DNA of 64,000 bases from the IMG/VR virus record IMGVR_UViG_3300037845_000036, positions 33,059-97,058 of that record; one strand, written 5' to 3'. A program made the translations under genes and the position numbers. The notes below the pieces were generated by a model, which saw only the letters and a list, made by a program, of their open reading frames with translations, was not told the DNA's origin and did not search any database. Within the stretch, counting starts at the first letter, position 1; every line of letters starts with the position of its first letter. This DNA is from a virus. Below are positions 1 through 64,000 of this stretch, piece by piece.

Positions 1-241
1 TAACGGTTGCTCCGCCCATAGCCAAATATTGTGTTCTTTCCAAACGCGCAAAGCGATTGATATTTTCTGAGTGGCGCCCTTCGCTAATCGTCTCATGCTG
101 ATCTAATTTTCGATCTAGCCCATCATTCACCTTTTCCTGAACGCGAACATGATCCTCAAGCCTGCGCCCGAGTTCAGCGGTGCTGATGTCATCGTGCCGG
201 CGACCGCGATCCTCACCACCTTCTCTTCTCCACCACCCCAT
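1..241 (-). CDS. Lysis-region coiled-coil/membrane protein (partial, runs off window start)
   Basis: Manually translated from ATG at 241: MGWWRREGGEDRGRRHDDISTAELGRRLEDHVRVQEKVNDGLDRKLDQHE...YLAMGGATV; open to the window edge. Confidence 0.55.
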   Translation of the reverse strand, partial: MGWWRREGGEDRGRRHDDISTAELGRRLEDHVRVQEKVNDGLDRKLDQHETISEGRHSENINRFARLERTQYLAMGGATV

Positions 242-249
242 TGTGGCCC

Positions 250-933
250 CTACGGAGTAAACTTTGGCGCACGGTGCCGAGCGCTGTATCGAGTCGCCCG
301 ATATGAAAGAGGACCGCCTAAGTACATCGCCGTCACCTGAGTCCATGCGCCGCCTTCGTACAGGCTTTGATAGCCACCGGGTAACAACGTCGGACAGGGA
401 CCAGCAAGCTTCTTCTGATAATCCCATGGACCGGGGCCGACAGAGAAATACGCCGGCAGTACAAAATCAGATATCTTGATCCCGTTCACGTCGATCGCCA
501 GCGCATCGTCTTCAACTGGGTCTGCCAACTCAGCTAACGCTACGCGACCGTCTCCCAGAGTGACAGTCTTGTTGATCGTTGGATTTCCGCGAAGCTCGAA
601 TGATTCGTGGCTAACATCGACGGTCCACGAAATCCCGTAACGTATACAGTCTCCAACGAAACACCGACCGAAAATCACTCCAGACTGATCGTCATGAAAC
701 CCGCCGACAGATGGATCGGCGCTACTGTTGTTAAGAAAAATTGGCCACCGTGGGTCGCCTGCCGCCGGCATTTGCCCGAATGGCATAAACGAATAGGTGC
801 AGGGATCAAATCCCCACGCTGGGCGCAATAGCGCATCGTCAGCGACTTGGAGTGCTGCCACAACGGTTGCGGCCTCCGCGTCGCGGAGCACCTTGCTTGC
901 GTTGACGATTACGATAGCCGTCATCACCTTCAT
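250..933 (-). CDS. Putative zinc-metallopeptidase-like protein
   Basis: GFHDD, VSHESFE and ELADPVE motifs resemble metal ligands; ATGA overlap with upstream gene. Confidence 0.5.
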   Translation of the reverse strand: MKVMTAIVIVNASKVLRDAEAATVVAALQVADDALLRPAWGFDPCTYSFMPFGQMPAAGDPRWPIFLNNSSADPSVGGFHDDQSGVIFGRCFVGDCIRYGISWTVDVSHESFELRGNPTINKTVTLGDGRVALAELADPVEDDALAIDVNGIKISDFVLPAYFSVGPGPWDYQKKLAGPCPTLLPGGYQSLYEGGAWTQVTAMYLGGPLSYRATRYSARHRAPKFTP

Positions 934-1085
934 CCACGAAACAAGAGAACTATCAAAACTATCAGGAGGATGAGGCCAATCCCGCCGCCGCCATAGCCAT
1001 AGTGCGCTGGGAAATAACCGCCATATGCCCCTCCAAACCCGCCACAGACGAGGAGCAGAACAACGATTAAGAGAAGTAAACCCAT
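930..1085 (-). CDS. Small two-TM membrane protein, DUF3309-like
   Basis: Manual translation MGLLLLIVVLLLVCGGFGGAYGGYFPAHYGYGGGGIGLILLIVLIVLLFRG (51 aa). Confidence 0.75.
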   Translation of the reverse strand: MGLLLLIVVLLLVCGGFGGAYGGYFPAHYGYGGGGIGLILLIVLIVLLFRG

Positions 1086-1096
1086 GATATCACCCG

Positions 1097-1266
1097 CTAC
1101 AAATGAATGGGAAACACTACGAGACCAATGATCATTGTCAGGATGACTAGCAGGATATCGCCTCCCGCATTAACCCACACGGCCCCGTAAATGGATAATT
1201 GCGACGGACACCGAAGAAGGCCCAGATAATCCAGCAAACCCAATAGACGACGGAGATCGGTGTCAT
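1097..1266 (-). pseudogene. Small two-TM membrane protein interrupted by a -1 frameshift (or sequencing error)
   Basis: MTPISVVYWVCWIIWAFFGVRRNYPFTG stops early in frame; the -1 frame continues AVWVNAGGDILLVILTMIIGLVVFPIHL*; shift falls at a G4 run. Confidence 0.45.
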
Positions 1267-1279
1267 CACGTCTCTCCTT

Positions 1280-1732
1280 TTACGCTGCCGGGGTCACGAC
1301 AACAGTAGGCGGAAGGGGCGGTGGTACAACAGGTACAGCGGGCGAAGGGGTAGGCGCAGTAACCTCCACCTTGTGCGCGCCAGGGGGTAATGGCAAAACG
1401 CCCGTGGTTTGTTTCTCGTCTGTTGGTGCCGGCACAGTGATGATGTTCGGTCCAGAGGCAACTGGCTGAGGCGACGGGACATTCCAAGCTGCGGGTGCCG
1501 TAAAGCCGAGTTTACCGGACGCACCTGGGAATAACCAATGCGCAAGACCCGTGAGGATCGCGCCCATTAGCAGGATTAGCGCCTGTTGATATTGTGGATC
1601 AGAAAAGATCTGTACGCCAAATGCCTTATTTAAGGCAAGACTAATCATCGTAGCGAGGCCGCCAAGCACTTCCGGTGAAGTGAATATGCTTGTCGTGAAT
1701 GCGACTTGGGCTGGCTTATCAGGCGGGTTCAT
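1280..1732 (-). CDS. Holin-like membrane protein with Pro-rich tail
   Basis: Two N-terminal hydrophobic helices; overlaps the endolysin stop. Confidence 0.55.
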   Translation of the reverse strand: MNPPDKPAQVAFTTSIFTSPEVLGGLATMISLALNKAFGVQIFSDPQYQQALILLMGAILTGLAHWLFPGASGKLGFTAPAAWNVPSPQPVASGPNIITVPAPTDEKQTTGVLPLPPGAHKVEVTAPTPSPAVPVVPPPLPPTVVVTPAA

Positions 1733-2187
1733 GCCATAGCCTCTAGTAATAGATATAGATCCATCTCTTGTTCCCGACGTTTTGTCAATCCAGCAAGCGC
1801 GACAAGTACCCCATCGACATGAGATTTATTCCAAAATAGAAATGCATCGGCGGCGCCTTGATATTTACCCGCTCTGTGAAGCCGTAACACAGTAGATCCC
1901 CGGAATGCGCCAATGCCAATATTGAAAGTTAGGCTCACCATAGCAGAAAATTGATTGTCTGTCGTAGATACGTCGCTGGTTACACCATTGACGCCCTCAC
2001 ACGCCGATGAAACATCTGCAGCTAGCAAGGCATCAGCCTGCTCTTCGGTAATCGTTGTCCCCATCGTGGCAGGAGTGTGGCCCCAACCAATAGTGGGGAT
2101 CCCTGCCGGATCAAGGTAAGCGTTTAGCTGGAGACTCTCGCCAGTTTTGATGATAGCGAGACCGGCAGCATTTATTTGTCGCATCAT
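1729..2187 (-). CDS. Endolysin, GH24 phage lysozyme
   Basis: ESLQLNAYLDPAGIPTIGWGH (E-x8-D-x5-T), NQFSAMVSLTFNIG, GLTKRREQE; likely start MMRQIN at 2187 rather than 2226. Confidence 0.92.
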   Translation of the reverse strand: MMRQINAAGLAIIKTGESLQLNAYLDPAGIPTIGWGHTPATMGTTITEEQADALLAADVSSACEGVNGVTSDVSTTDNQFSAMVSLTFNIGIGAFRGSTVLRLHRAGKYQGAADAFLFWNKSHVDGVLVALAGLTKRREQEMDLYLLLEAMA

Positions 2188-2235
2188 CGCGTAAAGCATC
2201 GCCGGGGTGCCGAAGCACCCCAGCAAGCCTTCCGA

Positions 2236-2595
2236 TTACGGGCCAGGCGCGGTAGGCGCAGGCTGTTGCCCGGTAACGGCGTCCGTGCCAACGATGTCAT
2301 CGATCACGACAACCGCATAGTTGACGGTGATTACGAGTTCGGTATCGCCGGCACTGTCGGTCACGGGGATCACCATGCCCATCGTGTTGGCGCTAGGCTG
2401 CGTCAGCGCGTTGATCGTGAGCAAATTGGCGTTGATGGCAACATTGATCGCCGGACTCGGCGAAGTCGCCGTAAACGTATCGGTGGGCGGAACGGGTACC
2501 TGAGTGCTCGTCCCATCCACAACGAGACCGAGGGTCACGGTATGAACGTCGGTCGCCAAGAGATTGATGGTAAGGGTCTGCGGTGTGCCTGCCAT
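2236..2595 (-). CDS. Hypothetical beta-rich (Ig-like) protein
   Basis: AGGAAG RBS before ATG 2595; Thr/Val-rich alternating pattern. Confidence 0.6.
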   Translation of the reverse strand: MAGTPQTLTINLLATDVHTVTLGLVVDGTSTQVPVPPTDTFTATSPSPAINVAINANLLTINALTQPSANTMGMVIPVTDSAGDTELVITVNYAVVVIDDIVGTDAVTGQQPAPTAPGP

Positions 2596-2608
2596 GGTGG
2601 TCTTCCTT

Positions 2609-2815
2609 TCAGGGGGGTGGTGGTTGCGTTGTAATAACATCGCTGACAGCTACGATTTGGAATTTCTGTCTCTCAACGTCCTTGATAATCCGGTCAACCC
2701 GCAGAAATAATTTATATAGCATCCAACCAATTTCAATTTCTGCGTCGGTCGCGTTCTCCCAAGGGTCCGCGATGCCGTGCTCATCGTAAGCTTGGACAGG
2801 CGGGTTCATTCTCAA
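2609..2815 (-). CDS. Hypothetical protein
   Basis: 68-aa ORF in operon orientation. Confidence 0.5.
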   Translation of the reverse strand: MRMNPPVQAYDEHGIADPWENATDAEIEIGWMLYKLFLRVDRIIKDVERQKFQIVAVSDVITTQPPPP

Positions 2816-2857
2816 TGCATAACACGTTTCTTGTGTTCACGCTACCTCGGCTTATAC

Positions 2858-3415
2858 CTAGGGTAATTCCGTCCTCCGCGACAATTCTTTCGCCTGCGCG
2901 GCATCGCCGATTTCCGCCTCAACGATTTTCATTTGCGCTAGCCTATCTGCAAGGATTGCCTCAAGTTCGATTATGTGTTTTTCGGTGATGGCTACCGCAT
3001 CTAACTGCGCTGCTGTCGGTTCATGCCCCATCGCCTTAGCCATTTCGATAATGGTATTCAGCCCAACAAGGGTTATCTTGGTTTGGTCTAATTCCCCTTG
3101 GCGAGCAGCGGTCATATCGCTATTAACCAATGTATGAATCTGCTTCAACTGAGAAGCCGTATCTGCGGCATTGGTGCGCGCGACCGCCGCCACTTCATCC
3201 GTCTTGGCAATCGTAAGCTGCTGTGAACTATGCAATAATTTAGCCGCTATCGCAGCCTGTTCTGCCACGGCGTCCGCCTTGGCGGCGATGGCATCCTGCC
3301 TAGCAAAGTCTTCTACTCTTTCAGCGCGGCGTGTACGCCCCTGTAGCATAGTCAACAAAACTGGCGACGCAAAAGCAAGTCCCCCAACGATCAGCACCGC
3401 GATACCCTGATCCAT
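2858..3415 (-). CDS. Membrane-anchored coiled-coil protein (lysis region)
   Basis: N-terminal TM helix then Ala-rich heptads. Confidence 0.65.
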   Translation of the reverse strand: MDQGIAVLIVGGLAFASPVLLTMLQGRTRRAERVEDFARQDAIAAKADAVAEQAAIAAKLLHSSQQLTIAKTDEVAAVARTNAADTASQLKQIHTLVNSDMTAARQGELDQTKITLVGLNTIIEMAKAMGHEPTAAQLDAVAITEKHIIELEAILADRLAQMKIVEAEIGDAAQAKELSRRTELP

Positions 3416-3418
3416 GCA

Positions 3419-3577
3419 CTAAACCTTGACCATGCAATTCAGCACTATCGCTAACCCTATCGCTAAGAGGATAGCAGTCACAACTTCACTTCGCGTCACA
3501 ATCCTGTTCCATCCGCGTGACGACATTGAGTTGCGGACGAAGCGCCCGCGCTGGTCACGATCGGCATCAGTTTTCAT
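3419..3577 (-). CDS. Small membrane protein
   Basis: Manual translation MKTDADRDQRGRFVRN...VVTAILLAIGLAIVLNCMVKV (52 aa). Confidence 0.45.
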   Translation of the reverse strand: MKTDADRDQRGRFVRNSMSSRGWNRIVTRSEVVTAILLAIGLAIVLNCMVKV

Positions 3578-3584
3578 GATTGAC

Positions 3585-3815
3585 AGATTTGTAGAGCATC
3601 GCCTATATTCCCTGCCACCTACGGGACGTTGGCTGTGGTGGCCATCGAAGCGGGTCTAACCAGCCCGGTAGTTCTCGCGAAACCGGATGCATACGGTCTA
3701 GCATCAGAGAATCGTCCCCATATTCGGCACTACGGGTGAGCGGACGCCTAGCGACCAATCGCCCATTCCGGGGGCAGCCAACAACCGTTGGAGCGGTGGG
3801 CTGCCTTCCGTGTTT
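3585..3815 (-). ncRNA. Candidate structured non-coding RNA
   Basis: No protein-like ORF; stems GGCAGCC/GGCTGCC, GATGC/GCATC, CCGGT/ACCGG, CGGG/CCCG, GGGACG/CGTCCC, GCCACC/GGTGGC; strand inferred from operon. Confidence 0.4.
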
Positions 3816-3823
3816 TTGCGCAT

Positions 3824-3845
3824 GCCTTTAATCATGCTTAACGGT
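3824..3845. promoter_or_regulatory. Dyad site ACCGTTAA-N6-TTAAAGGC (minus orientation)
   Basis: GCCTTTAA-TCATGC-TTAACGGT; arms identical to those of the site at 62929-62950. Confidence 0.55.
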
Positions 3846-3852
3846 TGTGCCG

Positions 3853-3966
3853 TCATCCCGCAATATCCAGCACGACGCCCCATGCGAGCGCCAGCAGCGC
3901 GAGCACGAAGACGGCATCCGAGCGGATAATGCGGAAGGCGAGATCAGCGGTTGCCCGTATTGTCAT
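3853..3966 (-). CDS. Small single-TM peptide
   Basis: GAGGAG RBS; MTIRATADLAFRIIRSDAVFVLALLALAWGVVLDIAG (37 aa). Confidence 0.5.
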   Translation of the reverse strand: MTIRATADLAFRIIRSDAVFVLALLALAWGVVLDIAG

Positions 3967-3974
3967 TTCTCTCC

Positions 3975-4721
3975 TCATTGCGGCACATAACTCGCGATGA
4001 TCGGTTGAGCGATCGGCACCAGCAGCGATTGCCCAAGCGCTGTAGGATGGATCAGATCGGTGTTGTAATACAGCGTGTTCGTCAGGTTTGCCGGGTTTCC
4101 CATAATCGGCTGCGAAGCGAAGTCGATCACCCCGTCAATCCCGTTCGCAATCTGCCAAGCCGCGTTTGTCAGCGTCGCATTGTAGGCGAGCCGGTTCGGC
4201 TCCGTCATTGTGCCGTCGCCGCGTGGCAGCAGCGTCGTCAGAAGGATCTTGTCAAACCCGGCCGTTCGGCGCAGTTGCGCGTTTGCGGCCACAGCAGCGG
4301 CGTAGAGCGCAGGCGTCGCGTAGCTGTCGATCGCGCCATCGTTTGAGCCGATTGCGCAGATATATTCATAGACACGACGCTGCCCGCCGGGGAAACTCTT
4401 GACCGCCGCAATCGGGTCAACCCACGTCAGCGCAATGCTCGTGACGGGGTTGCTGCCCGCAGCAAGCCGCGTTCCGCTGATCGCCATGTTGCGCATAAGG
4501 ATGTTACCACTCTGATAGGTGGCAAATCCCTGCATCGTCGGTTGGCCGCAGTCGCCTACCCCGACGACATTCAATAGTTGGAAAGGCCAATCGTTATTAG
4601 AAGAATAACATCCCGTAATGCTGTCGCCTGTGATGGCGAGGACGATAAGTCCGGCGGCGTGGGCAGCGACGGTCCCGAGCAGGCAGCAACTCAGAACTAC
4701 CGCGCCGAGTAACCGCTTCAT
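3975..4721 (-). CDS. SGNH/GDSL hydrolase with Sec signal peptide
   Basis: GDSIT, ISGT, IGSND and DLIHP blocks; signal MKRLLGAVVLSCCLLGTVAAHA. Confidence 0.85.
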   Translation of the reverse strand: MKRLLGAVVLSCCLLGTVAAHAAGLIVLAITGDSITGCYSSNNDWPFQLLNVVGVGDCGQPTMQGFATYQSGNILMRNMAISGTRLAAGSNPVTSIALTWVDPIAAVKSFPGGQRRVYEYICAIGSNDGAIDSYATPALYAAAVAANAQLRRTAGFDKILLTTLLPRGDGTMTEPNRLAYNATLTNAAWQIANGIDGVIDFASQPIMGNPANLTNTLYYNTDLIHPTALGQSLLVPIAQPIIASYVPQ

Positions 4722-5542
4722 CAGACGGCACCAAAGGCGTGGAGCAGCGTGTGGTTGCGATTATAAATTGCCGTAATCTGCGTGCCCGTCAGGGCGCCGC
4801 CAGCAAAATACAATGCTGGGAGGAAGTTTCCCGGATCAGACACGATGTCGGTGTTTGGCACGGCAGACGACTCAACAGTGTACGCGGTGATTAATGTCCC
4901 ATTGTGATAGAGCGAATAGCCGCTTGACGACGTGCGACTAATGACCCAAAAGCCCGAGCTATCGCCCGCATTTGCGGAACTCTGCTCCGGGGATGCGTTG
5001 TTCAGGAGCGTCGGCGTCGTGTCGTTGGAATACTGCGGCCAGATTTCTACAAGGGTATCGGTGGAGTCCTTGATGAGCGGGGTATTGAACTGTGCCGTCG
5101 TCAGATTCCATGAACCAATCGAGGCTGAGTTCTTCGTATAGTTGCCGCCCGCTGTCGTCGGGTTGAAGGCACTGTCCATGCTTGGCAGATTAGGACTCGC
5201 CCCCGTCCAGCCTTGATATGCCGTGAACGCTGGTACACCGCCGGCCTCAACTTCTTGTGGGTAGAAATTGCCCGAGATCAGATTGACGGCAGATGTGCCC
5301 TCGTCAGGCGCGGCACGAACAACAAGCACGTCGAGCGACGGCCAAACACCATCCGCAACCAACCCATCAATATATGCCGCGTAGAGTGCTTGGTTGGCTG
5401 GTGACGGCAGGGTGATGAGCCGGTTGAAGAACTGCGCGACTTGCGCTGATGGCGCTCCGCCTCCACTCCGTAGCAGTATGGCGCGAGCCGGCGTCGCTGC
5501 TAAAAGCCCCAATCCAGCAATTACGGCTCGGCGGTGGATCAA
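4721..5542 (-). CDS. ConA/LamG-like beta-sandwich tail-associated protein with Tat-type signal peptide
   Basis: MIHRRAVIAGLGLLAATPARA; YIDGLVADGVWPSLD; GFWVISRTSS..LYHNG; ALTGTQITAIY. Confidence 0.6.
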   Translation of the reverse strand: MIHRRAVIAGLGLLAATPARAILLRSGGGAPSAQVAQFFNRLITLPSPANQALYAAYIDGLVADGVWPSLDVLVVRAAPDEGTSAVNLISGNFYPQEVEAGGVPAFTAYQGWTGASPNLPSMDSAFNPTTAGGNYTKNSASIGSWNLTTAQFNTPLIKDSTDTLVEIWPQYSNDTTPTLLNNASPEQSSANAGDSSGFWVISRTSSSGYSLYHNGTLITAYTVESSAVPNTDIVSDPGNFLPALYFAGGALTGTQITAIYNRNHTLLHAFGAV

Positions 5543-7338
5543 TGCACTCGCGCCTTCAATTCCTCAATCTCGACTTGCTGCTGCTGAACAGCGTGCCAGA
5601 GAACAGGAACCAACCCCATGTAGTCGAGCCGAACCGGGTTGCCTGCTGTATCGTCTCGCACGAGCGATCCCAACGCCGACACCTTCGCAACGTCCTCCGC
5701 CAAGAACCCAAACTGCTCCCGCTCTCCCCGGTCGCCGTGCTCGCTGTCGTAGCGGAAGTTCTTTGCTGGGATTGCCATGACCTCGGAAAGTCCGGCACTC
5801 ACATCAGCGATACCGCGCTTAAAATGCATCGATGATGTCGTCAAACAGATCCCGCCAGTCCCCGTGCCGTAGTAGAATTGTCCGGTGCTGGTCACATCAC
5901 ACACCGTTGCATCGCTCTGTCCGGTATCGGCCGCAAGAGTCGCCACGAGCGATCCGGCAAGCGTCACGAGGTTGCTGCTAATGTTCCAGGTTAGAACCGG
6001 CGTGAATGATGCGCTTCCGGCACCTCCGCTAGTATTGTATCCCAACGCCGATGTCGAGTTACCCGTTGCCCCAATGCCCATATAATATGTACCTGTCCCA
6101 CCTATTTGAATTGCCATGCTATTGTTGGAAGTAGCTATGGATAATCCCTTGGTCCCGCTGCTTATTGATAAATTACCTCCAACACTAGCATTACCGCCAA
6201 AATTAACAGTCGGCGTAAAATACCACGAATTACTTTGTGTCTTGTTATAGTCCAGCTTGTCCGCGCCGCCCACGGCAACCTCAATCTCACCAGAGGCGGG
6301 AAGAAATATTCCCGTCGTCGCATCGGTCGAGAAGCTATACGTCGGCGCCCCAACCGTCCCACTCGGCGCCGCAAGCTGCGTCGGCAGCGCCGGTGCCCCA
6401 TCCGATCGCGTGAAATTTGAAGATGAGCCGGGCACTGCCGTCCATCCAATCGTTGCAGTCGGATTGGCTCCGCTTGCGCCCGCGCTGTTCGTCCCGAAGA
6501 AATCGAGATGCACGCCATCCGCGTTGGCAACGAAGGTGCCCTGTGCGCCGGGGACAAGCGGCGAGGAAACGCCCGTAAGGGTCAGGCCAGTGTTGTTGGC
6601 CAACGTCCAGTTAGCGGCGCCGTTGTTCGCCACCGCGAGCGACATTCCGGGAGCGAAGATCGTCGAAGACGCGGCCGGGAGGGTGAGGGTGTTGCTCGAT
6701 CCGGTGAGGACGAGCGCGCCAGCCATGTCGGTGGCGGCGACTTGGTAGCTGGATGACTTTGTGTTGTCAGTAAGAATGTTATTAACTGAAGCCGACCCCG
6801 CTGACCCGCCAACAAGAAAGCTATTCCCAAACGTTTCTGTCGTTGTATTCGTAACGCTATGCGTTCCGTCAGTCACAGTGAGGGGACTACTACCCCCACC
6901 GCTACCCCCGCCAGGCCCAGCACCCAACATGGCACCAGACCCGACAGAGATAGTAAGCGTTGTCGTACTAGAGGCGGTGATCGCGGCGATGTATGTGGCG
7001 GCATTGACGGCCAACAAAAAGCAGGTAGGAGATGCAGCGGTTCCCCCCGGTATTGCAAAGTTCGCGGTTGTCGCCGTTACTGTACTTCCACCGAATGCTA
7101 CATATGCAGCATTTGCACCAGTATTGCACACCCACGCTGATGGGGGTGCCTGATTAACAACTCCTACCCATCCCAATGAGACATTACTTGACGTGTTGGA
7201 GACTGACAGGGACGCGCTACTAACCTGTGTCCAACCGGCTGGGTAAGTCGTTACATTTTGATTAGGAGCGGCGCGCGGCGATGCTGATCCCCAGAACAAG
7301 GCTAGGGATACAGCCAAAAAAACGAACAGCCGAGACAT
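5539..7338 (-). CDS. Tail fibre/spike with C-terminal intramolecular chaperone (peptidase S74) and Sec signal peptide
   Basis: TSSMHFKRGI, KNFRY, FGFLAEDV, LDYMGLVPVLWHAVQQQQVEIEELK; N-terminal MSRLFVFLAVSLALFWGSASPRA. Confidence 0.85.
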   Translation of the reverse strand: MSRLFVFLAVSLALFWGSASPRAAPNQNVTTYPAGWTQVSSASLSVSNTSSNVSLGWVGVVNQAPPSAWVCNTGANAAYVAFGGSTVTATTANFAIPGGTAASPTCFLLAVNAATYIAAITASSTTTLTISVGSGAMLGAGPGGGSGGGSSPLTVTDGTHSVTNTTTETFGNSFLVGGSAGSASVNNILTDNTKSSSYQVAATDMAGALVLTGSSNTLTLPAASSTIFAPGMSLAVANNGAANWTLANNTGLTLTGVSSPLVPGAQGTFVANADGVHLDFFGTNSAGASGANPTATIGWTAVPGSSSNFTRSDGAPALPTQLAAPSGTVGAPTYSFSTDATTGIFLPASGEIEVAVGGADKLDYNKTQSNSWYFTPTVNFGGNASVGGNLSISSGTKGLSIATSNNSMAIQIGGTGTYYMGIGATGNSTSALGYNTSGGAGSASFTPVLTWNISSNLVTLAGSLVATLAADTGQSDATVCDVTSTGQFYYGTGTGGICLTTSSMHFKRGIADVSAGLSEVMAIPAKNFRYDSEHGDRGEREQFGFLAEDVAKVSALGSLVRDDTAGNPVRLDYMGLVPVLWHAVQQQQVEIEELKARVH

Positions 7339-7429
7339 TCTTCCCTCGCGCCCGTTCGTCGCTGTCCGTTGCGGCGATCTCGGGTGTCAATCCCTGACGA
7401 GGGACTGGTATTCTATAACAAATTCACAT

Positions 7430-10400
7430 CTAAGCGGCAACTTGCTGCGGTATAATTATCTGTGTCGTTGTCGCCGGGTCCGACGCGCTAGGCGTGCCCG
7501 CAATATCTTTGGCGGAAGACGCTTCGATTGCTGAAGATGCTGCGTTGGCCTCCGCTTCCTGGGCATTTTGTTCCCTCTTCCGAAGAGAGTCTGCCAGATC
7601 GGCTAGATGCTTGCCTTGCGCCTCCACGTCAAGGTTGCGCCACGAATCCACTGAACCACTAGTAGCGCGCTTGACGCTTCCGCCGCGAGCATATCCTTGC
7701 GGGTGCGCGGGCTGCAAATCATTAGCGCGTGAGGCATCCAAGACACTCTGCATGATACGTTGTTTCATCCGATTCATAAACGTATTACGCGCGGCTGCAC
7801 TCATCGGACCATAGGTCTGATGCATCTCTAGGGCGAATTGTGGGTCTAGCAGCATACGATCGAGAATGTGATTGGCCGCTGTTTGTTGTGCGCTCTTAGC
7901 GGCTCCAAGTGCCGTTTTAGTGGCGAGACCTGCGAAAGCACCAAGCGGACCGCCGGCCGCCCAACCAAGCAGATGGCTCCCGACGTGTTCCCCGACCAGT
8001 CCCATTAACAGACCAGTTATACCGCTACGCGCGGCGCCCGGCGGGGCATGAGAAAATAATTCGCGCGTATCAGAACCGGCTCCCATTTTCGCTCTTTCAG
8101 CCAAGGTAGAGCGCTCCAAATCAGCCGACAGTGCGTCCCATTGCTGTTGTGATCCTGAGAAAACCGTAGTTAAAACGTCCTTATTCTGCTCAATGAAATT
8201 TGGCAGCTTTGTAGGCATCAGTGTCGGATGTTCACCGCCCGCCATTGCCGTACCCGTGAAATTACTCAGCAAATGATCAATGACGGCTTTTTGCACACCC
8301 TCCGTGGCGGCTTGATTGCCTGAGACAACATCCATTAGCGTCTTGGCTTTTTGCGCGCGATCAGTACCGCTAAACAATCGCGCAACCGCTCGTTCAGGAT
8401 CATCCTGCAGAAAGGCTCCCGCTACCGACTTTGTAAACGCATTCCTCTCGTTCAGATGGCGGCTGATCGCATCATCCAATGTTTGTTTTGCCGTTACCGC
8501 ATTGGTATAGCGATCCGTCACGCCAAGTTCCGACAGCGCGCCTTGGTGCTGTTGTATCCATGCAGACGCGGCTTTCGGGTCAACTTCGCCATTTTTGATG
8601 ACGCCTGCACGGTTGCCAAAATCAAGCGCGGCGTAATCGCGAGCGGCTTCTATCGCTTCTGGTCGGCTGCCCGTTAATTGTAAATAACGGCGCATTGATT
8701 CCCCGCCCTGTGGGCCAGCCTTCCAAAACTGAGGCAAAATCCCCGATTCGCCCCACCCTGGCTTTAGCGGATATGTCTTCTCATGATCAGCGAGCGCCTG
8801 TTGAATGCCGTCAAGCTGTTCCTGCGCCGCCTTTGCAGTTTGGAACTTTTCTAATAACTCGGGCCGCGAAGATAACGCGCCCTCAAGCGGCTTGTACCAT
8901 TTCTGATATTGATTGAGATCGAGTGTCCCGTCAGAACGCATCGCGCTCTTGCGCAGCGAGAATGATAGGGCATCGTCGAGTGCGGCTTGTGATTCGGGCG
9001 GGGCTACGGCGAGGAATTTATCAACTGCTTTCTTACCACCATTAGCCACTAACCACGGCACCTGTTCGTCAGATAGTTTGTAACTGTCGTATGCACCTCC
9101 CTTTTGTAGCATCTTGCCAACGGCGTGAAGTTGACCTGCTGTCTCGCCGCTATAGCCGCGCTTCATCTCCGCATATTCGTTATTCCACTGAGCGAACTTG
9201 GCGCGCGCTTCGGGTGTAAGCGGTGTCAGGGCAGGAGTCTGCGGAACTCCCTGATCGAGCGGAGAACTCCCAGATCCCCCTCCCGTGCCGCTCCCGCTGA
9301 TACCACCTTCAGGTAATGCTCCCTCTCGTAAGGCGACATTGCCTTGGTTCGCTGCTTCAAGTATTCCACGCCCTGTCTCATCTCGGCTTGCGGCGCGAAG
9401 GGCGGCTGGATTGCTACCGTAGACACGGGCAGCATCTTGCGCAAAATTCGGCCCTACGCCAAGCGTATTCCGTTCAATGTTGCCAAACCGCTCATTAATC
9501 CCCGGCATCCCAGGGTTGATCGCGCCCACATCTTCAAGTCGTTGGGTGTCCGAAATCGCGTCATTCGTCGCTTGGTCGATACCGCCCTTGAGTCTGATCA
9601 GCCGCACAGCCTCTTGCGGGGTATGGTCAGAAACGTTCTTTAGCCGCGCATTGATGTCGGCGCGGAGGCGGAATGCATCGTCAATCGGGATAACGTTGCC
9701 CCAATTATCAACCCGATCGTACAGTTTATTTTCCATCGCGCCGAACATATCGGGCGAAAAATCCTGCGTGAGTTGCTGGCGCGCCTGTTTGATGGCGTCA
9801 GGGCGCATACCCATTGTTCCATTGGGATCAATACTCTGCCTCAGTTGATCCAACCGCGCGCGCTCGGCGAGATATCCTTCCTGAGTTGGATCGCGCATTA
9901 CACTGCCATACTTGGCAAATGCGATGTCCTGTGGCGTTGTCGCCGCTTCCTCGCCGCCTATTTGATTTGTCGCTTCAGAAAGCTTCTGCTGTGCAGCCGT
10001 TTCGGCTGATGCTAACGCTTGGCCTGCTGGCGCACGTTCTGCCTCAATTGCCGTCCGCGCTGTTTGCCCTTGTTCTTCGGGCGTCATCGTTGGCGTAATA
10101 GGCGCGCGGGCCATGGCGGCGTTTTGCTGTTCCGCATCAATCGTTTTCTGATGGGCTAAGTCAATATTTTCTAAGACCTTTCGTACCTCATCTTGCGCGT
10201 TAACGGGTGATGCATTGGCGGGTGCCATACCTTCCATCTTCTGAACGCGTGCCGCATTATTTGATATGTTCTGCTCACGCAGCGCGTTGCCCAATTCTGA
10301 ATCGTTCGGGCTAAGCCGTGAACGGGCGCGCTGTAGGGCCAACAACCCCGGATCGTTCGCCACTTCCGCTGTGGTCGGCTTTGAGCCTGGGATAAGCTCT

Positions 10401-11332
10401 GCCTGATCAGCCGCTAGCCGTTGCTGCAATACATCCATTGACGCTTCGGGCGTGGATGCCGCACCCATTGCAGCGTTATATCCCGCTTGTTCTGTGGCGG
10501 TCTTACGTGCACTGGGTGTGAGCGCGGGAGTGACGGCACGCGCGCCCTCAATACCAAGCGCGGGGCCTAACGCCCCAGCCATCTCGCCAAGAGGCCGTGC
10601 AACTTCTGACGCAATTTTTGAATTGGGCCACTCTTTGTTCGCCGCTTCTTGCGCAATTTCCCCCGTTCCGCCGCTGACTGCCCCCAATGCGGCACTCCCG
10701 ATAGGGTTGCCGGGCGAAATACTTGATAGCGCTTCCCCTACTCGCGGCAGGCCGCCAGCAGTCGCTAGTTTCCCCGCAACCCCCGGCCCCGCAAAAGCTG
10801 TTGCGGCGCTGACTGCTTGCTGCAGCACCTTGCCACCCCACGTCGTCGGTTGCGTATTTTCAGTTGTTGGCAATCCTGATTCCGTTGCTTTTTTATTCCA
10901 CCACTCTGACCCGAGTGGCATATTTTGGATGAACGGTGAACTCTCAATTTCTTGCTTCCTTGCGATCATCCGCTTGTACGCTTCATCATCAATACCAAAC
11001 ATCGCCGCTATCGTGTCGAGCGGATGGGCAACATCGCTAGCCAATTCTCTACCAGAACCGCTAACGGCATTGATTGCCCCCTGTGCCACATCAGCGGGGA
11101 TTCCTAATGCTCTTGCGCCGCCTGTAACTAGTCCAGATTCGGCGGATGAAGTCAGGGACGGCTCCTCTTTTGTTTTTGGTGGAGGCGGAATGGCACCTTT
11201 TAACCCAGACGTTATGTCGGAAGAAAATGCATCTAGCGGGCTACCAGAGGTTAGCGCAGTTGATGACGAAGGTGGCGCGGCCGTATTAACAGCCGTCGCT
11301 AGATCTGCTGTGAACGGGTCAACGTCAGCCAT
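7430..11332 (-). CDS. Large internal virion/ejection protein
   Basis: 1300 aa, Ala/Gln-rich helical with Gly-rich hydrophobic segments; follows the other ejection gene; YARGGSV near the C-terminus. Confidence 0.7.
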   Translation of the reverse strand: MADVDPFTADLATAVNTAAPPSSSTALTSGSPLDAFSSDITSGLKGAIPPPPKTKEEPSLTSSAESGLVTGGARALGIPADVAQGAINAVSGSGRELASDVAHPLDTIAAMFGIDDEAYKRMIARKQEIESSPFIQNMPLGSEWWNKKATESGLPTTENTQPTTWGGKVLQQAVSAATAFAGPGVAGKLATAGGLPRVGEALSSISPGNPIGSAALGAVSGGTGEIAQEAANKEWPNSKIASEVARPLGEMAGALGPALGIEGARAVTPALTPSARKTATEQAGYNAAMGAASTPEASMDVLQQRLAADQAELIPGSKPTTAEVANDPGLLALQRARSRLSPNDSELGNALREQNISNNAARVQKMEGMAPANASPVNAQDEVRKVLENIDLAHQKTIDAEQQNAAMARAPITPTMTPEEQGQTARTAIEAERAPAGQALASAETAAQQKLSEATNQIGGEEAATTPQDIAFAKYGSVMRDPTQEGYLAERARLDQLRQSIDPNGTMGMRPDAIKQARQQLTQDFSPDMFGAMENKLYDRVDNWGNVIPIDDAFRLRADINARLKNVSDHTPQEAVRLIRLKGGIDQATNDAISDTQRLEDVGAINPGMPGINERFGNIERNTLGVGPNFAQDAARVYGSNPAALRAASRDETGRGILEAANQGNVALREGALPEGGISGSGTGGGSGSSPLDQGVPQTPALTPLTPEARAKFAQWNNEYAEMKRGYSGETAGQLHAVGKMLQKGGAYDSYKLSDEQVPWLVANGGKKAVDKFLAVAPPESQAALDDALSFSLRKSAMRSDGTLDLNQYQKWYKPLEGALSSRPELLEKFQTAKAAQEQLDGIQQALADHEKTYPLKPGWGESGILPQFWKAGPQGGESMRRYLQLTGSRPEAIEAARDYAALDFGNRAGVIKNGEVDPKAASAWIQQHQGALSELGVTDRYTNAVTAKQTLDDAISRHLNERNAFTKSVAGAFLQDDPERAVARLFSGTDRAQKAKTLMDVVSGNQAATEGVQKAVIDHLLSNFTGTAMAGGEHPTLMPTKLPNFIEQNKDVLTTVFSGSQQQWDALSADLERSTLAERAKMGAGSDTRELFSHAPPGAARSGITGLLMGLVGEHVGSHLLGWAAGGPLGAFAGLATKTALGAAKSAQQTAANHILDRMLLDPQFALEMHQTYGPMSAAARNTFMNRMKQRIMQSVLDASRANDLQPAHPQGYARGGSVKRATSGSVDSWRNLDVEAQGKHLADLADSLRKREQNAQEAEANAASSAIEASSAKDIAGTPSASDPATTTQIIIPQQVAA

Positions 11333-14300
11333 TACTGATATAACCCATTTGCTTTAGCATATTCATTTTCTCGGGCTAGCCGTTGCAAAACCGCTTGTCC
11401 GTCACCCGTTTGTTGCCATTGAGAGAAAAGCGAACGCCGTTCTGTCGGGTCCATACGGCGTAGGACGAACGTATACGGTGTCACCGGAGCCGTTGCCTGC
11501 CAATTGCTTTCAAATCCCTCTACATGGCCTACACCGCCATGCCCTTCTTCCCATTGCTGTTGCGCCCGCGCTTTGGCGATTTTGTAATCATTAAGCCCCT
11601 CGTATTCACCAACAACTTGTTGTAGACCTTTAGGAGACATTTCTGGGCTAGGAAGTGTAGAACTAATGAACTGCATCTCTTGGAAAGCCGCCCGTGAAGA
11701 TACCTCCTTAGTTGCCTGACGAGTAAGATTCCCAGCATTTTTGACAAAATCTTCAAAACTAGCCACCTGTCCATCATATGAAGGATCAATTAGGCGCAAG
11801 TACCTACTTGCCTCTTGAGCCACGCCCGCAAACGGGCCTTGTACAAATTTCGGCGCGTCGGTTGCTAGGCGCTGCAACGTCGCCTGTTGACTCTGCGCGG
11901 ACTGCGCTTCGGCAAGAACCGCCTGTCGATCTTTTTGCTCAGTTTGGGCGCGGGCGACTAGCGCCTCTCTAGCACCAGGGCCAATTTCGGCCAGCATCGG
12001 GGCAGTGGGGGATGCGGCGCTGACATTGGTTGCGGCGGGTGCGGGAGTTGGAGCAGCCGAAGGCAGTTTCTGTGCTTGAGGTTGAATCTGAGGTTGTGGG
12101 GGCGTCCCACTATTCCCCGGCAATGGTGGGGCCATATAGGTACGGTATTTGTTCCCTTCTGCGTCGGTAGTTTCAGTCAAAGTCGGAACAGATGCGATGG
12201 CTTTGCCGCCTTGGAATATAACGCTGCCGGGACGAGTTGGCGTATACGTGTATTCTGATCGTGCCTTTTGTTCCGCTCCGGCTATTTCCCCAGCGACCTG
12301 CGGGTACATTTTTAGCAAACCAGACCTAGCCTCAATCAGTCTTGCGACGGTTGCCTGATTTTCCGTCAATTTAGTCGGCTCCCATACCATAGCGCGCCGC
12401 ACTTGGGCGATTTGCGCATCTATGGATTGGATTTGATTGTCCACTATTTCTTTAGTCGAACCAGGAGCACTATTCCCATATGTTGGTGGCAGCGGCAATC
12501 CAGTTAACGATGATGTTGCCGTCGCGCCCGCCGACGCTGTTGCTGCCCCATTTCCCTGACCAGTGGCGGCAACTGGCATTGGATTTGTATCTGTTCCCTT
12601 TACCGCTCCCGCAACAGGCGCACCCCCCGCCGCCGGTACCGCCGAACCTCCCGCCGCGTCAATTGCCGCTTGCATCTGGTGTGGTAACAACGCTGTATTT
12701 AGACGCGCAATATCGGCCTGCGCTTGCTTTAATTGACCTTCAGGTATCTGCGCCTGCTGTTGTTCAACGGTTTTCAACCCCGTCTGCAAGCCTTCACCTA
12801 CTGCCACGCCCATGTGCGGCGAGCGGGACGCCAGCATGCCCGCGCCAGTCGCGATCAGCGGCATCCATGGCGAGTTATAGAAATTGGAAGTCTTGTTGTT
12901 ATCGCCAGACTGGATTTTCGCTAAGATATTTTTGATCGATTCCGAGAGATCACCCGTACCTGCATTGGTAGTACCCTGAGCCGCTGGCGGTGATGGCAAT
13001 CCGGTAGTCTGAACGCCCGTTGGGTGCCCCAATCCGCCGCCGCCGCCACCTGGCCCAACCGCAACCCCACGCTCAAAATACTTATCCCATAATGTTTGTG
13101 CCGATGCCCGATCGGGCGCATTCAGAATTTCCTTCCAATGTGTCGTGGCAATCGGATCGCCGCCCGTCACTTCCTTCAATGCAAATTGGTTTTGAATATT
13201 AGGATCTGTCCATGATCCACTTTGTCCCGCCGCAAACGCTTGAAGGCCAGAGAGCCGCGTATCGTGATGCTGATAGAGACCGCCGCTTGGGGAGCCTTTA
13301 TCGTCAGGGTTCCACGCGTTAGGATCATAATGGCTTTCTCGGTAAACGCTATCGGCGATCCCTTCAGCCACATGCTGCGGGGCACCGCTGTTGACCCAGA
13401 AATTGACAACATCATCCCGCGATATCGCGGGCGGTTTTCCGCTCACGAGAGGCTTCACGGCTGATGGCGGAGGCGCGCCTAAGCCACCCGAGACCATGCC
13501 GCCGCCGACAGGCGAGGTAGTCGCCGGAACGCCAGCGCCCGGTGGTGCCACTAATCCCGATCCAAACACCTGATCGCTAGGCACAACAGGAAGGTGTGTG
13601 CCAGCGTTAGGATCAGCAGCATTCGCCTTCATGGCATCAACAGGCGTTATCGGTAAACCAGCACCGGCCGTGTTAGGCGTGACTCCGCCGGTAGGCTCAG
13701 TCGAATACGGCATGCCTTTTGAATTTATTTTCACTCCCGGAGGAAGTGCCGAAGTTTGCGGTAGCGATTGCGGAACCGCAACATCTGTTCCGTTATTGGT
13801 TATGGCAACAACGGGGGTTATCGGCAAATCCCCAGGGTCCAACCCTCCGCTCGGTTGATTTGTTTTCCGCACAATCTCGGGCGGGCCAACATTGTTCGGA
13901 TCATCAACGCCAGGGCTGCCGCCATCATCAAATCGCTCCAATCCCATCCGCCCGCCACGCGCCGCCGTAGCGGTGGGAGTAGCTTGCCCCTGTGCGCCCG
14001 TCCCCACAGTCGGATTCATCTTCCGTATCTGCAACGCGCGCTGTATCGCAACACCTTGCGGCGTTGTCGCGGGATAGCGTAGCGCCAATTCTTGCAATTG
14101 TTCGGCTGGGAGTTGGGAGTATTGCGCGACAAGGTTCTGTTGTAGCGGCGCTCCCGCTCCCGACGCCATCGCACCAGCCTGCGCGACAGCAACACCACCG
14201 CCCGCATCATACGGTCTTAACCCCGACGAAGATGGTGCCACCGCACCGCCAAGCGATGATCCGCCACCTACAGTCCCGGAATTGCTAGAGCTACTGCCGC

Positions 14301-16821
14301 CATTGAACAACTTCCCCAACCCCTGTGCGCCGCTCAGCACAGAAAGCCCCTGAGTAAGTGGGTTTTGCTGTTGCGGCATCGAAGGTGTACTGGGCGCACT
14401 CAATGTCCGCGATGGCGCGCTGGTTGTCGGGATATATCCTTTAGAGAGATCTGGAATCGACAGCGTGACGGACGGCATCGAAGCCGATGTACCATTTTGC
14501 ACCGCTCCGCCACCATCGTATTTGACGCGCCCACCCGCAGCCGCAAAGATCTTCGCGGCTAGCAAGCCAGCCTGAAGCAGACCGCCCAACGCGCCGCTGC
14601 CGCCCGATTGCGTTTGCGTCTGCGTCGTCACAGGCTGCATAAAGTTTTGATGTAACCCGCCGCCTAAAGATCCGGGTTGCGGAGGTGTGCCTAACCCGCT
14701 TGCTCCGGGAACAACCGAAACAGACAAATCAGGCGGCGGCGGGACTAATCCACCGCCTGCGTACCGATTCTTTGCGTTTGGTGCCGACCCATTTGGAGAA
14801 TCCCCTAGAATTCTACCGCCAGCTTTAGCCGTATCTCCCATCCACGGGGTAACATCACTGCCCCCTCCGTAATCCCCGCCCTCACTCCCACCAAACAAAC
14901 CCGACAGATACCCACTAGACCCAAACGCACCCGTCGCACCAAGAATACCAGCACCCGCTAATCCACCGCCTAGCAGTTCCGAGCCAAGATTTGGCCCTGG
15001 ATACGTGGTTGATCCCGTACCGCCCGATGCGCCGCCCAACCCTTCAGCAATATTTGATAACCACCCCGTTGTCTGGAACGGATAGGCTTGCTGTTGGATA
15101 AACTGCTCATACGGGACATTCAATTCATTCTGCAACTGCGCCTGCTGAACGCTACCCGCATTCAACAGCGAACTCGCACCTGTTAATCCCGTGTTTAGCG
15201 CTTCATTACCAAGATTTGCTATGCCGTAACCCGCACCTTCACCAAGCCACCCCGTCGCTTCCTGGGCACCAACACCCGCTTGCTGCTGAGTGTTGAACTC
15301 GCCCAACTCGCCCTGACCGATACCCATGCCAAGTTGCCCAGCGCCCAGCAAGCCAGACTCAGTAAGCTGCCCCGTCCCCAACTCCAACTGTCCGGCATTA
15401 GTGAGACCGGATTCTGTAAGCTGGCCGGCACCCAATCCTAATTGACCCGTCCCCAACCCGAGTTGGCCCGCGCCCAATCCCAACTGCCCCGCACCAAGCA
15501 TTCCTGATTCGGTGAGTTGCCCGGCACCTAATCCAAGCTGGCCAACACCGAGTCCCAATTGTCCCGCGCCAAGCCCCAACTGGCCGGCGCTCGCTTCCAA
15601 TTGGCCAGCATTGGTCAGGCCAGACTCGGCGAGTTGACCCGCTCCCAACCCCAATTGGCCACTCGCAGCTAACCCGGCCTCCGTCAACTGGCCAGCGCCC
15701 AACTGCATCTGCTGTTCGGCGTTTAACTCTTGCTGTGCCTGCGAGAACCCCTGTTGTTGGATACCGGCGATGACAGGGGCCTCCGCCGTCTGTTGCTGCC
15801 CTGCCGTGAGAGCCTGCGCCACCGCTTCCCGATCACCACCAAAAGCACCTGCCGCAGCGGCGTTGCCTTGGATCTGCGCCTGTTGAATGGCGTTCTGTTG
15901 ATTGAATTGTTGTTCTGTTGTCGCCGTTACATCTTGCTGATACGGATTAAAATATGTCGGCAACGCACTGTAATCGGTTGCCTTAGCCGTGTACGGCGAT
16001 ATTGCTCCCGGAATGCTCGCCCCAGTCGCGGCAGCTTGGGTTGCGTAAGGGTTGACGGTTCCCGGCAACTGGCCCGCGATTCCCGAAATCGAATTAGCCG
16101 CTCCTTCCGCACTCGCCTCACCCGTCGCTGCCGCCCCAGCACCCCCAGAACCAGTCGCAAAATTTGTATAATAATTAAGCGCCGAAGGAACCTGCCCCGC
16201 CAAATTTTCGGCCGTAGTAGCCCCAGTTGATGCCGTCCCTGCACCACTCGGTCCCATAGCCAGTCCGGTATAGGGACTAAGCGCACCCGGCATGCTTCCA
16301 GCCAAACCAAGCGTCGTTGGCGACGAACCATATCCATATCCCGCAGGAGGAACGGCGGTATCGCCCTGACCAGAAATTATGGCATTAGGCGCGGGTGTTT
16401 GCGGTGTCTGCGGCGCATATGCATTATTGACACCTGTAATCCCACTCAACTCTGATGGAAGCATTCCGGCGAGGCTACCCGCATTGGTGTACTGCCCAAG
16501 CCCCATTCCCGGCAAATTATACGCCCCCGGAAATTCCATCGGCGTAATCGGATTCGATGCACTCTCCATCAAATTATTCGCAGCGCCGATGTACGGGTTC
16601 GAGACTCCTTGGAGTCCCGCAACCTCGCTTAGCGCTTGGTTCTGATACGGCTGTAACGGCGCTACAATATTCGGGGCGCCCGCGCCGCCAGTCGGATATT
16701 GATTAAGCGGAACACCCGCGACATTCTGCGCCTGTGCTAGAACATTACTATAGGCGTCAAGAAATTGTTGCGGCGGTTGACTAGAGCTAGTCACCGTATT
16801 ACTTCCACTCGACCCGCACAT
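11332..16821 (-). CDS. Giant ejection/DNA-transfer protein with phage-tail-lysozyme-like domain
   Basis: 1829 aa; MCGSSGS start; YFNPYQQDV, AAGAFGGDR, QQAYPFQ ejection-type motifs; GIADSVYRES...GLYQH..R...QNQFALKE muralytic domain at about 13050-13410. Confidence 0.75.
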   Translation of the reverse strand: MCGSSGSNTVTSSSQPPQQFLDAYSNVLAQAQNVAGVPLNQYPTGGAGAPNIVAPLQPYQNQALSEVAGLQGVSNPYIGAANNLMESASNPITPMEFPGAYNLPGMGLGQYTNAGSLAGMLPSELSGITGVNNAYAPQTPQTPAPNAIISGQGDTAVPPAGYGYGSSPTTLGLAGSMPGALSPYTGLAMGPSGAGTASTGATTAENLAGQVPSALNYYTNFATGSGGAGAAATGEASAEGAANSISGIAGQLPGTVNPYATQAAATGASIPGAISPYTAKATDYSALPTYFNPYQQDVTATTEQQFNQQNAIQQAQIQGNAAAAGAFGGDREAVAQALTAGQQQTAEAPVIAGIQQQGFSQAQQELNAEQQMQLGAGQLTEAGLAASGQLGLGAGQLAESGLTNAGQLEASAGQLGLGAGQLGLGVGQLGLGAGQLTESGMLGAGQLGLGAGQLGLGTGQLGLGAGQLTESGLTNAGQLELGTGQLTESGLLGAGQLGMGIGQGELGEFNTQQQAGVGAQEATGWLGEGAGYGIANLGNEALNTGLTGASSLLNAGSVQQAQLQNELNVPYEQFIQQQAYPFQTTGWLSNIAEGLGGASGGTGSTTYPGPNLGSELLGGGLAGAGILGATGAFGSSGYLSGLFGGSEGGDYGGGSDVTPWMGDTAKAGGRILGDSPNGSAPNAKNRYAGGGLVPPPPDLSVSVVPGASGLGTPPQPGSLGGGLHQNFMQPVTTQTQTQSGGSGALGGLLQAGLLAAKIFAAAGGRVKYDGGGAVQNGTSASMPSVTLSIPDLSKGYIPTTSAPSRTLSAPSTPSMPQQQNPLTQGLSVLSGAQGLGKLFNGGSSSSNSGTVGGGSSLGGAVAPSSSGLRPYDAGGGVAVAQAGAMASGAGAPLQQNLVAQYSQLPAEQLQELALRYPATTPQGVAIQRALQIRKMNPTVGTGAQGQATPTATAARGGRMGLERFDDGGSPGVDDPNNVGPPEIVRKTNQPSGGLDPGDLPITPVVAITNNGTDVAVPQSLPQTSALPPGVKINSKGMPYSTEPTGGVTPNTAGAGLPITPVDAMKANAADPNAGTHLPVVPSDQVFGSGLVAPPGAGVPATTSPVGGGMVSGGLGAPPPSAVKPLVSGKPPAISRDDVVNFWVNSGAPQHVAEGIADSVYRESHYDPNAWNPDDKGSPSGGLYQHHDTRLSGLQAFAAGQSGSWTDPNIQNQFALKEVTGGDPIATTHWKEILNAPDRASAQTLWDKYFERGVAVGPGGGGGGLGHPTGVQTTGLPSPPAAQGTTNAGTGDLSESIKNILAKIQSGDNNKTSNFYNSPWMPLIATGAGMLASRSPHMGVAVGEGLQTGLKTVEQQQAQIPEGQLKQAQADIARLNTALLPHQMQAAIDAAGGSAVPAAGGAPVAGAVKGTDTNPMPVAATGQGNGAATASAGATATSSLTGLPLPPTYGNSAPGSTKEIVDNQIQSIDAQIAQVRRAMVWEPTKLTENQATVARLIEARSGLLKMYPQVAGEIAGAEQKARSEYTYTPTRPGSVIFQGGKAIASVPTLTETTDAEGNKYRTYMAPPLPGNSGTPPQPQIQPQAQKLPSAAPTPAPAATNVSAASPTAPMLAEIGPGAREALVARAQTEQKDRQAVLAEAQSAQSQQATLQRLATDAPKFVQGPFAGVAQEASRYLRLIDPSYDGQVASFEDFVKNAGNLTRQATKEVSSRAAFQEMQFISSTLPSPEMSPKGLQQVVGEYEGLNDYKIAKARAQQQWEEGHGGVGHVEGFESNWQATAPVTPYTFVLRRMDPTERRSLFSQWQQTGDGQAVLQRLARENEYAKANGLYQ
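15300..15710 (-). repeat. Degenerate 21-bp coding tandem repeat (GLGAGQL / TESGLLG heptads)
   Basis: GLGAGQLGLGVGQLGLGAGQLTESGMLGAGQL... in the ejection protein. Confidence 0.8.
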
Positions 16822-16982
16822 TACTTGTGCGCCCCAGTGTTTATTTTGGTTAATATTATCGAATACTGCTCAGACATTACTTCGCGCTCCGGGGCGGTAC
16901 CCGGAAGAACAACCCGCTGTTCAAGCCGTGGTAGAGTAAATAGACCCAGCGCGTGAGGGTCGAACGATTACATTAGCACAAA

Positions 16983-17459
16983 TCAGCGAATCAAGAAAAT
17001 AGCACCGATCTGTTCTCCACGCCGCGCCCACCAGCGGCGCTTGGCCTCAAATCGCTTCCGCGATGTTACCGATGTAAAAAATGGGACTTCATGACCGGAT
17101 TCCAAGGCGAACAATGCCTTGATGTACTGCACCCACGCCATCAGATCATCGGAGTAGCCTGTACCCTTGCGATATTCCAGTCGGACAAACAGCCAAAGCT
17201 CGTGCCAATAGAACTGTTTGGAATACCAAAATTTATTCATCACAAGACCGACGCTGGCGGCTATCACGCCATTGGGCGCATCGATCACGCCATGCATGCC
17301 GCCGTTTTTCTGCGTTCCCAATCGAATATGGGCGCGTACCTCATCTTCGTCATGCGCAAAACCTAACGAATTATCGCGCTCCAATCCCAACAAAAGATCG
17401 TAAAGCGCATCTTCATCAGCCTCGCCAGCAATGCGGACGTTGGCCGGCCTCTCGATCAT
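16983..17459 (-). CDS. GNAT-fold acyltransferase-like protein
   Basis: VRIAGEADE, ELWLFVRLEYRKGTG, terminal GEQIGAIF. Confidence 0.65.
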   Translation of the reverse strand: MIERPANVRIAGEADEDALYDLLLGLERDNSLGFAHDEDEVRAHIRLGTQKNGGMHGVIDAPNGVIAASVGLVMNKFWYSKQFYWHELWLFVRLEYRKGTGYSDDLMAWVQYIKALFALESGHEVPFFTSVTSRKRFEAKRRWWARRGEQIGAIFLIR

Positions 17460-17962
17460 GAAACTGCGGGCAGATGACGGAAAATAGCCCCTGCTGTCTT
17501 GAAATGGCGACTTACCAGCCTCGCCTTTGGCGCATCAATCTGTGGCGTCCATTCCTCTAGTAAAATTGGACGGCCGATCTCATCGGCAAATTGGCGGGCC
17601 GCGATCAAAAGACTACGTGCATGTCCTGTTAACCGCGCTTCCGGCAGCACGACGTTCCATACCGAGCGCAGATAGTGTGAACGCGACAGCATCGGGCGCT
17701 CTATCTTGATACCAAGACTCGCCTCAATACCGCTGTCTCCCCGAATGATTAGCGCAATCCCGCCGACACGGTGCGTGAAATCCTTCACCAGCGCGGCGAT
17801 CAAATCCTCTTCAGCCCGCCCCTCATCTACCTCGTCCTTTACCTCAAACAGAAACCGCAGCAGGTCGTCATAATCATTAATCGCCGCGAACCCCACGGGT
17901 GACAACGGGCGCGGTGGCTTGGTGGCGGGGCCTTTTCTGAGAAACCCGTGTTTACTACTCAT
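17456..17962 (-). CDS. Second GNAT-fold protein
   Basis: WNVVLPEARLTGHARSLLIAARQFADEIG; terminal AGAIF as in its neighbour. Confidence 0.6.
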   Translation of the reverse strand: MSSKHGFLRKGPATKPPRPLSPVGFAAINDYDDLLRFLFEVKDEVDEGRAEEDLIAALVKDFTHRVGGIALIIRGDSGIEASLGIKIERPMLSRSHYLRSVWNVVLPEARLTGHARSLLIAARQFADEIGRPILLEEWTPQIDAPKARLVSRHFKTAGAIFRHLPAVS

Positions 17963-18774
17963 GTGTGACCCACCGATGAATTGGCAGAACCCACTGGGCC
18001 GCGTAGGCTCTTCAAATGCTTAATGACTCTGCCCCGCTGTTCTTTTACAAACCTGTCCAAAATCTCATGGCCCAGCTTCATCATTTTTTCGTGTGTAGTG
18101 GGATACGCGGCTACATCTTTGGGCGAAGAATAGTGTTGTCCGATACGCAGAATATCTTCGGGCGGCACTATGATTTCGCCGTCAGCGCTCTGTATCGGCA
18201 CTTCCTCTTTCTCCGCTACGCCACCAGCCGCCAAGGCCGGAGAAATAGGTGCGGCCTTTGTCCCTTCCATCATTCCCTGCATCAGTTCTGGGTCATGCGG
18301 CGGTGCGGGTGGTCCCCTATGCCCCGATGAATGGGGAGGCGATATGCCATATGGCATGGTATTCAAAATCATGTCCCATGTCTTAGCGCCAGCTAGCGAG
18401 TTGCCATCACCTAACCCAGCCACAACATCGGCCGGCAAAACATACGATCCAGAACCGACTGCGACATTGTTCTTATCGGTCCTTCCCCCTCCAAAACCAG
18501 CCGTAAACCCATAGGGGCTGATATCGCGTGCCTCGGCCCGCTCAAAAAACGGCACAGCAGGCACCGAACCACCGATATCACGCGCGATACGAATGGCACT
18601 GTTAATTCGACGATCGCCCATACCACCGTTAGCGTGAGGCACACGACGTTGTTCGGAATAGGCAATTGCCAATGCTTGTTTAATTGGTTTCTTGGCGGCA
18701 AGTTCCGTTTTTAGATTAGCCTTGAACGCCTCAAGAGAGTGAGAATGAGTCAGAGGCATTACACGATATCCCAC
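17959..18774 (-). CDS. Internal virion protein with two GxGxGxSD-IP-like domains
   Basis: GFGGGRTDKNNVAVGSGSYVLPADVV and AAGG...VPIQSADGEIIVPPE; N-terminal KQALAIAYS motif. Confidence 0.65.
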   Translation of the reverse strand: MGYRVMPLTHSHSLEAFKANLKTELAAKKPIKQALAIAYSEQRRVPHANGGMGDRRINSAIRIARDIGGSVPAVPFFERAEARDISPYGFTAGFGGGRTDKNNVAVGSGSYVLPADVVAGLGDGNSLAGAKTWDMILNTMPYGISPPHSSGHRGPPAPPHDPELMQGMMEGTKAAPISPALAAGGVAEKEEVPIQSADGEIIVPPEDILRIGQHYSSPKDVAAYPTTHEKMMKLGHEILDRFVKEQRGRVIKHLKSLRGPVGSANSSVGHT

Positions 18775-18965
18775 TCATCATCACTAACAAATATCTTAGA
18801 CCCATTTACAAATTCTATGACACGTCCAGATAAACGGAATTCACACGGAATTGTCCGTGTTACAGAACCTTCGGTATAGTACGCATCTTTATTGGGATCG
18901 CCACTTCCTTCCCTTTTCTTGAAAAGCGGCACTCCGATAGAATCAATAAATACGGGGTTATCCAT
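18759..18965 (-). CDS. Hypothetical protein
   Basis: Overlapping small ORF in operon. Confidence 0.45.
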   Translation of the reverse strand: MDNPVFIDSIGVPLFKKREGSGDPNKDAYYTEGSVTRTIPCEFRLSGRVIEFVNGSKIFVSDDEWDIV

Positions 18966-19149
18966 TTAGCGCCTCCCGCAACACGTCTGCATATTCCCGA
19001 CTAATCACGCAGCGCTTTTGCACAACCATCGCGGCTGCCATTTCGGCCTCGGCATCAGCCTTTATCGCTGCATCACTCGCGATAGCTGAGCGCAAGTTCT
19101 CAACGGAACCATGGCGAATAATAAGATCGAGGCGCGGACCCGCCATCAA
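18958..19149 (-). CDS. Hypothetical protein
   Basis: Small ORF overlapping both neighbours. Confidence 0.5.
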   Translation of the reverse strand: MMAGPRLDLIIRHGSVENLRSAIASDAAIKADAEAEMAAAMVVQKRCVISREYADVLREALNG

Positions 19150-19403
19150 CTCGTCCCCTTCGCCTCAACTGAAAGCCTGTCATCAATCGGAATCGCCGAA
19201 CCAAACAGCGGGTGCTTAGCACACCAGTCCTTTTCGCCCACGGGTGCCCAGATCGATTGAATACGCACTGTCTGTCCCGTTATTGGGGCCGGCGGCGTTT
19301 GTACTAGGAAAGGGGTTGGTGGTCGCCCATGACAATACCCCAATTTCGGGGTTTCCATGACGCAACAAGGGCAAGAAAAACACGAGATTCCGATCTCAGA
19401 CAT
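19146..19403 (-). CDS. Small Cys-rich (metal-binding) protein
   Basis: CFSCPCC, CHGRPP, DWCAKH. Confidence 0.6.
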   Translation of the reverse strand: MSEIGISCFSCPCCVMETPKLGYCHGRPPTPFLVQTPPAPITGQTVRIQSIWAPVGEKDWCAKHPLFGSAIPIDDRLSVEAKGTS

Positions 19404-19436
19404 ACAGACACTCCGAAGTGTGTACCAAGTTCTATA

Positions 19437-20195
19437 TCACGCGATAGCCCCAATCACAATCCTAGCCCACCCCGTTAGCGATTGAGTGAATGACGTAACA
19501 GCAGAAATATTGAACGCATAGACATTCCCGACAAGACTTGACCCCGGAGGCCATGCCAACAGTTGCGTTACCACGCTCCCATTGATAGCGACAGCACTGC
19601 TACTGTAGGCTGTTGGCGACGCCGTGACCACGGCATCGGTCCCACTCAATATCGCTAAGAAGATCTCCGCCGAAATGATATTCTCTCCCGGTGCCAGTCC
19701 CGGCGCAAAATCAAAGCCGTAATTTAGTGATTCCCCCTGATTTGCAACTGGCAAATCCTGTCCAACATAGCCGCCTTCTAAAATTGGCAGCGTGTAAAAC
19801 AATGGCGATGCGGGCAGCACAACGCTTTGTGCTCCGCTTGGTACTACTCCACCCGTGTACGCGGTAACACCAAATCCAGGCGCGATACCAAACCGCGCCC
19901 ATGGCATCATTAGCTGAGCGGCGCTTGTCGTTACTGAAAACGACAACGCATAATCGTTGCCAATCAGGAAATTCGCGGGGTCATTAAACGATGTCAGTTG
20001 CGATACGACGGTACCTGAAAATTGCGGGGTTACAGAGAGATGAGAACCAGGGAAATTATCAGTTCCAGAAAGCGTCCGCAGCCGAGACGTTACGGCTTGA
20101 ATGGTTTCGCTCACTCCCAATAACTGCGCCAGATCAAAACCTAATATCCGTGCGGCTTGATCTTGGAATGGCGGGAAATCGCGACCAACGTACAT
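19437..20195 (-). CDS. Fibre-tail adaptor-like protein with an internally duplicated domain
   Basis: YVGRDFP..LGFDLA..LGVSETI repeated as YVGQDLP..YGFDFA..LAPGENI. Confidence 0.6.
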   Translation of the reverse strand: MYVGRDFPPFQDQAARILGFDLAQLLGVSETIQAVTSRLRTLSGTDNFPGSHLSVTPQFSGTVVSQLTSFNDPANFLIGNDYALSFSVTTSAAQLMMPWARFGIAPGFGVTAYTGGVVPSGAQSVVLPASPLFYTLPILEGGYVGQDLPVANQGESLNYGFDFAPGLAPGENIISAEIFLAILSGTDAVVTASPTAYSSSAVAINGSVVTQLLAWPPGSSLVGNVYAFNISAVTSFTQSLTGWARIVIGAIA

Positions 20196-20437
20196 CAGGG
20201 CGTCGTATCATTGACAATAAGACCAGCGGCCGCTAGTGCGGCTAGCAAGCTAGTCAGCGCTGCTCCGCCCGTTCGCGACCCCGTAACCACCTGTGGTGTT
20301 GGCGATAATAGAGTCGCTATGTTATTCACAGACACAATCAACCGCTGAATGTCGGTATCGATCTGCTGTAGTGGATTAATCCCGAGCGCCGTATTATTTG
20401 TGGACGCGAGGCTAACCCCAGTCACGTTATCCGACAT
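20195..20437 (-). CDS. Small structural protein with fibre trimerisation-like C-terminus
   Basis: VTGSRTGGAALTSLLAALAAAGLI. Confidence 0.6.
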   Translation of the reverse strand: MSDNVTGVSLASTNNTALGINPLQQIDTDIQRLIVSVNNIATLLSPTPQVVTGSRTGGAALTSLLAALAAAGLIVNDTTP

Positions 20438-20439
20438 TC

Positions 20440-22407
20440 TCAGCCGCCTTTGCCATCTGCCTGTGCTACATATTCAATACGACCAAGCCGCCATTGGCTC
20501 CCAAGATCGGTACTCTGAAACTCGAATTGCAAACCGCGCCCTCGCCCCCGACACGGGATTGAACGCGTGCGCGCATTTATCGGATATGGCCCTTTGATAC
20601 GCGGTGCTTCTTGCGGGTTCCGATAGACATAGACCGACATCAGAACAGTTCCCGGTCCCGGCACTGGCCCGTTGCTGAATTTTACGTCAGGTCTGATCTG
20701 ACTAAAAAACGCAAACTCATCACCCTCGGCTATAGCCACGATCCCCGATAATAGGTTCGCCTTTAGCGGTACGGTATCCGCATCGTTCCCCGTTTCCTCC
20801 TGATACACCACACCAAGCGGAGTAGACCCCATCGGAGGACCAAATACATTCTGATCGATGGCCGCTGAGCGAATGCCGGGATCGCCCGATTGAAGAACGG
20901 TGTAGTCCCAAAGACCAGTATCAAGTTGCAATTTCGCCTTAGTAACCGCCCCACCCATCTGAGGGACATACCACACTACCTCGTTAAAATAGGCATTAGA
21001 AACGCAGTTCGTGTTTTGGATATTCGATGAGTCAACGTTTCTGAACACCTGATCCCAAATAGAGCATGGCAATATAGTCGGGACACCCCCAGCAGAGAAA
21101 ACATAGAACTGTTCTTTGCTCATCCAAACGACGGTGCTCCCAATGACGGCAAAAGCATGCGGCCCGATCAACCCACAATTCACAGCAATTGGCTGAAACC
21201 CCCAAATGTACGGGAGACCTTCATATTGCATGATGTAAAGGCAAATATCAGTCCAAATTACGCACCCACTGGCAACAGCGGCCCCTCCGACAATTTTATT
21301 GCCAAGCTGCAATCTAAAACTGCCCGCTTGGTTTGTCACCGTTGGCGTGAAATCCGTATAATCGCCGGCATCCGACCATCGTAAAAGTAGCGGATCAAAA
21401 AGTCCCGTCGCTGAGTTTACGGAGCCACCAACGATCAGGATTTGCTGCTGAGATGCCACAAAACCGATGTTATTTGCTAAAGGCGCGGTGGGAACTGCTG
21501 CTGCAGGCGTATTTACGCCAGTACTCGGCTGCCAAATATAAATCGGATATCCGGCGGGGATAATGACGAGAAATTCACCCCAATTGTCTAATGATATGGA
21601 TTGCGCCTCAAGACTGCTTTGCGCGCCCCCGCTAGTAGGGTCCATAAAGATGATGTTTATATTCCCACTGTTCTGAAATACGTTTTGCGTTGATATTGCT
21701 GCCGCACCCGCATTTATTGTATATACGTTACTGCTGACAACGCTCTCTACGGCGTAATTATCCTCTAGCCGCAATCCTCCCACCGTTATGGGATCAGTTA
21801 TTTGTACCGTCTGCCCCGTGAAAAATCCGTGGTTGGGCAGCGTGATCGTTACTATTTCGCTCCCAACTTGAGTCGCAAACTGCTGTACCGCACCGCCGCC
21901 CGTTACCGATATAGACGCCTTCTGCGCCGTCGTTATGCTGTAATTACCAAAACTCGTGGCGACAACAGAATATGAGCCATAAAGTACAATCCCGCCGACT
22001 GAAACTGGCTCGCGGATACGGAGCCATTGTCCCACGCTTGGCGTGTTGATGGGATCATTGATAACAACAATCGCGCTTCCCGCAACCGTATTCAGATTGA
22101 CTGAAACCAGCGCTGAGATGGTTAGGGGCGTGATGTCATAAACGTTATCTGAACTAAATAGCGATATCTTATGGCGCCCACCGATCGCGAGATAACAAAT
22201 TTGTGATAGAGCCGCCCACGCCCGCAGCGCCGTCACACGTATCCCCGACCCAGCAACAGCCTGCGTAAAATAACGAAAACCACCCGCCTTCTGCATCAAC
22301 CCCTGGAAACAACGCATATTACCCGATTGCGTCCAGCCGCCAGAATTCAGCGCGGGCGTCTGTTCAGCATTTATACCTGGGGTTAGGGTGATTGGGACTG
22401 TGGGCAT
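20440..22407 (-). CDS. Tail nozzle / packaged-DNA stabilisation protein (P22 gp10 / tubular B-like)
   Basis: LDNWGEFL, LLRWSDAGDY, NQAGSFRL, NCGLIGPHA, RGRGRGLQF, WRLG..DGKGG; beta-propeller pattern. Confidence 0.75.
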   Translation of the reverse strand: MPTVPITLTPGINAEQTPALNSGGWTQSGNMRCFQGLMQKAGGFRYFTQAVAGSGIRVTALRAWAALSQICYLAIGGRHKISLFSSDNVYDITPLTISALVSVNLNTVAGSAIVVINDPINTPSVGQWLRIREPVSVGGIVLYGSYSVVATSFGNYSITTAQKASISVTGGGAVQQFATQVGSEIVTITLPNHGFFTGQTVQITDPITVGGLRLEDNYAVESVVSSNVYTINAGAAAISTQNVFQNSGNINIIFMDPTSGGAQSSLEAQSISLDNWGEFLVIIPAGYPIYIWQPSTGVNTPAAAVPTAPLANNIGFVASQQQILIVGGSVNSATGLFDPLLLRWSDAGDYTDFTPTVTNQAGSFRLQLGNKIVGGAAVASGCVIWTDICLYIMQYEGLPYIWGFQPIAVNCGLIGPHAFAVIGSTVVWMSKEQFYVFSAGGVPTILPCSIWDQVFRNVDSSNIQNTNCVSNAYFNEVVWYVPQMGGAVTKAKLQLDTGLWDYTVLQSGDPGIRSAAIDQNVFGPPMGSTPLGVVYQEETGNDADTVPLKANLLSGIVAIAEGDEFAFFSQIRPDVKFSNGPVPGPGTVLMSVYVYRNPQEAPRIKGPYPINARTRSIPCRGRGRGLQFEFQSTDLGSQWRLGRIEYVAQADGKGG

Positions 22408-22412
22408 TACAA

Positions 22413-23123
22413 CTACGATTGGGGCGGCGTAACAATTGGATTTGGTAGGCGGCTACCCCACCCCGCGCTCGCTACACGTTTCCGCGCTTCTTCAGTAAGG
22501 CTCGGGACCATCAACCGTGCATACTCCGCCTCCCATCCCAGCGCCGTTGCGGGGTCGTTCCCCTGAGTTGACCAATTCTTCTGCCACGCGCCACCCAGCC
22601 AACACATCTCGGCCGCGATAAACAGATCCGGTAATTGATTGGATATAAATGTCCCCGTCGTGTTTTGCGGACCCAGCGTCGCGGGGCGCTGCGTGCCAAA
22701 GCACGACATCCCGTACCCTTGATCTGGCGCGGGCGCCACCAATACGGTTGCCTGATCAAGCGGTGCCCAATACGCGGGTACACTCGGCTGCGACGGGGCA
22801 GTTTCACTTGGGAATAGATTATCAAGCGTCTCACGGCTCGCGGGCAGTAGCGGTGTCCCGAATACTCCGCTCACAATCGGTCGCAGCACTTCTAAGACAA
22901 TGAATGTCCCCACGTCAGTCGGCAATATAAAGGTGCGGCTATTTTGGGTTAATTTGCCCGTATCATCCGTTACGCGAGTTGACAGCAGATCGAGATCGCG
23001 CAAGATACGATCTTCTGCAGCCAAAATTGCGGACGGCAGAATATCATTGAAGTCTGGGTCTTGCTCATACGCCGAATCTCCACACAATTGGGCCAGGGCT
23101 TTTAGGTTCTCGGCGTAATTCAC
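22413..23123 (-). CDS. Head-tail adaptor (tubular A-like)
   Basis: MNYAENL..., AEDRILRDL, PAYWA, VAPAPDQGY, PDLFIAA. Confidence 0.7.
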   Translation of the reverse strand: MNYAENLKALAQLCGDSAYEQDPDFNDILPSAILAAEDRILRDLDLLSTRVTDDTGKLTQNSRTFILPTDVGTFIVLEVLRPIVSGVFGTPLLPASRETLDNLFPSETAPSQPSVPAYWAPLDQATVLVAPAPDQGYGMSCFGTQRPATLGPQNTTGTFISNQLPDLFIAAEMCWLGGAWQKNWSTQGNDPATALGWEAEYARLMVPSLTEEARKRVASAGWGSRLPNPIVTPPQS

Positions 23124-23135
23124 TGATGACCCCCA

Positions 23136-25283
23136 CTACCCGCTAGAGCGTGTGATGACGCCACTATTGCTCCAGAGCGCGCCGCCAATATGAGGGTCGG
23201 AAGACGGCATAGACGGGATGATAATGAAATTGGACGCCCCCACCGTAATGTAGTACCCATATACTCCCGTACTAATCAGTGCGAAATTCGTATAATCCGT
23301 CGAGTCATATTCAATTTTTGAATTAGTGCCACTGGTGTTCCCCAGATATATCCCAGCCGTCGATATGTTAGTAGAAGCGGGGATCGCTAAACCATATTGC
23401 CAATTTCCACTTACCTGGAATCCATACTGACTCGCAGTTGGGCTGCCCGTACTATTCGCGGTAAACCCATTGGCACTTCCGCCCCCCGGCGCGAACATAT
23501 TTACGCCGGATGAAAGATCGGCGGTGAAAAATGGTAATCCCCCATTTGAACCATCAAACCAACGGTACTGACCGCCATTAGTGCTGCCTAGCCAATCCGT
23601 CCACGCACCGCCACTGGGAGCGCCATTGTTCGTACCATAATTTATCTTAGTTCCGACAAAACCGCTCGCCGACCCCGGCATCACGATACCTTGAGTCGTA
23701 ACCACAGCAGACCCGGCGTCAAGCAGGCTTAGGTATTGAGTCGGACCAGCCGCTCCAAATGCGGCAGTCGCAACATCGCCACCAATATTACCCGCAAGGA
23801 AACTATACGCTAGATGTCCACTGCTGGCAGCGGCATAACTATTATCGACGATGCCCTCAACCCCGAAAAGCGTAAGCGCCTGCGCGAGACTGCCATTCGC
23901 TGCGCTCGGATTGTGTGCTGAGAAAACGTTCCCTCCGTTCCCCGCACCGTATTGGTATGCATCTGCCGTCAACCCAGAAATAATAGGAACTGGACCTTGT
24001 GTTAATACAGTGCCAATCGTAGCGCCCAATCCATATGCATAAAGACCAACGATGTTCTTAGAGGTATTCTGCCACACTCCATCATTCGGCCCGAACGTCG
24101 CGAACCGACCACCATAGTTTGTATGCGGATAGGCATATATTTTGGTATCGCTATCACTGCTTTGCACATAGAGTGTATCTTGGAATGAATTTACCGTGTC
24201 ACCTATTGTGCCAGACAACGGTAACTCAATCGCGTAAGCAGCATTCTGTGTATACGTCGGGAAGAACAATGAGTTATTTGACGGTGCGCCATTGTATATC
24301 CCAGAAAGCACCGCCCCAAAAACTGGGTTGCTCAGAGTCCCCGTGCTGAGCAATGGATAGCCAGAAGCGGCAGGAGCGGCATTCGCTATGCCACCTGTGC
24401 CGTTCCCCAACAACACAGAGAATTGGGGTAAAATCGCGTCACCCGTGCCGCCATTCGGTACAGGAAGTATACCAGTTACACCAGAGGCAAGAACCAATTG
24501 ACCAAACGCCGGATCGCTAGTGGCCCCCTGCGAAAGCAGGGGATACCCAGCCGTTCCGGGAACTGCGAAATTAACAGGTGATGTACCCTCACCCAACAAC
24601 GCAGCGTGAGCGGTAAGTGATGTGCGCCCCGTCCCGCCTTGCCCCACAATCAGCGCCGCCGAGGTATAATAAAACACTTGCCAATTGCCCGAACCAAGCG
24701 CTGTGGCGAGCGCCATATCCCCTGCGCTAGTCGTGATCGTTGAACCCCCTGGCAAAATCAGCGACGTTGAATTGTAAACAAGTTGGGTTGCCCCTGTGAA
24801 AGAGAGAAATTTAACAATCCCCGGCGGGGCGCTTGTGCCAAACGAATAAACTGGACCAGCGCCAGTAATTGTTATCAATGCTTGCGGTGCAGATCCTAAA
24901 TCAGTCGTATCCTGCGCCAATAGCGATGTAGGCAATCCACCGCCAACATTGGTCATCCATATGTTATTGAGGCTGTCGAGATACGCGATGGGCAACCACA
25001 GGCTTTGTCGATTGTCCCAAATATTCAATATGTACGTGGTGGCATTCTGCGGCGTATTCAGCCACAGCGTCCCGAGCGAGGGGTTGGCAGGCGCGGTCGG
25101 CCCCGCATTCATCGATTGCAACGCATTAATGTCGCTCGCAGCGTCACCAAAGTTCTGGCGGATCGGTGCCGCGTTGTATGGGACGCCCTGGACTGGCTGC
25201 GTCGTGTTAATTGAAGACGCGGCGTGCGCCGAAGCGCACACCGCCATCACAAATATTAACGCGAACGCAGTAGCCAGTTTCAT
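23136..25283 (-). CDS. Tail fibre-like protein with Sec signal peptide
   Basis: MKLATAFALIFVMAVCASAHA; GPTAPANPSLGTLW; VGQGGTG/VPNGGTG fibre repeats; PHIGGALW end. Confidence 0.7.
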   Translation of the reverse strand: MKLATAFALIFVMAVCASAHAASSINTTQPVQGVPYNAAPIRQNFGDAASDINALQSMNAGPTAPANPSLGTLWLNTPQNATTYILNIWDNRQSLWLPIAYLDSLNNIWMTNVGGGLPTSLLAQDTTDLGSAPQALITITGAGPVYSFGTSAPPGIVKFLSFTGATQLVYNSTSLILPGGSTITTSAGDMALATALGSGNWQVFYYTSAALIVGQGGTGRTSLTAHAALLGEGTSPVNFAVPGTAGYPLLSQGATSDPAFGQLVLASGVTGILPVPNGGTGDAILPQFSVLLGNGTGGIANAAPAASGYPLLSTGTLSNPVFGAVLSGIYNGAPSNNSLFFPTYTQNAAYAIELPLSGTIGDTVNSFQDTLYVQSSDSDTKIYAYPHTNYGGRFATFGPNDGVWQNTSKNIVGLYAYGLGATIGTVLTQGPVPIISGLTADAYQYGAGNGGNVFSAHNPSAANGSLAQALTLFGVEGIVDNSYAAASSGHLAYSFLAGNIGGDVATAAFGAAGPTQYLSLLDAGSAVVTTQGIVMPGSASGFVGTKINYGTNNGAPSGGAWTDWLGSTNGGQYRWFDGSNGGLPFFTADLSSGVNMFAPGGGSANGFTANSTGSPTASQYGFQVSGNWQYGLAIPASTNISTAGIYLGNTSGTNSKIEYDSTDYTNFALISTGVYGYYITVGASNFIIIPSMPSSDPHIGGALWSNSGVITRSSG

Positions 25284-25552
25284 TTCTTAGGTACCGCGCA
25301 CCCTGGCGCGTCACCGCACCATCCTTTCCAGTATTTGGCTGTTTCCTCAGCTTGCGCACGTGCCGAATTGGCGCTCAACATATAAGCGCGCAACCTCTCC
25401 ATGACGTGCTCTTGCTCATTCATGTACGCCTGCCACTCAGCGCCAAGTTGCGCTTGAGGATCGGGGGCTTGCGGCGCCAATCCCTGCGCCATCACCAACG
25501 CGGGAACCGCAACCAATATCGGCAACAAAATCGAAAGCTTCATCCGCATCAT
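25280..25552 (-). CDS. Small secreted coiled-coil protein (possible fibre chaperone)
   Basis: Signal MKLSILLPILVAVPALVMA; C-terminal Cys pair WCGDAPGC. Confidence 0.55.
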   Translation of the reverse strand: MMRMKLSILLPILVAVPALVMAQGLAPQAPDPQAQLGAEWQAYMNEQEHVMERLRAYMLSANSARAQAEETAKYWKGWCGDAPGCAVPKK

Positions 25553-25561
25553 TTAGTTCCT

Positions 25562-27088
25562 TTAGTTGCAAGAGGTAACAATGCCATTCACGATGACAAG
25601 ATTCGTAAAACCTATATGAAAAGTGCATGAAGCGCCAGTCGCCAACGCTAGCGTTCCACTAGCGGCGGGAAACGCAATGCTGTAATTCGTAGCGCTGGCA
25701 TTCAGGGTGGAAATTGCTGTATATCCCATCGAAGATCCGAAAAGATCAATAGGCATCGTTGCCGAAATAACACCGTTGAACGTCGCGGCACCATCTACCG
25801 TCAACGGCACATTCAAGATATGCACTAACCCTGTACCAAGCGCGGTGATATTAAGATTTTGATTCGTATCGCAAGTGCTTTGCGGTTGAATTGAAGCGGG
25901 GATCGATGTGGCACGCGCAAGAAACAGAATATAATTGCACGCGGTACCGATAGAGTTGAAATTTGCGACCTGATTACCGAGATAATCGTAAACTGCAAGC
26001 GCATTGCCGTTTGAGCCAGTCAGACGGCCGTTCACCAAATCAAAATTCAAGCCGCCATTGCTCAAAAATACCTGTGTGCGTCCAGCTTCGTCGAGAATTT
26101 CGTCTATATATCCATTTTTCCACGCCTGCCCTACTCCCCCGAGATTCCAGATGTCCCCAATCGCGGGAGTAAATGCCGGAAGTGACCCATTTATGGCTAC
26201 TATCTGAGGCGTCCCGTTAACATATACCGACCAATCGCAATCACCGTTCTCTGCGCCCGCAGTAGTCGTCGCCAAACCGCAATTCTGCACGACTCCATTG
26301 ATCTCTGTGGACGCAGCATTGGGCGATGTCCACGTAATCGTTCCCGCCGCACCGTTCATCACTGTATAATTCGTGGCGCTACCGTCAAAAAATGTGCCGG
26401 TCATCGCCAGCGTATTCGACCCGAGTGATGCGCCCCCCAGAGCCAACGTCGTAAAGGCCGGATTAGGACTAGGACCGACAAAGCCAACCTGCCAGCGACC
26501 GCCTCCGAGAGAAAGGGCGATAGTCGAGCTATTAGCCCGCGGTATGTAATTCGCCGAACCCGGCAACTGCATATACGTTGCGTTGTAAACAAGCGTGGGC
26601 GAACCAAGGAAAATCAAAAATTTCATCACGCCAGCGGGCGTAGACGCACCAAATGACGCAATCGATTGCGAGCCAGTTATCTGCACCGCTGCTTGAGGAA
26701 CAGACCCCAAATCCGTTGTCGCCGCACTCAATAAACTCGGAAGTGTCCCGCCCCCTACAGGTGGCTCCCAAATTCCCGTCGATGAATTGATGGACGCGAT
26801 TGGTACCCAGGAATTTGATGCGGGTATCCATATGCTAAGTGCATAAGTGACTCCGCTTGTATTGAGCCATAGCGTTCCGAGCGATGGATTGGCAGGCGCG
26901 GTCGGTCCCGCATTCATTGACTGGAGCGCATTGATGTCGTTCGCAGCGTCACCAAAGTTCTGACGGATCGGCGAAGCGTTGTACGGAACGCCTTGGACTG
27001 GCTGCGTTACGTCAATCGATGATGCGGCATAGGCGGGCACTACCCCGATGGTAATTAGCGCGGTAATAATGCAACGGGTAAGGAACAC
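25562..27088 (-). CDS. Tail fibre-like protein with Sec signal peptide, paralog of 23136..25283
   Basis: Shared N-domain ASSIxxTQPVQGVPYNAxPIRQNFGDAAxDINALQSMNAGPTAPANPSLGTLWLNT; IVNGIVTS end. Confidence 0.7.
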   Translation of the reverse strand: MFLTRCIITALITIGVVPAYAASSIDVTQPVQGVPYNASPIRQNFGDAANDINALQSMNAGPTAPANPSLGTLWLNTSGVTYALSIWIPASNSWVPIASINSSTGIWEPPVGGGTLPSLLSAATTDLGSVPQAAVQITGSQSIASFGASTPAGVMKFLIFLGSPTLVYNATYMQLPGSANYIPRANSSTIALSLGGGRWQVGFVGPSPNPAFTTLALGGASLGSNTLAMTGTFFDGSATNYTVMNGAAGTITWTSPNAASTEINGVVQNCGLATTTAGAENGDCDWSVYVNGTPQIVAINGSLPAFTPAIGDIWNLGGVGQAWKNGYIDEILDEAGRTQVFLSNGGLNFDLVNGRLTGSNGNALAVYDYLGNQVANFNSIGTACNYILFLARATSIPASIQPQSTCDTNQNLNITALGTGLVHILNVPLTVDGAATFNGVISATMPIDLFGSSMGYTAISTLNASATNYSIAFPAASGTLALATGASCTFHIGFTNLVIVNGIVTSCN

Positions 27089-27099
27089 CTCTTACATCC

Positions 27100-28500
27100 C
27101 TAACAGGTATGAGTTGGGCTAGGCGGTGTGCCTACCTGCGACGGCATGAAGCCTGGCGGCCCCCAAAATCCGGGAGTACCCCAAGTCGCTGGCTGAACAG
27201 GGAACGAAACTGGCGACGCATAAACTGGGCTGTTACTCGGCAATGTGTATTCCCAACCGCAGGTAAAATTTGGATTACTGGTTTGCGGATTGCTGTCGCT
27301 GCCTGCGCTCCCCGAAGTCGAGAGCGTACCCGATGTACCATAGTTATAATAATTATTCGGGCCAATCGTACTTGTACCGCAAGGCCCAGTATTGCAGGGA
27401 TAGCCGCCTCCTGAACCACTATTGAGTTTTGCCAATATAAGCGAAGCTGTAAACGAGTTCCCGCTTGGCGTACCACTTTCATTTTGAATAGTCAGGATTT
27501 GCCCACTCGCACCCGTCGAGAGATCGCAGATATTCCCGGTCGAAACGTTATTGCTGCCGCCGTGATAGAAGACGCATGGATATGCGCTACCGCCACCCAC
27601 ACGCTCAACATTGCTCAGAATCGTGAAATTGCTGCTTAGATCGTCAATGTAGATGGCGTTCGCCCCGCCACCCGCCGATCCATCTTGCACGTAATTATAT
27701 TCAATAATTTCGCCACTCTGCGTCTGTGCGCTGTTGTTCTCCATATAGATGCCGCCACAGTCAGAGAATGCAGTCGCGTAGTTGTAGACATAATTGTAAG
27801 CAATCAGGAGATTGTTCGCCCCACCAGAGGTTTGCGGAAATGTCGCAATTCCCATACAGACTGTCGTATCAACACGATTATGAATGATCTGGCCGTTGGC
27901 CGCGTTCTGAGTAACAATCCCAGCGCTGCCCTGCACGCCAGTATCAGTGATATTTGTAACCCAGACATTCTTGATTAATGGCGCACTGCCTGTTGTTTCG
28001 ATCCCGTAGGCCCGATAATTCTCAAATACCAAACCGTTAACCGTTAGGTTATTGGCGGCAGAATAGATTCCACAACCCACCCCACTACTACCACTCGCTC
28101 CGCCATTTATGAACGCCGACAGATACCCATCGGGGGGGTAATAAGACCATATTTCGCCATTATCTGCCGTCGTCAGATCAAGAATCGAAGACAGACTTCC
28201 ATCACAATCCGTGCCAGTCCCGCTAGGCGCATAGGTACCTGCGCGGACATAGCAAGTTTTGATCGTGCTCGCGCGCATCGCTGTTTGACATTTTCCAAGG
28301 GTTTGGAACGGTGCGGCAAGTGTGCCAATATTGCTGTCACTGCCTAACGGAGACACAACAAAGCCGGGAGGCAACGGCGCAGGACGCGTGCGTGAATACA
28401 GCGACGATTTAGCGCGCGCCCCAACATCGATCGTGGCACCAGCAAAAACGGGTGCCGCAATGCCAAAGACAAAAAATAGACAGGCAACGATACGTTTCAT
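27100..28500 (-). CDS. Right-handed beta-helix (pectin-lyase-like) tailspike/depolymerase with Sec signal peptide
   Basis: VSPLGSDSNIGTLAAPFQTL, YVRAGTY, DCGGIY, AIYIDD; signal MKRIVACLFFVFGIAAPVFA. Confidence 0.75.
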   Translation of the reverse strand: MKRIVACLFFVFGIAAPVFAGATIDVGARAKSSLYSRTRPAPLPPGFVVSPLGSDSNIGTLAAPFQTLGKCQTAMRASTIKTCYVRAGTYAPSGTGTDCDGSLSSILDLTTADNGEIWSYYPPDGYLSAFINGGASGSSGVGCGIYSAANNLTVNGLVFENYRAYGIETTGSAPLIKNVWVTNITDTGVQGSAGIVTQNAANGQIIHNRVDTTVCMGIATFPQTSGGANNLLIAYNYVYNYATAFSDCGGIYMENNSAQTQSGEIIEYNYVQDGSAGGGANAIYIDDLSSNFTILSNVERVGGGSAYPCVFYHGGSNNVSTGNICDLSTGASGQILTIQNESGTPSGNSFTASLILAKLNSGSGGGYPCNTGPCGTSTIGPNNYYNYGTSGTLSTSGSAGSDSNPQTSNPNFTCGWEYTLPSNSPVYASPVSFPVQPATWGTPGFWGPPGFMPSQVGTPPSPTHTC

Positions 28501-28503
28501 CGG

Positions 28504-29001
28504 TCAATAATCTGCGCAAGAGATCACGGCATTTACAACGGTTGACGACGTTAGGTTGGTCGCAAAGGTCATCTGCACTGTGTCGCCACTGATCAGCCGC
28601 AGAAATGGATTGCCATCACTATTGAGCGGCAACCCAACCCAGATTGTCGGCGCGAACAAATTCATTGGCGGGACACCATTGGCAAAGCCCGCGCTTGCCA
28701 CGGTCGTAACTGCTGTTCCACCATATTTGACAGTGCTATTCACGATCTGCACTGTAATGAGATGCGTCGCGCTCCCGTCATTGGTTGTCAGCCACAAAGC
28801 GCTACAATCGGAGCCATTTGACCCCGCCGCATAGAGAGTCTTATACGTGCCCGCGCTATCGGTACCCTGAAGAAATTGGACAACGCCCCGATTAGGCGTC
28901 TGCGGCGTAACCGGACTGTTTGGTGTGACCGCAGCGCTCGCCGGTAATGCCAGTAGCGACAAAAACGCAAGACATAACAAGAAACGACGGAACATTATCA
29001 A
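28504..29001 (-). CDS. Small beta-sandwich structural protein with Sec signal peptide
   Basis: [26 protein letters not shown]; TYKTLY; C-terminal ADY. Confidence 0.65.
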
Positions 29002-32000
29002 ATCCCTCCATAAACAGCGTGCGTGATCGTTGCTGTTGCAGCCTGTATCGCCTTAACTGCCAATGTATTAATTGTTGTAAAGGTTGCCGCACCCGGCACC
29101 GCCCCGCCAATAGTGCCTGGCGATGCAAAGGTAGCTCCGTTCAAGCTCGATGCATTTAGGTTCGCAACGTTTGTTGTACTGCTTACCGTAAATGGCGCTG
29201 TCCCCGTCGAAACAGTAGAGGTAAACGTTACGCAATTCAGGCTTGTTGTATTAGTTGGCAACACGCACGCTGGCGTACCACCAGAATTCAATAAGGTAAG
29301 ATCGTTTACGCTGCCCTTGCCTATAAGAGTGAGACCGCCCGTTGTAGATGTTAAGTAAATATCACCTTCGCCATTCGCAGCTAAGGTCGGGGCGCTCGCC
29401 TCGCCACCAATCCCGAGCGTGCCTGCCCCTTGCGTCGGCAAGGTCGTTCCCGTAACCGCCTCATAACCTGTTACGGTAACGCTAGTCGAAGCCGTCAACC
29501 CGGAAATCGTTGGGTTTGTCCCGCCTACAGGTGAACCCGATCCCGTAGCGTTTCCCCCCAGCAACGTAGCAACGCCTGTACCCAACCCACTCACGCCAGT
29601 AGAAATCGGCAGACCTGTCGCATTAGTTAACGTGCCAGATGCCGGCGTACCCAACGCAGGAGTCGTCAAGGTCAAATTCGTTGCCGCAAGCCCGCTCGGC
29701 AGCGTAGTTGAAATAGAAGGCACTCCAGAAGCCGATGTCACCAGCACACCGCTGTTCGCGGTAGCCAAATTCCCCAAGACACCCGCATTATCGTAAAGTA
29801 ATCCTTTTGTCGTTCCGCTTGAAATCGTAGTTGTGCCAACGGCGATGCTTGATGCAGCGGCACCAACTGCCGTGATAACGCCGCCAGATGCGGTAATCGT
29901 CACGTTATCGACTTCAACCACACCGAACGCACTCGCAGATCCTTTTGCGACCGTAATCGCACCAGCGGTGTCCGTAATGATCGTCCCATCAGGCTTCACA
30001 CAACCAATCTGTGATGAGGTTGCCGTCGTGCAAGCGATAGTCCCAGCGGTTATTGTAAGCGTTGAACCGTCGCCCTGCAGGATGCCCTCGGCCACACTCG
30101 TGCCAACGGGCAGCCCGACGTAATTCCCGGCTGTAACCGACCCTGAAACATTCAGAGATGTGCCCGTTGCCGCGCCTAGAACTGGCGTAACAAATGTCGG
30201 CGTTGTAGTGCCCGCTGGCCCACCTGACCCAGACGCAGTACCGCTCAATAATGTCGCGACCCCCGTGCCGAGACCGCTAACACCCGTTGAAATCGGCAAC
30301 CCCGTAACATTGGTCATTGTTCCCGACGCGGGGGTACCCAAAACGGGTGCGGTCATCGTCGGTGCCGTAAGGGTCTTATTTGTTAATGTCTGAGTAGCCG
30401 CCAGCGTAACGACCGTCCCCGTAGTGCTAGGGAACGTCATTGTTGTTCCATCGGTCCCAGCCAATGTCAATGAATTGCTGAATGTTAGCGTTTTCCCGGC
30501 ACTGCCCGTTAATGTATAGGTTCCTGTCGTAAATGCATTTCCGTTTATGCTTGTCGCTGTTGCCACTCCTAAAGATGGCGAAGTCAGCACCATATTACTC
30601 GCAGAAAGACCACTTGGAAGCGCAGTAGAAAACGATGGAACACCACTTCCGTTGGCGCTTAAAACACCATTATTCGTAGTAACGATATTGCCTAATGTCC
30701 CCGCATTGTCATAAAGAATCGCGTTACTAGTTCCACTAGTAACCGTCGTCGAACCAACCGCGATGCTCGTGAGTGCCGACCCTACGGCGGTAATCACACC
30801 CCCCGAAGCCGTAATGGTGGTCCCGTCCACCTCCACAACCCCAAACGTACTAGACGAGCCTACTGGCAATCCGACATAGGTTGACCCCGTAAGCGTCGTA
30901 AATGTGCCCGCAGCCGCGACCGTTTGCCCAATCGCTGGCGGAGAAGCGAATAGATTAAGAATGCCATTTCCGCTCACCGTTCCTGAAGCTGCCAGCGTCG
31001 TAAACGATCCGGTCGATGGCGTTGTGCTGCCCACAGCGGGCGGCGACGCGAACAATGCCGTGAACCCCGCACCACTAACCGTTGAAGATGCCGATAGAGT
31101 CGTAAATGCACCCGTCGATGCCGCAGAACTTCCAATCGGACCAGGCGAAGCAAAACGCGCTGTAAAGCCGCTACCACTCACGGTGCTCGACGCGGCAAGG
31201 GTTGTAAAAGCCCCGGTAGAGGGTGCCGTTCCGCCAATCGCAGGAGGCGAACCAAACAACGCAGTGAATCCCGCACCACTCACCGTTGATGATGCCGACA
31301 ATGTGGTAAAAGCACCCGTTGACGGTGTAATCGCCCCCACGGTCCCGTCAAACGACCCCGTAGCCGCCACTAGCGCGGGGCCGTTCGCCAAAACGACACT
31401 CCCGCTGCCCGTTGGCGTGACCTGTCCTAACAGCCCCCCCGTCGCTTGGCTGATAATATAACCATCCGTCCCGCCGCTAATCGTCGTCGTTCCCACCGCC
31501 AGCGCTGTTGCCGCCGCAGTCACCGTGCAGCTAGACCCCAGCGTGCATGTTTGCCCATTTACAGTCGTCGCTGGATTTTGCAGATCCGTGTTAGTGACCA
31601 GCCCAGGCGCAGAAAATGACGAACCCAGAGTCAATCCCGCAAAAGTCGGACTATTCGCGACACCCAACCCCAAATTGTTTAAGGCAGCCGGCAACACGGC
31701 ATTTGAAGCCGTGACATTCATCTGCCCGCCAGGGACAGCATTCGCCAGAACAAATGCTGTCGTCGCCAATTGTGTTGTATTGGTCCCCAAGGGCGCGGTC
31801 GGAGCGGTCGGGGTACCTAAAAATGCGGGGCTGGTCTGAAATGCAAATGCCCCAGTCCCCGTGGCTGTCGCGATGAGATGATATGTCACCCCACCGCGCA
31901 CGAGCGGCAACAAGTCGCCCGCACCCAATTGCCCCGCGTTAGGGGCGTTCATTATAAATTTAGCCCAATAGTCGCTCGTAACCTGCGCAGACCCCTCGCC

Positions 32001-32051
32001 CGCACAGCACGCCAACATCACAAAACTGAGAACTGCCCCCCAGCGCCGCAC
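28998..32051 (-). CDS. Long tail fibre with Sec signal peptide and Ser/Thr-rich repeats
   Basis: [56 protein letters not shown] fibre motifs; signal [22 protein letters not shown]. Confidence 0.8.
30890..31340 (-). repeat. About 105-bp (35-aa) coding repeats [30 protein letters not shown], 4-5 copies
   Basis: Visible in the translation of 28998..32051. Confidence 0.8.
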
Positions 32052-32167
32052 AGATCGCGTCTTTCTCGATCCGGCATAACCGGCACGCGCTGCCGATTAG
32101 ACAACCAATAGCGCCCACTCCGCTGGGAGCTAACCTCATATAGCGCAAAAGCCCCGTCCTGTCAGTA

Positions 32168-32650
32168 TCACGGCTCCGATTCTATGTCGCTCGGCAATGG
32201 TGGCAATGGCGGCGTCACATATACTGGAGTCGGCGGCGCTGGCATCGGCGATCCGTCCGCCAATAACGGATATCCCGCATCGTCCAACAGCACGTTCCCC
32301 TGATCGTCCAACAAATATATCGGCTCTAACGCAGGACCAATTGCCTGTACTGGCCACGGTAGGGGAGGGAGAGGGTTGGTGCCGTTGTTCGCTGCTTCAA
32401 AATTCTGCAACCTCGGGTTGGTGCGCGGAACCGGGTCTGGAGGCAGGATGATCGCCTTGTTTAGAAGGAAGGGCACGTCGAGGCACTTCGGGCATACCCT
32501 TAGATATGTGTTGAGAAGCCGCTGCCCGCGCCACTCAAATTGCCACCGTAGGTTGTCCAAATTATTCCAAAACCCGCAACGGTCGCATACGCCGAACGCG
32601 GAGGGCGACCTTCTACTTACCTTTGCGCGGCCGTAATACCGCCAACTCAT
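32168..32650 (-). CDS. Zn-finger virion-associated protein
   Basis: GVCDRCGF...VCPKCLD..PPDPVP; C-terminal YLLDDQGNVLLDDAGYPL. Confidence 0.7.
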   Translation of the reverse strand: MSWRYYGRAKVSRRSPSAFGVCDRCGFWNNLDNLRWQFEWRGQRLLNTYLRVCPKCLDVPFLLNKAIILPPDPVPRTNPRLQNFEAANNGTNPLPPLPWPVQAIGPALEPIYLLDDQGNVLLDDAGYPLLADGSPMPAPPTPVYVTPPLPPLPSDIESEP

Positions 32651-32654
32651 AACG

Positions 32655-33191
32655 TTATACTCCTGCCCACGCGTTGCCCGTCTTTATGCGGGATATAACA
32701 CTTGGGTTCACTCCAAACACCCTCGCAATCTCAGATTGCTTCTTAGTTTTAAGTAAGACTCGAATTTCACTAACGTCTTCCTTGGAGAGTTTAGCCATAC
32801 CATGCTGTTCATGCCTCGCTTGCATGCCGTGCGCGACACGATCTTCGCCATTTTCTTTTGATGTTCCCCAACACAAGTTACTCAAAGTTGCATTGAGCCG
32901 ATCGCCATTCTTGTGGCGACATTCCCATCCGAACGGGGCAGGCCCCACGAATGCCTCTAACACAAGTCTATGTACGAGCACTCTTTCACCAACATTATCT
33001 CGCCAAAGCGCGCAACTTCGATAGCCACTTACTAGTGCATTTGTAGAAATGTCACGTGCCGCAAATCGTCTACTATATCCATTCACAAAAATAATAGTTC
33101 TAGCCAGTGCGCGAACGCGCCCGCAATTACTTACTTCATAATATCCTTCATAATCCCGTATAGGAAGCCATATCTCAGCATCTTGTTCCAT
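32655..33191 (-). CDS. NUMOD4-HNH homing endonuclease
   Basis: EIWLPIRDYEGYYEVSNCGRVR; VHRLVLEAF; CRHKNGDRLNATLSNLCW; C-terminal HTH. Confidence 0.9.
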   Translation of the reverse strand: MEQDAEIWLPIRDYEGYYEVSNCGRVRALARTIIFVNGYSRRFAARDISTNALVSGYRSCALWRDNVGERVLVHRLVLEAFVGPAPFGWECRHKNGDRLNATLSNLCWGTSKENGEDRVAHGMQARHEQHGMAKLSKEDVSEIRVLLKTKKQSEIARVFGVNPSVISRIKTGNAWAGV

Positions 33192-33200
33192 TGGCCCACC

Positions 33201-33620
33201 TCACGAGCCAACTATTAATTGCCAAATCCCTTCCCCATCTTGATAAGCCCCTTCTAGCACCAAATCACAAAGATCATGGCACACGATCCCATGGACACCA
33301 TCCGTTTCACTCCGATTCATCAAAAGACCGTGAGGTTCCGGCGAGACCGTTCGCGACTGCTCTTCTTCCTCATATATTGCCGCATAGCCATCTGCGACGG
33401 CTTCTGCGAATGCACGCCTACTAAATCCACCGACCCGCTCAAACGAGCGGTTACAGGGATTACGTAGAGGATAATCAAACCGAATAGTTATTTCACTACG
33501 TTCGTCCAATATATTTTCATCTGCGGCTTCGCACCCCTCGCTATCCTTGCCAATTTCTGGATCGGTCGTATAGTCGTAGCGACTTTCAATATGATATGCG
33601 AAAGAGATGTGATTCATCAT
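33201..33620 (-). CDS. Hypothetical accessory (moron-like) protein
   Basis: GGAGG RBS; own promoter and leader; IYEEEE..GIVCHDLCDLVLEG. Confidence 0.6.
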   Translation of the reverse strand: MMNHISFAYHIESRYDYTTDPEIGKDSEGCEAADENILDERSEITIRFDYPLRNPCNRSFERVGGFSRRAFAEAVADGYAAIYEEEEQSRTVSPEPHGLLMNRSETDGVHGIVCHDLCDLVLEGAYQDGEGIWQLIVGS

Positions 33621-33624
33621 TGAT

Positions 33625-33783
33625 AAGTCCTCCCCGTCCCGGCCGATCAAGCCCGAGACGGCGCAGGGGGTCACTAATTAAAGCGACACCGGGACGAGGA
33701 AGATCTCGCTGAAGGAGTCGCCGTCGTCTGCGTTGATCGCCGCAGCCGCACGTACAATCGTATACTATAATCTTGCTGTCAAG
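33625..33783 (-). promoter_or_regulatory. Sigma70-like promoter and structured, RBS-occluding leader
   Basis: TTGACA-17-GATTGT; TCCTCGTCCCGG pairs with CCGGGACGGGGA overlapping the RBS. Confidence 0.5.
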
Positions 33784-33786
33784 GTG

Positions 33787-34998
33787 TTATCTAAAATACG
33801 AAGTTAACCCAGGGCTGAGCATTAATGGAACGCGCTCAATGTCCTCTGTTAATGCATCTTGCAATAATTCTTTGTATTCGGTAGTTAAATCGGCGACGGT
33901 CACTCCAGAACTTGGCGGTTGAGGGAATTTTCGAGCTAAATTCTTAGCGAGACCTGCGGCGAATACTGCAAGCCACCTGTACGGGATATCAACCCCGACC
34001 CCACCCTCAACAACCGTGTCGGCCTGTTGGCTCATGATAAAAATGTGGAACACGTAGGGGCCGTAATCGTCGGGCGCGTTCCAAAAATTGACGGTGGGAG
34101 CGACAGTCCGTGAAAACCAGAACGTCGTCGGGAAGAACTGATAATTCGGCCCCTTGTCGGGCTGGCTCACATAATCAGTGCGCGATATTGGATATAGAAT
34201 CCGGTCATATGGATCGATACCGGGGAGTTGCGTCTGTGTTTGCGCTAGGCCGCCGTTCATCGTTGCGGTACCGCCCAATGAAGCGCCAGAGCCGATGCTC
34301 ACCGTGAAATTGTTCTGATCGATGACGCTAGCGACAGGCAGGTTGCCCGATAGCTGCAGCCCGCCAACGGTGACGGGCACGTTACAATAGAAATTTAGAC
34401 CAAGCGCGAGGCCATGGTTCGGCAGATTGATCGCAACGGTGTTGGCACCAGCCGTTGCCGTGAAGATCGGCAGCGCGACGGAGTTGGTGCCATCCATCGG
34501 CTGGGCGACGGTGATGTGATAATTGTTCTGGTCCACCACGTCGGTAACGAGATAGACGCCTTGGATGACTTGGCCAGACGCGGCGATGGCGGTCGCGAAG
34601 AACGTCATGCTGCCAGCGGCTAGGCTATGCAGCGGTTGGGTTATCTGCGCCAGCGTCGAGCCAGCGATACCTGTGATTATCGGCGTAAAGTTCTGCGGAT
34701 TACCCGCATAATACTGGCGGATAAAACCATCAAGAGGGGCAATAACATTAGATGGCAGCGTATAAGAGGAAACACCTGGAGTTAAGGGAATAAGTAATTC
34801 CGCAACCTTCCACAGAAGGGGAACCCCGACATTACTTAGCTCAGATTGGAGAAGGCCAGCGCTGATCCGCGCTTGAAAGAAATGGTCCGCCGTTAATGAC
34901 GCTGGACGTATCTGTATTCTTGCAAATGCATCAAGTATCAGTTCGCCAAGCGACGGATTGAAATTTGTCGTGCCTGACGTTGCGACAAGCGCGGTCAT
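33787..34998 (-). CDS. Head-closure/adaptor protein with inserted beta-sandwich domains
   Basis: TSGTTNF..LILDAF, ISRTDY...PTTFWF, DIPYRWL..AGLA..LA; inserts of the ITQPLHSL / INLPNHGL type. Confidence 0.7.
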   Translation of the reverse strand: MTALVATSGTTNFNPSLGELILDAFARIQIRPASLTADHFFQARISAGLLQSELSNVGVPLLWKVAELLIPLTPGVSSYTLPSNVIAPLDGFIRQYYAGNPQNFTPIITGIAGSTLAQITQPLHSLAAGSMTFFATAIAASGQVIQGVYLVTDVVDQNNYHITVAQPMDGTNSVALPIFTATAGANTVAINLPNHGLALGLNFYCNVPVTVGGLQLSGNLPVASVIDQNNFTVSIGSGASLGGTATMNGGLAQTQTQLPGIDPYDRILYPISRTDYVSQPDKGPNYQFFPTTFWFSRTVAPTVNFWNAPDDYGPYVFHIFIMSQQADTVVEGGVGVDIPYRWLAVFAAGLAKNLARKFPQPPSSGVTVADLTTEYKELLQDALTEDIERVPLMLSPGLTSYFR

Positions 34999-34999
34999 G

Positions 35000-35665
35000 C
35001 TATCTGGATTCCGCTATCCCGCCCTCGATCGCGGTAATCGTCACTGAGCCGCTACCAGACAGGATCACCGCGCGCCACGCAGCGATTGGGTTATCGATAG
35101 CGGCATCGGCATTACCGATCTGCGCCGTCAGCGCGGCAAGTGTCCACGGAGTTGGTGCAATTGGATCATTACCAAGTACCTGACTACCGATGACATTTGA
35201 ATTATTATTTGGATTATTATAGGTATATTCAATTCCCCAAGAAATTGTGCCACTCACTACGCCACTAATACTTATCTCAGACACCGCTTGATTTTGCGCA
35301 TTAGTTAGTTTCCACGGCGAGGAGGCAACGGTATCTGTGCCAACGGTCGCCGCCGCTGTCCACCCTCCACCTAACGGTAGAATTGAGGTAAGCGTGGCGA
35401 AATCTTGTACCGTGGCGGCGGTGGCACCGCCTCCCGATGGTATGGCAAGCGTTTCTTGGATAGGATTGCCATCGGCATTGGTCCCCGCGATAACAATCGT
35501 TCGAGCCGAAGCTTCATTGCCGAACGTGACCAAGATCCGGCGCGGAACATCAGGCTCAGTCCCCGTCAGCGTCAATTTAGTCCCGGAGACAGGCGTTGTA
35601 CTCGTCACGAAAACGTTTGCCGAGGCCGCTGCTAATGGTCCCAATGTGAAGCTAATGGGTATCAC
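35000..35665 (-). CDS. Structural protein related to 38798..39757
   Basis: PRRILVT..IAGTNADGNPIQETL resembles ARAVSI..VRGFDLYNYPMTETI. Confidence 0.6.
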   Translation of the reverse strand: MIPISFTLGPLAAASANVFVTSTTPVSGTKLTLTGTEPDVPRRILVTFGNEASARTIVIAGTNADGNPIQETLAIPSGGGATAATVQDFATLTSILPLGGGWTAAATVGTDTVASSPWKLTNAQNQAVSEISISGVVSGTISWGIEYTYNNPNNNSNVIGSQVLGNDPIAPTPWTLAALTAQIGNADAAIDNPIAAWRAVILSGSGSVTITAIEGGIAESR

Positions 35666-35668
35666 GGG

Positions 35669-36031
35669 TTAACCTTTCCCCAGACCCTTCACATTCTTCG
35701 CAAACTGCGCCATGTGGCGGACGTGCTCATTACCCGACCCAAGCGCCTTAGAAAGTTTGCCGGAAGGGATCGACTCGCCCTCTGGCACATGAAGCGCCCT
35801 ATGCAAGCCTCCTTTGTTCTCATCTACGCCAGTCTTCTGAATCCATTTATTGACACCGCCTCGCGCCCGTCGTCCCGCACGATCGTGTCGATACCGCCCC
35901 TTGCCATCCTCAGCGGCGACGTGCTTTTTCTTTTTGACCTTGCCGCCTTCAGCATAATGCGGGGCAGGGCCGCCCCCCGGATTCGGTGGTGCAGGTACCT
36001 CGAAATCGGGTTCGTGCCCACGAGTCCGCAT
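35669..36031 (-). CDS. Basic internal protein with xGG motifs
   Basis: YAEGGKV, RARGGV, KWIQ..GGLHRALHVPEGESIP. Confidence 0.65.
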   Translation of the reverse strand: MRTRGHEPDFEVPAPPNPGGGPAPHYAEGGKVKKKKHVAAEDGKGRYRHDRAGRRARGGVNKWIQKTGVDENKGGLHRALHVPEGESIPSGKLSKALGSGNEHVRHMAQFAKNVKGLGKG

Positions 36032-36054
36032 CGGCCCTACTCCGCATTATTTGT

Positions 36055-36399
36055 TTAGACAGACACAGGCCCTGGCGGGCGTGTTTCTGGCGCTGGCGTC
36101 GGAGTCGGCGTCGGGGTTGGCGTGGGTGCCGGCGCCGCTGGCTTCCCGGTAACGGCAGGATTTACCGTCATTGGTGCGACCAGCGGCGGATCTGCGGCCT
36201 CGCGCAGTACTAGCCGAGCGCCGAGCGGGATATGGATGATTGTCGTTTGACCATCGCCAATCGCGACATCGGCATCCGTGCTAGGTTCATGCGTAAAGGT
36301 GCCATCGGGTTTGCGCGAGATCACCATCGCCTTCAGCGAACGCCCGCTGAGCATCGGGTTGGTGATGATGAGCGACATCGGAACGGGTGCGTCAGCCAT
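36055..36399 (-). CDS. Hypothetical protein with PT-repeat tail
   Basis: AGGAG RBS; PTPTPTPTP. Confidence 0.6.
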   Translation of the reverse strand: MADAPVPMSLIITNPMLSGRSLKAMVISRKPDGTFTHEPSTDADVAIGDGQTTIIHIPLGARLVLREAADPPLVAPMTVNPAVTGKPAAPAPTPTPTPTPTPAPETRPPGPVSV

Positions 36400-36428
36400 T
36401 GCTAGAACTCCTTGCTAACCGGGGGACA

Positions 36429-36914
36429 TCAGGTATCTGCCAACTCATCAGCGTCCGCGCTATGCGCAGTACCCTGTCGTGCGCGGGCCGCACTCGATAG
36501 CGGAGTCATATCCGCTCCCACACCGCCGCCGCGCTTGCGACCAGGGCGATCGAGGCGCCGATGTTTGGTCTTGTGACCCTCCATCTCGACATGCTTCATC
36601 GCCATGCCGCCTTCCTTGCGCTCTTTGACATGGCCGCCACGGGCGCGACGAACCTTGCCACCCTTCGCGCGCATCTTGCCTTCCGCCTCTTCTTCTTCTT
36701 CGTTCGGCTTGGCGGTATAGGACTCCATACCCTTGATTGAGTCTTCCTTCACTTCGCCTCCTTTCTCATAGTGATGATGATGAACCTCATCATGATCACC
36801 GTGATGGGCGACGTGGTGCTTGCCGTCGTGATGGCTGACAGACCCACCTTCCGCGCGCATAGCGTGGTGGCCCATGTGTGCCTCAGTCGGACGATAATGA
36901 TGGCCGCGTGCCAT
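36429..36914 (-). CDS. His/Arg-rich internal protein with six xGG motifs
   Basis: RAEGGSV, YEKGGEV, RAKGGKV, RARGGHV, RKEGGMA, RKRGGGV; AAGGAG RBS. Confidence 0.7.
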   Translation of the reverse strand: MARGHHYRPTEAHMGHHAMRAEGGSVSHHDGKHHVAHHGDHDEVHHHHYEKGGEVKEDSIKGMESYTAKPNEEEEEAEGKMRAKGGKVRRARGGHVKERKEGGMAMKHVEMEGHKTKHRRLDRPGRKRGGGVGADMTPLSSAARARQGTAHSADADELADT

Positions 36915-37032
36915 GGTTTCGCTCCTTCCTTCGCCCCGCAGGGCTATTCGGCGATCCGCGCCGCCGGTCTCGCGATTGAAACGCCGCGAGCGGCTGGGAC
37001 CCGTCCCCGAAGGGGCGAGCTTCGTAGCGAGC

Positions 37033-37257
37033 CTACTTGTTGCTCGCTTTCTCCGCCAACATCCCCGCTATCGAAGCTTGGATATCACGGAAATGGTAAT
37101 CAAAAGGAAATATTGCCACCGTTTTGTTCACTGCCTCAATAATCGCTTCACGCGAATGCTGATGTCCGTCCACCACACTAGCCAGCATAAACTCGGCTCG
37201 CATATCCGATATGGCAAACGCCATCCCGCACCCGAACCACGTTCCCCACCAGCACAC
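37033..37257 (-). CDS. Small TM-anchored helical protein overlapping the ligase end (possible split C-terminal part)
   Basis: VCWWGTWFGCGMAFAISDMRAE...AIFPFDYHFR; start uncertain. Confidence 0.45.
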   Translation of the reverse strand: MCWWGTWFGCGMAFAISDMRAEFMLASVVDGHQHSREAIIEAVNKTVAIFPFDYHFRDIQASIAGMLAEKASNK

Positions 37258-38197
37258 CAGCCAAAAAGGCTGTCGCCGGAAGATGTAGCGGGAACGCTGT
37301 AAGGTATTGCGCCCCAATACAAACCAGCGCTGCCTTGACGGGGATCGTGTCTGCCCAACGAGCGGCCAATCCGAAGAGGGCCACAAGGGGCAGCGCGCCG
37401 ATACCCATCTCATAGAGCGACTGAAGGAAGTCACTATGCGCCCGCTCCCAGCTAGGATACGTCGTCACGAAACTCCCTATCCCGTGCCCAAATATAGTAA
37501 TCCCCGCAGCGGTTGTATACCAGATATCAAAACGCGCCGCAGCCGATGCGCCCTTACTCGCCCATAGCGTCGCGAAGCCAGCCGCCATTACCAGCGCGCC
37601 AACACCCCAGAAGGCAATTTCACGCCGGCTCACCAGCAGTCCTAGACCAGCGCTCAGCAACGCCACACGAGAACCGCAAAACGCTAGCGGGATGCTCAGC
37701 GCAATTACGAGCGGCAAAGCTTCCACATAAAACGCATAGACAAACAGCACAGCCGCAATTTCCGCAAGGAAGTCACCATTGAAGAACAACCCCGCCGGTC
37801 CAGCAAACTCCGCGACCGGATGCCACCCCAAGAGTTGCCCGATCGCAAAGGCGCTCGATACCGCGACACCCCACCCCATCGCGCGCAGAACCGAATCAAG
37901 ATCCTCGATATTCGCGCCCAACAACACCGCGCCCGCGAACAGCACGAGCCAGCAAAAGTCATTCATTCCCGATAGCTGAACAGGCGTCCACAGCAGCGAC
38001 AGCGCGGCATACGCCACCATCGCCGCGACTAAAATCTGTGCTGTTCGGGAAAGTCTGCGCGGGTCCAACCAAGACGCCAGCGGCATACCCGCCGCCATCA
38101 GACTCCAGCGCGGAGCCGTCGCAGACGACAAGATGTTTGGCCAGAACGCTGTTGCTACACCAAATCCTAGGAGCGCCGGTCTGTTAAGACTGATCAC
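37178..38197 (-). CDS. O-antigen ligase (Wzy_C) / PglL-like oligosaccharyltransferase
   Basis: Polytopic; GLFFNGDFLA, GSRVALL, SAAARFDIW, FGHGIGSF, RAHSDFLQSLYEMG, FPLH; likely GTG start at 38197 (GTGA overlap). Confidence 0.85.
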   Translation of the reverse strand: MISLNRPALLGFGVATAFWPNILSSATAPRWSLMAAGMPLASWLDPRRLSRTAQILVAAMVAYAALSLLWTPVQLSGMNDFCWLVLFAGAVLLGANIEDLDSVLRAMGWGVAVSSAFAIGQLLGWHPVAEFAGPAGLFFNGDFLAEIAAVLFVYAFYVEALPLVIALSIPLAFCGSRVALLSAGLGLLVSRREIAFWGVGALVMAAGFATLWASKGASAAARFDIWYTTAAGITIFGHGIGSFVTTYPSWERAHSDFLQSLYEMGIGALPLVALFGLAARWADTIPVKAALVCIGAQYLTAFPLHLPATAFLAGVLVGNVVRVRDGVCHIGYASRVYAG

Positions 38198-38787
38198 TGT
38201 ACCGTCACGCCCGTCAGGTATTCGGTTGAAGCACCGCCCGCATTCGTAACCGCCGCCGAGAACGTCAGTGTCAGATACGAACCCGGCACCAAAGTCGCGC
38301 CAGTCAGCGTCACATTCTGTGTCGTCGGCGTCGTAATTGGGCAAACCACCTGCCCCGAAGCGATCAACGTCGAACCCTGCGTTCCCGCAGTCGTATTATT
38401 CAAATACGCCGCAGCCGTCATTGTATGAACAGAAGCCGTGCTACTGCTGTTGGCGTAATAGCACAAAATCCCAACCGTCAGATTGTTGCCGGGGTTCTCG
38501 TAAAATGGCACCACGTAATCGTAAGACGCGACATTCGATGTCGAACCCGAACTCGTTGCAGTCCCAATCAAATACGTGCCTGTGCCGGGCGTGTAGACCA
38601 AGCCAAAATTCGTGCTGCTCGCCGAACCCGTCATCTGAAGACCCGCAACGGTCTTCATGTTCGCCATGACGAGCGGGATAGCCGGCGGTGCCGCAACAGT
38701 CAGCGTGTCGGTATAAATCGCCGCCCACGCGAGCGGGGCAACCGCGACAGCAAACCAACCGGCAAGGGCGAGGCGTTTTAGCTTCAT
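38194..38787 (-). CDS. Secreted Ser/Thr-rich beta-sandwich protein
   Basis: Signal MKLKRLALAGWFAVAVAPLAWA; one Cys pair; coupled to the ligase gene. Confidence 0.7.
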   Translation of the reverse strand: MKLKRLALAGWFAVAVAPLAWAAIYTDTLTVAAPPAIPLVMANMKTVAGLQMTGSASSTNFGLVYTPGTGTYLIGTATSSGSTSNVASYDYVVPFYENPGNNLTVGILCYYANSSSTASVHTMTAAAYLNNTTAGTQGSTLIASGQVVCPITTPTTQNVTLTGATLVPGSYLTLTFSAAVTNAGGASTEYLTGVTVQ

Positions 38788-38797
38788 CTGCTTCACC

Positions 38798-39757
38798 CTA
38801 AAAGTCCGCAAATTGCGTTACACCGCATAAACCTGTCGCAGTGCCCATATTGCCGACACCGACATGATCATAAAGCACCAACCGGCGCACCCCATTCGAG
38901 GCCGTACCCTGTAGCGCGTAAGTTCCACGCACATCGCCAGTCGTCGCCGTCGCCGGACTTGTCGTATCAGCCACAGTAAAGCCCGTGGGTGAGGCCACAA
39001 GCGTCGTATCCGGCCACCAAATCGTCGCGAACTGAAAGTGATCAATCCGCAGGAAAAACCCATACGTGTCGCTCTGCCCCGCACTCACATTCGATCCCGA
39101 CAACGTGCCCGCAGGCGTAATCGACAGGATGTACTTGAACGCCTTGTTTCCCGTCGCTGTCACGGCGTTCGACCCGGTGATGGTCTCCGTCATCGGATAG
39201 TTGTAAAGATCAAACCCGCGAACCGTAAAGGTCGCCGCCGAATCATTACCCACCGACGCGATCGAAACCGCCCGCGCAACCGCCGTTCCCGGCGCCCAAA
39301 AGATATTCCCGCCAACCGACGCATTCTGCTGCGGTACCTGCGCCGCATCGATCAACAGCAGCCCCGTTACCGTCGCCCCGGTATCCGCCCGCGTGATCGA
39401 TTGACCAACCGTAATCCCGCCACCCGAGGTCGTTACCAGCGTCAGCGGCACGCCCGCGCTCGGTACCTGCGCCGCCGCCATCGATGTCGTGCTCAGCGTC
39501 GTCGGAACCGCATTCAGGCACTCAAAGCGCCCCATGCCCCACCAACCATACGCACCACGCTCCCCTTCCGCCAACCCGCCCGCCGCCGCACCCGGCGAAT
39601 AGCAATACGGCTTGCGCGGGTCCATGATCCCGCAACCCTGATCCCACAGGCTCGGCGAACGCGATCCGTTGTAATCCGACGCCTGACCCAATCCCTGGCC
39701 CGATGGCACACTCTGGCCAAAGCCAACAAACGGACCCTTGTGTGCAGTTATGCCCAT
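38798..39757 (-). CDS. Structural (head decoration/spike-like) protein
   Basis: MGITAHKGP start; GNKAFK; ADTTSPATATTGDVRGTY; GVTQF end; follows the capsid gene. Confidence 0.65.
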   Translation of the reverse strand: MGITAHKGPFVGFGQSVPSGQGLGQASDYNGSRSPSLWDQGCGIMDPRKPYCYSPGAAAGGLAEGERGAYGWWGMGRFECLNAVPTTLSTTSMAAAQVPSAGVPLTLVTTSGGGITVGQSITRADTGATVTGLLLIDAAQVPQQNASVGGNIFWAPGTAVARAVSIASVGNDSAATFTVRGFDLYNYPMTETITGSNAVTATGNKAFKYILSITPAGTLSGSNVSAGQSDTYGFFLRIDHFQFATIWWPDTTLVASPTGFTVADTTSPATATTGDVRGTYALQGTASNGVRRLVLYDHVGVGNMGTATGLCGVTQFADF

Positions 39758-40143
39758 TAGGAGGCGTCCTTCTTCAGCGGCACCACGTTCGTCCGTGCCG
39801 CAAATGATTCGAGATACTCTGCAGCAGCGAGAAGAAGCTCGGGGTTATCTTTGAAATATCCCAAACCGGGATTGCAATTCGTGCAGCAAAGACCCCTCAC
39901 CGAATGTCGCCCCCTTCCGCGAGAATGATCGTGATCCACCGCTAACCACTTAGTCTGCCCATTCCGTTGTGCGGTTTCCGGTTCCTTACAGATTGCACAT
40001 ACGCCATTTTGGGCAACAAGCATATCCTGATATTCAGCAAGCGTGATCCCAAGCCGCCTGTCCGCGAGCGATTGCGTGGGCAGCCACAAAAGATGCTTCA
40101 CGCTCACTTGCAGCGGCGACACCATACTCCTCTGCTGCCGCAA
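39757..40143 (-). CDS. Endonuclease VII-like domain (possibly a frameshifted tail of the upstream HNH gene)
   Basis: GITLAEY..QNGVCAIC, LAVDHDH, VRGLCCTNCN.GLG. Confidence 0.75.
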   Translation of the reverse strand: MRQQRSMVSPLQVSVKHLLWLPTQSLADRRLGITLAEYQDMLVAQNGVCAICKEPETAQRNGQTKWLAVDHDHSRGRGRHSVRGLCCTNCNPGLGYFKDNPELLLAAAEYLESFAARTNVVPLKKDAS

Positions 40144-40597
40144 TAAAAGCTGCCGCCGCCTCTTCTTTTGTAGAAAACCTTCCGAGATGCTTCAGTTTAT
40201 AGTCGCGCGTGATCGTCGCCAACCACTTCCCCCGCGCCGCATCCCACGTAACACCACGACTCCCGCTCTTATTCCCCTTGCGTAATCCGCCCTTTCGAGC
40301 CGTTTCCGCAGCGGTTTGCAATTTCAGATTTGATAAACAAAGATCAAGATAGTCGCCGTTTTCTGGCGCAACGTTACCCTCTGGCCATTCGCCATATGTA
40401 ATCGCCCATACAATACGGTGGGCCAAAACACGATAGCCATCTACGCCGACATAGAGCCGCCCGTTAGCGGCTACAGCGCCAGCTTCATCGCCGATCCTAA
40501 TCCGATGTGAGGTTGATGTTTTCCACGTCAACCTGCCCGCATGCGGATCATAAGAAAACAGTTCACGAAGGCGTTCAACAGGAATAGCGCTCGTCAT
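40034..40597 (-). CDS. HNH endonuclease with AP2 domain
   Basis: RLRELFSYDPHAGRLTW, AHRIVW, NKSGSRGVTW..KWLATI..HLGRF; upstream TTGACG-17-TAACGT promoter implies ATG start at 40597. Confidence 0.8.
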   Translation of the reverse strand: MTSAIPVERLRELFSYDPHAGRLTWKTSTSHRIRIGDEAGAVAANGRLYVGVDGYRVLAHRIVWAITYGEWPEGNVAPENGDYLDLCLSNLKLQTAAETARKGGLRKGNKSGSRGVTWDAARGKWLATITRDYKLKHLGRFSTKEEAAAAFIAAAEEYGVAAASEREASFVAAHAIARGQAAWDHAC

Positions 40598-40732
40598 CTC
40601 CACGGCTCCTGGATACAGGTTGGCGATGACGTGTACGTTACTCACTTTTTCTCCTGTCGTCAACAATAAAATTTCACATAGCCTGACTAACTTTCGGTAT
40701 TTACCCTAGTATTAACAACCACTTGCAAGTGG

Positions 40733-41647
40733 TTATGAAGTAGGATACGTTCCAAAAGTTGCGCGGGGATTGTAATACGAAAGTGAATAGCGCTCGTACC
40801 CCTTGCACAGGAGGTTGTCGGTCGAGAATTCAACTTCCATACTCATTTCAAACGGGATACGCTCCATATATGCTAGCCCCGGAACATTCGTCAAAAGGAA
40901 CCAAGCATAGGGCGAGGTCAAGAAGTCATCGACAAAGTAACCTTCTTTCAGACCACCAGTTGTCGAGCGGATAGCATTGACATCGTTATCGCCGGTACCG
41001 GGCCGCATCGGAGTTTCGAGTAGTCGAATGGCGACTGGCTCAAGCTCAGGCGGGATGAGCAGCATCTTGCCACGGGCGTACTGCTTCAAATTCGCCTGAT
41101 CGACGAACTGGCGACGGATGCTGATCATGGCCGAGAGCAACGAAGTCTCGGAAAGATCGGTCGCAGTCGTGAAAGCATTGGCGTAAGATCCGCCATCGAT
41201 CGGATGCGCGGTTGAGAACAACGGCTGGCCATCGCCACCGACTGCAGCGTTGTAGACGTTGCCGAGGTTGAAGACGCTGGCTGCGTAGATTTCCTTAGTT
41301 TGATTGAAGGATTCCTGCAGGCCGAGGTTCGAGGGATTGAATTGCGTCTTGTAGAGATTGTCGTCGATCGCGGGACGAGTGATCGCGTAACCGAGCGAGA
41401 TTTCCAGATGTGATTGATTCCAAACGAATCTCTCACCCGCCCTATTGTCGAAAAAGGCGGTTCCGCCCTCAGTCTTCAGACGAGCGAGCGGCAAATAGCG
41501 GTTTTCCGCCGTGCGCTCAACCGCCTGTTCCGACTTGATGTATTGGAAGATCTTGTCGTACTGACGGGGGATCTGCTGGTATTTCCCGGTAACGGCTCGC
41601 AGGCCAGGGAACAGCAGGTCGCGGATCTGTTGAAGTGCTACCGGCAT
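40733..41647 (-). CDS. Major capsid protein (HK97 fold)
   Basis: LLFPGL, KTEGG, LGYAIT..IDDNLY, GGDGQPLFSTAHP, DLSETSL, LLIPPEL, ERYS. Confidence 0.9.
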   Translation of the reverse strand: MPVALQQIRDLLFPGLRAVTGKYQQIPRQYDKIFQYIKSEQAVERTAENRYLPLARLKTEGGTAFFDNRAGERFVWNQSHLEISLGYAITRPAIDDNLYKTQFNPSNLGLQESFNQTKEIYAASVFNLGNVYNAAVGGDGQPLFSTAHPIDGGSYANAFTTATDLSETSLLSAMISIRRQFVDQANLKQYARGKMLLIPPELEPVAIRLLETPMRPGTGDNDVNAIRSTTGGLKEGYFVDDFLTSPYAWFLLTNVPGLAYMERIPFEMSMEVEFSTDNLLCKGYERYSLSYYNPRATFGTYPTS

Positions 41648-41650
41648 TGG

Positions 41651-42259
41651 TTAGATCCCCGTCAACTGCCTGTAGAACTGGTTATTCCAGCCCACAAGCA
41701 AGGAAGCATAAGGAGTCGTGAGGTCGGTTCCGTTGTCTCCCGGCGGATCGGCAATCAACGCTAGGATGCGGAACGGAAAAGTCGAAGTTGTCGTTGGCGT
41801 GGTGTGCAAGTCGATGTAGGCGCCGCTCTGACCGTTTAAGGTAGAACCAGTGCCGTTCGCGTACTGCGCGTTCATGCCAACCATCGCCTGCGTGACGAGA
41901 ACCGTCGCGCCGGCCGAGTTGCTGGTTTGAACCTTGAAGGTCACATTGGGATCGTCAATGATGAGCGCGTTGACGATGCCGTTGGTGATCTGGTCCGCGC
42001 CGGGGTAGTAGGGCGAGTAAACAAGCTTGCCCTGCGAGGCCGAGATGTAATTGCACCCCGCAAAGATCCCGAGAGGCGGTGTGGTGCCCGGAGTCAGGGT
42101 ATCAATATACCCGCTCGACAGCATCACCACGACATCGCCCGTGTAGATCGAGTGCGTGTTGGTGTAAAGAATCTGATATTGGGTCTGGTTGGCCGACCAC
42201 GAGGCACCGTCTTGCCTCCCGGCGACGGCGAACCCATAGGGTGCTAAGACGTTTGCCAT
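41651..42259 (-). CDS. Capsid decoration/cement protein
   Basis: MANVLAPYGF, IYTGDVV, GIFAGC.Y, DDPNVTFKVQ; directly upstream of the capsid gene. Confidence 0.7.
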   Translation of the reverse strand: MANVLAPYGFAVAGRQDGASWSANQTQYQILYTNTHSIYTGDVVVMLSSGYIDTLTPGTTPPLGIFAGCNYISASQGKLVYSPYYPGADQITNGIVNALIIDDPNVTFKVQTSNSAGATVLVTQAMVGMNAQYANGTGSTLNGQSGAYIDLHTTPTTTSTFPFRILALIADPPGDNGTDLTTPYASLLVGWNNQFYRQLTGI

Positions 42260-42261
42260 CG

Positions 42262-42462
42262 GGGCGAAATTCCCGATTTGTCCGTCTACCCCTGACCGAT
42301 CTGGGATGTGCGGGAGGGTGAAGGCCGCCGTTTCGCGGGCCGCCACACTTTCGGTTCTTGTGTCGGAAGAACCAGAAATTTAACTGTCAGGCCCTCCGCG
42401 AACCTGACGAGCGCAACCTTATGCGCGGCTGATAATTCGCGTGTTTTTTTCTGTTGTCAAGG
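42262..42462 (-). promoter_or_regulatory. Promoter and structured 5' leader of the capsid operon
   Basis: TTGACA-17-AATTAT followed by hairpins GTCAGG/CCTGAC, GGTTCTT/AAGAACC, GGCC/GGCC. Confidence 0.5.
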
Positions 42463-42473
42463 GGCGCAAGGGA

Positions 42474-43025
42474 TTACGGTTCGGAAGACAACCCTTCCGC
42501 GCCTTCATTGACTGGCTCACCGGGAGCGAATTGCTGGCGGACGCTTGCTACTCGGCGAACCGAAGGATGATCGCGCGTCAACTGCCCCGGCTTTGACCCG
42601 TACATGATTTCTTGCATATTCTGCACAGGATCGAGCGCGTCCTGTAGCTGCTCCATCTGTGCTTCTTCGGTCAAATACTTGGGCCGCTCGCAGAGGATGG
42701 TCCCGCCACGTTTGATGATTGTGTCTCCGCCTACCGCAAGTTCAGGATGGCGCGCCGCCGGCACTGGGCGCCAATGATTCTCGCGCATCTCAATCCAGTG
42801 CGTGGTGTCTTTTTGCCCGTAGACTTCCTCGCGTTTCCATTCGTAGGTAAACCCCGGCGGGGCGAGGTTGCCGATCTCAAACGGGTTACTGTTGCGGCGG
42901 CGGCGGTGCAACCGTTCGCCCGATGTCGGCGCTATCGCCTCGCGCGGCGCCGTGGCACGCACATTGGCACGCGGATCGCGTTGAACAGCCTTGGCTTCAG
43001 TTTCGTAAAGGATTTTATCGCTCAT
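42474..43025 (-). CDS. Conserved head-region protein
   Basis: PPGFTYEWKR..WRPVPA.RHPE..GGTILCERP. Confidence 0.7.
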   Translation of the reverse strand: MSDKILYETEAKAVQRDPRANVRATAPREAIAPTSGERLHRRRRNSNPFEIGNLAPPGFTYEWKREEVYGQKDTTHWIEMRENHWRPVPAARHPELAVGGDTIIKRGGTILCERPKYLTEEAQMEQLQDALDPVQNMQEIMYGSKPGQLTRDHPSVRRVASVRQQFAPGEPVNEGAEGLSSEP

Positions 43026-43407
43026 TTATCGAACCCCGACTCAATGTTTTATTTTCTGTCCCCAAGCGCACGTAGGCGCTTGTTATACCGTTCCCCGTGA
43101 TTGGATCGGTCTTCCATCGCAACTCCGGTCGTACTCTCCACACAACACCCTGCGGCGAAGCGGTGACAAAACCAAGTAGCAAAAAGGAAAGAGTTTCGGC
43201 AGTACGCGTCTCAGCCTTTTCTCTAGCGCTTGGATCATCTTTCAACGTCTCGCCAGTGACAACCGAACCGAAGCCGATACTGACCCAATTCCCATCACCC
43301 GCCCTAATTTCCTCTTCAGTAACGTCCCGACACGGCGTGGATAATGTATCGAGCCACGCCATGAGCGTGTCGATATCCTTGACGCCAGTTGGAATACTCA
43401 AGTTCAT
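43015..43407 (-). CDS. Hypothetical protein
   Basis: Overlap-coupled ORF. Confidence 0.55.
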   Translation of the reverse strand: MNLSIPTGVKDIDTLMAWLDTLSTPCRDVTEEEIRAGDGNWVSIGFGSVVTGETLKDDPSAREKAETRTAETLSFLLLGFVTASPQGVVWRVRPELRWKTDPITGNGITSAYVRLGTENKTLSRGSINER

Positions 43408-44417
43408 CGTGCCCCCGGTCCAATGCGACCCTCTTTAATCAAATCGGCTTTGTGCCGCGCATATTCGCTTTCAGGAATACCGTCGCGGCGCGCCTGTTCT
43501 TTTTCTTCACGCGTGAGATAGACTTCGGTAACACCCGCGTTGGTCCGAACCGAACCATTGACGGCGCCCCCCGCTGGTGCGGTAGTCATGCGCGCGGCTT
43601 GTCGGGCATCTTCGGCGTTCCGCCCACCGGGTTGCGCGGTGACATTCGTTTGGCTCGTTGGCGTTTCTTGCTGTCTCTGTATCAAGCCAAGCTCAGTGCG
43701 GATAAAATCTAGATAATCCTGGCTGTACGAAGGGATGCCTTTGTTGTTTTCTGCATACTGTGCGGCGGCTATGGCGCGGCGCTGGAAATTCTGATCCGAA
43801 AAAAATCGCGAACCCTCGGCGGAGCGCAACCAATCCTGTACCAATGGCGGGCGTGCTTGAATGAATTGTTCCCGCGCTTCATCGGCGCTTGGTTGCTGTT
43901 GCGGCTGCCGCCCCGTATCAGCAGGCGGATTTTTAATCCGCGCATCGAGTTCTGCCTTCCCGGCCTCTAGCTGAGCAATATGACCGCCGATAACGGCCAT
44001 CTCCCGATTGATCTTGGCGACAGCAGCAAAGTCTCCCGCACCGTGCGCGGCGGCTAATTGCTGTTCCAGCGTCTCCAGTTTCCCAGTTTGGGCATTTAGC
44101 GCGTTACCGATCGCGTCAAACTGCGCTTGCTCGGTTGAACGGCGTCCCTCTGTCGTCGCATGGTGCGCGGCATTCGTCGCCTCTGTCGCGCGAGCCTCGG
44201 CCGCCTGACGTGCGCGTTCCGCACTCGCTGCCCGATCACGTTCCGCCTGCAGCGCTTTTTCCTTTTCGGAATCGCGCGCCTCAAGCTCTTCAAGCTGCCG
44301 TTTTAGAGACGCGACAACATCTTCCTCGGTCTGAACTTCCGCCTCTGGCGTCTCAGCCGCTCGCGTACCTTGATCAACAGCGGCACTTGTCGGCTCGCGC
44401 AATATGGCGTCAGACAT
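43404..44417 (-). CDS. Capsid scaffolding protein
   Basis: Coiled-coil; C-terminal VYLTREEKEQARRDGIPESEYARHK. Confidence 0.75.
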   Translation of the reverse strand: MSDAILREPTSAAVDQGTRAAETPEAEVQTEEDVVASLKRQLEELEARDSEKEKALQAERDRAASAERARQAAEARATEATNAAHHATTEGRRSTEQAQFDAIGNALNAQTGKLETLEQQLAAAHGAGDFAAVAKINREMAVIGGHIAQLEAGKAELDARIKNPPADTGRQPQQQPSADEAREQFIQARPPLVQDWLRSAEGSRFFSDQNFQRRAIAAAQYAENNKGIPSYSQDYLDFIRTELGLIQRQQETPTSQTNVTAQPGGRNAEDARQAARMTTAPAGGAVNGSVRTNAGVTEVYLTREEKEQARRDGIPESEYARHKADLIKEGRIGPGAR

Positions 44418-44428
44418 TTATCGGCCCC

Positions 44429-44902
44429 CTAAAGCAAACGGCCGGGATATTTCACCCGACCCCTAATGTGCGCGTCCTGAATGACGCGGCACTTAACAAA
44501 TTGCGTGCGTTCGTTAAGCATCGCCACGTCTTTGTCCCAGCCGTCCGAGTTGCGATAGAGCACCCAATCGCCGCGCTCTACTTTGAGACCGTGGAATTTG
44601 TTATTCGCGTCATCGACAAAGGCTGTCGGACCAGTTTTGAGCACAAGACCGATTACGCCCTGCCACACATCCTCGCGCTGCGTTTCGGCGGCAGCAATGA
44701 GTCCGGCACCGATCTGCGAGCGGATATATTTCGCCACCAGCACATCGTTGAAGAACAATTCGATATCGTCAAGATCGCCTAATTTCTCAAAGATGAACTC
44801 TTTTACATCATCTTCGGCATCAAACCATTTCCGCTGGCCGACGATGGCCCGACCATCCATGCCGACAAGGTTCATGCTCGGCGTAACTAATGCGTCGCTC
44901 AT
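44429..44902 (-). CDS. GroES-like co-chaperonin
   Basis: GAGLI, GLVLKTGPTAF, VERGDWVLY, RVIQDAHI. Confidence 0.7.
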   Translation of the reverse strand: MSDALVTPSMNLVGMDGRAIVGQRKWFDAEDDVKEFIFEKLGDLDDIELFFNDVLVAKYIRSQIGAGLIAAAETQREDVWQGVIGLVLKTGPTAFVDDANNKFHGLKVERGDWVLYRNSDGWDKDVAMLNERTQFVKCRVIQDAHIRGRVKYPGRLL

Positions 44903-45099
44903 CCCCGCTCCACGTCCTGTTTGATCTCGTCCGCTAGTTCCATTGCTGTGCGCAACCCATCAAAGAACCCGCAAGCAAAGCGATAGTCTGCAAAGTCTCC
45001 TGCCGCGCCGCGACCCAGTGAATCTTCGCGCTCATGAATAAGCTTTTCCACGCGGCGGGCCAGTTCTTCATGAAACCAAGGGGTATACCCGCCGATCAT
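44899..45099 (-). CDS. Small conserved helical protein
   Basis: LGRGAAGDFADYRFACGFFDGL. Confidence 0.65.
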   Translation of the reverse strand: MIGGYTPWFHEELARRVEKLIHEREDSLGRGAAGDFADYRFACGFFDGLRTAMELADEIKQDVERG

Positions 45100-45536
45100 T
45101 TATTCTCGGGGGTTCCAACAAAGAACGGCAACCGGGTTTTCTTTGGATCGAGCAGCGTGCCATCTCCCGTCGCATTCAACTCTTCGCCGGGGAATCTCGG
45201 CCAACGCTTCGGGTCGCTCGGCGTCACGACGGCTTTTACAGGGGTGTATTCTTGAGGTTGCGGATCTGGGCGATGGCCGCCGCCCGCGAAATATGTTTCA
45301 GCGGTCATGCTGTGCGGCGGGTCAAACGGATCGGCGACAGGCAGCCCTTCGCCAATAATCGTTAGCACAAGACCTTGGCGATGATCCGCAGCGGCGACAA
45401 TTTCCACCCGATGGCCTTCGGGCAACGTCAACCGTTCAGCAATATTGGATAGGGAAAAGAACACGCGCGCAGCACCGATCAAATCAGCCTCCAAACGAGG
45501 ATGACGATCTTGCCCGCGATTGTCTGTGAAGAACAA
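45096..45536 (-). CDS. Hypothetical protein
   Basis: ORF coupled to the downstream gene. Confidence 0.5.
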   Translation of the reverse strand: MFFTDNRGQDRHPRLEADLIGAARVFFSLSNIAERLTLPEGHRVEIVAAADHRQGLVLTIIGEGLPVADPFDPPHSMTAETYFAGGGHRPDPQPQEYTPVKAVVTPSDPKRWPRFPGEELNATGDGTLLDPKKTRLPFFVGTPENK

Positions 45537-45616
45537 GGCGACAACCGCTATGCCGCGCCGAGCGGCGGCTTACCCGAGCGCCAAGCTCGATGTTCGCCAA
45601 AGTAACAAAACGCTAC

Positions 45617-45853
45617 CTAATATTGTTTCCGTGACCTGTCAAGATACCATTGAGCACGTTTTGCATCAGTCATTCCCGACTTCGCCAGTTCTACGACTGG
45701 CTCCAAGCCATATTCGTTGACAAGCGCCCGCCATGCGGGCGGCGATTCATCAATCGCCGACATCCGTTCTTCCGCCGTCTTCTTACGCTCGGTCCAGAAC
45801 GCAGCCCCCATACCGGGCTTGTTATGGCTAATAATCGCCCGCCGCATTTTCAC
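45617..45853 (-). CDS. Hypothetical protein
   Basis: IDESPPAWRALVNEYG. Confidence 0.55.
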   Translation of the reverse strand: MKMRRAIISHNKPGMGAAFWTERKKTAEERMSAIDESPPAWRALVNEYGLEPVVELAKSGMTDAKRAQWYLDRSRKQY

Positions 45854-46961
45854 TTTCGATTTTCATCTTCGCCCGCGCCAATCGCCCTTCGGCACTGAGC
45901 GCACCAGCGGCGGCTTTTGGTACGCGACCACCTTTGGCGCGCATCGGCATGCCCGGCATCCCCGGAGCCATCGGTGGACGAGCCATTCCCATACCCGCGC
46001 CGGGAGCCATCGGCATCCCCGCTGTCGGCATGCCGCCGGGCATGCCCATTCCAAGCCCCGGCGGCGGCATTGGTGGCCGAGGCGGCGGCATGCCGCCCGC
46101 TGCGGGTATGGGACCGGCTGGCATCGGGGGGCGATCAGCGCCACCAGTCGCCACAATCACGTTTACATGCCCCGCCTTGCCTTTGCCGCTTCTGCCTCCA
46201 TGCGCGCGGCGATGTTCGCGATCTTCCTCTTTTGCCCTGCCGCCACGCTTTTGCCCGACAAAACGGGGAGTCCCAATTGCGCCTGGTGTTGGACCTCCGG
46301 GGGCACTGACAGTCGGCGCGGTCTGCCCTGGCCCCATCATACTTGGCTGAGGCATTTGTGCCGCAGTCGGCGCGGGACGCGGCATATTCCCTCCGGGGGC
46401 GCCCATGCCAGGGCGCATACCCATGCCCATCCCAGGACCAGCCATGCCAGGACCGGGAAGGCCAGGGCGTTGCATTTGACCTCCGCCCATGCCCCCACCC
46501 ATGCCCATGGCTCCCACACCCATCGGCATACCGCCACCAGCCTGCCGTTTGGCGCGTCCGCCACGCTTCTGACCAGTGGCTTTGGGCTGATTCGGATTAT
46601 TGATCGAATTAGCTAAGCCAGCGTCAATCGCGCTCTGCATCGCCTGTTGAGCGGCGTTGTTGCTGGGATTCATCGCCTGATTGACCCCAGCGGAACCACC
46701 GTCATCGCGCTTCCTGCGCCCCGCACGATCCATGCGCTTGCGACCAGCGTGACCTTCAGCCACGCCCCCATCAGCGAGTTTCAATTTTGTCAGTGGCTTG
46801 CCGGGGTGATCGGCCTTCTCATGCTGGTGCACCCCTTTGATCACCATTACGCGATCATCACGAGCGCCAGAAATGCCGCCACCATGAGCGCGTCGGATCT
46901 CGTGAATTCTGTGGGAGTGCTGCCGAGTCGCCTCTTCGCGCAGATGTTTGTGCTCAGACAT
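45828..46961 (-). CDS. Low-complexity Met/Gly/Pro-rich internal protein with xGG motifs
   Basis: LADGGVA, QKRGGRA x2, RAHGG x2, RAKGGRV; GMGMPGGMP tracts. Confidence 0.7.
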   Translation of the reverse strand: MSEHKHLREEATRQHSHRIHEIRRAHGGGISGARDDRVMVIKGVHQHEKADHPGKPLTKLKLADGGVAEGHAGRKRMDRAGRRKRDDGGSAGVNQAMNPSNNAAQQAMQSAIDAGLANSINNPNQPKATGQKRGGRAKRQAGGGMPMGVGAMGMGGGMGGGQMQRPGLPGPGMAGPGMGMGMRPGMGAPGGNMPRPAPTAAQMPQPSMMGPGQTAPTVSAPGGPTPGAIGTPRFVGQKRGGRAKEEDREHRRAHGGRSGKGKAGHVNVIVATGGADRPPMPAGPIPAAGGMPPPRPPMPPPGLGMGMPGGMPTAGMPMAPGAGMGMARPPMAPGMPGMPMRAKGGRVPKAAAGALSAEGRLARAKMKIESENAAGDY

Positions 46962-47209
46962 TATTTCCTCCCTCGCGGATGACCGAGACCCGTACCCACC
47001 CAGCCGGTATCCGTTTTTTGCCCGACAGCCTCGCGATCCTGTCTAGAATTTCTGGTTAATTGAATTTCCCAATCGCGATTAGCAGCAGCACGCTGGTCAT
47101 ATCCCCCATTGAGATCGGCGCGCCGCCCGCCACCCGCAAAGGGTTTGCTAATCTCTGGCGTCCTTTGCTCGGAAGGGCCAAGCCCTATTTCCAGCGATTT
47201 TCTTGCCAT
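46961..47209 (-). CDS. Hypothetical protein
   Basis: GGAG RBS; TAATG coupling to the next gene. Confidence 0.55.
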   Translation of the reverse strand: MARKSLEIGLGPSEQRTPEISKPFAGGGRRADLNGGYDQRAAANRDWEIQLTRNSRQDREAVGQKTDTGWVGTGLGHPRGRK

Positions 47210-47266
47210 CACGCACTCCAACGATTTCGCAGCCTATACCACATCAACACTGTTTCCGCCACGTCA

Positions 47267-49678
47267 TCAAAATGGGGATGGGTCAGGGTGCCGAACAAGT
47301 CCTAACCCGCCTCCAGGACCAATTGGCTGTTGCGCGTTCTGCTGCGCCCGTTGTTGAGATGCTTCGTGTTGATGTTGCTGCCCTTGCTTAATCAAATCCA
47401 TTTGTAAATTCGCTTGCTCACGTTCTTCTTGTGCCTTGCGATCGGCCGCTCTATCAGCCGACTCTAGCGCCGCCTCCTGCGCTCTTGCATTCTGATCGCG
47501 GGCATCTGCAGCGGCATTCGCTTGAATTTCCGCCATCTTCGCCTGATGTTCGGACGCCGCTTCTTGGGCGCGCTGCTGAATTTCCTGTGTTTTAGTAGCG
47601 GCCTGCTGTTGATTTTGTGCCGATTTAACTTGCAGCGCCGCCAGCGCCGCCATAGCGCTCGGGTCCATCTGCGGCTGTTCGGGTTGAGGCGGCAAAAAGA
47701 ATTTGTCAGGATCGGACACGCCGATCATTTCAAATATCCAGCGGTCAACCGCTTGCATATCGTATAAATCGGGGCGCATCGAAGCGATGGTCTTCACCGC
47801 CTGACATTTGATGAGGCGGATCAAATGCGATGCGGTGTTCGGGTCTGCCGCCGGCACCAATTCGAAATCGTCAAGCGCACGCAGGAATAATTCGGTTTCC
47901 CAATCAAAGGCCCGCTTTTTGTTTTTGTTCCATTTCCAGAACGCCTCGGGATTTTTCTTGTAGCGTTCCTTCAAAAGTTCGAGTTCTTCGGCCTGTGCGG
48001 CATGTAATCCAATATGAACCGCCGCCAGAACCTTTGTCGCTTGTTCGATCAGCGCCAGTGTTGTGCCCACAGGCGCATCTTGGCGCCCCTCGCCGACAGG
48101 CATCTCCGCCGTTCCCGCCACGCGATCCATGCGCTGTTCGACGTGCTGGGTAAACGCAACAAAGCCGGGGCCGACATCCTTGTACGGCAACGGTTTGATG
48201 ACTTGATCAAGCGGCAGGTTCCCTACGCCCTTGATGCCAAGACCACCGCCTGGCGGGATACGGTTCTGGTTTGTCCAGTTACGGATAATGCCTTCGTTGT
48301 AGATAAACCCAGGGAAATTCCCGAACATCCCAGCGTCAAGCGCCTCTCGCCAAGCAGCCGTCAGCGCCTTGTCGCCATTTCCCAACAAATTCAGAAGGCC
48401 CAGATCGTAAAATCCCATCGCAGGGATAAACCCGTACTTTACGAAGACTTGTCGCGCTTGATAAGTGTCGTCCTCTTCATCCCAATTCCGGCGAAGTTCC
48501 AATAATTCCCGCGCGTCCTTATCGATCGACACCTTATACGGCAGAGGGATACCAGTCGGTTCTCCCTTCCGCTTGTGTTCATACCCCCGGATGTCAAGTT
48601 CGACATAACTTTCGTAAATCGTGCGCGGCTGATCTTCCTGCCGCTGCGGTATCGGTTCCAACCCCTGTGCCGCAGCCTGCGCCTCGTCCACCGCGTTGGG
48701 CTGAAACTGCGGCTGATGCAAATCAATATCGCGGTACACACCCGCGATCTGCATCCTGCGCACCATCGCCTGCCGCATGATGAGCCGGTGCGTCACCCGC
48801 CCCGCGTCGCGGTGATCTGAAACCGCGTTGCTAACAATGATATCAGCGGCATCAACAAACCGACTGATCGGCCGCTCACGGATCGGGCAGTCATAAACCT
48901 TTTTGAACCCACACCCGCCAAACCCAACCCAGAACAGCATCCGCACTGAGTCGGGACGGTACCCACGGTCCACAACCGTCAGATTGTGGTTAAACCCACG
49001 TTCCAGCGCTTCTGCTAGTTCCTCGCGCCCCGCCTGCGCTGCCGCCACGAGATTGGGATCATCTAACGGCGGCCCGCCGTTATGCCCAACCCCCGGCTGT
49101 TCAGTAACGCCTCCCGGCTTTGTCGGGCGGTCATCCCGCACCTTGACCGGACCAGCGGGCGGATAAAGCTCAGCCGCCGCATTTGATTGAAACCGCACAA
49201 CCGCTTCCAACAACAGCGGGTGGCGGATCGTGGACATTCCCTCAAACGGACCCGTCGAATTTCCAATATCGCCAGTCGCCTTCTCCAGCAGCGTGCCGAG
49301 CATCTTTATGCCCTCGGCACGGTTCTCCAGCCACTCCTGCCGCGACTGATCGTCCGCCTCAATACCGCGCAGAACCTCTTCTACGATCCGCCCACGCTCA
49401 CCATCGTCCAGTTTCTCAGCAAGATTATCGTAAAACTTGTCTTCGCCATCATCCGCCCGCGTCGGGCGCGGGTTTAGCTGAATGACAACACCACCATCCT
49501 CGGTCGGGATCGATACCGTGCCGTCCGAATTCTGAATCGCCGCGTCGGCTGCGTCTTCAACCAACGACACCAACGAGCCGACATCATTCTCTCCCGACGC
49601 GAAAGGATCGGTGTCAGGTTCTAGTCGCTGGTTACGTGAAAAGGCCGGCAGATCGGACATCGGTGTGCCTTGCCGCAC
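47267..49678 (-). CDS. Portal protein
   Basis: SRQEW, HPLLLEAVVRFQ, GCGFKKVY, LPYKVSID, GFYDLGL, APVGTTLALIE; follows the terminase. Confidence 0.9.
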   Translation of the reverse strand: MRQGTPMSDLPAFSRNQRLEPDTDPFASGENDVGSLVSLVEDAADAAIQNSDGTVSIPTEDGGVVIQLNPRPTRADDGEDKFYDNLAEKLDDGERGRIVEEVLRGIEADDQSRQEWLENRAEGIKMLGTLLEKATGDIGNSTGPFEGMSTIRHPLLLEAVVRFQSNAAAELYPPAGPVKVRDDRPTKPGGVTEQPGVGHNGGPPLDDPNLVAAAQAGREELAEALERGFNHNLTVVDRGYRPDSVRMLFWVGFGGCGFKKVYDCPIRERPISRFVDAADIIVSNAVSDHRDAGRVTHRLIMRQAMVRRMQIAGVYRDIDLHQPQFQPNAVDEAQAAAQGLEPIPQRQEDQPRTIYESYVELDIRGYEHKRKGEPTGIPLPYKVSIDKDARELLELRRNWDEEDDTYQARQVFVKYGFIPAMGFYDLGLLNLLGNGDKALTAAWREALDAGMFGNFPGFIYNEGIIRNWTNQNRIPPGGGLGIKGVGNLPLDQVIKPLPYKDVGPGFVAFTQHVEQRMDRVAGTAEMPVGEGRQDAPVGTTLALIEQATKVLAAVHIGLHAAQAEELELLKERYKKNPEAFWKWNKNKKRAFDWETELFLRALDDFELVPAADPNTASHLIRLIKCQAVKTIASMRPDLYDMQAVDRWIFEMIGVSDPDKFFLPPQPEQPQMDPSAMAALAALQVKSAQNQQQAATKTQEIQQRAQEAASEHQAKMAEIQANAAADARDQNARAQEAALESADRAADRKAQEEREQANLQMDLIKQGQQHQHEASQQRAQQNAQQPIGPGGGLGLVRHPDPSPF

Positions 49679-49731
49679 ATCATCTCAGCGGAGATGACAT
49701 CATGCAGCTAATCGGCGCCCCGAGCGCTCCA

Positions 49732-50229
49732 CTAAGAGTGTGCCTCTAACGGATATTCTGCAAGCCCCTTCCGCGACATCGCCATTACGCCGCGCCGGAT
49801 CGTCGCGATTTTCTTTTTTGCCAGCGCTAACGCGTCGTCATAATCAATATTCGGTCCACCTAAAAAGAGAGTTGAACCGTTTTTAACATTTATTATCTCA
49901 GTACCCCTCACCCGCCAACCGGGAAACATCTTACGAGTTCCACTATTACAAAATCCCAAATATACCCGTATCAAATCATCTCTAAATATTTCTGCCCGTA
50001 CCGTCACGCCACGCATTATCCCATCACGCAACCGCTTATCCGTTAAGTATTTCAATGACTCCCCACTTAGATTTACCCATTGGCCCTTCTCTATCGTCGC
50101 CGTTATAACAAAATTCGCGCCACAGTCAGCGCATTTCTGTCGCGCAGTGACCGCCAGACCATCCTGCCCCAGCATCCACATCTGTCGCTCGGCGACATCC
50201 CCGCAAATAGGACAAGGGAAATTATACAT
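49732..50229 (-). CDS. Zn-ribbon-containing accessory protein between terminase and portal
   Basis: CPIC..CADC; AT-richer than flanks. Confidence 0.55.
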   Translation of the reverse strand: MYNFPCPICGDVAERQMWMLGQDGLAVTARQKCADCGANFVITATIEKGQWVNLSGESLKYLTDKRLRDGIMRGVTVRAEIFRDDLIRVYLGFCNSGTRKMFPGWRVRGTEIINVKNGSTLFLGGPNIDYDDALALAKKKIATIRRGVMAMSRKGLAEYPLEAHS

Positions 50230-50230
50230 T

Positions 50231-53125
50231 TTATAGGTCGTAGGGCAACGCGCGAGCACGTTGCGTCGGCCACGTCATCGACTGCTCTTCGCCCTTGTCC
50301 CAAGCTTCGCGGCGCTCGAAGATGCCGATATCGCTTAGATGTTTGAGAGCACCACTACAAGCGTCCATGGTGTCGTCATGTCTTCCTCTAGGAAATAAGC
50401 AAATTTCCTCAATCAATGGTTCGCACCAGACGGGTCTCGTTCCATCTTCATACATCGGAATATAGAGTTGGTGTGACGAAAATATCCACTGTACTGCATG
50501 AGCGCGCGCCCATTTGTCCCCACGTGCGGCCTTTAACTCTGTTGCCCATGTCTGATCAGAAAAAAGCCGTCGTAATTCTTGTTCTAAACCGTGCCCTTGG
50601 CCCTGAGTCTCAATCCCAAGATATTCGACTTTATAGCGTCGGCAGGTGTCATTAACCCATTCCACCAATCCCCAGTTGGCTTGCCGCTGTTCTCGATATC
50701 GCGGCGAACGCCATTCCTCTGCCGTCACACCAGAAGGCAATTCATCGGGCGGTCCATGTAACTCTAGCCGCTTGGTCCATCCATAAAGCAACAACACCTT
50801 TGGAAACCCGTAGTCATCAGCCTCTCGAATATATGTACCGTCCCCATTAGGGACGATGCGCCCCTTGCCCTCCGCCCTGAACACACCAAACACCAACATC
50901 GCGCTTCGATCATTCTGCTGTCTCTCGGTAAACGCCGTGTCCACCCATGCCACGACATATTCCAACGCAGGATACTGTATCCGGCCGTTTCGGATCATGT
51001 CTTGCGGAAACGTTCCATCAGGCAATAATGGAGGCCACGGTTCCAACCACTCTGCCTTAATAATTCCGCCGCCTTTTGGTATAGGAAGCTGTTGTAACTG
51101 ACCTGCTACACTGTATTCCGTAAGACGATCGCCATCAAGAGCACGTAATCCTTGCTCTATTTGCTTGAGAGCACTATCGGTCCACACTGCTGGCCAAAGT
51201 AATTCTCCACGCTCTGTTCTTGGGTCTCCTTGGCATGCTCGATCAGGATCAAATCTGGCCGGGTACATCAAGTGTACAGTGTCTTCTGGCCAGTTTTTTA
51301 GTGCCCAATCTGTTGCATCAAGAGTGTGTAATCTTTGCATGATCAATATTCGTGCAGACGTGCGCGGATCTGTAATACGAGTTGTCAAATCACTCATACC
51401 ACGAATTGAAGCATTGCGCTCCATTTCACTATCCGCACCTCTGCGAGTTTGGGGATCGTCGCAGATTATTAAATTTCCGCCACGGCCCAACAGGCCGCCT
51501 TCGATTGAACTTGACATGCGCTCACCACCAGCAGTATTGCCGAAGTTGGCTCTGCTCTGCTGATCCGGCAGTATTTTTACTTGTTTACCCCAATGTTTTT
51601 GATACCATTCCCCCATAACCAGTCGTCGCATCTTAACGGCAAGTTCCTCTGAAAGAATAGAACCGTATGACACAGACAAAATCTTCACATGAGGGCCAGA
51701 AAGAGGCCCCCATTTCGCTTCTGGCTGTATCCATAGCCATGCTGGGAAGATAATATTGACCAAATTGCTGTTATGAACAGCCAAATCATTAACCGTAAAA
51801 CTCTCGTCTTCTTTAACGGTCAGGCATCTACATTCCGCCTTGCCTGCGCCAACGATGCTAAGAACGGGATCAGGATGAAGGACAGTGTGGAAACTCCGAG
51901 GCGTTGCTGCCTCTATCGCTCTTTTTTTCCTTTCGCAAAGACCTGGCAAAAATTTGAATTTGCTAACATTCGTTTCATCAGTGGCCCCCACATCAAATGA
52001 TGTGTATAACCCTCCCGGCTGTCGCTTGCTTTCAAGTTTTGCCACACGGCGACGAATACGAGTATTGATCCCTATTCGTAGACACAAATGTTGAATATCC
52101 CTAGCCAAACCTTCTGATACAGTAGTCATTTTCGCTTCGTGGCTTAGTCGTGTATCATTTCTATGCTTTACTGCAAAATATCCGTCACAACTGGCATACG
52201 CCCCAACAAAATTTGATATAATCGTATTGTTCGCCCGCAACACAGCGGCGGGAACTCGTTTGGTATAACTGTCAGAACCACGCAAGCCATGGCCCCCTAG
52301 AAATTCCTGCAGACGCCCACTTCGGTTAGAATGGACTCCTATCGCCGTACAGGTACCCACCCGTGTCCGTCGTTTAGTCTCAAATCCTAGCGCGTGTGCG
52401 CATCGTTCAAAATCATCCAGGATTTCTTCTTCATTCCCCGTAAACGAAATTCCTGTGTATTTAACAGAACCATCACCGATCAAATATCCCAAAAAACGCG
52501 CTTCTTCCGTTGACATGCTTGGGGACACAACTTCGCTCCCCGTCGCATCTCCGCCCACCGCTGCCAAAATATCTGTCGTCTTTAATTCCCCGGCGGCTAC
52601 CCAACCACGCGTGGTTAAAAACGGATGATCTGGCGCCACCTTTGCTCGGCGTCCCTGAAATGTTTCTACCGCTATGACATCCAACAATCCCTGTTCATGA
52701 ACCGCCGTGACAGGTCTATATTGTCCCCTATGCGTCAGTACACGATCACCAACTTTAATGTCTCCCAATCTTATTGGTCCAATGTCCGTCAATACCATTT
52801 CATCTATACTGACCGGCTTTGTGTGCCTCGGAGGTATGTTGATAATGAGATTTCTTATCTTTCCCGTTCTTATTTGCCGTAATTTCTTGGCGATTTCTAT
52901 ATGATGCCAATTAATTTCTAATGTCTGCGTCTCACCAATTTCCTTCCACGCATGGCGCATGAACTCAATCAGCGACCGCTCGCAATTCTCCTTTTCCTGC
53001 TTGTTCGCCCTCATCTCCAGCAGGATCGCAAGCTCGATCTGCTCTTCCTTGGTGAGCGGCTTTAGCTTTTTCCGATCGACGTTGGGGTTTGGTCGGAGAA
53101 TTAATTGACCGCCGGGCATGGGCAA
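50231..53125 (-). CDS. terL: Terminase large subunit (intein-containing)
   Basis: NWHH, LIINIPPRHTK/S Walker A, LIICDDP Walker B, IMQRLH, WVDTAF, FPRGRHDDTMDA. Confidence 0.95.
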   Translation of the reverse strand: MPMPGGQLILRPNPNVDRKKLKPLTKEEQIELAILLEMRANKQEKENCERSLIEFMRHAWKEIGETQTLEINWHHIEIAKKLRQIRTGKIRNLIINIPPRHTKPVSIDEMVLTDIGPIRLGDIKVGDRVLTHRGQYRPVTAVHEQGLLDVIAVETFQGRRAKVAPDHPFLTTRGWVAAGELKTTDILAAVGGDATGSEVVSPSMSTEEARFLGYLIGDGSVKYTGISFTGNEEEILDDFERCAHALGFETKRRTRVGTCTAIGVHSNRSGRLQEFLGGHGLRGSDSYTKRVPAAVLRANNTIISNFVGAYASCDGYFAVKHRNDTRLSHEAKMTTVSEGLARDIQHLCLRIGINTRIRRRVAKLESKRQPGGLYTSFDVGATDETNVSKFKFLPGLCERKKRAIEAATPRSFHTVLHPDPVLSIVGAGKAECRCLTVKEDESFTVNDLAVHNSNLVNIIFPAWLWIQPEAKWGPLSGPHVKILSVSYGSILSEELAVKMRRLVMGEWYQKHWGKQVKILPDQQSRANFGNTAGGERMSSSIEGGLLGRGGNLIICDDPQTRRGADSEMERNASIRGMSDLTTRITDPRTSARILIMQRLHTLDATDWALKNWPEDTVHLMYPARFDPDRACQGDPRTERGELLWPAVWTDSALKQIEQGLRALDGDRLTEYSVAGQLQQLPIPKGGGIIKAEWLEPWPPLLPDGTFPQDMIRNGRIQYPALEYVVAWVDTAFTERQQNDRSAMLVFGVFRAEGKGRIVPNGDGTYIREADDYGFPKVLLLYGWTKRLELHGPPDELPSGVTAEEWRSPRYREQRQANWGLVEWVNDTCRRYKVEYLGIETQGQGHGLEQELRRLFSDQTWATELKAARGDKWARAHAVQWIFSSHQLYIPMYEDGTRPVWCEPLIEEICLFPRGRHDDTMDACSGALKHLSDIGIFERREAWDKGEEQSMTWPTQRARALPYDL
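51770..52816 (-). mobile_element. Intein (349 aa) with LAGLIDADG homing endonuclease, inserted in the TerL P-loop
   Basis: K|PVSIDEMVLT..IKVGDRV; DHPF block B; LGYLIGDG and VGAYASCDG; CRCLTV..VHN|S. Confidence 0.92.
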
Positions 53126-53713
53126 CTATCGAGCCGCTTCGGCTCCCCCCAACATGCCAGCCGGCACTTCACACCCAGGCTGCCCCGGTCGCGGTCCCCA
53201 CGCGGGCTGCCACAGCCGCGAACTCTGATACAACCCCAACCGGCGCTCCCACAGATCCCACATGCCGTTCGCGTCCGGTGGCGGCGGGACTTCCTCTACG
53301 TCTTCCGCCAACTCAGTCAACATCGACTCTACCGTGTCTCCCACCAAATTATTTTCTGATATGTCAGACACATCCTCGCCGCCTATTACAACCGCGCGCT
53401 CAGAAAGGGGCGGGGGGTCGGTTTCAACTGGGGCAGATACACCAGCGAGAGAAAATTCCTGTATTGGTCGAAGCGGGTTCGCCGTCTTCGTGATCAATCC
53501 CGTCAACTGCTCCATGAACATCGTCTGCGCCCGCACCAACGCCGACACAGCATCAATCAACGCGTCCAGCCGCTTGTCGCTGCCACCAGCCTCGCGCGGC
53601 GCTCTCGGTACTCGCGCCCGATGCCCCTTATGGTGGTTCGGCGCCGGCCGCGTCCCCGCCCGTACCTCCGCCCAATACCTGTTGGCTCGCTCGCGACCGT
53701 TAAATTCAGACAT
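53126..53713 (-). CDS. Hypothetical protein
   Basis: C-terminal WQPAWGPRPGQPGCEVP. Confidence 0.6.
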   Translation of the reverse strand: MSEFNGRERANRYWAEVRAGTRPAPNHHKGHRARVPRAPREAGGSDKRLDALIDAVSALVRAQTMFMEQLTGLITKTANPLRPIQEFSLAGVSAPVETDPPPLSERAVVIGGEDVSDISENNLVGDTVESMLTELAEDVEEVPPPPDANGMWDLWERRLGLYQSSRLWQPAWGPRPGQPGCEVPAGMLGGAEAAR

Positions 53714-53918
53714 GCCGTACTAGATACCGTCGCGGCAAATCCTTCAATAAATCCGCATGCTCCCGCTCTATCCGCGCTAGGTCCACCGTCATCGCATCCT
53801 CCGCGCTCATCGGCGGACCCCACACATTGCCTCGCAACTCCGCAAAACAATTCGCGCACCGCCGCGTCTCTGGGTTGTAGATGTGCGTGCAGGTCACTAC
53901 TCGCCCCCACCGATCCAC
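53706..53918 (-). CDS. Small Zn-finger-like protein
   Basis: CTH..CANC. Confidence 0.45.
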   Translation of the reverse strand: MDRWGRVVTCTHIYNPETRRCANCFAELRGNVWGPPMSAEDAMTVDLARIEREHADLLKDLPRRYLVRHV

Positions 53919-55072
53919 TTCGTTGGTATATAGGGGCGCTCCTCACGCTGCGGCTTTACGGGCAGCGGAACATATCCCGCCCGCTCATCCGCCTCACGTC
54001 GCTTCTCCGAACCGCCCACGGGGTTGAAAATCCCAGTGGCGAACGCGTCAGCCACCAACGGCACATCAACAACTATTGGCCCGCAGCCCGCCGTGAACGT
54101 CTCTCCCAACCCGATCGCCTGTTCACCAATCATCGTGTCCAACAGCAGCGACTTGCGCGGCAAATGGCACGAGCAGATCAGCCGCCCATCTCGCTCAGAC
54201 AGAAGATGTTCGGGAGCCGTCTGGTCGCAGGGACTCGGGAAGACCAATAGTCGCGGCGCGCGCATCTCGGCGCTGCCGGGTTCGGCGCTGATATGCCTCA
54301 CAGAGATGCCGGTAACATCCTCCAGCGCTCGCTTGAGATCGTCCGGCAGTTTGTAGGGCAATGGGAACAGCCCCTGCGGCGGCAGCCCAATCACCCACCG
54401 CAGGCGGTCTATCGCCTCAATGACGCGAGCGGCATCCGCGTTGTCTCCAAACGACGCCGAACCGCTCTCTTGGTCGTCAGCGGCTTCATAGCCAAACGTA
54501 TCGCATAACTTGGCAAGCCAGACCTGCGGGTAAGCGTCAGCACCCCACACCAAGCAAGTAGTCAGAAATTCTCCGTTCGGATTCTGCTCGCGTGGTGTCG
54601 GCCAGCCTCGCTCACGCAATCCAGCGATCACAGCATCGCGAAGAGCCTCGCCAGCCGCAGTCGCCGCCTCTATTTCTGCTGTTTCTTGCGCCGTGTGCAG
54701 GGGTGCGGCGGGATCAAAATCAACAGTACCCCCTTCTGTCCGAAGTCGCGCTAGACCAAGATAACGCGCCTCAGCATCAGCCTGTACTCCAACGACCGCG
54801 CCACATCGCCGAACGTAATCATCACCCGCAAAAATCTTCTCCCACTGACTCGCCAGCGACTTCCCATACCGCTGAACTAGGCTATTTCCCCCCGTACCTG
54901 CAATTTCTGGCGAGGGGGACACGCACGCGTCTGGGACTGCCTGTGGCTGCGGGGGGGTACCCGCCGGCGGTGGGGGGTCGGATCTGACCTGGCATGCGCA
55001 GGGCTGGCCAGCAGCCGCTAGCGCTTCATGGCGACCGCAGCAAGGCTGATCGTTGTCAATGAAACCAAACAC
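53897..55072 (-). CDS. Hypothetical protein carrying a major-capsid-like segment
   Basis: AEARYLGLARLRTEGGTVDFD vs capsid AENRYLPLARLKTEGGTAFFD; GGAGG upstream of GTG start. Confidence 0.6.
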   Translation of the reverse strand: MFGFIDNDQPCCGRHEALAAAGQPCACQVRSDPPPPAGTPPQPQAVPDACVSPSPEIAGTGGNSLVQRYGKSLASQWEKIFAGDDYVRRCGAVVGVQADAEARYLGLARLRTEGGTVDFDPAAPLHTAQETAEIEAATAAGEALRDAVIAGLRERGWPTPREQNPNGEFLTTCLVWGADAYPQVWLAKLCDTFGYEAADDQESGSASFGDNADAARVIEAIDRLRWVIGLPPQGLFPLPYKLPDDLKRALEDVTGISVRHISAEPGSAEMRAPRLLVFPSPCDQTAPEHLLSERDGRLICSCHLPRKSLLLDTMIGEQAIGLGETFTAGCGPIVVDVPLVADAFATGIFNPVGGSEKRREADERAGYVPLPVKPQREERPYIPTKWIGGGE

Positions 55073-55304
55073 TTATCCGATCCTCCGCTATGGCCACAAC
55101 GAGACAACGAGCAGCATCATAATCAATATGGCGAGCGAGCCTAAGCTCACTGCCTCGCGCCAGTCATCCCCTATTCGCAGCCTTCGTTGCATCGCACCAT
55201 CGCCTAGCCATTAATAACACTTAACGGTCGGTGCGGCGTATTCTAAGCTATTGATATCGTTGCATACCCATCGTTGTGCGCCGCAGCATGGTTTTGGGAA
55301 TTGC

Positions 55305-55604
55305 TCAGGCAGCATCACGTGTGTCTGCCGCAGCGTCGCTTGCGATCTCGCCGTTGTGCGCCGCGACATCGGACACTGCCCACTCGGACCATTCACCGTC
55401 ATCCTCGACGCGCTCGCTTAGCAGATAGGTTTCAAAGGCACCAGCCATAGCAACGGCGGCATCAGCGGTAGCTGTATGACAGAAACGGCAAGCCTGCTCC
55501 AAGCAAAACCTGCGCAATTGCACTAACTCGCCATCGCTAAACGCTATCGTCAGCTTCGGCATTACCCGACTCCTCATCCTCGAAATCTTGTGCGTCATGG
55601 TCAA
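55305..55604 (-). CDS. Hypothetical protein
   Basis: LRRFCLEQA..AGAFETYL; true start probably MPKL. Confidence 0.45.
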   Translation of the reverse strand: MTMTHKISRMRSRVMPKLTIAFSDGELVQLRRFCLEQACRFCHTATADAAVAMAGAFETYLLSERVEDDGEWSEWAVSDVAAHNGEIASDAAADTRDAA

Positions 55605-56115
55605 TTACAATGCCAGCGCGTTCGGCCAGCGTCCAGATATGATCCTCGCGTTGATCATCAGCCATTTGCCCAAGGCGATGTTCAACCGAACCAGTGTGTT
55701 CAACCTCGCGACGATCTGACCATTCAAACCTACGGCGGTTCTTCAGCCAGATAAACGCGGCCGCTGTGTCGGGCGGATAGTGCTCGACATAAGGCGCATA
55801 GATCGGCGCTTCGGCTCCCTGCGGCATAAGTATCTTGACCGCGTCGTGCGAGTAACCCTTAGCTCGCTCATAAAGACTACGCACTATTTGCGCATCAGCT
55901 ATTTCGCCCCCGCTTTTTACGGATTGCCCAAATTCAGGATGTAGCTTGCAATATGTTGCGAAGCGTCTTGGCGATACACCAAGTTTAGCTGCCATTTGTT
56001 GTTGGTTAAGGCCGAGGAGCGCCAGGTTCTTTACCTGTTCAACCATTTCAGGTCTGTAATTAGTTGGTCTCCCAACTTTGCGACTTGGCTTTTGTTGGCG
56101 CTGTGTTTGGGGCAT
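55537..56115 (-). CDS. terS: Terminase small subunit
   Basis: GRPTNY, HTH LGLNQQQMAAKLGVS, ADAQIVRSLYERAKGY, PPDTAAAFIWLKNR; start 56115 preferred because the longer ORF overlaps a divergent promoter. Confidence 0.85.
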   Translation of the reverse strand: MPQTQRQQKPSRKVGRPTNYRPEMVEQVKNLALLGLNQQQMAAKLGVSPRRFATYCKLHPEFGQSVKSGGEIADAQIVRSLYERAKGYSHDAVKILMPQGAEAPIYAPYVEHYPPDTAAAFIWLKNRRRFEWSDRREVEHTGSVEHRLGQMADDQREDHIWTLAERAGIVIDHDAQDFEDEESGNAEADDSV

Positions 56116-56162
56116 GAGGGCGCATATAACGCGGATTTGCGAGGATTGCAAGCGGGGCTGTT

Positions 56163-56202
56163 GTGCGATTTGTGTTGACATGGCGATAGCGCGGCGTATG
56201 AT
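56163..56202 (+). promoter_or_regulatory. Sigma70-like early promoter with GTGCGATTT upstream motif
   Basis: GTGCGATTTGTG-TTGACA-16-TATGAT. Confidence 0.7.
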
Positions 56203-56228
56203 GGGATTGTCAGAACGGGAGAACGGAA

Positions 56229-56609
56229 ATGACATATCAGCCACCGATTACAGTACGCAAAGCCGAAGTAGCGCCGATCGTCGCGGCCACGTTCCCAGAA
56301 TATCGCGGTAAGAAATTCCGCGTAGAGTTCCGCGAACAAGTCTGTCTGTTGGATCTGAATTGGTCCGGCGGGTCACGGAGTCAGTACCGCGCTTGCACGT
56401 TAAGCGGCGAAGCACTTGGTTCATCGGCGAAGTACAACGCAATGGCGCCATGGGACTCGCGGCAAGTCGAAGGACAGAGCGTAGCGGTTCCGCAAGGCGC
56501 TTGCATGGTTCGCCATAGCCATTTCTGCGGGAAGGACACGGGAATCACGATCACAATAAACCCGGCAGATGCGCCGAAATGGATCGAACATCAGAACAGC
56601 GCGGCATAG
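56229..56609 (+). CDS. Early hypothetical protein
   Basis: GGGAG RBS; downstream of the promoter. Confidence 0.7.
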   Translation: MTYQPPITVRKAEVAPIVAATFPEYRGKKFRVEFREQVCLLDLNWSGGSRSQYRACTLSGEALGSSAKYNAMAPWDSRQVEGQSVAVPQGACMVRHSHFCGKDTGITITINPADAPKWIEHQNSAA

Positions 56610-56618
56610 GAGGCGGCG

Positions 56619-56894
56619 ATGTACGAAGCGACGGCGTATGAAATCACGTTGCGCGACAAGGATGGCAAGCGTTGGCTGATCGCCTACAGTGAGCGCCATA
56701 CGCAACGGTGTGTTTGCCAGAATTTTTCGGCGCATCATCCGAAGATTCAGCGGTTTATCGCTCCGACTGATGCGCGGTGGGACAGGGCGCGCAAGCGGTA
56801 TATCGCGGCAGAATGGGAGTTTGGCTTTACGGGTCGGACGAGGCGGCAAGCGAAGCAGGAGGGCGAATTGCCCCGCTTCGGCGATGCGGCGTAG
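56619..56894 (+). CDS. Early hypothetical protein
   Basis: AGGAGG RBS. Confidence 0.7.
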   Translation: MYEATAYEITLRDKDGKRWLIAYSERHTQRCVCQNFSAHHPKIQRFIAPTDARWDRARKRYIAAEWEFGFTGRTRRQAKQEGELPRFGDAA

Positions 56895-56924
56895 TTTCGG
56901 CATCAGCAAGGGGAGACAGGGCAA

Positions 56925-57197
56925 ATGACATCAGATTATCCGACGCGCGGTTTCAACATCGTGCAGCCATCAATCGCTGAGACACAATTGACTGGCTGGG
57001 TTGCGACCGCTCAGTTCTCGCGGCTTGGTCACGAGTATGCGATCAAGTTCATTGACAACCGCATGCCGCGCCTCAGCGTCGAGTGCATGCGCGACGGCAA
57101 GCCGATCGCGTGGCACCGCTTGAGCGACAAGGCTCGGCAGGTGGCGCACAAAGCAGCCGATTTTCTCAAGAGCGCTCGGGCGATTGCCGCAGCGTAG
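56925..57197 (+). CDS. Early hypothetical protein
   Basis: GGGGAG RBS; followed by a terminator. Confidence 0.65.
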   Translation: MTSDYPTRGFNIVQPSIAETQLTGWVATAQFSRLGHEYAIKFIDNRMPRLSVECMRDGKPIAWHRLSDKARQVAHKAADFLKSARAIAAA

Positions 57198-57221
57198 CTC
57201 GCTCGCTTATCCGCCTGCCTC

Positions 57222-57248
57222 GCGGCGCCTCCGGGCGCCGCTTTTTTT
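57222..57248 (+). terminator. Rho-independent terminator
   Basis: GCGGCGCC-TCCG-GGCGCCGC-T7. Confidence 0.85.
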
Positions 57249-57311
57249 GCGGACGACGTTGCGATGTTGCGATTATTTTCGCGCGGCGCGCTGACCCACG
57301 GCATAGCGGGC

Positions 57312-57606
57312 AAAGGGACATTCGGGACATTTTTGAGCGTTTTCTATTCACGCTCTATAGGAATCACTCTTTTGTTCCCCACTAGTTCTAATTTAGGTGT
57401 TTTTTTTCAATATATCGATTCTTAGTAGAAAGATGTCCCTAATGTCTCTTTGGGCGTCGATATGCCGCTGTCGGTCAATGGGTTAACCCAAGGGACATCA
57501 CGAAAAATAATGTCCCTTGGGATGTCCCTAATGTCTCTTAGCAAAGGGACATCACAGGGACATCTTTTGGGGGGCAAATAATGTCCCTGTGCATAATGTC
57601 CCTTTG
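57312..57606. repeat. Iteron cluster, putative replication origin
   Basis: About 12 GGGACAT/ATGTCCC copies (including ATGTCTC variants) in both orientations in AT-rich non-coding DNA just downstream of the primase-helicase. Confidence 0.75.
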
Positions 57607-57665
57607 TTTTTAGGTCAGGTTGCATGACCTATAAATTCAGATTGTCGCAACAAAAATAGCAACGT

Positions 57666-60218
57666 TTAGAACGGAGGTTCATGTGTCGGTTGATTGACGC
57701 CCTCTGTTGTATGACCTGATCCGAGGGTGCCGCCAAACGGTTGCGTAAGGCGAGCGGCATCAATGTATGACAGACCGTCTTCGGTTAAGCGAATGCCGGC
57801 CGTGAGGCGAGCACCGTTGCTTTTTCCTGGCTTGGACGATGGGCAACGGCGTTTGAGTACTGCGAGCAACGTGCGGCCTCCGGGTGGCTTGTTTTGTTTA
57901 TCCGCCTCGCCGAATTGCTGACGCCACCATTCGGTCATGCAGGCGACAAGATCGCGGTTGTCCACCTTGTATCGCTTATCGATGGCGACACACTCGGTTA
58001 TCCAATTTCCGATCGGTTGATTGATCTCGCGGAGTTCGTCGATTGCCGCAACCATGTTTATAGGCGGATCGAAGCGGCCTCGGGCGCGCAATCGTCGCCA
58101 GCCTTGCATGGCGAGGTTTAGGACACCGGCTAGTTCTTCTTCAATAACGATCTGGTCGATCTCGCGCAGTTGCGGATCGGTGTTGGCGGCATCTTCGGGC
58201 CACTCACGATTGAGCGGAAATATCAGCATCCTGTTGTAAACAGCTTCGGAATCATCACGGATCTTGGGGAGACTGTTGCCGGTCCAGATAACGGGAATGT
58301 CGAGACCGGGATGCGAAACATAGGTGCCGCCAGCTATGCGAATTGAAATTGGTTCGCCGGTGACGATGACCTTAAAGCGCTCGGCCGATAAGGGTTTACT
58401 GGTCGAGCTTGCTTGCTCAATGACATCATCGGCGATCCATGCGGCGGCGTGAAGCAGTGGGGCCACGCCAAAGAGATCATCCAAATCGGTTGCTTTAATC
58501 GAGGCGCAACGCGCGGGTCCGCCAAATAGGGCGCGGTAAATGTTGGCGATGCGGGTTTTACCGCTGCGAGATTTGCCGAGGAAGAATAGTGCCTTGCGAA
58601 GATTGCGTGGTTTACCGGATACGAGTGATGCGCCCATGTGCTCGGTGAGGCAGTCGATTGCGGCTTGCATCTCGTTGTCGTTCATGCCGTCAAGGGCGGA
58701 TTTGAGGAACGCAATGAATTGCGGGCAGGCTGCGGTTGGATCGTAGGCGCAATTGATGCGCCAGGTTGCATATAGCTCGGGGTTAATGGTGGATGTCTCG
58801 CCAGTTGCCGGATTGATGACGCAATCATTGCAGACAACTAACCCGCTTTTATCCCATGGCACGGATTCGCGGTGTAGGCGCGGGCGTTCTTTGATATATC
58901 GCCATATCGAATTGAGTACTGATGAAGTCGGTTTTACCGATAGCGTTGCGGCTATGCCTTGAATGGCAACGCGAAGGCGGTGCTCGACTTCTTCGTTAAA
59001 TAATTCCCAAATACCTGATGGAGCATTATATGTTGCCATTGTTTCGCCGGTTGATATCAATGTGCCGTGGTTTTGCTCCCAATAGGTAATTGTTGATTCT
59101 CCGACCGATATGATTGGTTCTGGTCCGTCGTCTTTTTTTTTCTTTTGATGTGCTTCCTCGCGTTTGGTGACGAGGTTAACTACAGTTGCGCCATTGCCGC
59201 TGTTATTAGCTGATTGCGGAGGTTTTTGTTCTTCGCGTGGTTTGGTAAATTTTGTATGAGCGCTCGCCACCATGGCGCGGATTGAGGCTTCCTCGCGTTT
59301 CCAATTCCAGTTATCGACATATTGACCGGCTGCGGCTCGGGTTGCGGCCATGATAGAATCGACAATTTTTTGGTCTTCCTCGCCTTGGGCAACAAGCGAG
59401 GCGGACACTGATAGTTGCGTTTGATGGATACCTGTATCGCCATTGCCAAGGTATTGCATCGCGGCAAGCCGCTGTTCGGTGTCGATGGCTGGCTTGAACG
59501 ACAGCAGGCGAGCGGCGGCGAGGTAGGGATTGTTGTCGTGTGGCTTGGCGTGACCATTGGTTAGCGGTGCGATCAGGACGGGTCGCTGTCGGTCGAGCAT
59601 TTCGACGATATCGTTAAATTCGATGGCGACATTTGATCCGCCAACGATATGGGCGAGTTGTGGCTGTTCTAAATCAGTTTTGGTGTTGTGTGTGCCAGGC
59701 AGGCGCATGATGCGCGCGAGGTCGCACACAGAAAGATCGCCCGCGAGGATGCCAGCGAGTTGTTTTAGGACATCGACGATCTGCTCATCGCGATCGGTTT
59801 TGCGGATATCGATTGGTTCGCGCAATAGCCAATAGCAATGAATGCCGCCACCGCTATCGACGATGATTGATGGCGGATATTCAATTTGATTAGAGGCGGC
59901 ATCAATTGCTTGTTCTTTGGTGATGTTAAGTTTGTAGGTATCAATATCAACCCATAGTGCCGGAAGCTCGCAGCAATGGGCGCGGTCGCCTTTGCCGAAA
60001 CCCGGTTGACGTGTGGCGACGCCAAAATAAACTGCGCGGCCAATATCGTCCCATTTTACGCAATGATCGCTGACAAGCTTTGCTTGGCGCGTGAATAAAG
60101 GTCGAGCGGCGCCTTCATCTTTGACGTTTGGCAACGCTCGGATTTCGACAGCTTCGGTTGTGTGTTCAAAGAAGCGGGCGAGGAAATCACAGGATTCTGA
60201 GTAGTCAAAATCGCGCAA
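57666..60218 (-). CDS. Primase (RepB/AEP-like) fused to D5/P4-type SF3 helicase
   Basis: LWVDID, SGGGIHCYW, RIMRLPGTHN; YDPTAACP, GKSRSGKT, NSLP..DDSEAVYNRMLIFP. Confidence 0.88.
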   Translation of the reverse strand: MRDFDYSESCDFLARFFEHTTEAVEIRALPNVKDEGAARPLFTRQAKLVSDHCVKWDDIGRAVYFGVATRQPGFGKGDRAHCCELPALWVDIDTYKLNITKEQAIDAASNQIEYPPSIIVDSGGGIHCYWLLREPIDIRKTDRDEQIVDVLKQLAGILAGDLSVCDLARIMRLPGTHNTKTDLEQPQLAHIVGGSNVAIEFNDIVEMLDRQRPVLIAPLTNGHAKPHDNNPYLAAARLLSFKPAIDTEQRLAAMQYLGNGDTGIHQTQLSVSASLVAQGEEDQKIVDSIMAATRAAAGQYVDNWNWKREEASIRAMVASAHTKFTKPREEQKPPQSANNSGNGATVVNLVTKREEAHQKKKKDDGPEPIISVGESTITYWEQNHGTLISTGETMATYNAPSGIWELFNEEVEHRLRVAIQGIAATLSVKPTSSVLNSIWRYIKERPRLHRESVPWDKSGLVVCNDCVINPATGETSTINPELYATWRINCAYDPTAACPQFIAFLKSALDGMNDNEMQAAIDCLTEHMGASLVSGKPRNLRKALFFLGKSRSGKTRIANIYRALFGGPARCASIKATDLDDLFGVAPLLHAAAWIADDVIEQASSTSKPLSAERFKVIVTGEPISIRIAGGTYVSHPGLDIPVIWTGNSLPKIRDDSEAVYNRMLIFPLNREWPEDAANTDPQLREIDQIVIEEELAGVLNLAMQGWRRLRARGRFDPPINMVAAIDELREINQPIGNWITECVAIDKRYKVDNRDLVACMTEWWRQQFGEADKQNKPPGGRTLLAVLKRRCPSSKPGKSNGARLTAGIRLTEDGLSYIDAARLTQPFGGTLGSGHTTEGVNQPTHEPPF

Positions 60219-60257
60219 TTCCCTCCCCCCAAGTTTTTGGTTTGATGTTTGGTTTAG

Positions 60258-60962
60258 TTAAAAGGGGATGTCGTCGTCGAGATCTCGCTGTGTTGCGATT
60301 GATGAAGGTGCACCAGCGCCGGCTTTGCTGCCACGTCCGCCGCTTTTTGGCGGTTCTATTGCGGCTTGTGGTGTGGTGGTTGGGTTATCCGAAGATGTCC
60401 AGCCCACGACATTGAAAACGGGAAAGTAGGTTTTCCCGTAGGTCTGGTGCATGTAGAAGTCTTTTTGCAATTCGACGATCGGCAGCATGTTAGGGCGTTG
60501 GCGATATTCGCGCCCATAGACTTGGCAGAGCCGACCGATTGCGTTTAACCCGCCCTTTGAACTGGTGCCGTAGATGTAGACTTCGGCATCATCCGTCGAT
60601 AGCTGCAGGGCGTTGGTAAACCGCCACGGGTCGCGCGGTTTTCCTGTCGCGGAATCGATATCCCATAGGGTTTCATCGAGGTCGCCGAGTTCCTCGCGGC
60701 GCAACCGTATGGTCTGCGTCGTAAGCAATTCCATGCGATCATCGGTGACTTGTTTGTTTTGCCAGCGCAGCCAGCCGATTTTGAGACCGGGAAGATTTGC
60801 GATCAGCTTTGTACCAAGACTCAAGCTATCGCCGTCTTTTCCATAAAGCCATTCGCCGGTCTTGAAAGACAAGAACGTTCCTTCCTGTTGCACGACTTTG
60901 GCTGCATAAGCGGAATAGGGATCATCGCCGCCGCCGCCGGTAGGTGTGAGATCGTTTGCCAT
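60258..60962 (-). CDS. ssDNA-binding/recombination protein
   Basis: LSFKTGEW, DPW, SSKGG, PIVEL..YMHQTYG...P.F.VVGW; acidic DLDDDIPF tail. Confidence 0.7.
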   Translation of the reverse strand: MANDLTPTGGGGDDPYSAYAAKVVQQEGTFLSFKTGEWLYGKDGDSLSLGTKLIANLPGLKIGWLRWQNKQVTDDRMELLTTQTIRLRREELGDLDETLWDIDSATGKPRDPWRFTNALQLSTDDAEVYIYGTSSKGGLNAIGRLCQVYGREYRQRPNMLPIVELQKDFYMHQTYGKTYFPVFNVVGWTSSDNPTTTPQAAIEPPKSGGRGSKAGAGAPSSIATQRDLDDDIPF

Positions 60963-60989
60963 GTTTTCCTGTTTCCTTTTCCTTGGTTT

Positions 60990-62027
60990 TCACTTGATGG
61001 TAAGTCGGGCGCCGGGTTCGCCGACTTTTCGATATGGATCAAGATCGAGGCCGGCAGCCTCGGCAGATTTGATATCTACGGTTTCTCGCCCTTTTGTCGG
61101 TTGCCAGGCGATTGACCATCCGTCACCATTGACCCTGCGCACTCCATTAGCGCGCAGGAACTCCGTTATAGCAAATTTGGCTTTGGCGTGTTCTGCTTCG
61201 TCAGTGTCGCATTGTTCAGCAAGATCGCGTTCAGCATCACGTAACGCCTTGAATTCAGCCATAACATTATCGCCAAGCGGTTTTTCGTCTTTTGGAATGC
61301 CGGCGACGGTTGCGGCTTGGCAATGTGAAGACCATGGGCAGTAATTGCATTCGGCACCGCCTGCAATCTTACCTTCAGGTGGTAAATCGAGTGCGTTCAT
61401 AGTATTCATGATCTGACGCGAGCGCTCTTGCGCGGCAGTGTAAATAGACGGATCAAAAGTAACGGGAAATTCTTTGATTTCATCAAGGAATGACGAGTCT
61501 ATGTAACTGATTATTGCATAATCCGGTTTATAGCTGGTATGTGCGCGCAGGAGACCTAGTTGTACAATTACCTGAAATTTATGGTGACTGCGTTCTATTC
61601 TGAGATCGGCGCGCGGATCGATGCTTTTGCATTCGATGGCGAGGCAACGGGAAGGACCGATGTCAGCGATGCCGAGGTGGGCGAGGCAATCGTGCGGTAA
61701 TCCGGTTAAGACACCATCTGGTGTTGCCGAGAGATAGCCGTCAACGATGGTCTGCTGGTCTACGCCGGCTAGTACTAGGGTGATCTCGCGCGGCAGTGCG
61801 GCGCGCAATCCGGGTGTCCAATAATAATCTTCGATGAGATTGCCGCGCAATCGTGCGCCATAGCGATCTTGATAATCGGGATCGGGCGGCGTGTCGTTTT
61901 TGGCGAACCATGTTTTGCGCAGACACGCGCCGATTTCGGATGCGCCTATGGTATTGGCGCGATCGTGGGCGAATTCTCGATTGAGGGTAGAAGCATACTG
62001 ATGCAACAGGGAGCGAATTGATAACAC
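60990..62027 (-). CDS. PD-(D/E)XK exonuclease (Cas4/YqaJ-like)
   Basis: IGASEIGACLRK, SATPDG, IECKS, QVIVQ, CNYCPWSSHC. Confidence 0.85.
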   Translation of the reverse strand: MLSIRSLLHQYASTLNREFAHDRANTIGASEIGACLRKTWFAKNDTPPDPDYQDRYGARLRGNLIEDYYWTPGLRAALPREITLVLAGVDQQTIVDGYLSATPDGVLTGLPHDCLAHLGIADIGPSRCLAIECKSIDPRADLRIERSHHKFQVIVQLGLLRAHTSYKPDYAIISYIDSSFLDEIKEFPVTFDPSIYTAAQERSRQIMNTMNALDLPPEGKIAGGAECNYCPWSSHCQAATVAGIPKDEKPLGDNVMAEFKALRDAERDLAEQCDTDEAEHAKAKFAITEFLRANGVRRVNGDGWSIAWQPTKGRETVDIKSAEAAGLDLDPYRKVGEPGARLTIK

Positions 62028-62196
62028 GCCGCGCGAACTCCTAGCCGCGCGAGATAAGCGAGAGGGGCAAATCCCGTGGTGCGCGGCGCCCGTAGATTAT
62101 CTCGGTGATCAGCCGAGATCGCCCCAAACGCTCGATAATATCCTACTAAATCGCGACACGGTGCCGCAAGGGGAACTTTAGCCGAGTGGTTGATTT

Positions 62197-62236
62197 GTGC
62201 GATTTGCATTGACCATCGACAGGTCGCGGCAATACG
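62197..62236 (+). promoter_or_regulatory. Putative promoter with GTGCGATTT motif upstream of the XRE gene
   Basis: GTGCGATTTGCA-TTGACC; -10 element weak. Confidence 0.5.
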
Positions 62237-62243
62237 CTGCGGT

Positions 62244-62519
62244 ATGACAGATGAAACCGGAACGATGGGGCAGCGCTTGCGTCAACTGCGGCAGGATCAC
62301 GGTCAGACCGTGCGCGGCGCGGCTGAGGCGATCGGGTGCGCGTTCAATCACCTATCAATGTTGGAGCGCGGCACTGCGGCTAATCCGTCGCTGCTGATGC
62401 TACAGGGAATCGCCCGCCATTATAGCGTTAGCGTCGCCTATCTCATTGGCGAGGATGGCATAAAAAATCGTTGGGCCGACCGTGCGATTTATGTTGACGA
62501 CATGAGCGAGCTTCCCTAA
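62244..62519 (+). CDS. XRE-family HTH regulator
   Basis: GQRLRQLR..TVRGAAEAIG...HLSMLERG..NPS...IARHYSVSVAYLI. Confidence 0.85.
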   Translation: MTDETGTMGQRLRQLRQDHGQTVRGAAEAIGCAFNHLSMLERGTAANPSLLMLQGIARHYSVSVAYLIGEDGIKNRWADRAIYVDDMSELP

Positions 62520-62522
62520 GAT
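62482..62522 (+). promoter_or_regulatory. Sigma70-like early promoter with GTGCGATTT motif
   Basis: GTGCGATTTATG-TTGACG-17-TAAGAT. Confidence 0.7.
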
Positions 62523-62548
62523 GGCGATATCAGAAAGGGAGAAGGCAG

Positions 62549-62929
62549 ATGACGAAACCAATCAACGGCGCGATTTATGATCAGCATCAGGCGGCATTCA
62601 CCAACGTTTCGGCCTTCGTGATCGCGAAGAACGGCGAGCGAGTAGCGACAATCGCGTTCAAGTTTCCGCGCGATGGCGCGGGTCGCCTTTATGCTTATGT
62701 TCATTGGCTCGGGTTGCCCATGGTTCGCGGATTCGCGAATGGGTATGGTTATGACAAGCGGTCGGCGGCGTGTTCTTCGGCCGCTGGGCGGATGATCGCT
62801 GGCAAAGAGGTCGCAGAAGCGGACCATATCTCTTTCCGCGCTTTTACGGGCGCGTTGAAAATGGATGACGGCAATTATTGGGATCGCCGCTTGCGCGACG
62901 CAGGCTTTGACGTTTGGCAGGCGGTTTGA
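62549..62929 (+). CDS. Early hypothetical protein
   Basis: GGGAG RBS; GYGYDKRSAA motif. Confidence 0.7.
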   Translation: MTKPINGAIYDQHQAAFTNVSAFVIAKNGERVATIAFKFPRDGAGRLYAYVHWLGLPMVRGFANGYGYDKRSAACSSAAGRMIAGKEVAEADHISFRAFTGALKMDDGNYWDRRLRDAGFDVWQAV

Positions 62930-62950
62930 CCGTTAACGCTCTTTAAAGGC
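62929..62950. promoter_or_regulatory. Dyad site ACCGTTAA-CGCTCT-TTAAAGGC
   Basis: Starts at the stop codon and abuts the next RBS. Confidence 0.6.
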
Positions 62951-62959
62951 AGGAGGAAA

Positions 62960-63184
62960 ATGATGAGAACATATAAATTTGAGGCCAAAAAGGACGAAGC
63001 TGGCCGTATCCAAAAGTTCAAAATCACCGAAGAATGGGGACCAGAACAGCGCCGCCATCGCAATGAAATTTGGGTTGAGGGGCGCGAGCATATTGAGGCG
63101 CTGATGTCAGCTCTAGTTGCTGACGAGGCACCTTCGGTTCGGGGGCGACTTGGGGATCTTGGCCCCTTGGAGATTACAAACTAA
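62960..63184 (+). CDS. Early hypothetical protein
   Basis: AGGAGG RBS. Confidence 0.65.
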   Translation: MMRTYKFEAKKDEAGRIQKFKITEEWGPEQRRHRNEIWVEGREHIEALMSALVADEAPSVRGRLGDLGPLEITN

Positions 63185-63205
63185 CCATTAACCTGAAATA
63201 ACGGC
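63184..63205. promoter_or_regulatory. Dyad site ACCATTAA-CCTGAA-ATAACGGC
   Basis: Same position relative to stop and RBS. Confidence 0.55.
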
Positions 63206-63214
63206 AGGAGGAGA

Positions 63215-63322
63215 ATGATGACCAAAGGTAAAAACAAGGCTTTCAAGCGACGGGCAGGTTCGGGCGGCTATGAAAACGGAGCTCAGGGGCGTATCGCTGA
63301 GGGGGCGAGAAATCGCACCTAA
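63215..63322 (+). CDS. 35-aa basic peptide
   Basis: AGGAGG RBS; MMTKGKNKAFKRRAGSGGYENGAQGRIAEGARNRT. Confidence 0.45.
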   Translation: MMTKGKNKAFKRRAGSGGYENGAQGRIAEGARNRT

Positions 63323-63343
63323 CCGTTAATCAACATTAAAGTA
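63322..63343. promoter_or_regulatory. Dyad site ACCGTTAA-TCAACA-TTAAAGTA
   Basis: Starts at the stop codon. Confidence 0.55.
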
Positions 63344-63389
63344 AACCCGTGCGCCTCGGCGGTATTCTGGGGCAGGAGTTTTCAAACCA

Positions 63390-64000
63390 ATGGTAAACCA
63401 TCCTAATCGTAATAAGCGCGCAAAGAAGACACAAGGGGCTGCGCAGAAAGTTACAGACGCCGAAACCGTAATCACCATTAAGGGATTTGATAACAATCTT
63501 CAGTGCCGAGGGTACCAATTCGAGATTGGTAAATCATATTTGCATGATGGCCCTGTTGTTATTTGCGAAAGCGGGTTCCATGGCATCGAGGGTCATCCGC
63601 TGCAAGTGCTGCGGTACTATCGCCCAGCCAAAAGCCGATATGCGATAACGACCCAAAGCGGCAGCCTTGTTCGGCATCCTGAAGACAGTAAGATTGCATC
63701 GGCACACATTACGATTGATGCCGAAATCGGATTGCCAGCGCTCATTGAGCGGGTCGTCAAATGGGTTTTTGATCGTGTAAAACCGGAAGCCAAAGCCGAC
63801 GAGCCGAATGGAGCCGCGACAGCATCGGGCGGCTCCGGAGCCGCGACAGCATCGGGCTACTCCGGGGCCGCGACAGCATCGGGCAACTACGGGGCCGCGA
63901 CAGCATCGGGCAACTCCGGAGCCGCGACAGCATCGGGCTACTCCGGGGCCGCGACAGCATCGGGCTACTCCGGGGCCGCGACAGCATCGGGCAACTCCGG
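63390..64000 (+). CDS. DUF7666-like phage protein with GAATASGxS repeats (partial, runs off window end)
   Basis: Manual translation: KGFDNNLQCRGYQFEIGKSY..ICESGFH..PLQVLRYY..DSKIASAHITIDAEIGL. Confidence 0.75.
   Translation, partial: MVNHPNRNKRAKKTQGAAQKVTDAETVITIKGFDNNLQCRGYQFEIGKSYLHDGPVVICESGFHGIEGHPLQVLRYYRPAKSRYAITTQSGSLVRHPEDSKIASAHITIDAEIGLPALIERVVKWVFDRVKPEAKADEPNGAATASGGSGAATASGYSGAATASGNYGAATASGNSGAATASGYSGAATASGYSGAATASGNS
63810..64000 (+). repeat. 27-bp tandem repeat GG(A/G)GCCGCGACAGCATCGGGC-NNC-T(C/A)C, about 7 copies
   Basis: Directly visible; encodes GAATASG(G/Y/N)(S/Y). Confidence 0.92.

What the first reader, a model, noticed from the sequence alone, without database searches (positions are those of the whole stretch)
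3975..38787. Candidate new system: periplasmic export, folding and glycosylation of phage appendage proteins
Seen: ten genes in the morphogenesis region start with classical signal peptides (basic N-region, hydrophobic core, AxA-like site): 3975, 4721 (twin-Arg), 5539, 23136, 25280, 25562, 27100, 28504, 28998 and 38194. Several have clear fibre or spike hallmarks (S74 chaperone, [16 protein letters not shown], beta-helix, GGTG repeats), and most are Ser/Thr-rich. Capsid, portal, adaptors and nozzle have no signal. A Wzy_C/PglL-like transferase (37178..38197) is translationally coupled to one of the secreted genes, and no cytoplasmic glycosyltransferase is visible. Established: tail fibres normally fold and attach in the cytoplasm; PglL-type enzymes transfer Und-PP glycans to Ser/Thr in the periplasm. 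Inference: appendages are exported, disulfide-bonded and O-glycosylated with host glycan, then dock on particles at or after inner-membrane rupture.
Basis: partly seen in the sequence, partly recalled or inferred. Interest (0 to 1): 0.95.

Follow-up and report, generated by a model that had tools for sequence, protein, structure and literature searches.

The report
Phage fibres carrying secretion signals
A 97-kb soil podovirus puts ordinary bacterial export signals on all ten of its fibre-, spike- and enzyme-like late proteins but not on its head, portal or tail core. These parts therefore almost certainly fold outside the cytoplasm where tailed phages are built, and I found no paper describing that route.

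Summary
All ten named ORFs start with a basic N-region, a hydrophobic core and a small-x-small site; capsid, portal, adaptor, nozzle and ejection proteins do not. This is not chance: the late block holds 9-10 of 31 signal-like ORFs against 6 of 119 elsewhere. It is conserved: in one fibre family 52 of 57 homologues keep a hydrophobic leader, and three signal-less members start exactly at the predicted cleavage site. The syntenic primary fibre of related phages starts at Met1 with the same anchor motif and no signal.

The membrane protein is WaaL/Wzy_C-like by fold and by homologues that carry the Pfam domain, not by a direct Pfam hit.

The single-system reading is only partly supported. In 7 of 7 phage loci the WaaL-like gene sits next to genes for exported proteins. 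It is absent from three complete and one 93%-complete relatives that have signal-bearing fibres. Here it is a two-gene insertion between conserved head genes.

Export is well supported. Docking on virions after membrane rupture, disulfides and glycosylation are untested. An in-frame internal start in the primary fibre allows a cytoplasmic isoform.

The scan has noted the same phenomenon on other DNA. Closest in print are the Bdellovibrio MAT fibres.

The parts
28998..32051 (-). Primary tail fibre (1017 aa): 22-aa signal-like leader, short linker, canonical fibre anchor motif, PTAPT...ATTAFV-type motif, Ser/Thr-rich body with 6 Cys. Possible internal start at 31952 (codon 34).
   Evidence: The syntenic gene after the Zn-finger gene in relatives starts at Met1 with the same anchor and no signal, and overlaps the Zn-finger gene; here there is a 116-nt gap plus the leader. 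The G001 orthologue also has a signal followed by QVT and the anchor.
28504..29001 (-). Exported 163-165 aa protein (RR in the n-region, 2 Cys), overlapping the stop of the fibre gene.
27100..28500 (-). Exported 466-aa protein with 12 Cys and parallel beta-helix-like repeats: a probable polysaccharide-degrading spike or enzyme.
   Evidence: Weak PHROG tail-spike hit (phrog_19784, E = 1.6e-4). The beta-helix reading is my own inspection of the sequence; Pfam gave nothing.
25562..27088 (-). Exported fibre paralogue (508 aa, 6 Cys) with the conserved N-domain that begins at the predicted cleavage site.
25280..25552 (-). Small exported protein (90 aa, 2 Cys) lying between the two fibre paralogues, downstream of 25562-27088. 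It is positionally analogous to the 74-aa exported ORF that follows the signal-bearing fibre in L012.
23136..25283 (-). Exported fibre (715 aa): signal, helix with the PIRxNF motif, two beta domains, GGTG-repeat shaft and a variable C-terminus.
   Evidence: AF2 model with pLDDT above 90 for residues 60-207. Foldseek finds tailspike N-terminal regions in PDB (best E = 2e-4) and 196 viral models at E <= 1e-3.
5539..7338 (-). Exported fibre (599 aa, 4 Cys) with a C-terminal S74 intramolecular chaperone.
   Evidence: Pfam PF13884, E = 1.7e-7. The C-terminus is 34% identical to the signal-bearing 1035-aa fibre of L012.
4721..5542 (-). Exported 273-aa protein with a twin-Arg leader. It belongs to a family found next to WaaL-like genes in other phages.
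   Evidence: homologues in L027 and L029, E about 1e-11.
3975..4721 (-). Exported SGNH/GDSL-type esterase-like protein (248 aa, GDS block I at residue 32).
   Evidence: Pfam PF13472, E = 1.2e-4, below the curated cut-off.
38194..38787 (-). Exported Thr-rich beta-sandwich protein (197 aa, 2 Cys). Its stop overlaps the start of the WaaL-like gene (GTGA).
   Evidence: (atlas: viral clusters TM 0.72, CBM6-like TM about 0.5).
37178..38197 (-). WaaL/Wzy_C-like polytopic membrane protein (339 aa) with invariant Arg222, Trp226, Gly237, Gly239, His254, Glu263 and Gly265.
   Evidence: Homologues P0109-P0112 carry PF04932. Alignment A2. Atlas: 28 of 30 neighbours are Wzy_C, TM 0.8. AF2 pLDDT 85.6, and the best PDB match is WaaL 7TPG (E = 2e-5, TM 0.62). 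With 38194 it forms a two-gene insertion relative to relatives.
32168..32650 (-). Signal-less Cys4 Zn-finger protein, translationally coupled to the fibre gene in relatives (context).
20440..23123 (-). Signal-less tail core: nozzle (P22 gp10-like, 655 aa) and tubular/adaptor protein (236 aa) (context).
   Evidence: phrog_3287, E = 1.8e-45.
33787..34998 (-). Signal-less head-tail adaptor (403 aa) (context).

Best explanation
This temperate-looking 97-kb podovirus sends its whole set of fibre/spike/enzyme-type late proteins across the inner membrane. The route is Sec for most, with a twin-Arg leader on one or two.

SHOWN OR NEARLY SHOWN FROM SEQUENCE. The leaders are coded. They are conserved in kind but not in sequence. 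They are followed by small-x-small sites, and they sit in front of fibre N-termini that begin at Met1 in other phages.

INFERRED.
1. Signal peptidase removes the leader.
2. The proteins trimerise and form disulfides in the periplasm, and the S74 domain cuts itself off there, as it does in the exported Bdellovibrio MAT fibres.
3. The proteins are still the phage's receptor-binding apparatus. They are added to fibre-less particles as the last assembly step, once holin lesions merge cytoplasm and periplasm.

THE WAAL-LIKE GENE. Together with its coupled exported beta-sandwich partner it is a separate, mobile two-gene add-on. It most likely transfers an undecaprenyl-diphosphate-linked host glycan to that partner or to other exported phage proteins, as in pilA-tfpO. 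It is not part of the export route itself.

MY ODDS. Export real: about 0.85. Exported proteins are the virion's fibres: about 0.35-0.4. The enzyme glycosylates phage proteins: about 0.2.
For: - Enrichment and placement of signals.
- Tight operon packing: start/stop overlaps with neighbouring genes, and no excess of promoters or terminators.
- In the PIRxNF fibre family, 43 of 57 members have a classical leader and 9 have a longer N-extension plus a hydrophobic segment. Three members start exactly at the predicted mature N-terminus.
- The relatives G003 and G004 (capsid 89% identical), both hit, keep a signal on this fibre.
- The syntenic primary fibre of 7 relatives starts at Met1 with the same anchor and no signal.
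- The G001 orthologue keeps signal, QVT and anchor although the leader sequence differs.
- No signal-less fibre-like ORF was found in the genome.
- The fibre N-domain fold matches phage tailspike N-regions.
- Mature exported proteins have 0.91 Cys per 100 aa against 0.33 in the other late proteins, with even counts in 9 of 10. They also have 6% charged residues against 17%.
- S74 auto-processing after Sec export has a precedent in MAT fibres (PMC10769870).
- From my own knowledge: P22 heads accept tailspikes in vitro as the last assembly step, so late docking is chemically feasible.
- WaaL-like assignment. Exported neighbours in 7 of 7 loci; enrichment computed before the corrections for L025 and 38194 gave OR about 7, p = 2e-4.
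Against: - There is no experiment and no trained signal predictor.
- No known tailed phage adds fibres from the periplasm, and dilution at lysis would cost efficiency.
- The conserved N-domain of the PIRxNF family occurs in both podovirus and myovirus tail modules, which is odd for a tail-specific docking domain.
- In L012 and L087, exported fibre-like proteins coexist with a normal signal-less fibre.
- The primary fibre has an in-frame ATG (window codon 34) or GTG (G001 codon 30) just before the anchor, so a cytoplasmic isoform is possible.
- The genome has an integrase, so expression in lysogens cannot be excluded.
- The WaaL-like gene is missing from relatives that carry signal-bearing fibres.
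Confidence: 0.35

Rival explanations
1. The proteins are exported but are not virion parts. They are fibre-derived accessory proteins that act on the infected or lysogenic cell envelope. Possible roles are polysaccharide depolymerase and esterase activity that frees progeny or destroys receptors, receptor masking for superinfection exclusion, or MAT-like surface adhesins. The particle would use some other, unrecognised receptor-binding protein.
For: - Exported-protein blocks occur as variable cargo at a hot-spot upstream of the adaptor gene in relatives. In L087, and in the P2-like L012, they sit beside a normal signal-less fibre.
- The set includes enzyme-like members: an SGNH esterase and a beta-helix protein.
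- The MAT precedent for the architecture signal + conserved N-domain + variable tip with or without S74 is a cell-surface adhesin.
- The same N-domain occurs in podovirus and myovirus contexts.
- An integrase is present.
- The 100-aa module of the family recurs in giant bacterial proteins.
Against: - The genes replace both fibre modules of the relative MW202675.1 at syntenic positions.
- The primary fibre keeps the particle-anchor motif.
- No signal-less fibre candidate is left in the genome.
- The genes overlap structural genes and show no promoter or terminator of their own.
Confidence: 0.3
2. Two isoforms are made. Internal initiation just before the anchor (ATG codon 34 here, GTG codon 30 in G001) yields a cytoplasmic primary fibre that assembles in the normal way. 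The long form, and the other signal-bearing proteins, are exported for a separate job.
For: - In-frame start codons lie exactly where relatives have Met1.
- Signal-less members of the PIRxNF family exist, so the mature domain can presumably work without export.
Against: - There is no recognisable ribosome-binding site before codon 34, though such sites are weak throughout this genome.
- The PIRxNF paralogues and the S74 fibre have no internal start near the cleavage site.
- The reading does not explain why every fibre-like protein carries a leader.
Confidence: 0.15
3. The hydrophobic N-termini are not cleaved export signals. They act as temporary inner-membrane tethers or assembly handles, like a signal-anchor, and the body of the protein stays on or returns to the cytoplasmic side.
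For: Nine family members carry a cytoplasmic-looking extension of about 65 aa before the hydrophobic segment, which looks like a type II anchor.
Against: - The -3/-1 small-residue rule is kept in nearly all homologues.
- Homology begins exactly after that site.
- Signal-less members start there.
- A positive n-region predicts that the body is translocated.
- Cysteine pattern.
Confidence: 0.08
4. The pattern is an artefact of start-codon choice or chance hydrophobic N-termini.
For: The start of 28998 is ambiguous, and 38194 and 28504 have two candidate starts.
Against: - Most leaders begin at starts that overlap or abut the upstream stop codon.
- Enrichment p = 5e-4.
- The leaders are conserved across dozens of homologues and several phage lineages.
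Confidence: 0.02

Closest known systems
Bdellovibrio bacteriovorus mosaic adhesive trimer (MAT) fibres (Caulton et al. 2024, PMC10769870)
   Same: Signal peptide, then a conserved N-terminal beta-rich domain, then a phage-like trimeric fibre with swappable tips. Some members have a C-terminal S74 auto-cleaving chaperone, and the tips contain disulfides. This shows that phage-type fibres can be Sec-exported and can mature outside the cytoplasm.
   Different: MAT genes are chromosomal genes of a predatory bacterium and the fibres are displayed on its own surface. Here the genes lie inside the tail operon of a tailed phage, at the positions of its own fibres. I did not test homology of the N-domains.
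Signal-less tail fibres of related podoviruses (MW202675.1; IMG/VR relatives L074, L087, L094, L104, L109, L111)
   Same: Same position after the Zn-finger gene, same N-terminal anchor motif and the same kind of repeat-rich body.
   Different: They start at Met1 and overlap the upstream gene. The window's fibre has a 116-nt gap and a 22-aa leader plus linker in front of the anchor.
pilA-tfpO (PilO), comP-pglS and PglL protein O-oligosaccharyltransferase systems (from my own knowledge)
   Same: A Wzy_C-family membrane enzyme is encoded directly after the gene of an exported protein, which is its substrate.
   Different: No pilin is present. There is no PglL_A domain and no experimental link. 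The partner here is a beta-sandwich protein. The partner families differ between phage loci.
WaaL O-antigen ligase (Cupriavidus metallidurans, PDB 7TPG)
   Same: Best structural match of the AF2 model (E = 2e-5, TM 0.62). The Arg and His positions in the loop motif are conserved.
   Different: 15% identity; 339 aa against 403 aa; encoded by a phage in a head-gene operon. Acceptor unknown.
Serotype-converting phage O-antigen polymerases such as the Wzy of Pseudomonas phage D3 (from my own knowledge)
   Same: A phage-borne Wzy_C-family enzyme that comes as an insertion relative to close relatives.
   Different: Those genes sit in lysogenic-conversion loci. This one is co-oriented with head genes, has no promoter signal of its own, and is always flanked by exported-protein genes.
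Signal-peptide genes of Porphyromonas gingivalis phages (Matrishin et al. 2023, PMC10367356)
   Same: Phage genes with Sec signals are reported and discussed as a class.
   Different: That paper reports signals on capsid, spanin and unknown genes, read as envelope modifiers. It does not mention tail fibres or a periplasmic assembly route.

Membership tests
Sec-type (SPase I) signal peptide | Positive n-region, uncharged hydrophobic core of 10-15 residues, small residues at -3 and -1 | tested here: met
   Rule-based scan. All ten ORFs pass (38194 from its ATG at 38787).
Sec-type (SPase I) signal peptide | The leader varies in sequence but is kept in kind among homologues, and homology starts at the cleavage site | tested here: met
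   52 of 57 family members have a hydrophobic leader, and three signal-less members start at the predicted +1 position.
Sec-type (SPase I) signal peptide | Experimental export and cleavage, or a trained predictor score | not testable with these tools
   No SignalP or DeepTMHMM was available, and there is no experiment.
Tat signal | S/T-R-R-x-F-L-K-type motif with a mildly hydrophobic core | tested here: inconclusive
   RR is present in 4721, 28504 and 28998, but Pfam TAT_signal gives no hit for the window proteins. G001 gene 3110-4174 has a weak hit (E = 0.002, below the cut-off).
Peptidase_S74 intramolecular chaperone | Pfam PF13884 above the gathering score at the C-terminus of a fibre | tested here: met
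   5539-7338, residues 502-553: 31.8 bits against a cut-off of 22.
Wzy_C / O-antigen ligase superfamily | Direct Pfam PF04932 match | tested here: not met
   No hit even at E <= 1. A PF04932 scan of the related phage records also found nothing.
Wzy_C / O-antigen ligase superfamily | Homology to proteins that carry PF04932; polytopic GT-C-like fold; conserved Arg and His in the periplasmic loop motif | tested here: met
   P0109-P0112 (E = 1e-24 to 1e-31) carry PF04932. Arg222 and His254 are invariant. Atlas: 28 of 30 neighbours. The AF2 model matches WaaL 7TPG best.
PglL/TfpO protein O-oligosaccharyltransferase | Demonstrated protein acceptor, or PglL_A-type extra domain | not testable with these tools
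   No extra domain is seen in the 339-aa protein. Only the gene-pair arrangement resembles pilA-tfpO. Ligase, polymerase and O-oligosaccharyltransferase cannot be told apart from sequence.
Podovirus tail fibre (particle-bound) | N-terminal anchor motif at the position syntenic with the fibres of relatives | tested here: met
   28998-32051 compared with the fibres after the Zn-finger gene in 7 relatives.
Podovirus tail fibre (particle-bound) | Presence in purified virions | not testable with these tools
   Uncultured phage with unknown host.
MAT-like exported fibre | Signal + conserved N-domain + trimeric fibre + variable tip, with or without S74 | tested here: met
   Architecture: compared with PMC10769870. 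This is a likeness of design; homology to MAT was not tested.
Moron / lysogenic-conversion cassette | Insertion relative to close relatives, with its own promoter and terminator | tested here: inconclusive
   The pair 38194 + 37178 is an insertion between genes that are adjacent in relatives. There is no promoter or terminator excess, and the pair is co-oriented with the head genes. The host's promoter type is unknown.
SGNH/GDSL hydrolase | Pfam PF13472 above the cut-off; GDS block I | tested here: inconclusive
   23.1 bits against a cut-off of 32.9. GDS motif present at residue 32.

The most novel reading that the evidence does not exclude
Tailed phages of soil bacteria have a second assembly compartment. 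The complete receptor-binding apparatus (primary fibre, side fibres, spikes, esterase) is Sec-exported, disulfide-bonded and, in phages that carry the WaaL-like cassette, decorated with host lipid-linked glycan in the periplasm. It joins cytoplasmic fibre-less particles only when the holin breaches the inner membrane.
Probability: 0.15. Interest if true: 0.95.

Novelty: new variant of a known kind. Interest (0 to 1): 0.75.

Why it matters
Textbook assembly of tailed phages takes place wholly in the cytoplasm. If the host-recognition parts of a widespread group of soil phages mature in the periplasm, several things follow.
- It would explain how fibres can carry disulfides or glycans.
- It would add a new last step to virion assembly.
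- It would change how receptor-binding proteins are predicted and expressed: leaders would need trimming, and oxidising expression hosts would be needed.
- It would give host Sec, signal peptidase and Dsb a role in phage infectivity.

The ordinary outcome would also be new. Fibre-derived exported enzymes or adhesins carried as cargo in structural operons, often with a WaaL-like enzyme, would be an undescribed class of phage envelope-modifying functions.

The fibre family is large. The profile search found 631 representatives of 50%-identity clusters at E <= 1e-30 and 7,008 at E <= 1e-10, although many of these hits are to its repeat modules.

Tried and rejected
SEARCHES THAT GAVE LITTLE
- Direct Pfam and PDB sequence searches of the membrane protein gave nothing. 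It was resolved through homologues, the atlas and the fold.
- PDB sequence searches of 27100, 28998 and the fibre profile were uninformative.
- Pfam on ten exported proteins of G001, L028 and L029 gave almost nothing.
- Near-identity DNA search of GenBank phages: no match.
- Single-protein scans of IMG/VR with the enzyme and the nozzle found few or no loci. Alignment queries worked better.
- Genome-contig scan with the fibre profile: no prophage relative in 185,579 species genomes, so no host could be named.
- The metagenome scan added only three loci.
The contexts of the signal-less family members (P0004, P0018, P0024) and of the N-extended variants therefore could not be read.
- The A2 alignment was too divergent for a locus scan.

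LITERATURE
- Three full-text searches for signal-bearing tail fibres found no paper on the subject.

IDEAS TESTED AND DROPPED
- The roughly 65-aa N-extension of some homologues has no counterpart in this genome.
- The region-restricted homologue search for the N-terminus of 28998 was dominated by shared fibre repeats. It served only to show that the anchor normally starts at Met1.
- Moron with its own promoter and terminator: not supported.
- Phage-encoded GT2 or GT4 glycosyltransferases: none.
- A single conserved substrate family next to the WaaL-like gene: rejected, because the neighbours belong to several unrelated families.

Full report
WHAT THE WINDOW IS. The window is bases 33059-97058 of a single 97,058-bp virus record, 92% complete by CheckV. 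All late genes lie on the minus strand. The record is a podovirus:
- a terminase carrying an intein;
- a portal, and a capsid 86% identical to that of a complete 105-kb IMG/VR phage, G001;
- a head-tail adaptor, a tubular protein and a P22 gp10-like nozzle (phrog_3287, E = 1.8e-45), plus two giant ejection proteins.
The part of the genome outside the window encodes a tyrosine integrase, a ParB-like protein, methylases and an IS1595 transposase. The phage may therefore be temperate. No host could be named, because no prophage relative was found in 185,579 species genomes.

THE OBSERVATION.
- A rule-based scan flags 9 of 31 ORFs in the late block against 6 of 119 elsewhere (p = 5e-4). The tenth ORF passes from its ATG.
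- The nearest GenBank relative, MW202675.1, has none in its fibre genes.
- Most leaders begin at start codons that overlap or abut the stop of the gene before them. They are therefore coded and are not start-choice artefacts.
- There is no excess of promoter-like or terminator-like sites in 22-40 kb.
- The mature parts differ from the other late proteins: 0.91 against 0.33 Cys per 100 residues, even Cys counts in 9 of 10, 6% against 17% charged residues, and 23% against 13.5% Ser+Thr.

THE LEADERS ARE UNDER SELECTION. The two paralogous fibres, 23136 and 25562, belong to a large family (profile search: 631 cluster representatives at E <= 1e-30). Of 57 members that carry the N-terminal PIRxNF motif:
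- 43 have a classical leader directly before it;
- 9 have a longer N-extension followed by a hydrophobic segment;
- 2 look like truncated gene calls;
- 3 start exactly at the predicted mature residue with no leader.
The leaders differ in sequence while the residues after the cut site are conserved, as expected of real signal peptides. The fibre hits in G003 and G004 (capsid 89% identical) begin at query residue 3, so they include the leader region; translating those loci shows the leader on this fibre. G001, though only 47-60% identical in tail and portal genes, has about a dozen signal-bearing ORFs. These include an orthologue of the primary fibre and a twin-Arg protein.

THESE ARE FIBRE GENES BY POSITION AND BY FOLD.
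- In seven phages of the same capsid lineage, the gene after the Cys4 Zn-finger gene encodes a fibre that starts at Met1 with the anchor motif and overlaps the Zn-finger gene (gap -4 to +3 nt). The window's 28998-32051 sits at the same place with the same anchor. It is preceded by a 116-nt gap, a 22-aa leader and a 12-aa linker.
- The second fibre module, after the ejection proteins, is likewise signal-less in MW202675.1.
- 5539-7338 has an S74 chaperone. Its C-terminus matches that of a 1035-aa signal-bearing fibre of a P2-like phage.
- An AF2 model of the N-domain of 23136 (pLDDT above 90 for residues 60-207) matches tailspike N-terminal regions in PDB and 196 viral models.
- 27100-28500 reads as a parallel beta-helix with 12 Cys. 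3975-4721 reads as an SGNH esterase.
- I found no fibre-like ORF without a leader in this genome.

THE SAME DESIGN OCCURS IN OTHER PHAGE TYPES. A 52-kb myovirus has a signal-bearing family member between its tape-measure and baseplate genes. A P2-like phage has one, with a small exported partner, after its normal fibre.

THE MEMBRANE ENZYME. 37178-38197 gives no direct Pfam hit. The other evidence agrees on what it is:
- homologues at E = 1e-24 to 1e-31 carry PF04932;
- Arg222, Trp226, His254 and Glu263 are invariant;
- 28 of 30 atlas neighbours are Wzy_C clusters;
- a confident AF2 model (pLDDT 85.6) matches the WaaL ligase 7TPG best (E = 2e-5, TM 0.62), ahead of the SEDS proteins.
It is a WaaL/Wzy_C-family enzyme. 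Ligase, polymerase and protein O-oligosaccharyltransferase cannot be separated from sequence. Its start overlaps the stop of 38194 (GTGA). 38194 is an exported beta-sandwich protein whose nearest structural neighbours are viral clusters.

THE CO-OCCURRENCE TEST CUTS BOTH WAYS.
- In six IMG/VR loci with a homologous enzyme, small or fibre-like ORFs with signals lie directly beside it. In L025 this became clear only after a spurious reverse ORF was removed. In L027-L029 the order is terminase, portal, enzyme, two to four exported proteins, scaffold, capsid. With the window this makes 7 of 7. The enrichment computed before those corrections gave an odds ratio of about 7 (p = 2e-4). The loci are not all independent.
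- The neighbours belong to several unrelated families. One of them includes the window's 4721-5542.
- Conversely, G001, G002, G003 and G004 have signal-bearing fibres and no such enzyme.
- None of 28 capsid-lineage loci with at least 4 kb downstream of the capsid gene has the enzyme. The homologues of 38798 and 36429 are adjacent there, so 38194 + 37178 is a two-gene insertion.
- No GT2 or GT4 enzyme is present in the genome.

WHAT WEAKENS THE BOLD READING.
- Relatives carry variable blocks of three exported ORFs just upstream of the adaptor gene. In L087 such a block coexists with a normal signal-less primary fibre. This looks like accessory cargo.
- The primary fibre has an in-frame ATG at codon 34 (GTG at codon 30 in G001), just where relatives have Met1. 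A cytoplasmic isoform is therefore possible.
- The conserved N-domain is shared between podovirus and myovirus contexts.

LITERATURE.
- Three full-text searches found no description of Sec-signal tail fibres.
- The nearest design in print is the Bdellovibrio MAT family: signal peptide, conserved N-domain, trimeric fibre, S74 or other tips, disulfides, and surface display (PMC10769870).
- Matrishin et al. 2023 report signal peptides on capsid, spanin and unknown genes of Porphyromonas phages (PMC10367356).
- Earlier notes of this scan describe the same phenomenon on other genomes. They gave me these two papers, which I then read myself.

VERDICT. Export is the well-supported part, at about 0.85. 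Whether the exported proteins are the virion's own fibres joined after membrane rupture (0.35), accessory envelope-acting proteins (0.3) or one of two isoforms (0.15) cannot be settled without experiments. Glycosylation of phage proteins by the WaaL-like enzyme is a reasonable guess, at about 0.2, for a mobile add-on. It is not a component of the export route.

Noticed in passing
window 50231-53125 (-): The terminase large subunit (964 aa) is interrupted by an intein with a LAGLIDADG endonuclease (Pfam LAGLIDADG_3 E = 3.8e-16, Terminase_6C E = 5.6e-13). The G001 orthologue is 630 aa and lacks it.
   Followed up: partly
window 32655-33191, 39757-40143, 40034-40666 (-): Homing-endonuclease-like ORFs are inserted within the late operon, between the adaptor and fibre genes and just after the capsid gene. 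Homologues are scattered in relatives.
   Followed up: no
window 36429-36914 and 35669-36031 (-): Small His/Lys/Gly-rich proteins follow the head genes. They are conserved in relatives, and in L025 they sit right after the WaaL-like gene. Function unknown.
   Followed up: partly
proteins P0005, P0007, P0008, P0009, P0011, P0012, P0014, P0016, P0022: Nine members of the fibre family carry a conserved, charged N-terminal extension of about 65 aa before the hydrophobic segment. This gives a type II anchor-like topology with a cleavage-type site still following it. This genome has no counterpart.
   Followed up: partly
proteins P0004, P0018, P0024: Signal-less members of the same fibre family start exactly at the predicted mature N-terminus.
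   Followed up: no
L087 13194-15113; L046 3311-5112; G001 (L043 16342-19324): Just upstream of the adaptor gene, relatives have a hot-spot that holds three unrelated signal-bearing ORFs.
   Followed up: partly
L027 8716-14213; L028 11273-16044; L029 11255-16827: A different phage group places a WaaL-like gene and two to four exported proteins between the portal and scaffold genes. Two of the three (L027, L029) include a 752-780-aa protein with a fibre-type N-terminal motif; L028 has an 834-aa signal-bearing ORF with a different N-terminus.
   Followed up: partly
window 250-3415 and G000 32312-32812: Lysis region: phage lysozyme (1729-2226, Pfam E = 2.6e-37), small double-TM ORFs (930-1085, 1280-1732), a TM-plus-coiled-coil protein (2858-3415) that could be an i-spanin, and a lipobox lipoprotein just left of the window.
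   Followed up: partly
G000 12160-13083 (outside the window): An IS1595-family transposase lies inside the phage genome, next to a ClpB-like double AAA protein at 14962-16980.
   Followed up: no
proteins P0221, P0172, P0203 and others: The roughly 100-aa module of the fibre family (profile positions 120-220) and its GGTG-repeat region recur up to 37 times in giant proteins of 3,800-5,556 aa. This suggests a shared adhesin building block.
   Followed up: no

What the first reader, a model, noticed from the sequence alone, without database searches (positions are those of the whole stretch)
37178..38197. O-antigen-ligase/OTase gene embedded among head genes rather than in a moron locus
It retains the R..IW, GHG.GSF and AHSD motifs. 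It has no visible promoter of its own and is joined by a GTGA overlap to a secreted Thr-rich protein, so it should be expressed late. Serotype-converting LPS genes are usually expressed from the prophage, so late expression favours a virion-protein substrate or receptor masking at lysis (inference).
Basis: partly seen in the sequence, partly recalled or inferred. Interest (0 to 1): 0.8.

Follow-up and report, generated by a model that had tools for sequence, protein, structure and literature searches.

The report
Phage WaaL-like glycan transferase cassette
An uncultivated 97-kb phage carries, as an add-on inside its late head-gene operon, a small membrane enzyme of the kind bacteria use to attach ready-made sugar chains outside the cytoplasm. 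The enzyme gene is fused to a gene for an exported sugar-binding-like protein, which hints, without proof, that the phage sugar-coats its own exported proteins.

Summary
Its start overlaps (GTGA) the stop of a gene for a signal-peptide, Thr/Ser-rich protein.

- **Fold and family:** the best structural match is the O-antigen ligase WaaL (Z 19.9). The direct Pfam Wzy_C match is below threshold, but 7 of 13 homologues match Wzy_C. The family is large, unnamed and mostly viral.
- **Accessory cassette:** 80 loci with a 64-91% identical capsid gene and 12 whole related records lack the gene. Partner plus enzyme, about 1.8 kb, sit directly after a conserved head-module gene and before a conserved intergenic element. 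It is therefore a promoter-less moron inside the late operon.
- **No glycan synthesis:** the phage has no glycosyltransferase, flippase or priming enzyme, so any donor must be a host lipid-linked glycan.
- **Exported neighbours:** in other phage lineages the enzyme gene also lies next to signal-peptide proteins (21/62 against 9/234 in controls). However, ligase-less relatives export fibre-like proteins too.

Best reading (0.45): a late-expressed periplasmic O-oligosaccharyltransferase acting on exported phage proteins. LPS remodelling is the main rival. This scan has noted similar modules on several other genomes.

The parts
37178..38197 (-). WaaL/PglL-superfamily (Wzy_C-type) membrane glycan transferase, 339 aa, about 12 TM helices. 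The periplasmic loop at residues 210-255 carries R222, the GHGIGSF motif and H254.
   Evidence: Translation. Homologue alignment A1 with invariant residues. 7 of 13 homologues hit PF04932. AF2 model pLDDT 85.6. WaaL 7TPG/7TPJ is the top structural match.
38194..38787 (-). Partner gene: a 197-aa exported protein. It has a Sec signal peptide (residues 1-22), a short Ala/Pro/Thr linker, then a jelly-roll beta-sandwich of the carbohydrate-binding-module or fibre-tip type with a conserved Cys pair (C109, C149).
   Evidence: sequence, start. (34 homologues, conserved C-terminal domain). (fold). (Cys pair).
38194..38197 (-). GTGA overlap: the enzyme's start codon GTG overlaps the partner's stop codon TGA.
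37035..37177 (-). AT-richer 3' tail of the inserted cassette (GC 0.47, GC3 0.33). It is probably non-coding. A 47-codon frame is open here but has atypical composition.
36915..37034 (-). Conserved intergenic element (short hairpin, then ACCGGCGGCGCGGATCGCCGA, then a GAAGGAG ribosome site). In relatives it directly follows the 319-aa gene. It marks the downstream edge of the insertion.
   Evidence: DNA alignment A5.. The fold is not significant (z -1.29).
38798..39757 (-). Conserved 319-aa head-module protein with no signal peptide. The cassette starts 10 nt after its stop codon.
   Evidence: 1044 homologues.
36429..36914 (-). Conserved 161-aa His-rich protein. In relatives it is the gene that directly follows the 319-aa gene.
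40733..41647 (-). Major capsid protein. It served as the anchor for finding related phages.
   Evidence: phrog_371. (146 relatives at 64-91% identity).
39757..40666 (-). Two homing-endonuclease-like genes (HNH/AP2 and endonuclease VII) between the capsid gene and the 319-aa gene. They are present in only some relatives.
23136..32051 (-). Block of six signal-peptide, Ser/Thr-rich proteins (715, 90, 508, 466, 165 and 1017 aa) with weak tail-spike or structural matches. They are candidate further acceptors (inference).
3975..7338 (-). Three further signal-peptide proteins: one GDSL-like (weak match), one twin-Arg-like, and a 599-aa protein with a Peptidase_S74 fibre chaperone domain.

Best explanation
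The gene encodes a compact member of the WaaL/PglL/Wzy_C superfamily. These are membrane enzymes that take a glycan pre-assembled on undecaprenyl pyrophosphate and transfer it en bloc on the periplasmic face.

In this phage it is the second gene of a promoter-less accessory cassette (exported CBM-like protein, then enzyme). The cassette was inserted right after a conserved head-module gene and ahead of the conserved intergenic element, so it is made together with the late head proteins (inferred).

The phage makes no glycan of its own, so the donor is a host lipid-linked glycan (inferred).

The most likely acceptors are Ser/Thr residues of exported phage proteins. The first candidate is the translationally coupled partner. 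The other roughly nine signal-peptide fibre- or spike-like proteins are possible further acceptors. On this reading the enzyme works like a dedicated O-oligosaccharyltransferase encoded next to its acceptor (inferred from context).

Shown here: the fold, the motifs, the coupling, the insertion, and the absence of glycan-synthesis genes. Not shown: the transfer itself, the donor, the acceptor, and the timing.
For: - **Fold:** WaaL 7TPJ at Z 19.9 over 295 residues, against about 10 for SEDS proteins. Foldseek E 2e-5.
- **Family:** 7 of 13 homologues hit Wzy_C. R177, R222 and H254 are invariant or nearly so. R222 pairs with E. coli WaaL R288. R288, R215 and H338 are functional in WaaL and conserved in PglL (PMC3643930). 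A conserved Glu (E263) recalls PglL E404 and PglS E379 (PMC12800693); this equivalence was not aligned here.
- **Topology:** from the model's helices, all conserved motifs lie on one face and the Arg/Lys-rich loops on the other.
- **Coupling:** GTGA overlap with a signal-peptide protein.
- **Partner export:** in the partner family, 11 of 12 members with a signal peptide keep the Cys pair, against 1 of 4 without one. This fits real export to an oxidising compartment.
- **Context elsewhere:** in at least four other phage lineages with different capsid families, the enzyme gene lies in or next to the head or packaging genes and next to signal-peptide Ser/Thr-rich proteins. The heuristic signal-peptide rate is 21/62 for neighbours against 9/234 in control viral loci (p 9e-10).
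- **No glycan synthesis:** no GT2, GT4, Wzx or priming transferase in this genome, and no GT2 in five other carriers.
- **Lifestyle of carriers:** four complete carriers have no tyrosine or serine integrase. This argues for a role in the lytic cycle.
- **Precedent:** O-OTase genes commonly sit beside their acceptor gene (21 of 31 pglL homologues, PMC3643930).
- **Insertion:** upstream of the conserved intergenic element.
Against: - No glycosylation, donor or acceptor has been measured.
- WaaL, O-OTases and some Wzy cannot be told apart by sequence or fold (PMC3643930).
- The PglL_A and Wzy_C_2 motifs are absent.
- The partner-enzyme pair is not fixed. 14 viral loci with the partner's domain have no enzyme nearby.
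- Complete ligase-less relatives also encode 12-13 signal-peptide proteins, including homologues of this phage's. Exported proteins therefore do not need a phage-encoded enzyme.
- The signal-peptide calls come from my own heuristic, and the loci are not phylogenetically independent.
- Late timing is inferred from gene order only.
Confidence: 0.45

Rival explanations
1. WaaL-like ligation onto a lipid acceptor. Late in infection (or in lysogeny) the enzyme ligates a host Und-PP-glycan onto lipid A-core or another envelope lipid. This remodels the cell surface to mask the receptor, block superinfection, or stop progeny sticking to debris. On this reading the exported lectin-like partner acts on the same surface glycans.
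For: - The only solved structure that matches strongly is WaaL.
- The length and the roughly 12-TM layout are closer to WaaL than to the longer PglL or PglS, which carry extra C-terminal domains (PMC12800693).
- The PglL-specific motifs are absent.
- The cassette is accessory, as expected for a host-range or exclusion add-on.
- The partner has a carbohydrate-binding-module-like fold.
Against: - The NCBIfam RfaL model is not matched.
- The host already has a ligase if it makes O-antigen, so the gain is unclear.
- It does not explain why the enzyme gene repeatedly sits beside exported Ser/Thr-rich proteins in unrelated phage lineages.
- Surface remodelling minutes before lysis gives little time to act.
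Confidence: 0.25
2. Wzy-type polymerase for serotype conversion, as in Pseudomonas phage D3 (Wzy-beta). It would be expressed from a prophage and change the O-antigen linkage.
For: - Known phage Wzy_C genes are of this kind: D3, phi297 and the VarioGold VG_p25 moron, which also sits beside a signal-peptide protein (PMC9658991, PMC4815439).
- hhalign to D3 Wzy-beta is slightly better than to E. coli WaaL (E 0.0011 against 0.38).
- This genome has a tyrosine recombinase.
Against: - No match to any of 50,697 deposited phage genomes. The hhalign probability is only 20%.
- In D3 the gene is antisense to the late genes, beside iap, oac and the integrase. Here it is co-oriented and coupled inside the head operon.
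- Four complete carriers of the family have no integrase.
Confidence: 0.1
3. Passenger gene with no functional tie to its neighbours. On this reading, envelope-related accessory genes simply accumulate at the same permissive insertion points of late operons, and the enzyme's target is unrelated to the exported proteins (or the gene is decaying).
For: - The cassette is absent from all sampled relatives.
- The partner family occurs without the enzyme.
- Homing endonuclease genes lie next door, which shows that this stretch tolerates insertions.
Against: - The reading frame is intact and all family-invariant residues are kept.
- Composition is ameliorated to the phage (GC3 0.63).
- The start-stop overlap implies co-translation.
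- The enrichment of signal-peptide neighbours recurs across lineages.
Confidence: 0.1

Closest known systems
WaaL O-antigen ligase (Cupriavidus metallidurans WaaL, PDB 7TPG/7TPJ; E. coli WaaL)
   Same: Same fold over nearly the whole protein (Z 19.9, 295 residues aligned). Arg/Arg/His set on the periplasmic loop. By homology, an Und-PP-glycan donor.
   Different: About 17% identity. 339 aa against about 400-420 aa, with a shorter periplasmic loop. No match to the RfaL model. Encoded in a phage late operon beside an exported protein, not in an LPS core operon. The acceptor is unknown.
O-oligosaccharyltransferases encoded next to their acceptor (PglL, PglS-ComP, TfpO/PilO-PilA)
   Same: Same superfamily and catalytic residues (PMC3643930, PMC12800693). 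Co-oriented and adjacent to a gene for an exported protein. No glycan-synthesis genes of its own.
   Different: Lacks the PglL_A and Wzy_C_2 motifs. It is much shorter. The neighbour is not a pilin but a lectin-like beta-sandwich. It is phage-borne. Activity is untested.
Serotype-converting phage Wzy genes (Pseudomonas phage D3 Wzy-beta; Variovorax phage VarioGold VG_p25)
   Same: A phage-encoded Wzy_C-type membrane protein acquired as an accessory gene. VG_p25 also neighbours a signal-peptide protein (PMC9658991).
   Different: No detectable BLAST similarity. Those genes lie in morons antisense to the late genes, near the lysis and integrase genes, and are thought to act in lysogeny (PMC9658991). 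This one is coupled into the head operon.
Mycobacteriophage virion O-glycosylation (Che8, Corndog, Myrna); cited from my own knowledge, not checked here
   Same: A phage decorating its own proteins with sugars.
   Different: Those systems use soluble cytoplasmic glycosyltransferases on cytoplasmic capsid and tail proteins. Here the enzyme faces the periplasm and could only reach exported proteins.

Membership tests
Wzy_C / O-antigen-ligase superfamily (Pfam PF04932) | Match to the PF04932 profile above its gathering score | tested here: inconclusive
   This protein gets no hit in hmmscan. A six-frame search gives 15.3 bits against a cut-off of 31.7. However, 7 of 13 full-length homologues match, the best at 1.3e-12.
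Wzy_C / O-antigen-ligase superfamily (Pfam PF04932) | WaaL-type polytopic fold | tested here: met
   AF2 model pLDDT 85.6. 7TPG Foldseek E 2e-5, TM 0.62. 7TPJ Z 19.9, rmsd 4.1 over 295 residues, next-best Z about 10.
Wzy_C / O-antigen-ligase superfamily (Pfam PF04932) | Conserved Arg, Arg and His of the periplasmic loop (E. coli WaaL R215, R288, H338) | tested here: met
   R177 is nearly invariant. R222 and H254 are invariant. R222 aligns with WaaL R288. R and H align with D3 Wzy-beta. The roles of these residues come from PMC3643930.
WaaL (lipid A-core O-antigen ligase) | Match to the NCBIfam RfaL model | tested here: not met
   No hit for this protein. One of 13 homologues scores 0.042.
WaaL (lipid A-core O-antigen ligase) | Ligation of O-antigen to lipid A-core | not testable with these tools
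   Needs complementation of a waaL mutant and LPS gels.
PglL-type O-oligosaccharyltransferase | PglL_A (PF15864) or Wzy_C_2 (PF11846) motifs | tested here: not met
   None of the 13 family members matches at E <= 0.1. TfpO/PilO also lacks these motifs (PMC3643930), so this does not exclude OTase activity.
PglL-type O-oligosaccharyltransferase | Gene adjacent to and co-oriented with its acceptor protein's gene | tested here: inconclusive
   Start-stop overlap with an exported Ser/Thr-rich protein. The same kind of neighbour occurs in other lineages. Acceptor status is unproven and the partner family varies.
PglL-type O-oligosaccharyltransferase | Transfer of glycan to Ser/Thr of a protein | not testable with these tools
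   Needs co-expression and glycoproteomics.
Serotype-converting phage Wzy (D3 Wzy-beta type) | Sequence relatedness to known phage Wzy genes | tested here: not met
   tblastn against 50,697 phage records gives no match at 1e-3. hhalign to D3 Wzy-beta gives probability 20%, covering the core motif only.
Serotype-converting phage Wzy (D3 Wzy-beta type) | Moron locus transcribed apart from the late genes, with iap and oac partners | tested here: not met
   D3 layout. Here the gene is co-oriented, overlaps the upstream gene, and lies upstream of the conserved intergenic element.

The most novel reading that the evidence does not exclude
These phages build the outer layer of their particles outside the cytoplasm. 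Fibre-, spike- and lectin-like proteins would be exported by Sec, disulfide-bonded and O-glycosylated with host glycans by the phage's own WaaL-like transferase, and would join the DNA-filled particles only at or after lysis. The enzyme would then be an optional upgrade that lets the phage coat these proteins in hosts whose own machinery does not.
Probability: 0.15. Interest if true: 0.9.

Novelty: new variant of a known kind. Interest (0 to 1): 0.6.

Why it matters
En-bloc glycan transferases of the WaaL/PglL type are known as bacterial envelope enzymes. In phages they are known only as serotype-converting Wzy genes expressed from prophages.

Here a large, unnamed and mostly viral clade is wired into late structural operons beside exported proteins. 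That would be a new way for phages to use host glycan pools. Possible uses are sugar-coating their own exported proteins, for stability, camouflage or adhesion, or re-dressing the dying cell's surface.

The compact enzymes may also interest glyco-engineers who use O-OTases to make conjugates.

For this genome, the work shows that the gene is an accessory cassette and not part of the conserved particle-building set. It also shows that the clade's unusual exported fibre-like proteins exist without it.

Tried and rejected
The contigs of the closest enzyme homologues (102,791, 93,543 and 73,180 bp) could not be read. Their kinship was inferred only from equal contig lengths.
- **Two scans of genome contigs** found no relative, so no host or prophage context was obtained.
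- **A profile of 13 homologues against PDB sequences** found no WaaL. Only the fold search did.
- **hhalign to single sequences** of E. coli WaaL and D3 Wzy-beta is too weak to place the protein.
- **A real phylogeny against characterised WaaL, PglL, TfpO and Wzy** was not possible. No reference O-OTase sequences were reachable, and the superfamily is too divergent for a trustworthy tree.
- **A conserved partner-enzyme pair** was rejected. The partner's domain occurs in 14 viral loci without the enzyme, and other enzyme loci lack this partner.
- **Flanking repeats or the genome's TTAA-N6-TTAA sites** at the cassette borders: none.
- **A structured RNA or terminator in the 263-nt gap**: z -1.29, not significant.
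- **Foreign composition of the cassette**: none.
- **The 47-codon frame at 37034-37176**: GC3 0.33, probably not coding.
- **Literature searches** found no description of such a phage module.

Full report
**What is there.** The feature is a minus-strand gene at 37178-38197. A search of 5.8 billion proteins gave 12 homologues of 28-57% identity. In their alignment R222, W226, G237, G239, H254 and E263 are invariant, R177 and D256 are nearly so, and the homologues begin where the GTG at 38197 begins. The start overlaps the stop of the upstream ORF in the sequence GTGA.

**The upstream partner.** The upstream protein most likely starts at ATG 38787, 10 nt after the stop of the preceding gene and behind a GGTGA. 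Its N-terminus has a basic start, a 16-residue hydrophobic core and an AWA|A cleavage site. The protein is 25% Ser+Thr.

**Family and fold.**
- Pfam, PHROGs and NCBIfam give no significant hit for the protein itself. A six-frame search with PF04932 gives 15.3 bits, below the cut-off of 31.7.
- Seven of the 13 aligned family members do match Wzy_C, the best at 1.3e-12.
- An AlphaFold model built on the alignment (pLDDT 85.6) matches the WaaL O-antigen ligase far better than anything else. Foldseek gives E 2e-5. VIA-align gives Z 19.9 over 295 residues, with the related SEDS proteins next at Z about 10.
- Weak profile alignments pair R222 with E. coli WaaL R288. They pair the R, H and acidic positions with D3 Wzy-beta.
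- R215, R288 and H338 are the functional residues of WaaL and are shared by PglL (PMC3643930). A catalytic His, arginines and a Glu are also proposed for PglS (PMC12800693).
- Reading the model's helices with the positive-inside rule puts all conserved motifs on one face, the periplasmic one by homology. This is inference.

**Size and origin of the family.** A profile search of 1.84 billion cluster representatives found 1,154 proteins at E <= 1e-30. The best 150 are all 303-451 aa and nearly all align almost end to end. The two nearest ESM-Atlas clusters are unnamed and 100% viral. Sampled members come only from metagenome assemblies and carry no names. No deposited phage genome has a detectable relative.

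**Genomic setting.** The window is the 3' two-thirds of a 97,058-bp IMG/VR record that CheckV rates 92% complete. On the minus strand the order is as follows:
- large terminase, then portal;
- several genes, then the major capsid protein;
- an HNH/AP2 endonuclease and endonuclease VII;
- a 319-aa protein, the partner, and the enzyme;
- a 263-nt gap, then a 161-aa His-rich protein;
- tail-side genes.

**Main new result: the cassette is accessory.**
- The capsid gene has 146 close relatives in IMG/VR, at 64-91% identity.
- None of the 80 loci fetched contains the enzyme or the partner. That includes none of the 28 loci with at least 4.5 kb downstream of the capsid gene.
- None of 12 whole related records has the enzyme anywhere. 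Five of these are at least 90% complete, and three have terminal repeats. The positive control on the window's own genome gave 7.6e-134.
- In the closest relatives (capsid 89% identical) the 319-aa gene is followed, after about 120 nt, directly by the 161-aa gene.
- That intergenic stretch is a short hairpin, then ACCGGCGGCGCGGATCGCCGA, then the ribosome site. It is conserved in the window immediately upstream of the 161-aa gene.
- The window therefore has an extra roughly 1.8 kb, from 38797 down to about 37020. It holds the partner, the enzyme and an AT-richer tail, and lies between the 319-aa stop codon and the conserved element.
- The cassette has no flanking repeats. It has none of the genome's TTAA-N6-TTAA sites. 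Its composition is not foreign.
- It is thus a promoter-less moron. Because it lies upstream of the conserved intergenic element, co-transcription with the capsid-to-319-aa stretch is the simplest reading (inference). The sigma-70 scan is uninformative.
- One closer relative probably shares it. A 102,791-bp NCBI contig holds a 71%-identical 319-aa protein, and a contig of the same length holds a 51%-identical enzyme.

**What the enzyme could use.** The genome has no GT2, GT4, Wzx-type flippase or priming phosphoglycosyl transferase. Five other carriers have no GT2. Any donor must therefore be a host lipid-linked glycan (inference).

**What it could act on.** The active site faces the periplasm, so proteins of a cytoplasmically assembled virion are out of reach. 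Only exported proteins or envelope lipids qualify.

**The recurrent context.**
- I fetched 20-odd other loci with family members.
- In one lineage the gene directly follows terminase and portal, which belong to the same PHROG families as the window's.
- In two others it follows a major capsid gene of a different family. In a fourth it precedes a terminase.
- In most loci with enough flank it is next to, and co-oriented with, one to five genes for signal-peptide, Ser/Thr-rich proteins of 130-830 aa.
- With my simple signal-peptide heuristic, the rate among same-strand genes within three positions is 21/62. It is 22/230 for more distant genes in the same loci, and 9/234 in 24 unrelated viral loci (Fisher p 9e-10).
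- The loci are not independent and the heuristic is crude, but the effect is large.
- Three complete carriers and this window devote 17-21% of the residues encoded by their genes of 80 aa or more to such proteins.
- Four complete carriers lack tyrosine and serine integrases. This argues that the family works in the lytic cycle. This genome does have a tyrosine recombinase.

**The partner.**
- It has 34 homologues of up to 75% identity. They share a conserved C-terminal domain of about 155 residues and have variable N-termini, mostly signal peptides.
- The model (pLDDT 75.6) is a jelly-roll beta-sandwich. It resembles carbohydrate-binding modules (Z 11-12). It also resembles the C-terminal domains of phage fibres, minor tail proteins and S74-bearing proteins. 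This fold is common and does not fix a function.
- Two cysteines are kept in 11 of 12 members with a signal peptide, but in only 1 of 4 without one. This is a small hint that the signal peptides are used.
- The pairing is not fixed. 14 viral loci with this domain have no enzyme nearby. In two of them the domain ends a roughly 518-codon frame.

**The wider oddity.**
- The window has about ten signal-peptide proteins. Nine were found by the heuristic, and the partner adds one.
- Among them are a 599-aa protein with a Peptidase_S74 fibre chaperone domain and proteins with weak tail-spike and structural matches.
- Two proteins, of 715 and 508 aa, share an almost identical stretch of about 50 residues after the signal peptide, as alternative receptor-binding proteins do.
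- The complete, ligase-less relatives G007 and G008 have 13 and 12 such proteins. These include signal-peptide-bearing homologues of those two.
- Export of fibre-like proteins is therefore a trait of the clade and does not depend on a phage-encoded enzyme. This weakens any obligatory link.

**Weighing.**
- The fold and residues fit WaaL, O-OTases and some Wzy equally well. The literature says these cannot be separated by sequence (PMC3643930).
- Context is the only discriminator available. Coupling to an exported protein, the repeated neighbourhood of exported Ser/Thr-rich proteins, and the lack of glycan genes resemble dedicated O-OTases beside their acceptors. I put this reading at 0.45.
- LPS or surface remodelling gets 0.25, a D3-like polymerase 0.10, and an unrelated passenger 0.10.
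- Known phage Wzy_C genes (D3, VarioGold) sit in morons antisense to the late genes and are thought to act in lysogeny (PMC9658991). This one differs in wiring and is not detectably related.

**Earlier notes of this scan.** A first-stage note on this genome listed the signal-peptide genes, and I re-derived the list. Follow-up reports on at least six other genomes describe the same kind of module and reach the same tentative reading. These are unchecked AI notes and are not independent evidence. What this window adds is that the cassette can be optional within a clade, and that the clade's exported fibre-like proteins persist without it.

Noticed in passing
window 3975-7338 and 23136-32051 (minus strand): Nine proteins in the fibre and spike region start with classical signal peptides. 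They include a 1017-aa protein with 30% Ser+Thr and one with a Peptidase_S74 fibre chaperone domain. Complete ligase-less relatives (G007, G008) have 12-13 such proteins too, so export of fibre-like proteins is clade-wide.
   Followed up: partly
window 23136-25283 and 25562-27088: After their signal peptides, two proteins share an almost identical N-terminal stretch of about 50 residues and then diverge. This is the pattern of alternative receptor-binding proteins that dock to one site.
   Followed up: no
window 50231-53125: The large terminase is 964 aa. Residues about 100-360 match helicase or primase PHROGs instead of terminase, so there may be an inserted or fused domain, or an intein-like element.
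   Followed up: no
window 39757-40666: HNH/AP2 and endonuclease VII genes sit between the capsid gene and the 319-aa gene. Only 21 and 27 of 80 related loci have them, so they look like mobile homing-endonuclease insertions.
   Followed up: partly
window 36915-37034; L065 12883-13000 and relatives: An intergenic element of about 100 nt (short hairpin plus ACCGGCGGCGCGGATCGCCGA plus ribosome site) is conserved between phages whose flanking proteins are only 38-55% identical. Its function is unknown. It has no T-run, and the fold z-score is not significant.
   Followed up: partly
window 38798-39757: The 319-aa protein downstream of the capsid gene belongs to a very large viral family (1044 hits at 1e-10). 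It is far more variable than the capsid: 38% against 89% identity in the closest IMG/VR relatives. It may be a surface-exposed head protein.
   Followed up: partly
window 38194-38787 and its homologues (alignment A3): Family members without a signal peptide start exactly at the window protein's predicted mature N-terminus (MALYTDTLTV against A|AIYTDTLTV). They lack the second cysteine of the conserved pair.
   Followed up: partly
window 36429-36914: A 161-aa protein that is extremely rich in histidine (runs such as HHHHYEKGG). It is conserved directly downstream in relatives.
   Followed up: no
G000:C1:4729-5241 (outside the window): A tyrosine recombinase (PF00589, 60 bits). The phage may therefore be temperate, or may use it for something else.
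   Followed up: partly
window 1280-3415: Read from the sequence only: a membrane protein, a lysozyme-like protein (…IGWGHT…) and a protein with an N-terminal anchor and an Ala-rich helix. This looks like a holin-endolysin-spanin cassette, which would mean a host with two membranes.
   Followed up: no

Follow-up and report, generated by a model that had tools for sequence, protein, structure and literature searches.

The 391-aa protein ORF391 belongs to a terminase/portal-adjacent protein family and contains a piece of about 50 residues that is homologous to positions 24-70 of the phage major capsid protein (MCP), with the tip of the E-loop as the best kept part. The reading that we favour, and to which we attach moderate confidence, is that this piece goes back to an ancient partial copy of the capsid gene and that accessory proteins have co-opted its E-loop tip as a short peptide module. 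The window, i.e. the whole stretch of 64,000 nucleotides analysed here, is part of a 97-kb virus record in which nearly all genes are located on the minus strand, and the data sets in which DNA of this phage occurs are soil metagenomes, two of which may be the samples of origin; no population variants were listed for the sequencing runs. The features discussed below are collected in Table 1.

Table 1. Position of ORF391, its parts and the corresponding parts of the MCP in the window
Feature	Coordinates	Strand	Basis
ORF391, carrier protein, 391 aa	53897..55072	-	ORF list, family alignment
Shine-Dalgarno-like hexamer GGAGGA, 8 nt upstream of the ORF391 GTG	55081..55086	-	read from sequence
Capsid-like segment, ORF391 aa 71-123 = MCP positions 24-70	54704..54862	-	BLASTP, MCP-clade HMM, codon usage
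E-loop-tip block, ORF391 aa 100-120	54713..54775	-	conserved with MCP and with counterparts in other phages
Conserved family core, ORF391 aa 144-232	54377..54643	-	invariant alignment columns, AF2
Conserved Pro-rich C-terminal tail, ORF391 aa 364-388	53909..53983	-	alignment
MCP, 304 aa, HK97 fold	40733..41647	-	phrog_371, AF2, Foldseek
MCP aa 24-70, counterpart of the copied piece	41438..41578	-	BLASTP, HMM, AF2

A database search with ORF391 returned seven relatives in addition to the window's own record (E values from 1.8e-48 to 1.3e-6), and from these seven together with IMG/VR and JGI loci we defined the family. Its members share a common layout consisting of a variable N-region, which ranges in length from 15 to 211 aa and contains Cys in 10 of 13 members, a core of high conservation with the motifs GLRERGW ... 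AIDRLRW, a variable middle and a Pro-rich C-terminal tail. ORF391 has both the core motifs and the tail; its N-region (aa 1-143) contains Cys and carries the capsid-like piece, and a variable middle separates the core from the tail. Apart from this piece, the family is unrelated to capsid proteins, since a profile-profile comparison of the ORF391 family with the MCP family gave a probability of 0.06. This agrees with an earlier sequence-only reading of the window, which had called the carrier an otherwise unrelated protein. The resemblance of ORF391 to the HK97 fold is limited to MCP positions 24-70, about 50 residues, and the A-domain, the P-domain and the spine helix have no counterpart in ORF391; the rest of the protein is unrelated, and the predicted structure of its core (AF2) differs from, and does not contain, an HK97 fold. 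Searches of Pfam, PHROGs and NCBIfam with ORF391 gave no match and hence no capsid match. A derivation of the family core itself from the MCP N-arm, considered because of a short resemblance near the start of the core, was rejected on the basis of the same low hhalign probability (0.06).

The similarity between ORF391 and the MCP is significant by several measures. In a BLASTP comparison, ORF391 aa 76-123 (54704-54847) align with MCP aa 29-70 (41438-41563) at an E value of 4e-8 for the pair; 24 of 48 columns are identical, 6 are gap columns, and the score is 40 bits. When the MCP was compared with 1015 six-frame ORFs of at least 50 aa from the 97-kb genome, ORF391 reached these 40 bits (E 1e-5) and the runner-up 22.7 bits, and none of 300 shuffled MCPs attained this score (maximum 30.8 bits). 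An HMM built from 12 close MCPs places ORF391 aa 71-123 on MCP positions 24-70, with an E value of 0.0024 when all loci are searched in six frames, and of 2.6e-7 per sequence. The proposal of the sequence-only reading that ORF391 contains a copy of an MCP segment is thus borne out by the alignment scores, the shuffled controls and the HMM. In the second of the two blocks that it compared, about 15 of 21 residues had been counted as matching; the match of the block holds, and the count needs correction to 16 identical residues out of 21 (ORF391 aa 100-120, MCP aa 47-67). Among 5.8 billion sequences searched with ORF391 aa 50-135, 138 candidates were found, none of them with an E value of 0.01 or below, a scale at which a 40-bit match cannot pass. 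A scan of IMG/VR with a pattern derived from the tip motif recovered three records only, all of them already known.

At the DNA level, only 63 of 126 aligned bases (50%) are identical between the ORF391 segment and the MCP gene, and 19 of the 24 residues identical in both proteins are encoded by different codons. According to the Nei-Gojobori method, synonymous sites of the segment are saturated with respect to the MCP (pS ~0.95), with a pN of 0.36 for the whole segment and of 0.22 for the tip block; for comparison, the same region of two working MCPs (that of the window and that of G001, the phage represented by locus L005) shows a pS of 0.66 and a pN of 0.39. The diverged codons and the conservation at the protein level, both of which had been suspected from the bare sequence, are therefore confirmed, the latter also by a comparison with locus L005, in which residues are kept while codons have changed.

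The MCP matches phrog_371 (major head protein, Mu gpT-like group; E 1e-8) and has 2541 homologs in the representative library. Its AF2 model has a pLDDT of 85, and the top Foldseek matches of this model are HK97 heads (E 2e-11). In the model, the strands 43-50 and 71-79 are linked by a well-predicted coil (aa 51-70) and are followed by a strand at 81-89 and a long helix at 99-127. In HK97-fold proteins the hairpin preceding the spine helix is the E-loop, and from this established anatomy we take the MCP hairpin 43-79 to be the E-loop, an assignment consistent with published abstracts. MCP aa 24-70 then span the end of the N-arm, the first strand of the E-loop and the E-loop tip, and the model supports an assignment of the conserved block, MCP aa 47-67 (41447-41509), to the very tip of the hairpin, between the two strands and ahead of the spine helix. 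An E-loop location had also been suggested by the sequence-only reading.

Conservation is distributed unevenly over the copied piece. ORF391 retains 12 of the 22 columns that are conserved in the MCP family within MCP aa 12-73, and it has lost S39 and E44, which are conserved in 94% and 98% of MCPs, respectively. The tip block, however, keeps the MCP-family consensus residues L52, G53, A55, E60, G61 and D67 and, in addition, R50, Y51, R56, L57, T59, G62 and T63, which are specific for the lineage of its own MCP; an MCP-like conservation pattern is confined to this block. In the AF2 model of ORF391 the capsid-like segment has a pLDDT below 50 and is not docked on the core. The segment is therefore predicted to have no fold of its own, and the N-terminal region that carries it is probably flexible. 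Constraint acts on the tip peptide and not on a capsid fold.

Counterparts of the piece are present, in unfused form, in the IMG/VR records of L004 and L005 and in L013, a third and related record. In the L005 type of arrangement, a 103-aa ORF directly after TerL begins with the tip block (its first 24 residues, MCP HMM positions 45-71); its stop codon and the start codon of the next ORF, which has 75 aa and holds MCP positions 72-105, overlap as ATGA, and the family core gene lies approximately 300 nt beyond this 75-aa ORF. L013 has an extra ORF between the two pieces, and a 285-aa ORF in which MCP 64-105 are followed by MCP 4-34, i.e. the pieces are non-collinear with the capsid gene. The genuine MCP gene of the L005 phage lies at a distance of 23 kb, and its product shares 54% identity with the MCP of the window. 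In both phage groups the cassette is linked to the family gene, although its place relative to TerL differs: it precedes TerL in the window and follows it in L005. A homology search with the 103-aa ORF of L005 returned only this ORF itself.

Just upstream of the block, the pieces of the window and of L005 and L013 have residues in common that are not found in MCPs. In a tree calculated from 54 columns, with 24 MCP N-terminal segments chosen from 150 listed plus the three pieces, the pieces form one clade (support 100/98) within the subclade of the window MCP and apart from the G001 MCP of the L005 phage. The shared flanking residues of non-MCP origin and the single clade argue for a single old event and against repeated copying. 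It is thus strongly indicated that all pieces trace back to a single ancient event, in which the 5' end of a capsid gene from the window-MCP subclade was copied, and also that this partial copy was placed in the terminase-proximal accessory region, with MCP 45-71, 64-105 and 4-34 surviving in the second group. Two other modes of origin were considered and rejected. Concerted evolution with the resident MCP would require ongoing conversion, which is ruled out by the DNA identity of 50%; the window piece shares 24 of 66 positions with its own MCP and 16 to 20 of 66 with other MCPs, and the G001 piece 20 of 60 with its own MCP and up to 22 of 60 with others. The idea that every family member carries a piece taken from the proteins of its own phage found support in none of three other genomes (best E value 0.14), of which two records are only 47-59% complete.

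Most members of the family lack the piece. It was missing in 11 of the 12 other family members tested with the MCP HMM, and six-frame scans of the loci L001 to L003 and L006 to L010 did not recover it. Two other phages with the same MCP family showed no extra pieces in the available parts of their genomes (47% and 38% complete). In L019, a metagenomic relative, a fused counterpart occupies the corresponding position; it still aligns with ORF391 throughout the segment and is no longer MCP-like. The well-kept block is represented by only two lineages and the decayed one by a single lineage. Absence or decay of the segment in homologs is what the sequence-only reading had regarded as speaking against its interpretation, and both do occur, in 11 of 12 members and in L019, respectively; yet the piece is retained in L004, L005 and L013 and shows purifying selection. 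As a side aspect, the absence from most members implies that the family functions without the piece.

Evidence for selection on the tip block comes from both lineages. Between the window and L005, 13 of 19 residues of the block are identical, 9 of them encoded by different codons; for the window copy, the evidence consists of this one comparison, which covers 19 codons and involves a distant relative. In drift simulations with a per-site change of 0.5, at least 13 identical residues were obtained in none of 5000 runs, and the share of changed codons among the kept residues was 0.48 in the simulations versus 0.69 observed. The block belongs to a different protein in the second phage group; there, the 103-aa ORF shows a dN/dS of 0.12 between L005 and L013 (16.5 synonymous and 7.5 nonsynonymous differences), and L004 and L005 differ in this ORF by five synonymous and no nonsynonymous changes; the first 26 codons alone contain two synonymous versus one nonsynonymous difference, too few to stand alone. 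For the 75-aa ORF with the next MCP piece, dN/dS was 0.30. Taken as they stand, the sequence comparisons strongly indicate that the tip block has been kept as a peptide by purifying selection in both lineages while its flanks decayed, and hence that it is an exapted fragment and not a dying pseudogene. ORF391 also lacks the marks of a pseudogene, as it has an open frame, a Shine-Dalgarno sequence with a start codon and coding-like codon usage; among the counterparts, decay was seen in L019 only.

The most serious alternative is that the segment is a neutral recombination relic, a fragment of the capsid gene that ended up in a variable linker region where ORF391 tolerates it, and that retains a residual resemblance to its source without any function. 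The highly variable length of the N-regions in the family, the absence of the segment from most members and its decay in L019, the loss of the near-invariant MCP residues S39 and E44, and the lack of a confidently predicted fold are all compatible with such a fate. So is the genomic setting, because homing-type endonucleases, which promote exchange, are abundant in this genome: TerL carries an intein with a LAGLIDADG domain, and an HNH-AP2 gene directly follows the MCP gene. Gene fragments and exchange boundaries have been reported to adjoin homing endonuclease genes in phages (PMC10448857), and the intein, the HNH-AP2 gene and the scrambled, mosaic pieces of L013, whose non-collinear order is typical of such scrambling, resemble the situation described there. 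In contrast to such debris, however, the ORF391 piece is under purifying selection; moreover, a distance of 13 kb separates it from the MCP gene, and together with the DNA identity of 50% this means that it cannot serve as recombination homology. A decaying relic is further difficult to reconcile with a tip block in which pN has remained low although synonymous sites are saturated, with residues that are kept despite changed codons across two lineages to a degree never reproduced by simulated drift, and with the low dN/dS that the second phage group shows for an ORF starting with this block. Recombination debris, one of the options listed by the sequence-only reading, thus fits the origin of the piece and misfits its present state, and as a full account we consider it rather improbable.

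A further alternative is that the segment is not translated. In the public gene call (P0001) the protein comprises 244 aa and begins at V148, downstream of the capsid-like segment, and if the gene indeed started at or near this codon, the upstream stretch would be a non-coding remnant, in frame by chance. Contigs from one soil metatranscriptome library are identical to the window at 54016-54206 and 55075-55263 and in two stretches of TerS; they leave the capsid-like segment uncovered, which would suit a shorter gene but is a gap in coverage and not evidence of absence, and, as carry-over of DNA is possible, they lend weak support to a real coding region. Several observations nevertheless favour the long form. 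The GTG at 55070-55072 is immediately preceded by an in-frame TAA and has a strong GGAGGA sequence upstream, and the 147 codons between this start and V148 are free of stop codons. The residues immediately upstream of V148 are kept in homologs in the family alignment, and a single predicted helix (aa 122-154) runs across this position. Between 54952 and 54472, a stretch that includes the segment, a codon-usage log-likelihood score trained on 12 large genes from the window is positive in the frame of ORF391, and both other frames score negative. Finally, the relative L019 has an equally long fused N-region. A scan for promoters and terminators gave no signal bearing on ORF391 beyond shuffle expectation. 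Based on the start-site context, the conserved residues, the helix, the codon score and the architecture of L019, we think that the 391-aa form is a real gene translated from the GTG at 55072, and a start at or near V148 seems quite unlikely.

If the piece is an exapted fragment, as we favour, its history may have begun with a partial copy of the 5' end of the capsid gene that landed in the terminase-proximal accessory region; the bulk of this copy would then have decayed or been overwritten, and the E-loop tip would have been exapted and carried on by different accessory proteins. E-loops link neighbouring subunits at the periphery of capsomers, according to a preprint (bioRxiv 10.1101/626804). 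The tip peptide might therefore act as a short linear motif that occupies the MCP surface normally contacted by the E-loop tip of a neighbour; because E-loops lie on neighbouring subunits, the likeliest partner is this surface or else a protein that binds the E-loop. Docking of this kind would recruit the accessory protein to heads during assembly or packaging, or would modulate contacts within the lattice. We offer this role, a linear motif that targets heads or tunes the lattice, as a tentative possibility, inferred from the position of the tip in the capsid. Seen from the sequence, the assembly modulator that was among the earlier suggestions would be a plausible role of the piece.

In a bolder and rather less probable version, the E-loop tip would be a portable address for the capsid lattice, by which non-capsid proteins dock at the E-loop site of a neighbouring subunit. 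The carriers would be the terminase-adjacent, chaperone-like protein in the window and the 103-aa protein in the other phage group, and such docking might serve to target them to heads, to cap or adjust contacts in the lattice, or to disrupt assembly in related competing phages; a variant of this version would have the peptide serve as a decoy for host sensors of the E-loop. The closest functional analogy is Ccm of SaPIbov5, a satellite-encoded homolog of a capsid protein that redirects capsid assembly of the helper phage (PMC8569155). In both cases, a sequence derived from a capsid protein is encoded separately from the functional capsid gene and could influence the lattice. According to that paper, however, Ccm is the capsid homolog of a satellite, whereas the piece discussed here is a short fragment within an unrelated protein of the phage itself, with at most a putative effect on assembly.

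A function of the tip in the interaction with host defence, in which a free tip peptide mimics a capsid epitope and titrates or blunts a host sensor, had been proposed from the sequence as well. An exposed capsid loop kept under selection as a peptide in a flexible region would be suitable for this purpose, and the restriction to certain lineages is often seen for accessory counter-defence functions. Moreover, short capsid peptides are reportedly recognised by abortive-infection systems (the Gol peptide of T4 with Lit, and the triggers of CapRel), which would mean that even a small, exposed part of an MCP can function independently; the peptides in these systems are part of the capsid protein itself and are sensed by the host, in contrast to the separate copy in ORF391. 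We regard this explanation as very doubtful, as for the window phage no defence system, host or sensor is known, the carrier family is without annotation, the gene belongs to the late packaging and head module and not to the early genes, and a literature search recovered no phage-encoded decoy copy of a capsid peptide, the passages mentioning decoys being concerned with mass spectrometry; nor, to our knowledge, has such a decoy been described.

Pieces of structural genes in the mosaic genomes of phages are commonly written off as debris. In the present case, a piece of the most conserved structural protein is kept by selection in two lineages and in two different non-capsid proteins, and what is kept is the exposed tip of the loop alone. 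A search of the full-text literature, in which subscription journals are thinly covered, recovered no report of a capsid E-loop fragment that a phage maintains in a protein other than its capsid protein. A tip peptide that binds to the capsid lattice would amount to a minimal capsid-binding tag of natural origin, and the virus would then be recycling an interface of its own shell for the targeting or regulation of other proteins; a tip peptide directed at host immunity would be a first decoy of a capsid epitope. In either case, a defined peptide of 20 residues is at hand, together with a directly testable candidate partner, the MCP.

A tblastn search with ORF391 against 50,697 phage records gave no match, a scan of a genome collection yielded one weak match on a Pararhodobacter scaffold, and a scan of metagenomes found three loci, two of which are the records of L001 and L003. 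The confidently predicted part of the AF2 model is confined to aa ~121-235 (for aa 121-230, the block means of pLDDT are 72-93) and consists of a helix followed by five strands and a second helix. The best structural match of this core is an immunity protein (7zhm_D; Z 7.4 over 79 residues, rmsd 3.6), followed by the type III secretion chaperone 1s28_A (Z 6.7 over 87 residues, rmsd 3.1), and other chaperones scored between Z 4.1 and 4.8. The order of helix, five-stranded sheet and helix is likewise found in class-I chaperones of type III secretion, YbjN-like proteins and immunity proteins. All of these matches nonetheless have Z values below 8, a range common for unrelated arrangements, and share 9-15% sequence identity with the core; no sequence match to a solved chain was found, as a comparison of the family profile with PDB sequences returned nothing at E values up to 1. 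The ESM Atlas contained no usable match for ORF391 aa 121-240 or aa 55-130.

The genomic position of the family gene varies around the packaging genes. In L003 no packaging gene was recognised near it. The gene is located after TerL in L004, L005, L008 and L010, and in L001 and L002 it lies a few kb upstream of a match to phrog_332, labelled head-tail adaptor in PHROGs. In the window, it sits between TerS and TerL.

For ORF391, the 391-aa protein with the capsid-like E-loop block (53897-55072, minus strand), the public gene call covers only 53897-54631 (-) and gives a product of 244 aa that starts at an internal GTG (V148). This call looks too short, because a start at V148 splits a motif conserved in homologs and also a helix of the AF2 model of ORF391. 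Upstream of the full-length gene, a contig of the RNA library (one soil metatranscriptome library with contigs identical to parts of the window) spans the non-coding stretch at 55075-55263 and ends 3 nt ahead of the GTG start of ORF391; two stretches of the small terminase (TerS) are also present in this library.

Several relatives of ORF391 show peculiarities of their own. The family member of locus L003 is divided between two overlapping frames (9833-10384 and 10228-10785, within 9833-10785, plus strand), to be explained by a frameshift or else by faulty assembly. In the long N-terminal region of the member encoded by L019 (2795-3580, plus strand) a motif of about 14 residues occurs twice, the copies being about 125 residues apart and the second one lying at the position equivalent to the capsid-like block of ORF391. 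In the database relative P0007 (246 aa) the motif of the family's Pro-rich C-terminal tail is likewise present in two copies.

Pieces of the major capsid protein (MCP) were also found in the L005 and L013 phages. The 285-aa gene of L013 (6707-7561, plus strand) is a mosaic: its product carries a piece corresponding to MCP residues 64-105 followed by one corresponding to residues 4-34, an order not collinear with the MCP, and its last 105 residues share 77% identity with a portion of an ORF (15913-17223) of L003, an unrelated locus. In L005, the 103-aa ORF that directly follows the large terminase (TerL) and begins with an E-loop-tip block is in the same frame as TerL, and this frame is open from the first base past the TerL stop codon (9950-10024, plus strand), which is probably due to chance.

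Neighbours of the capsid gene and an insertion in the large terminase gene of the window are listed in the table. A counterpart similar to the 231-aa protein also directly precedes the MCP in L016 and L017, and the protein is a candidate partner of this MCP family, in scaffolding or decoration. The intein splicing domain in the window TerL scores under its cut-off. An over-long TerL (876 aa, 7322-9952) is also encoded by the related L005 phage, and a long ORF in a different frame is located inside L011, the stretch surrounding the MCP of this phage.

Genes of the window close to the MCP or associated with homing-type endonucleases
Feature	Position	Strand	Remark
231-aa protein, phrog_37556 (no assigned function)	41651-42346	-	directly upstream of MCP
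TerL (964 aa), intein-interrupted	50231-53125	-	LAGLIDADG homing-endonuclease domain PF14528, E 3.8e-16
HNH-AP2 endonuclease gene	40034-40666	-	immediately after MCP gene
Endonuclease VII gene	39757-40143	-	overlapped by HNH-AP2 endonuclease gene
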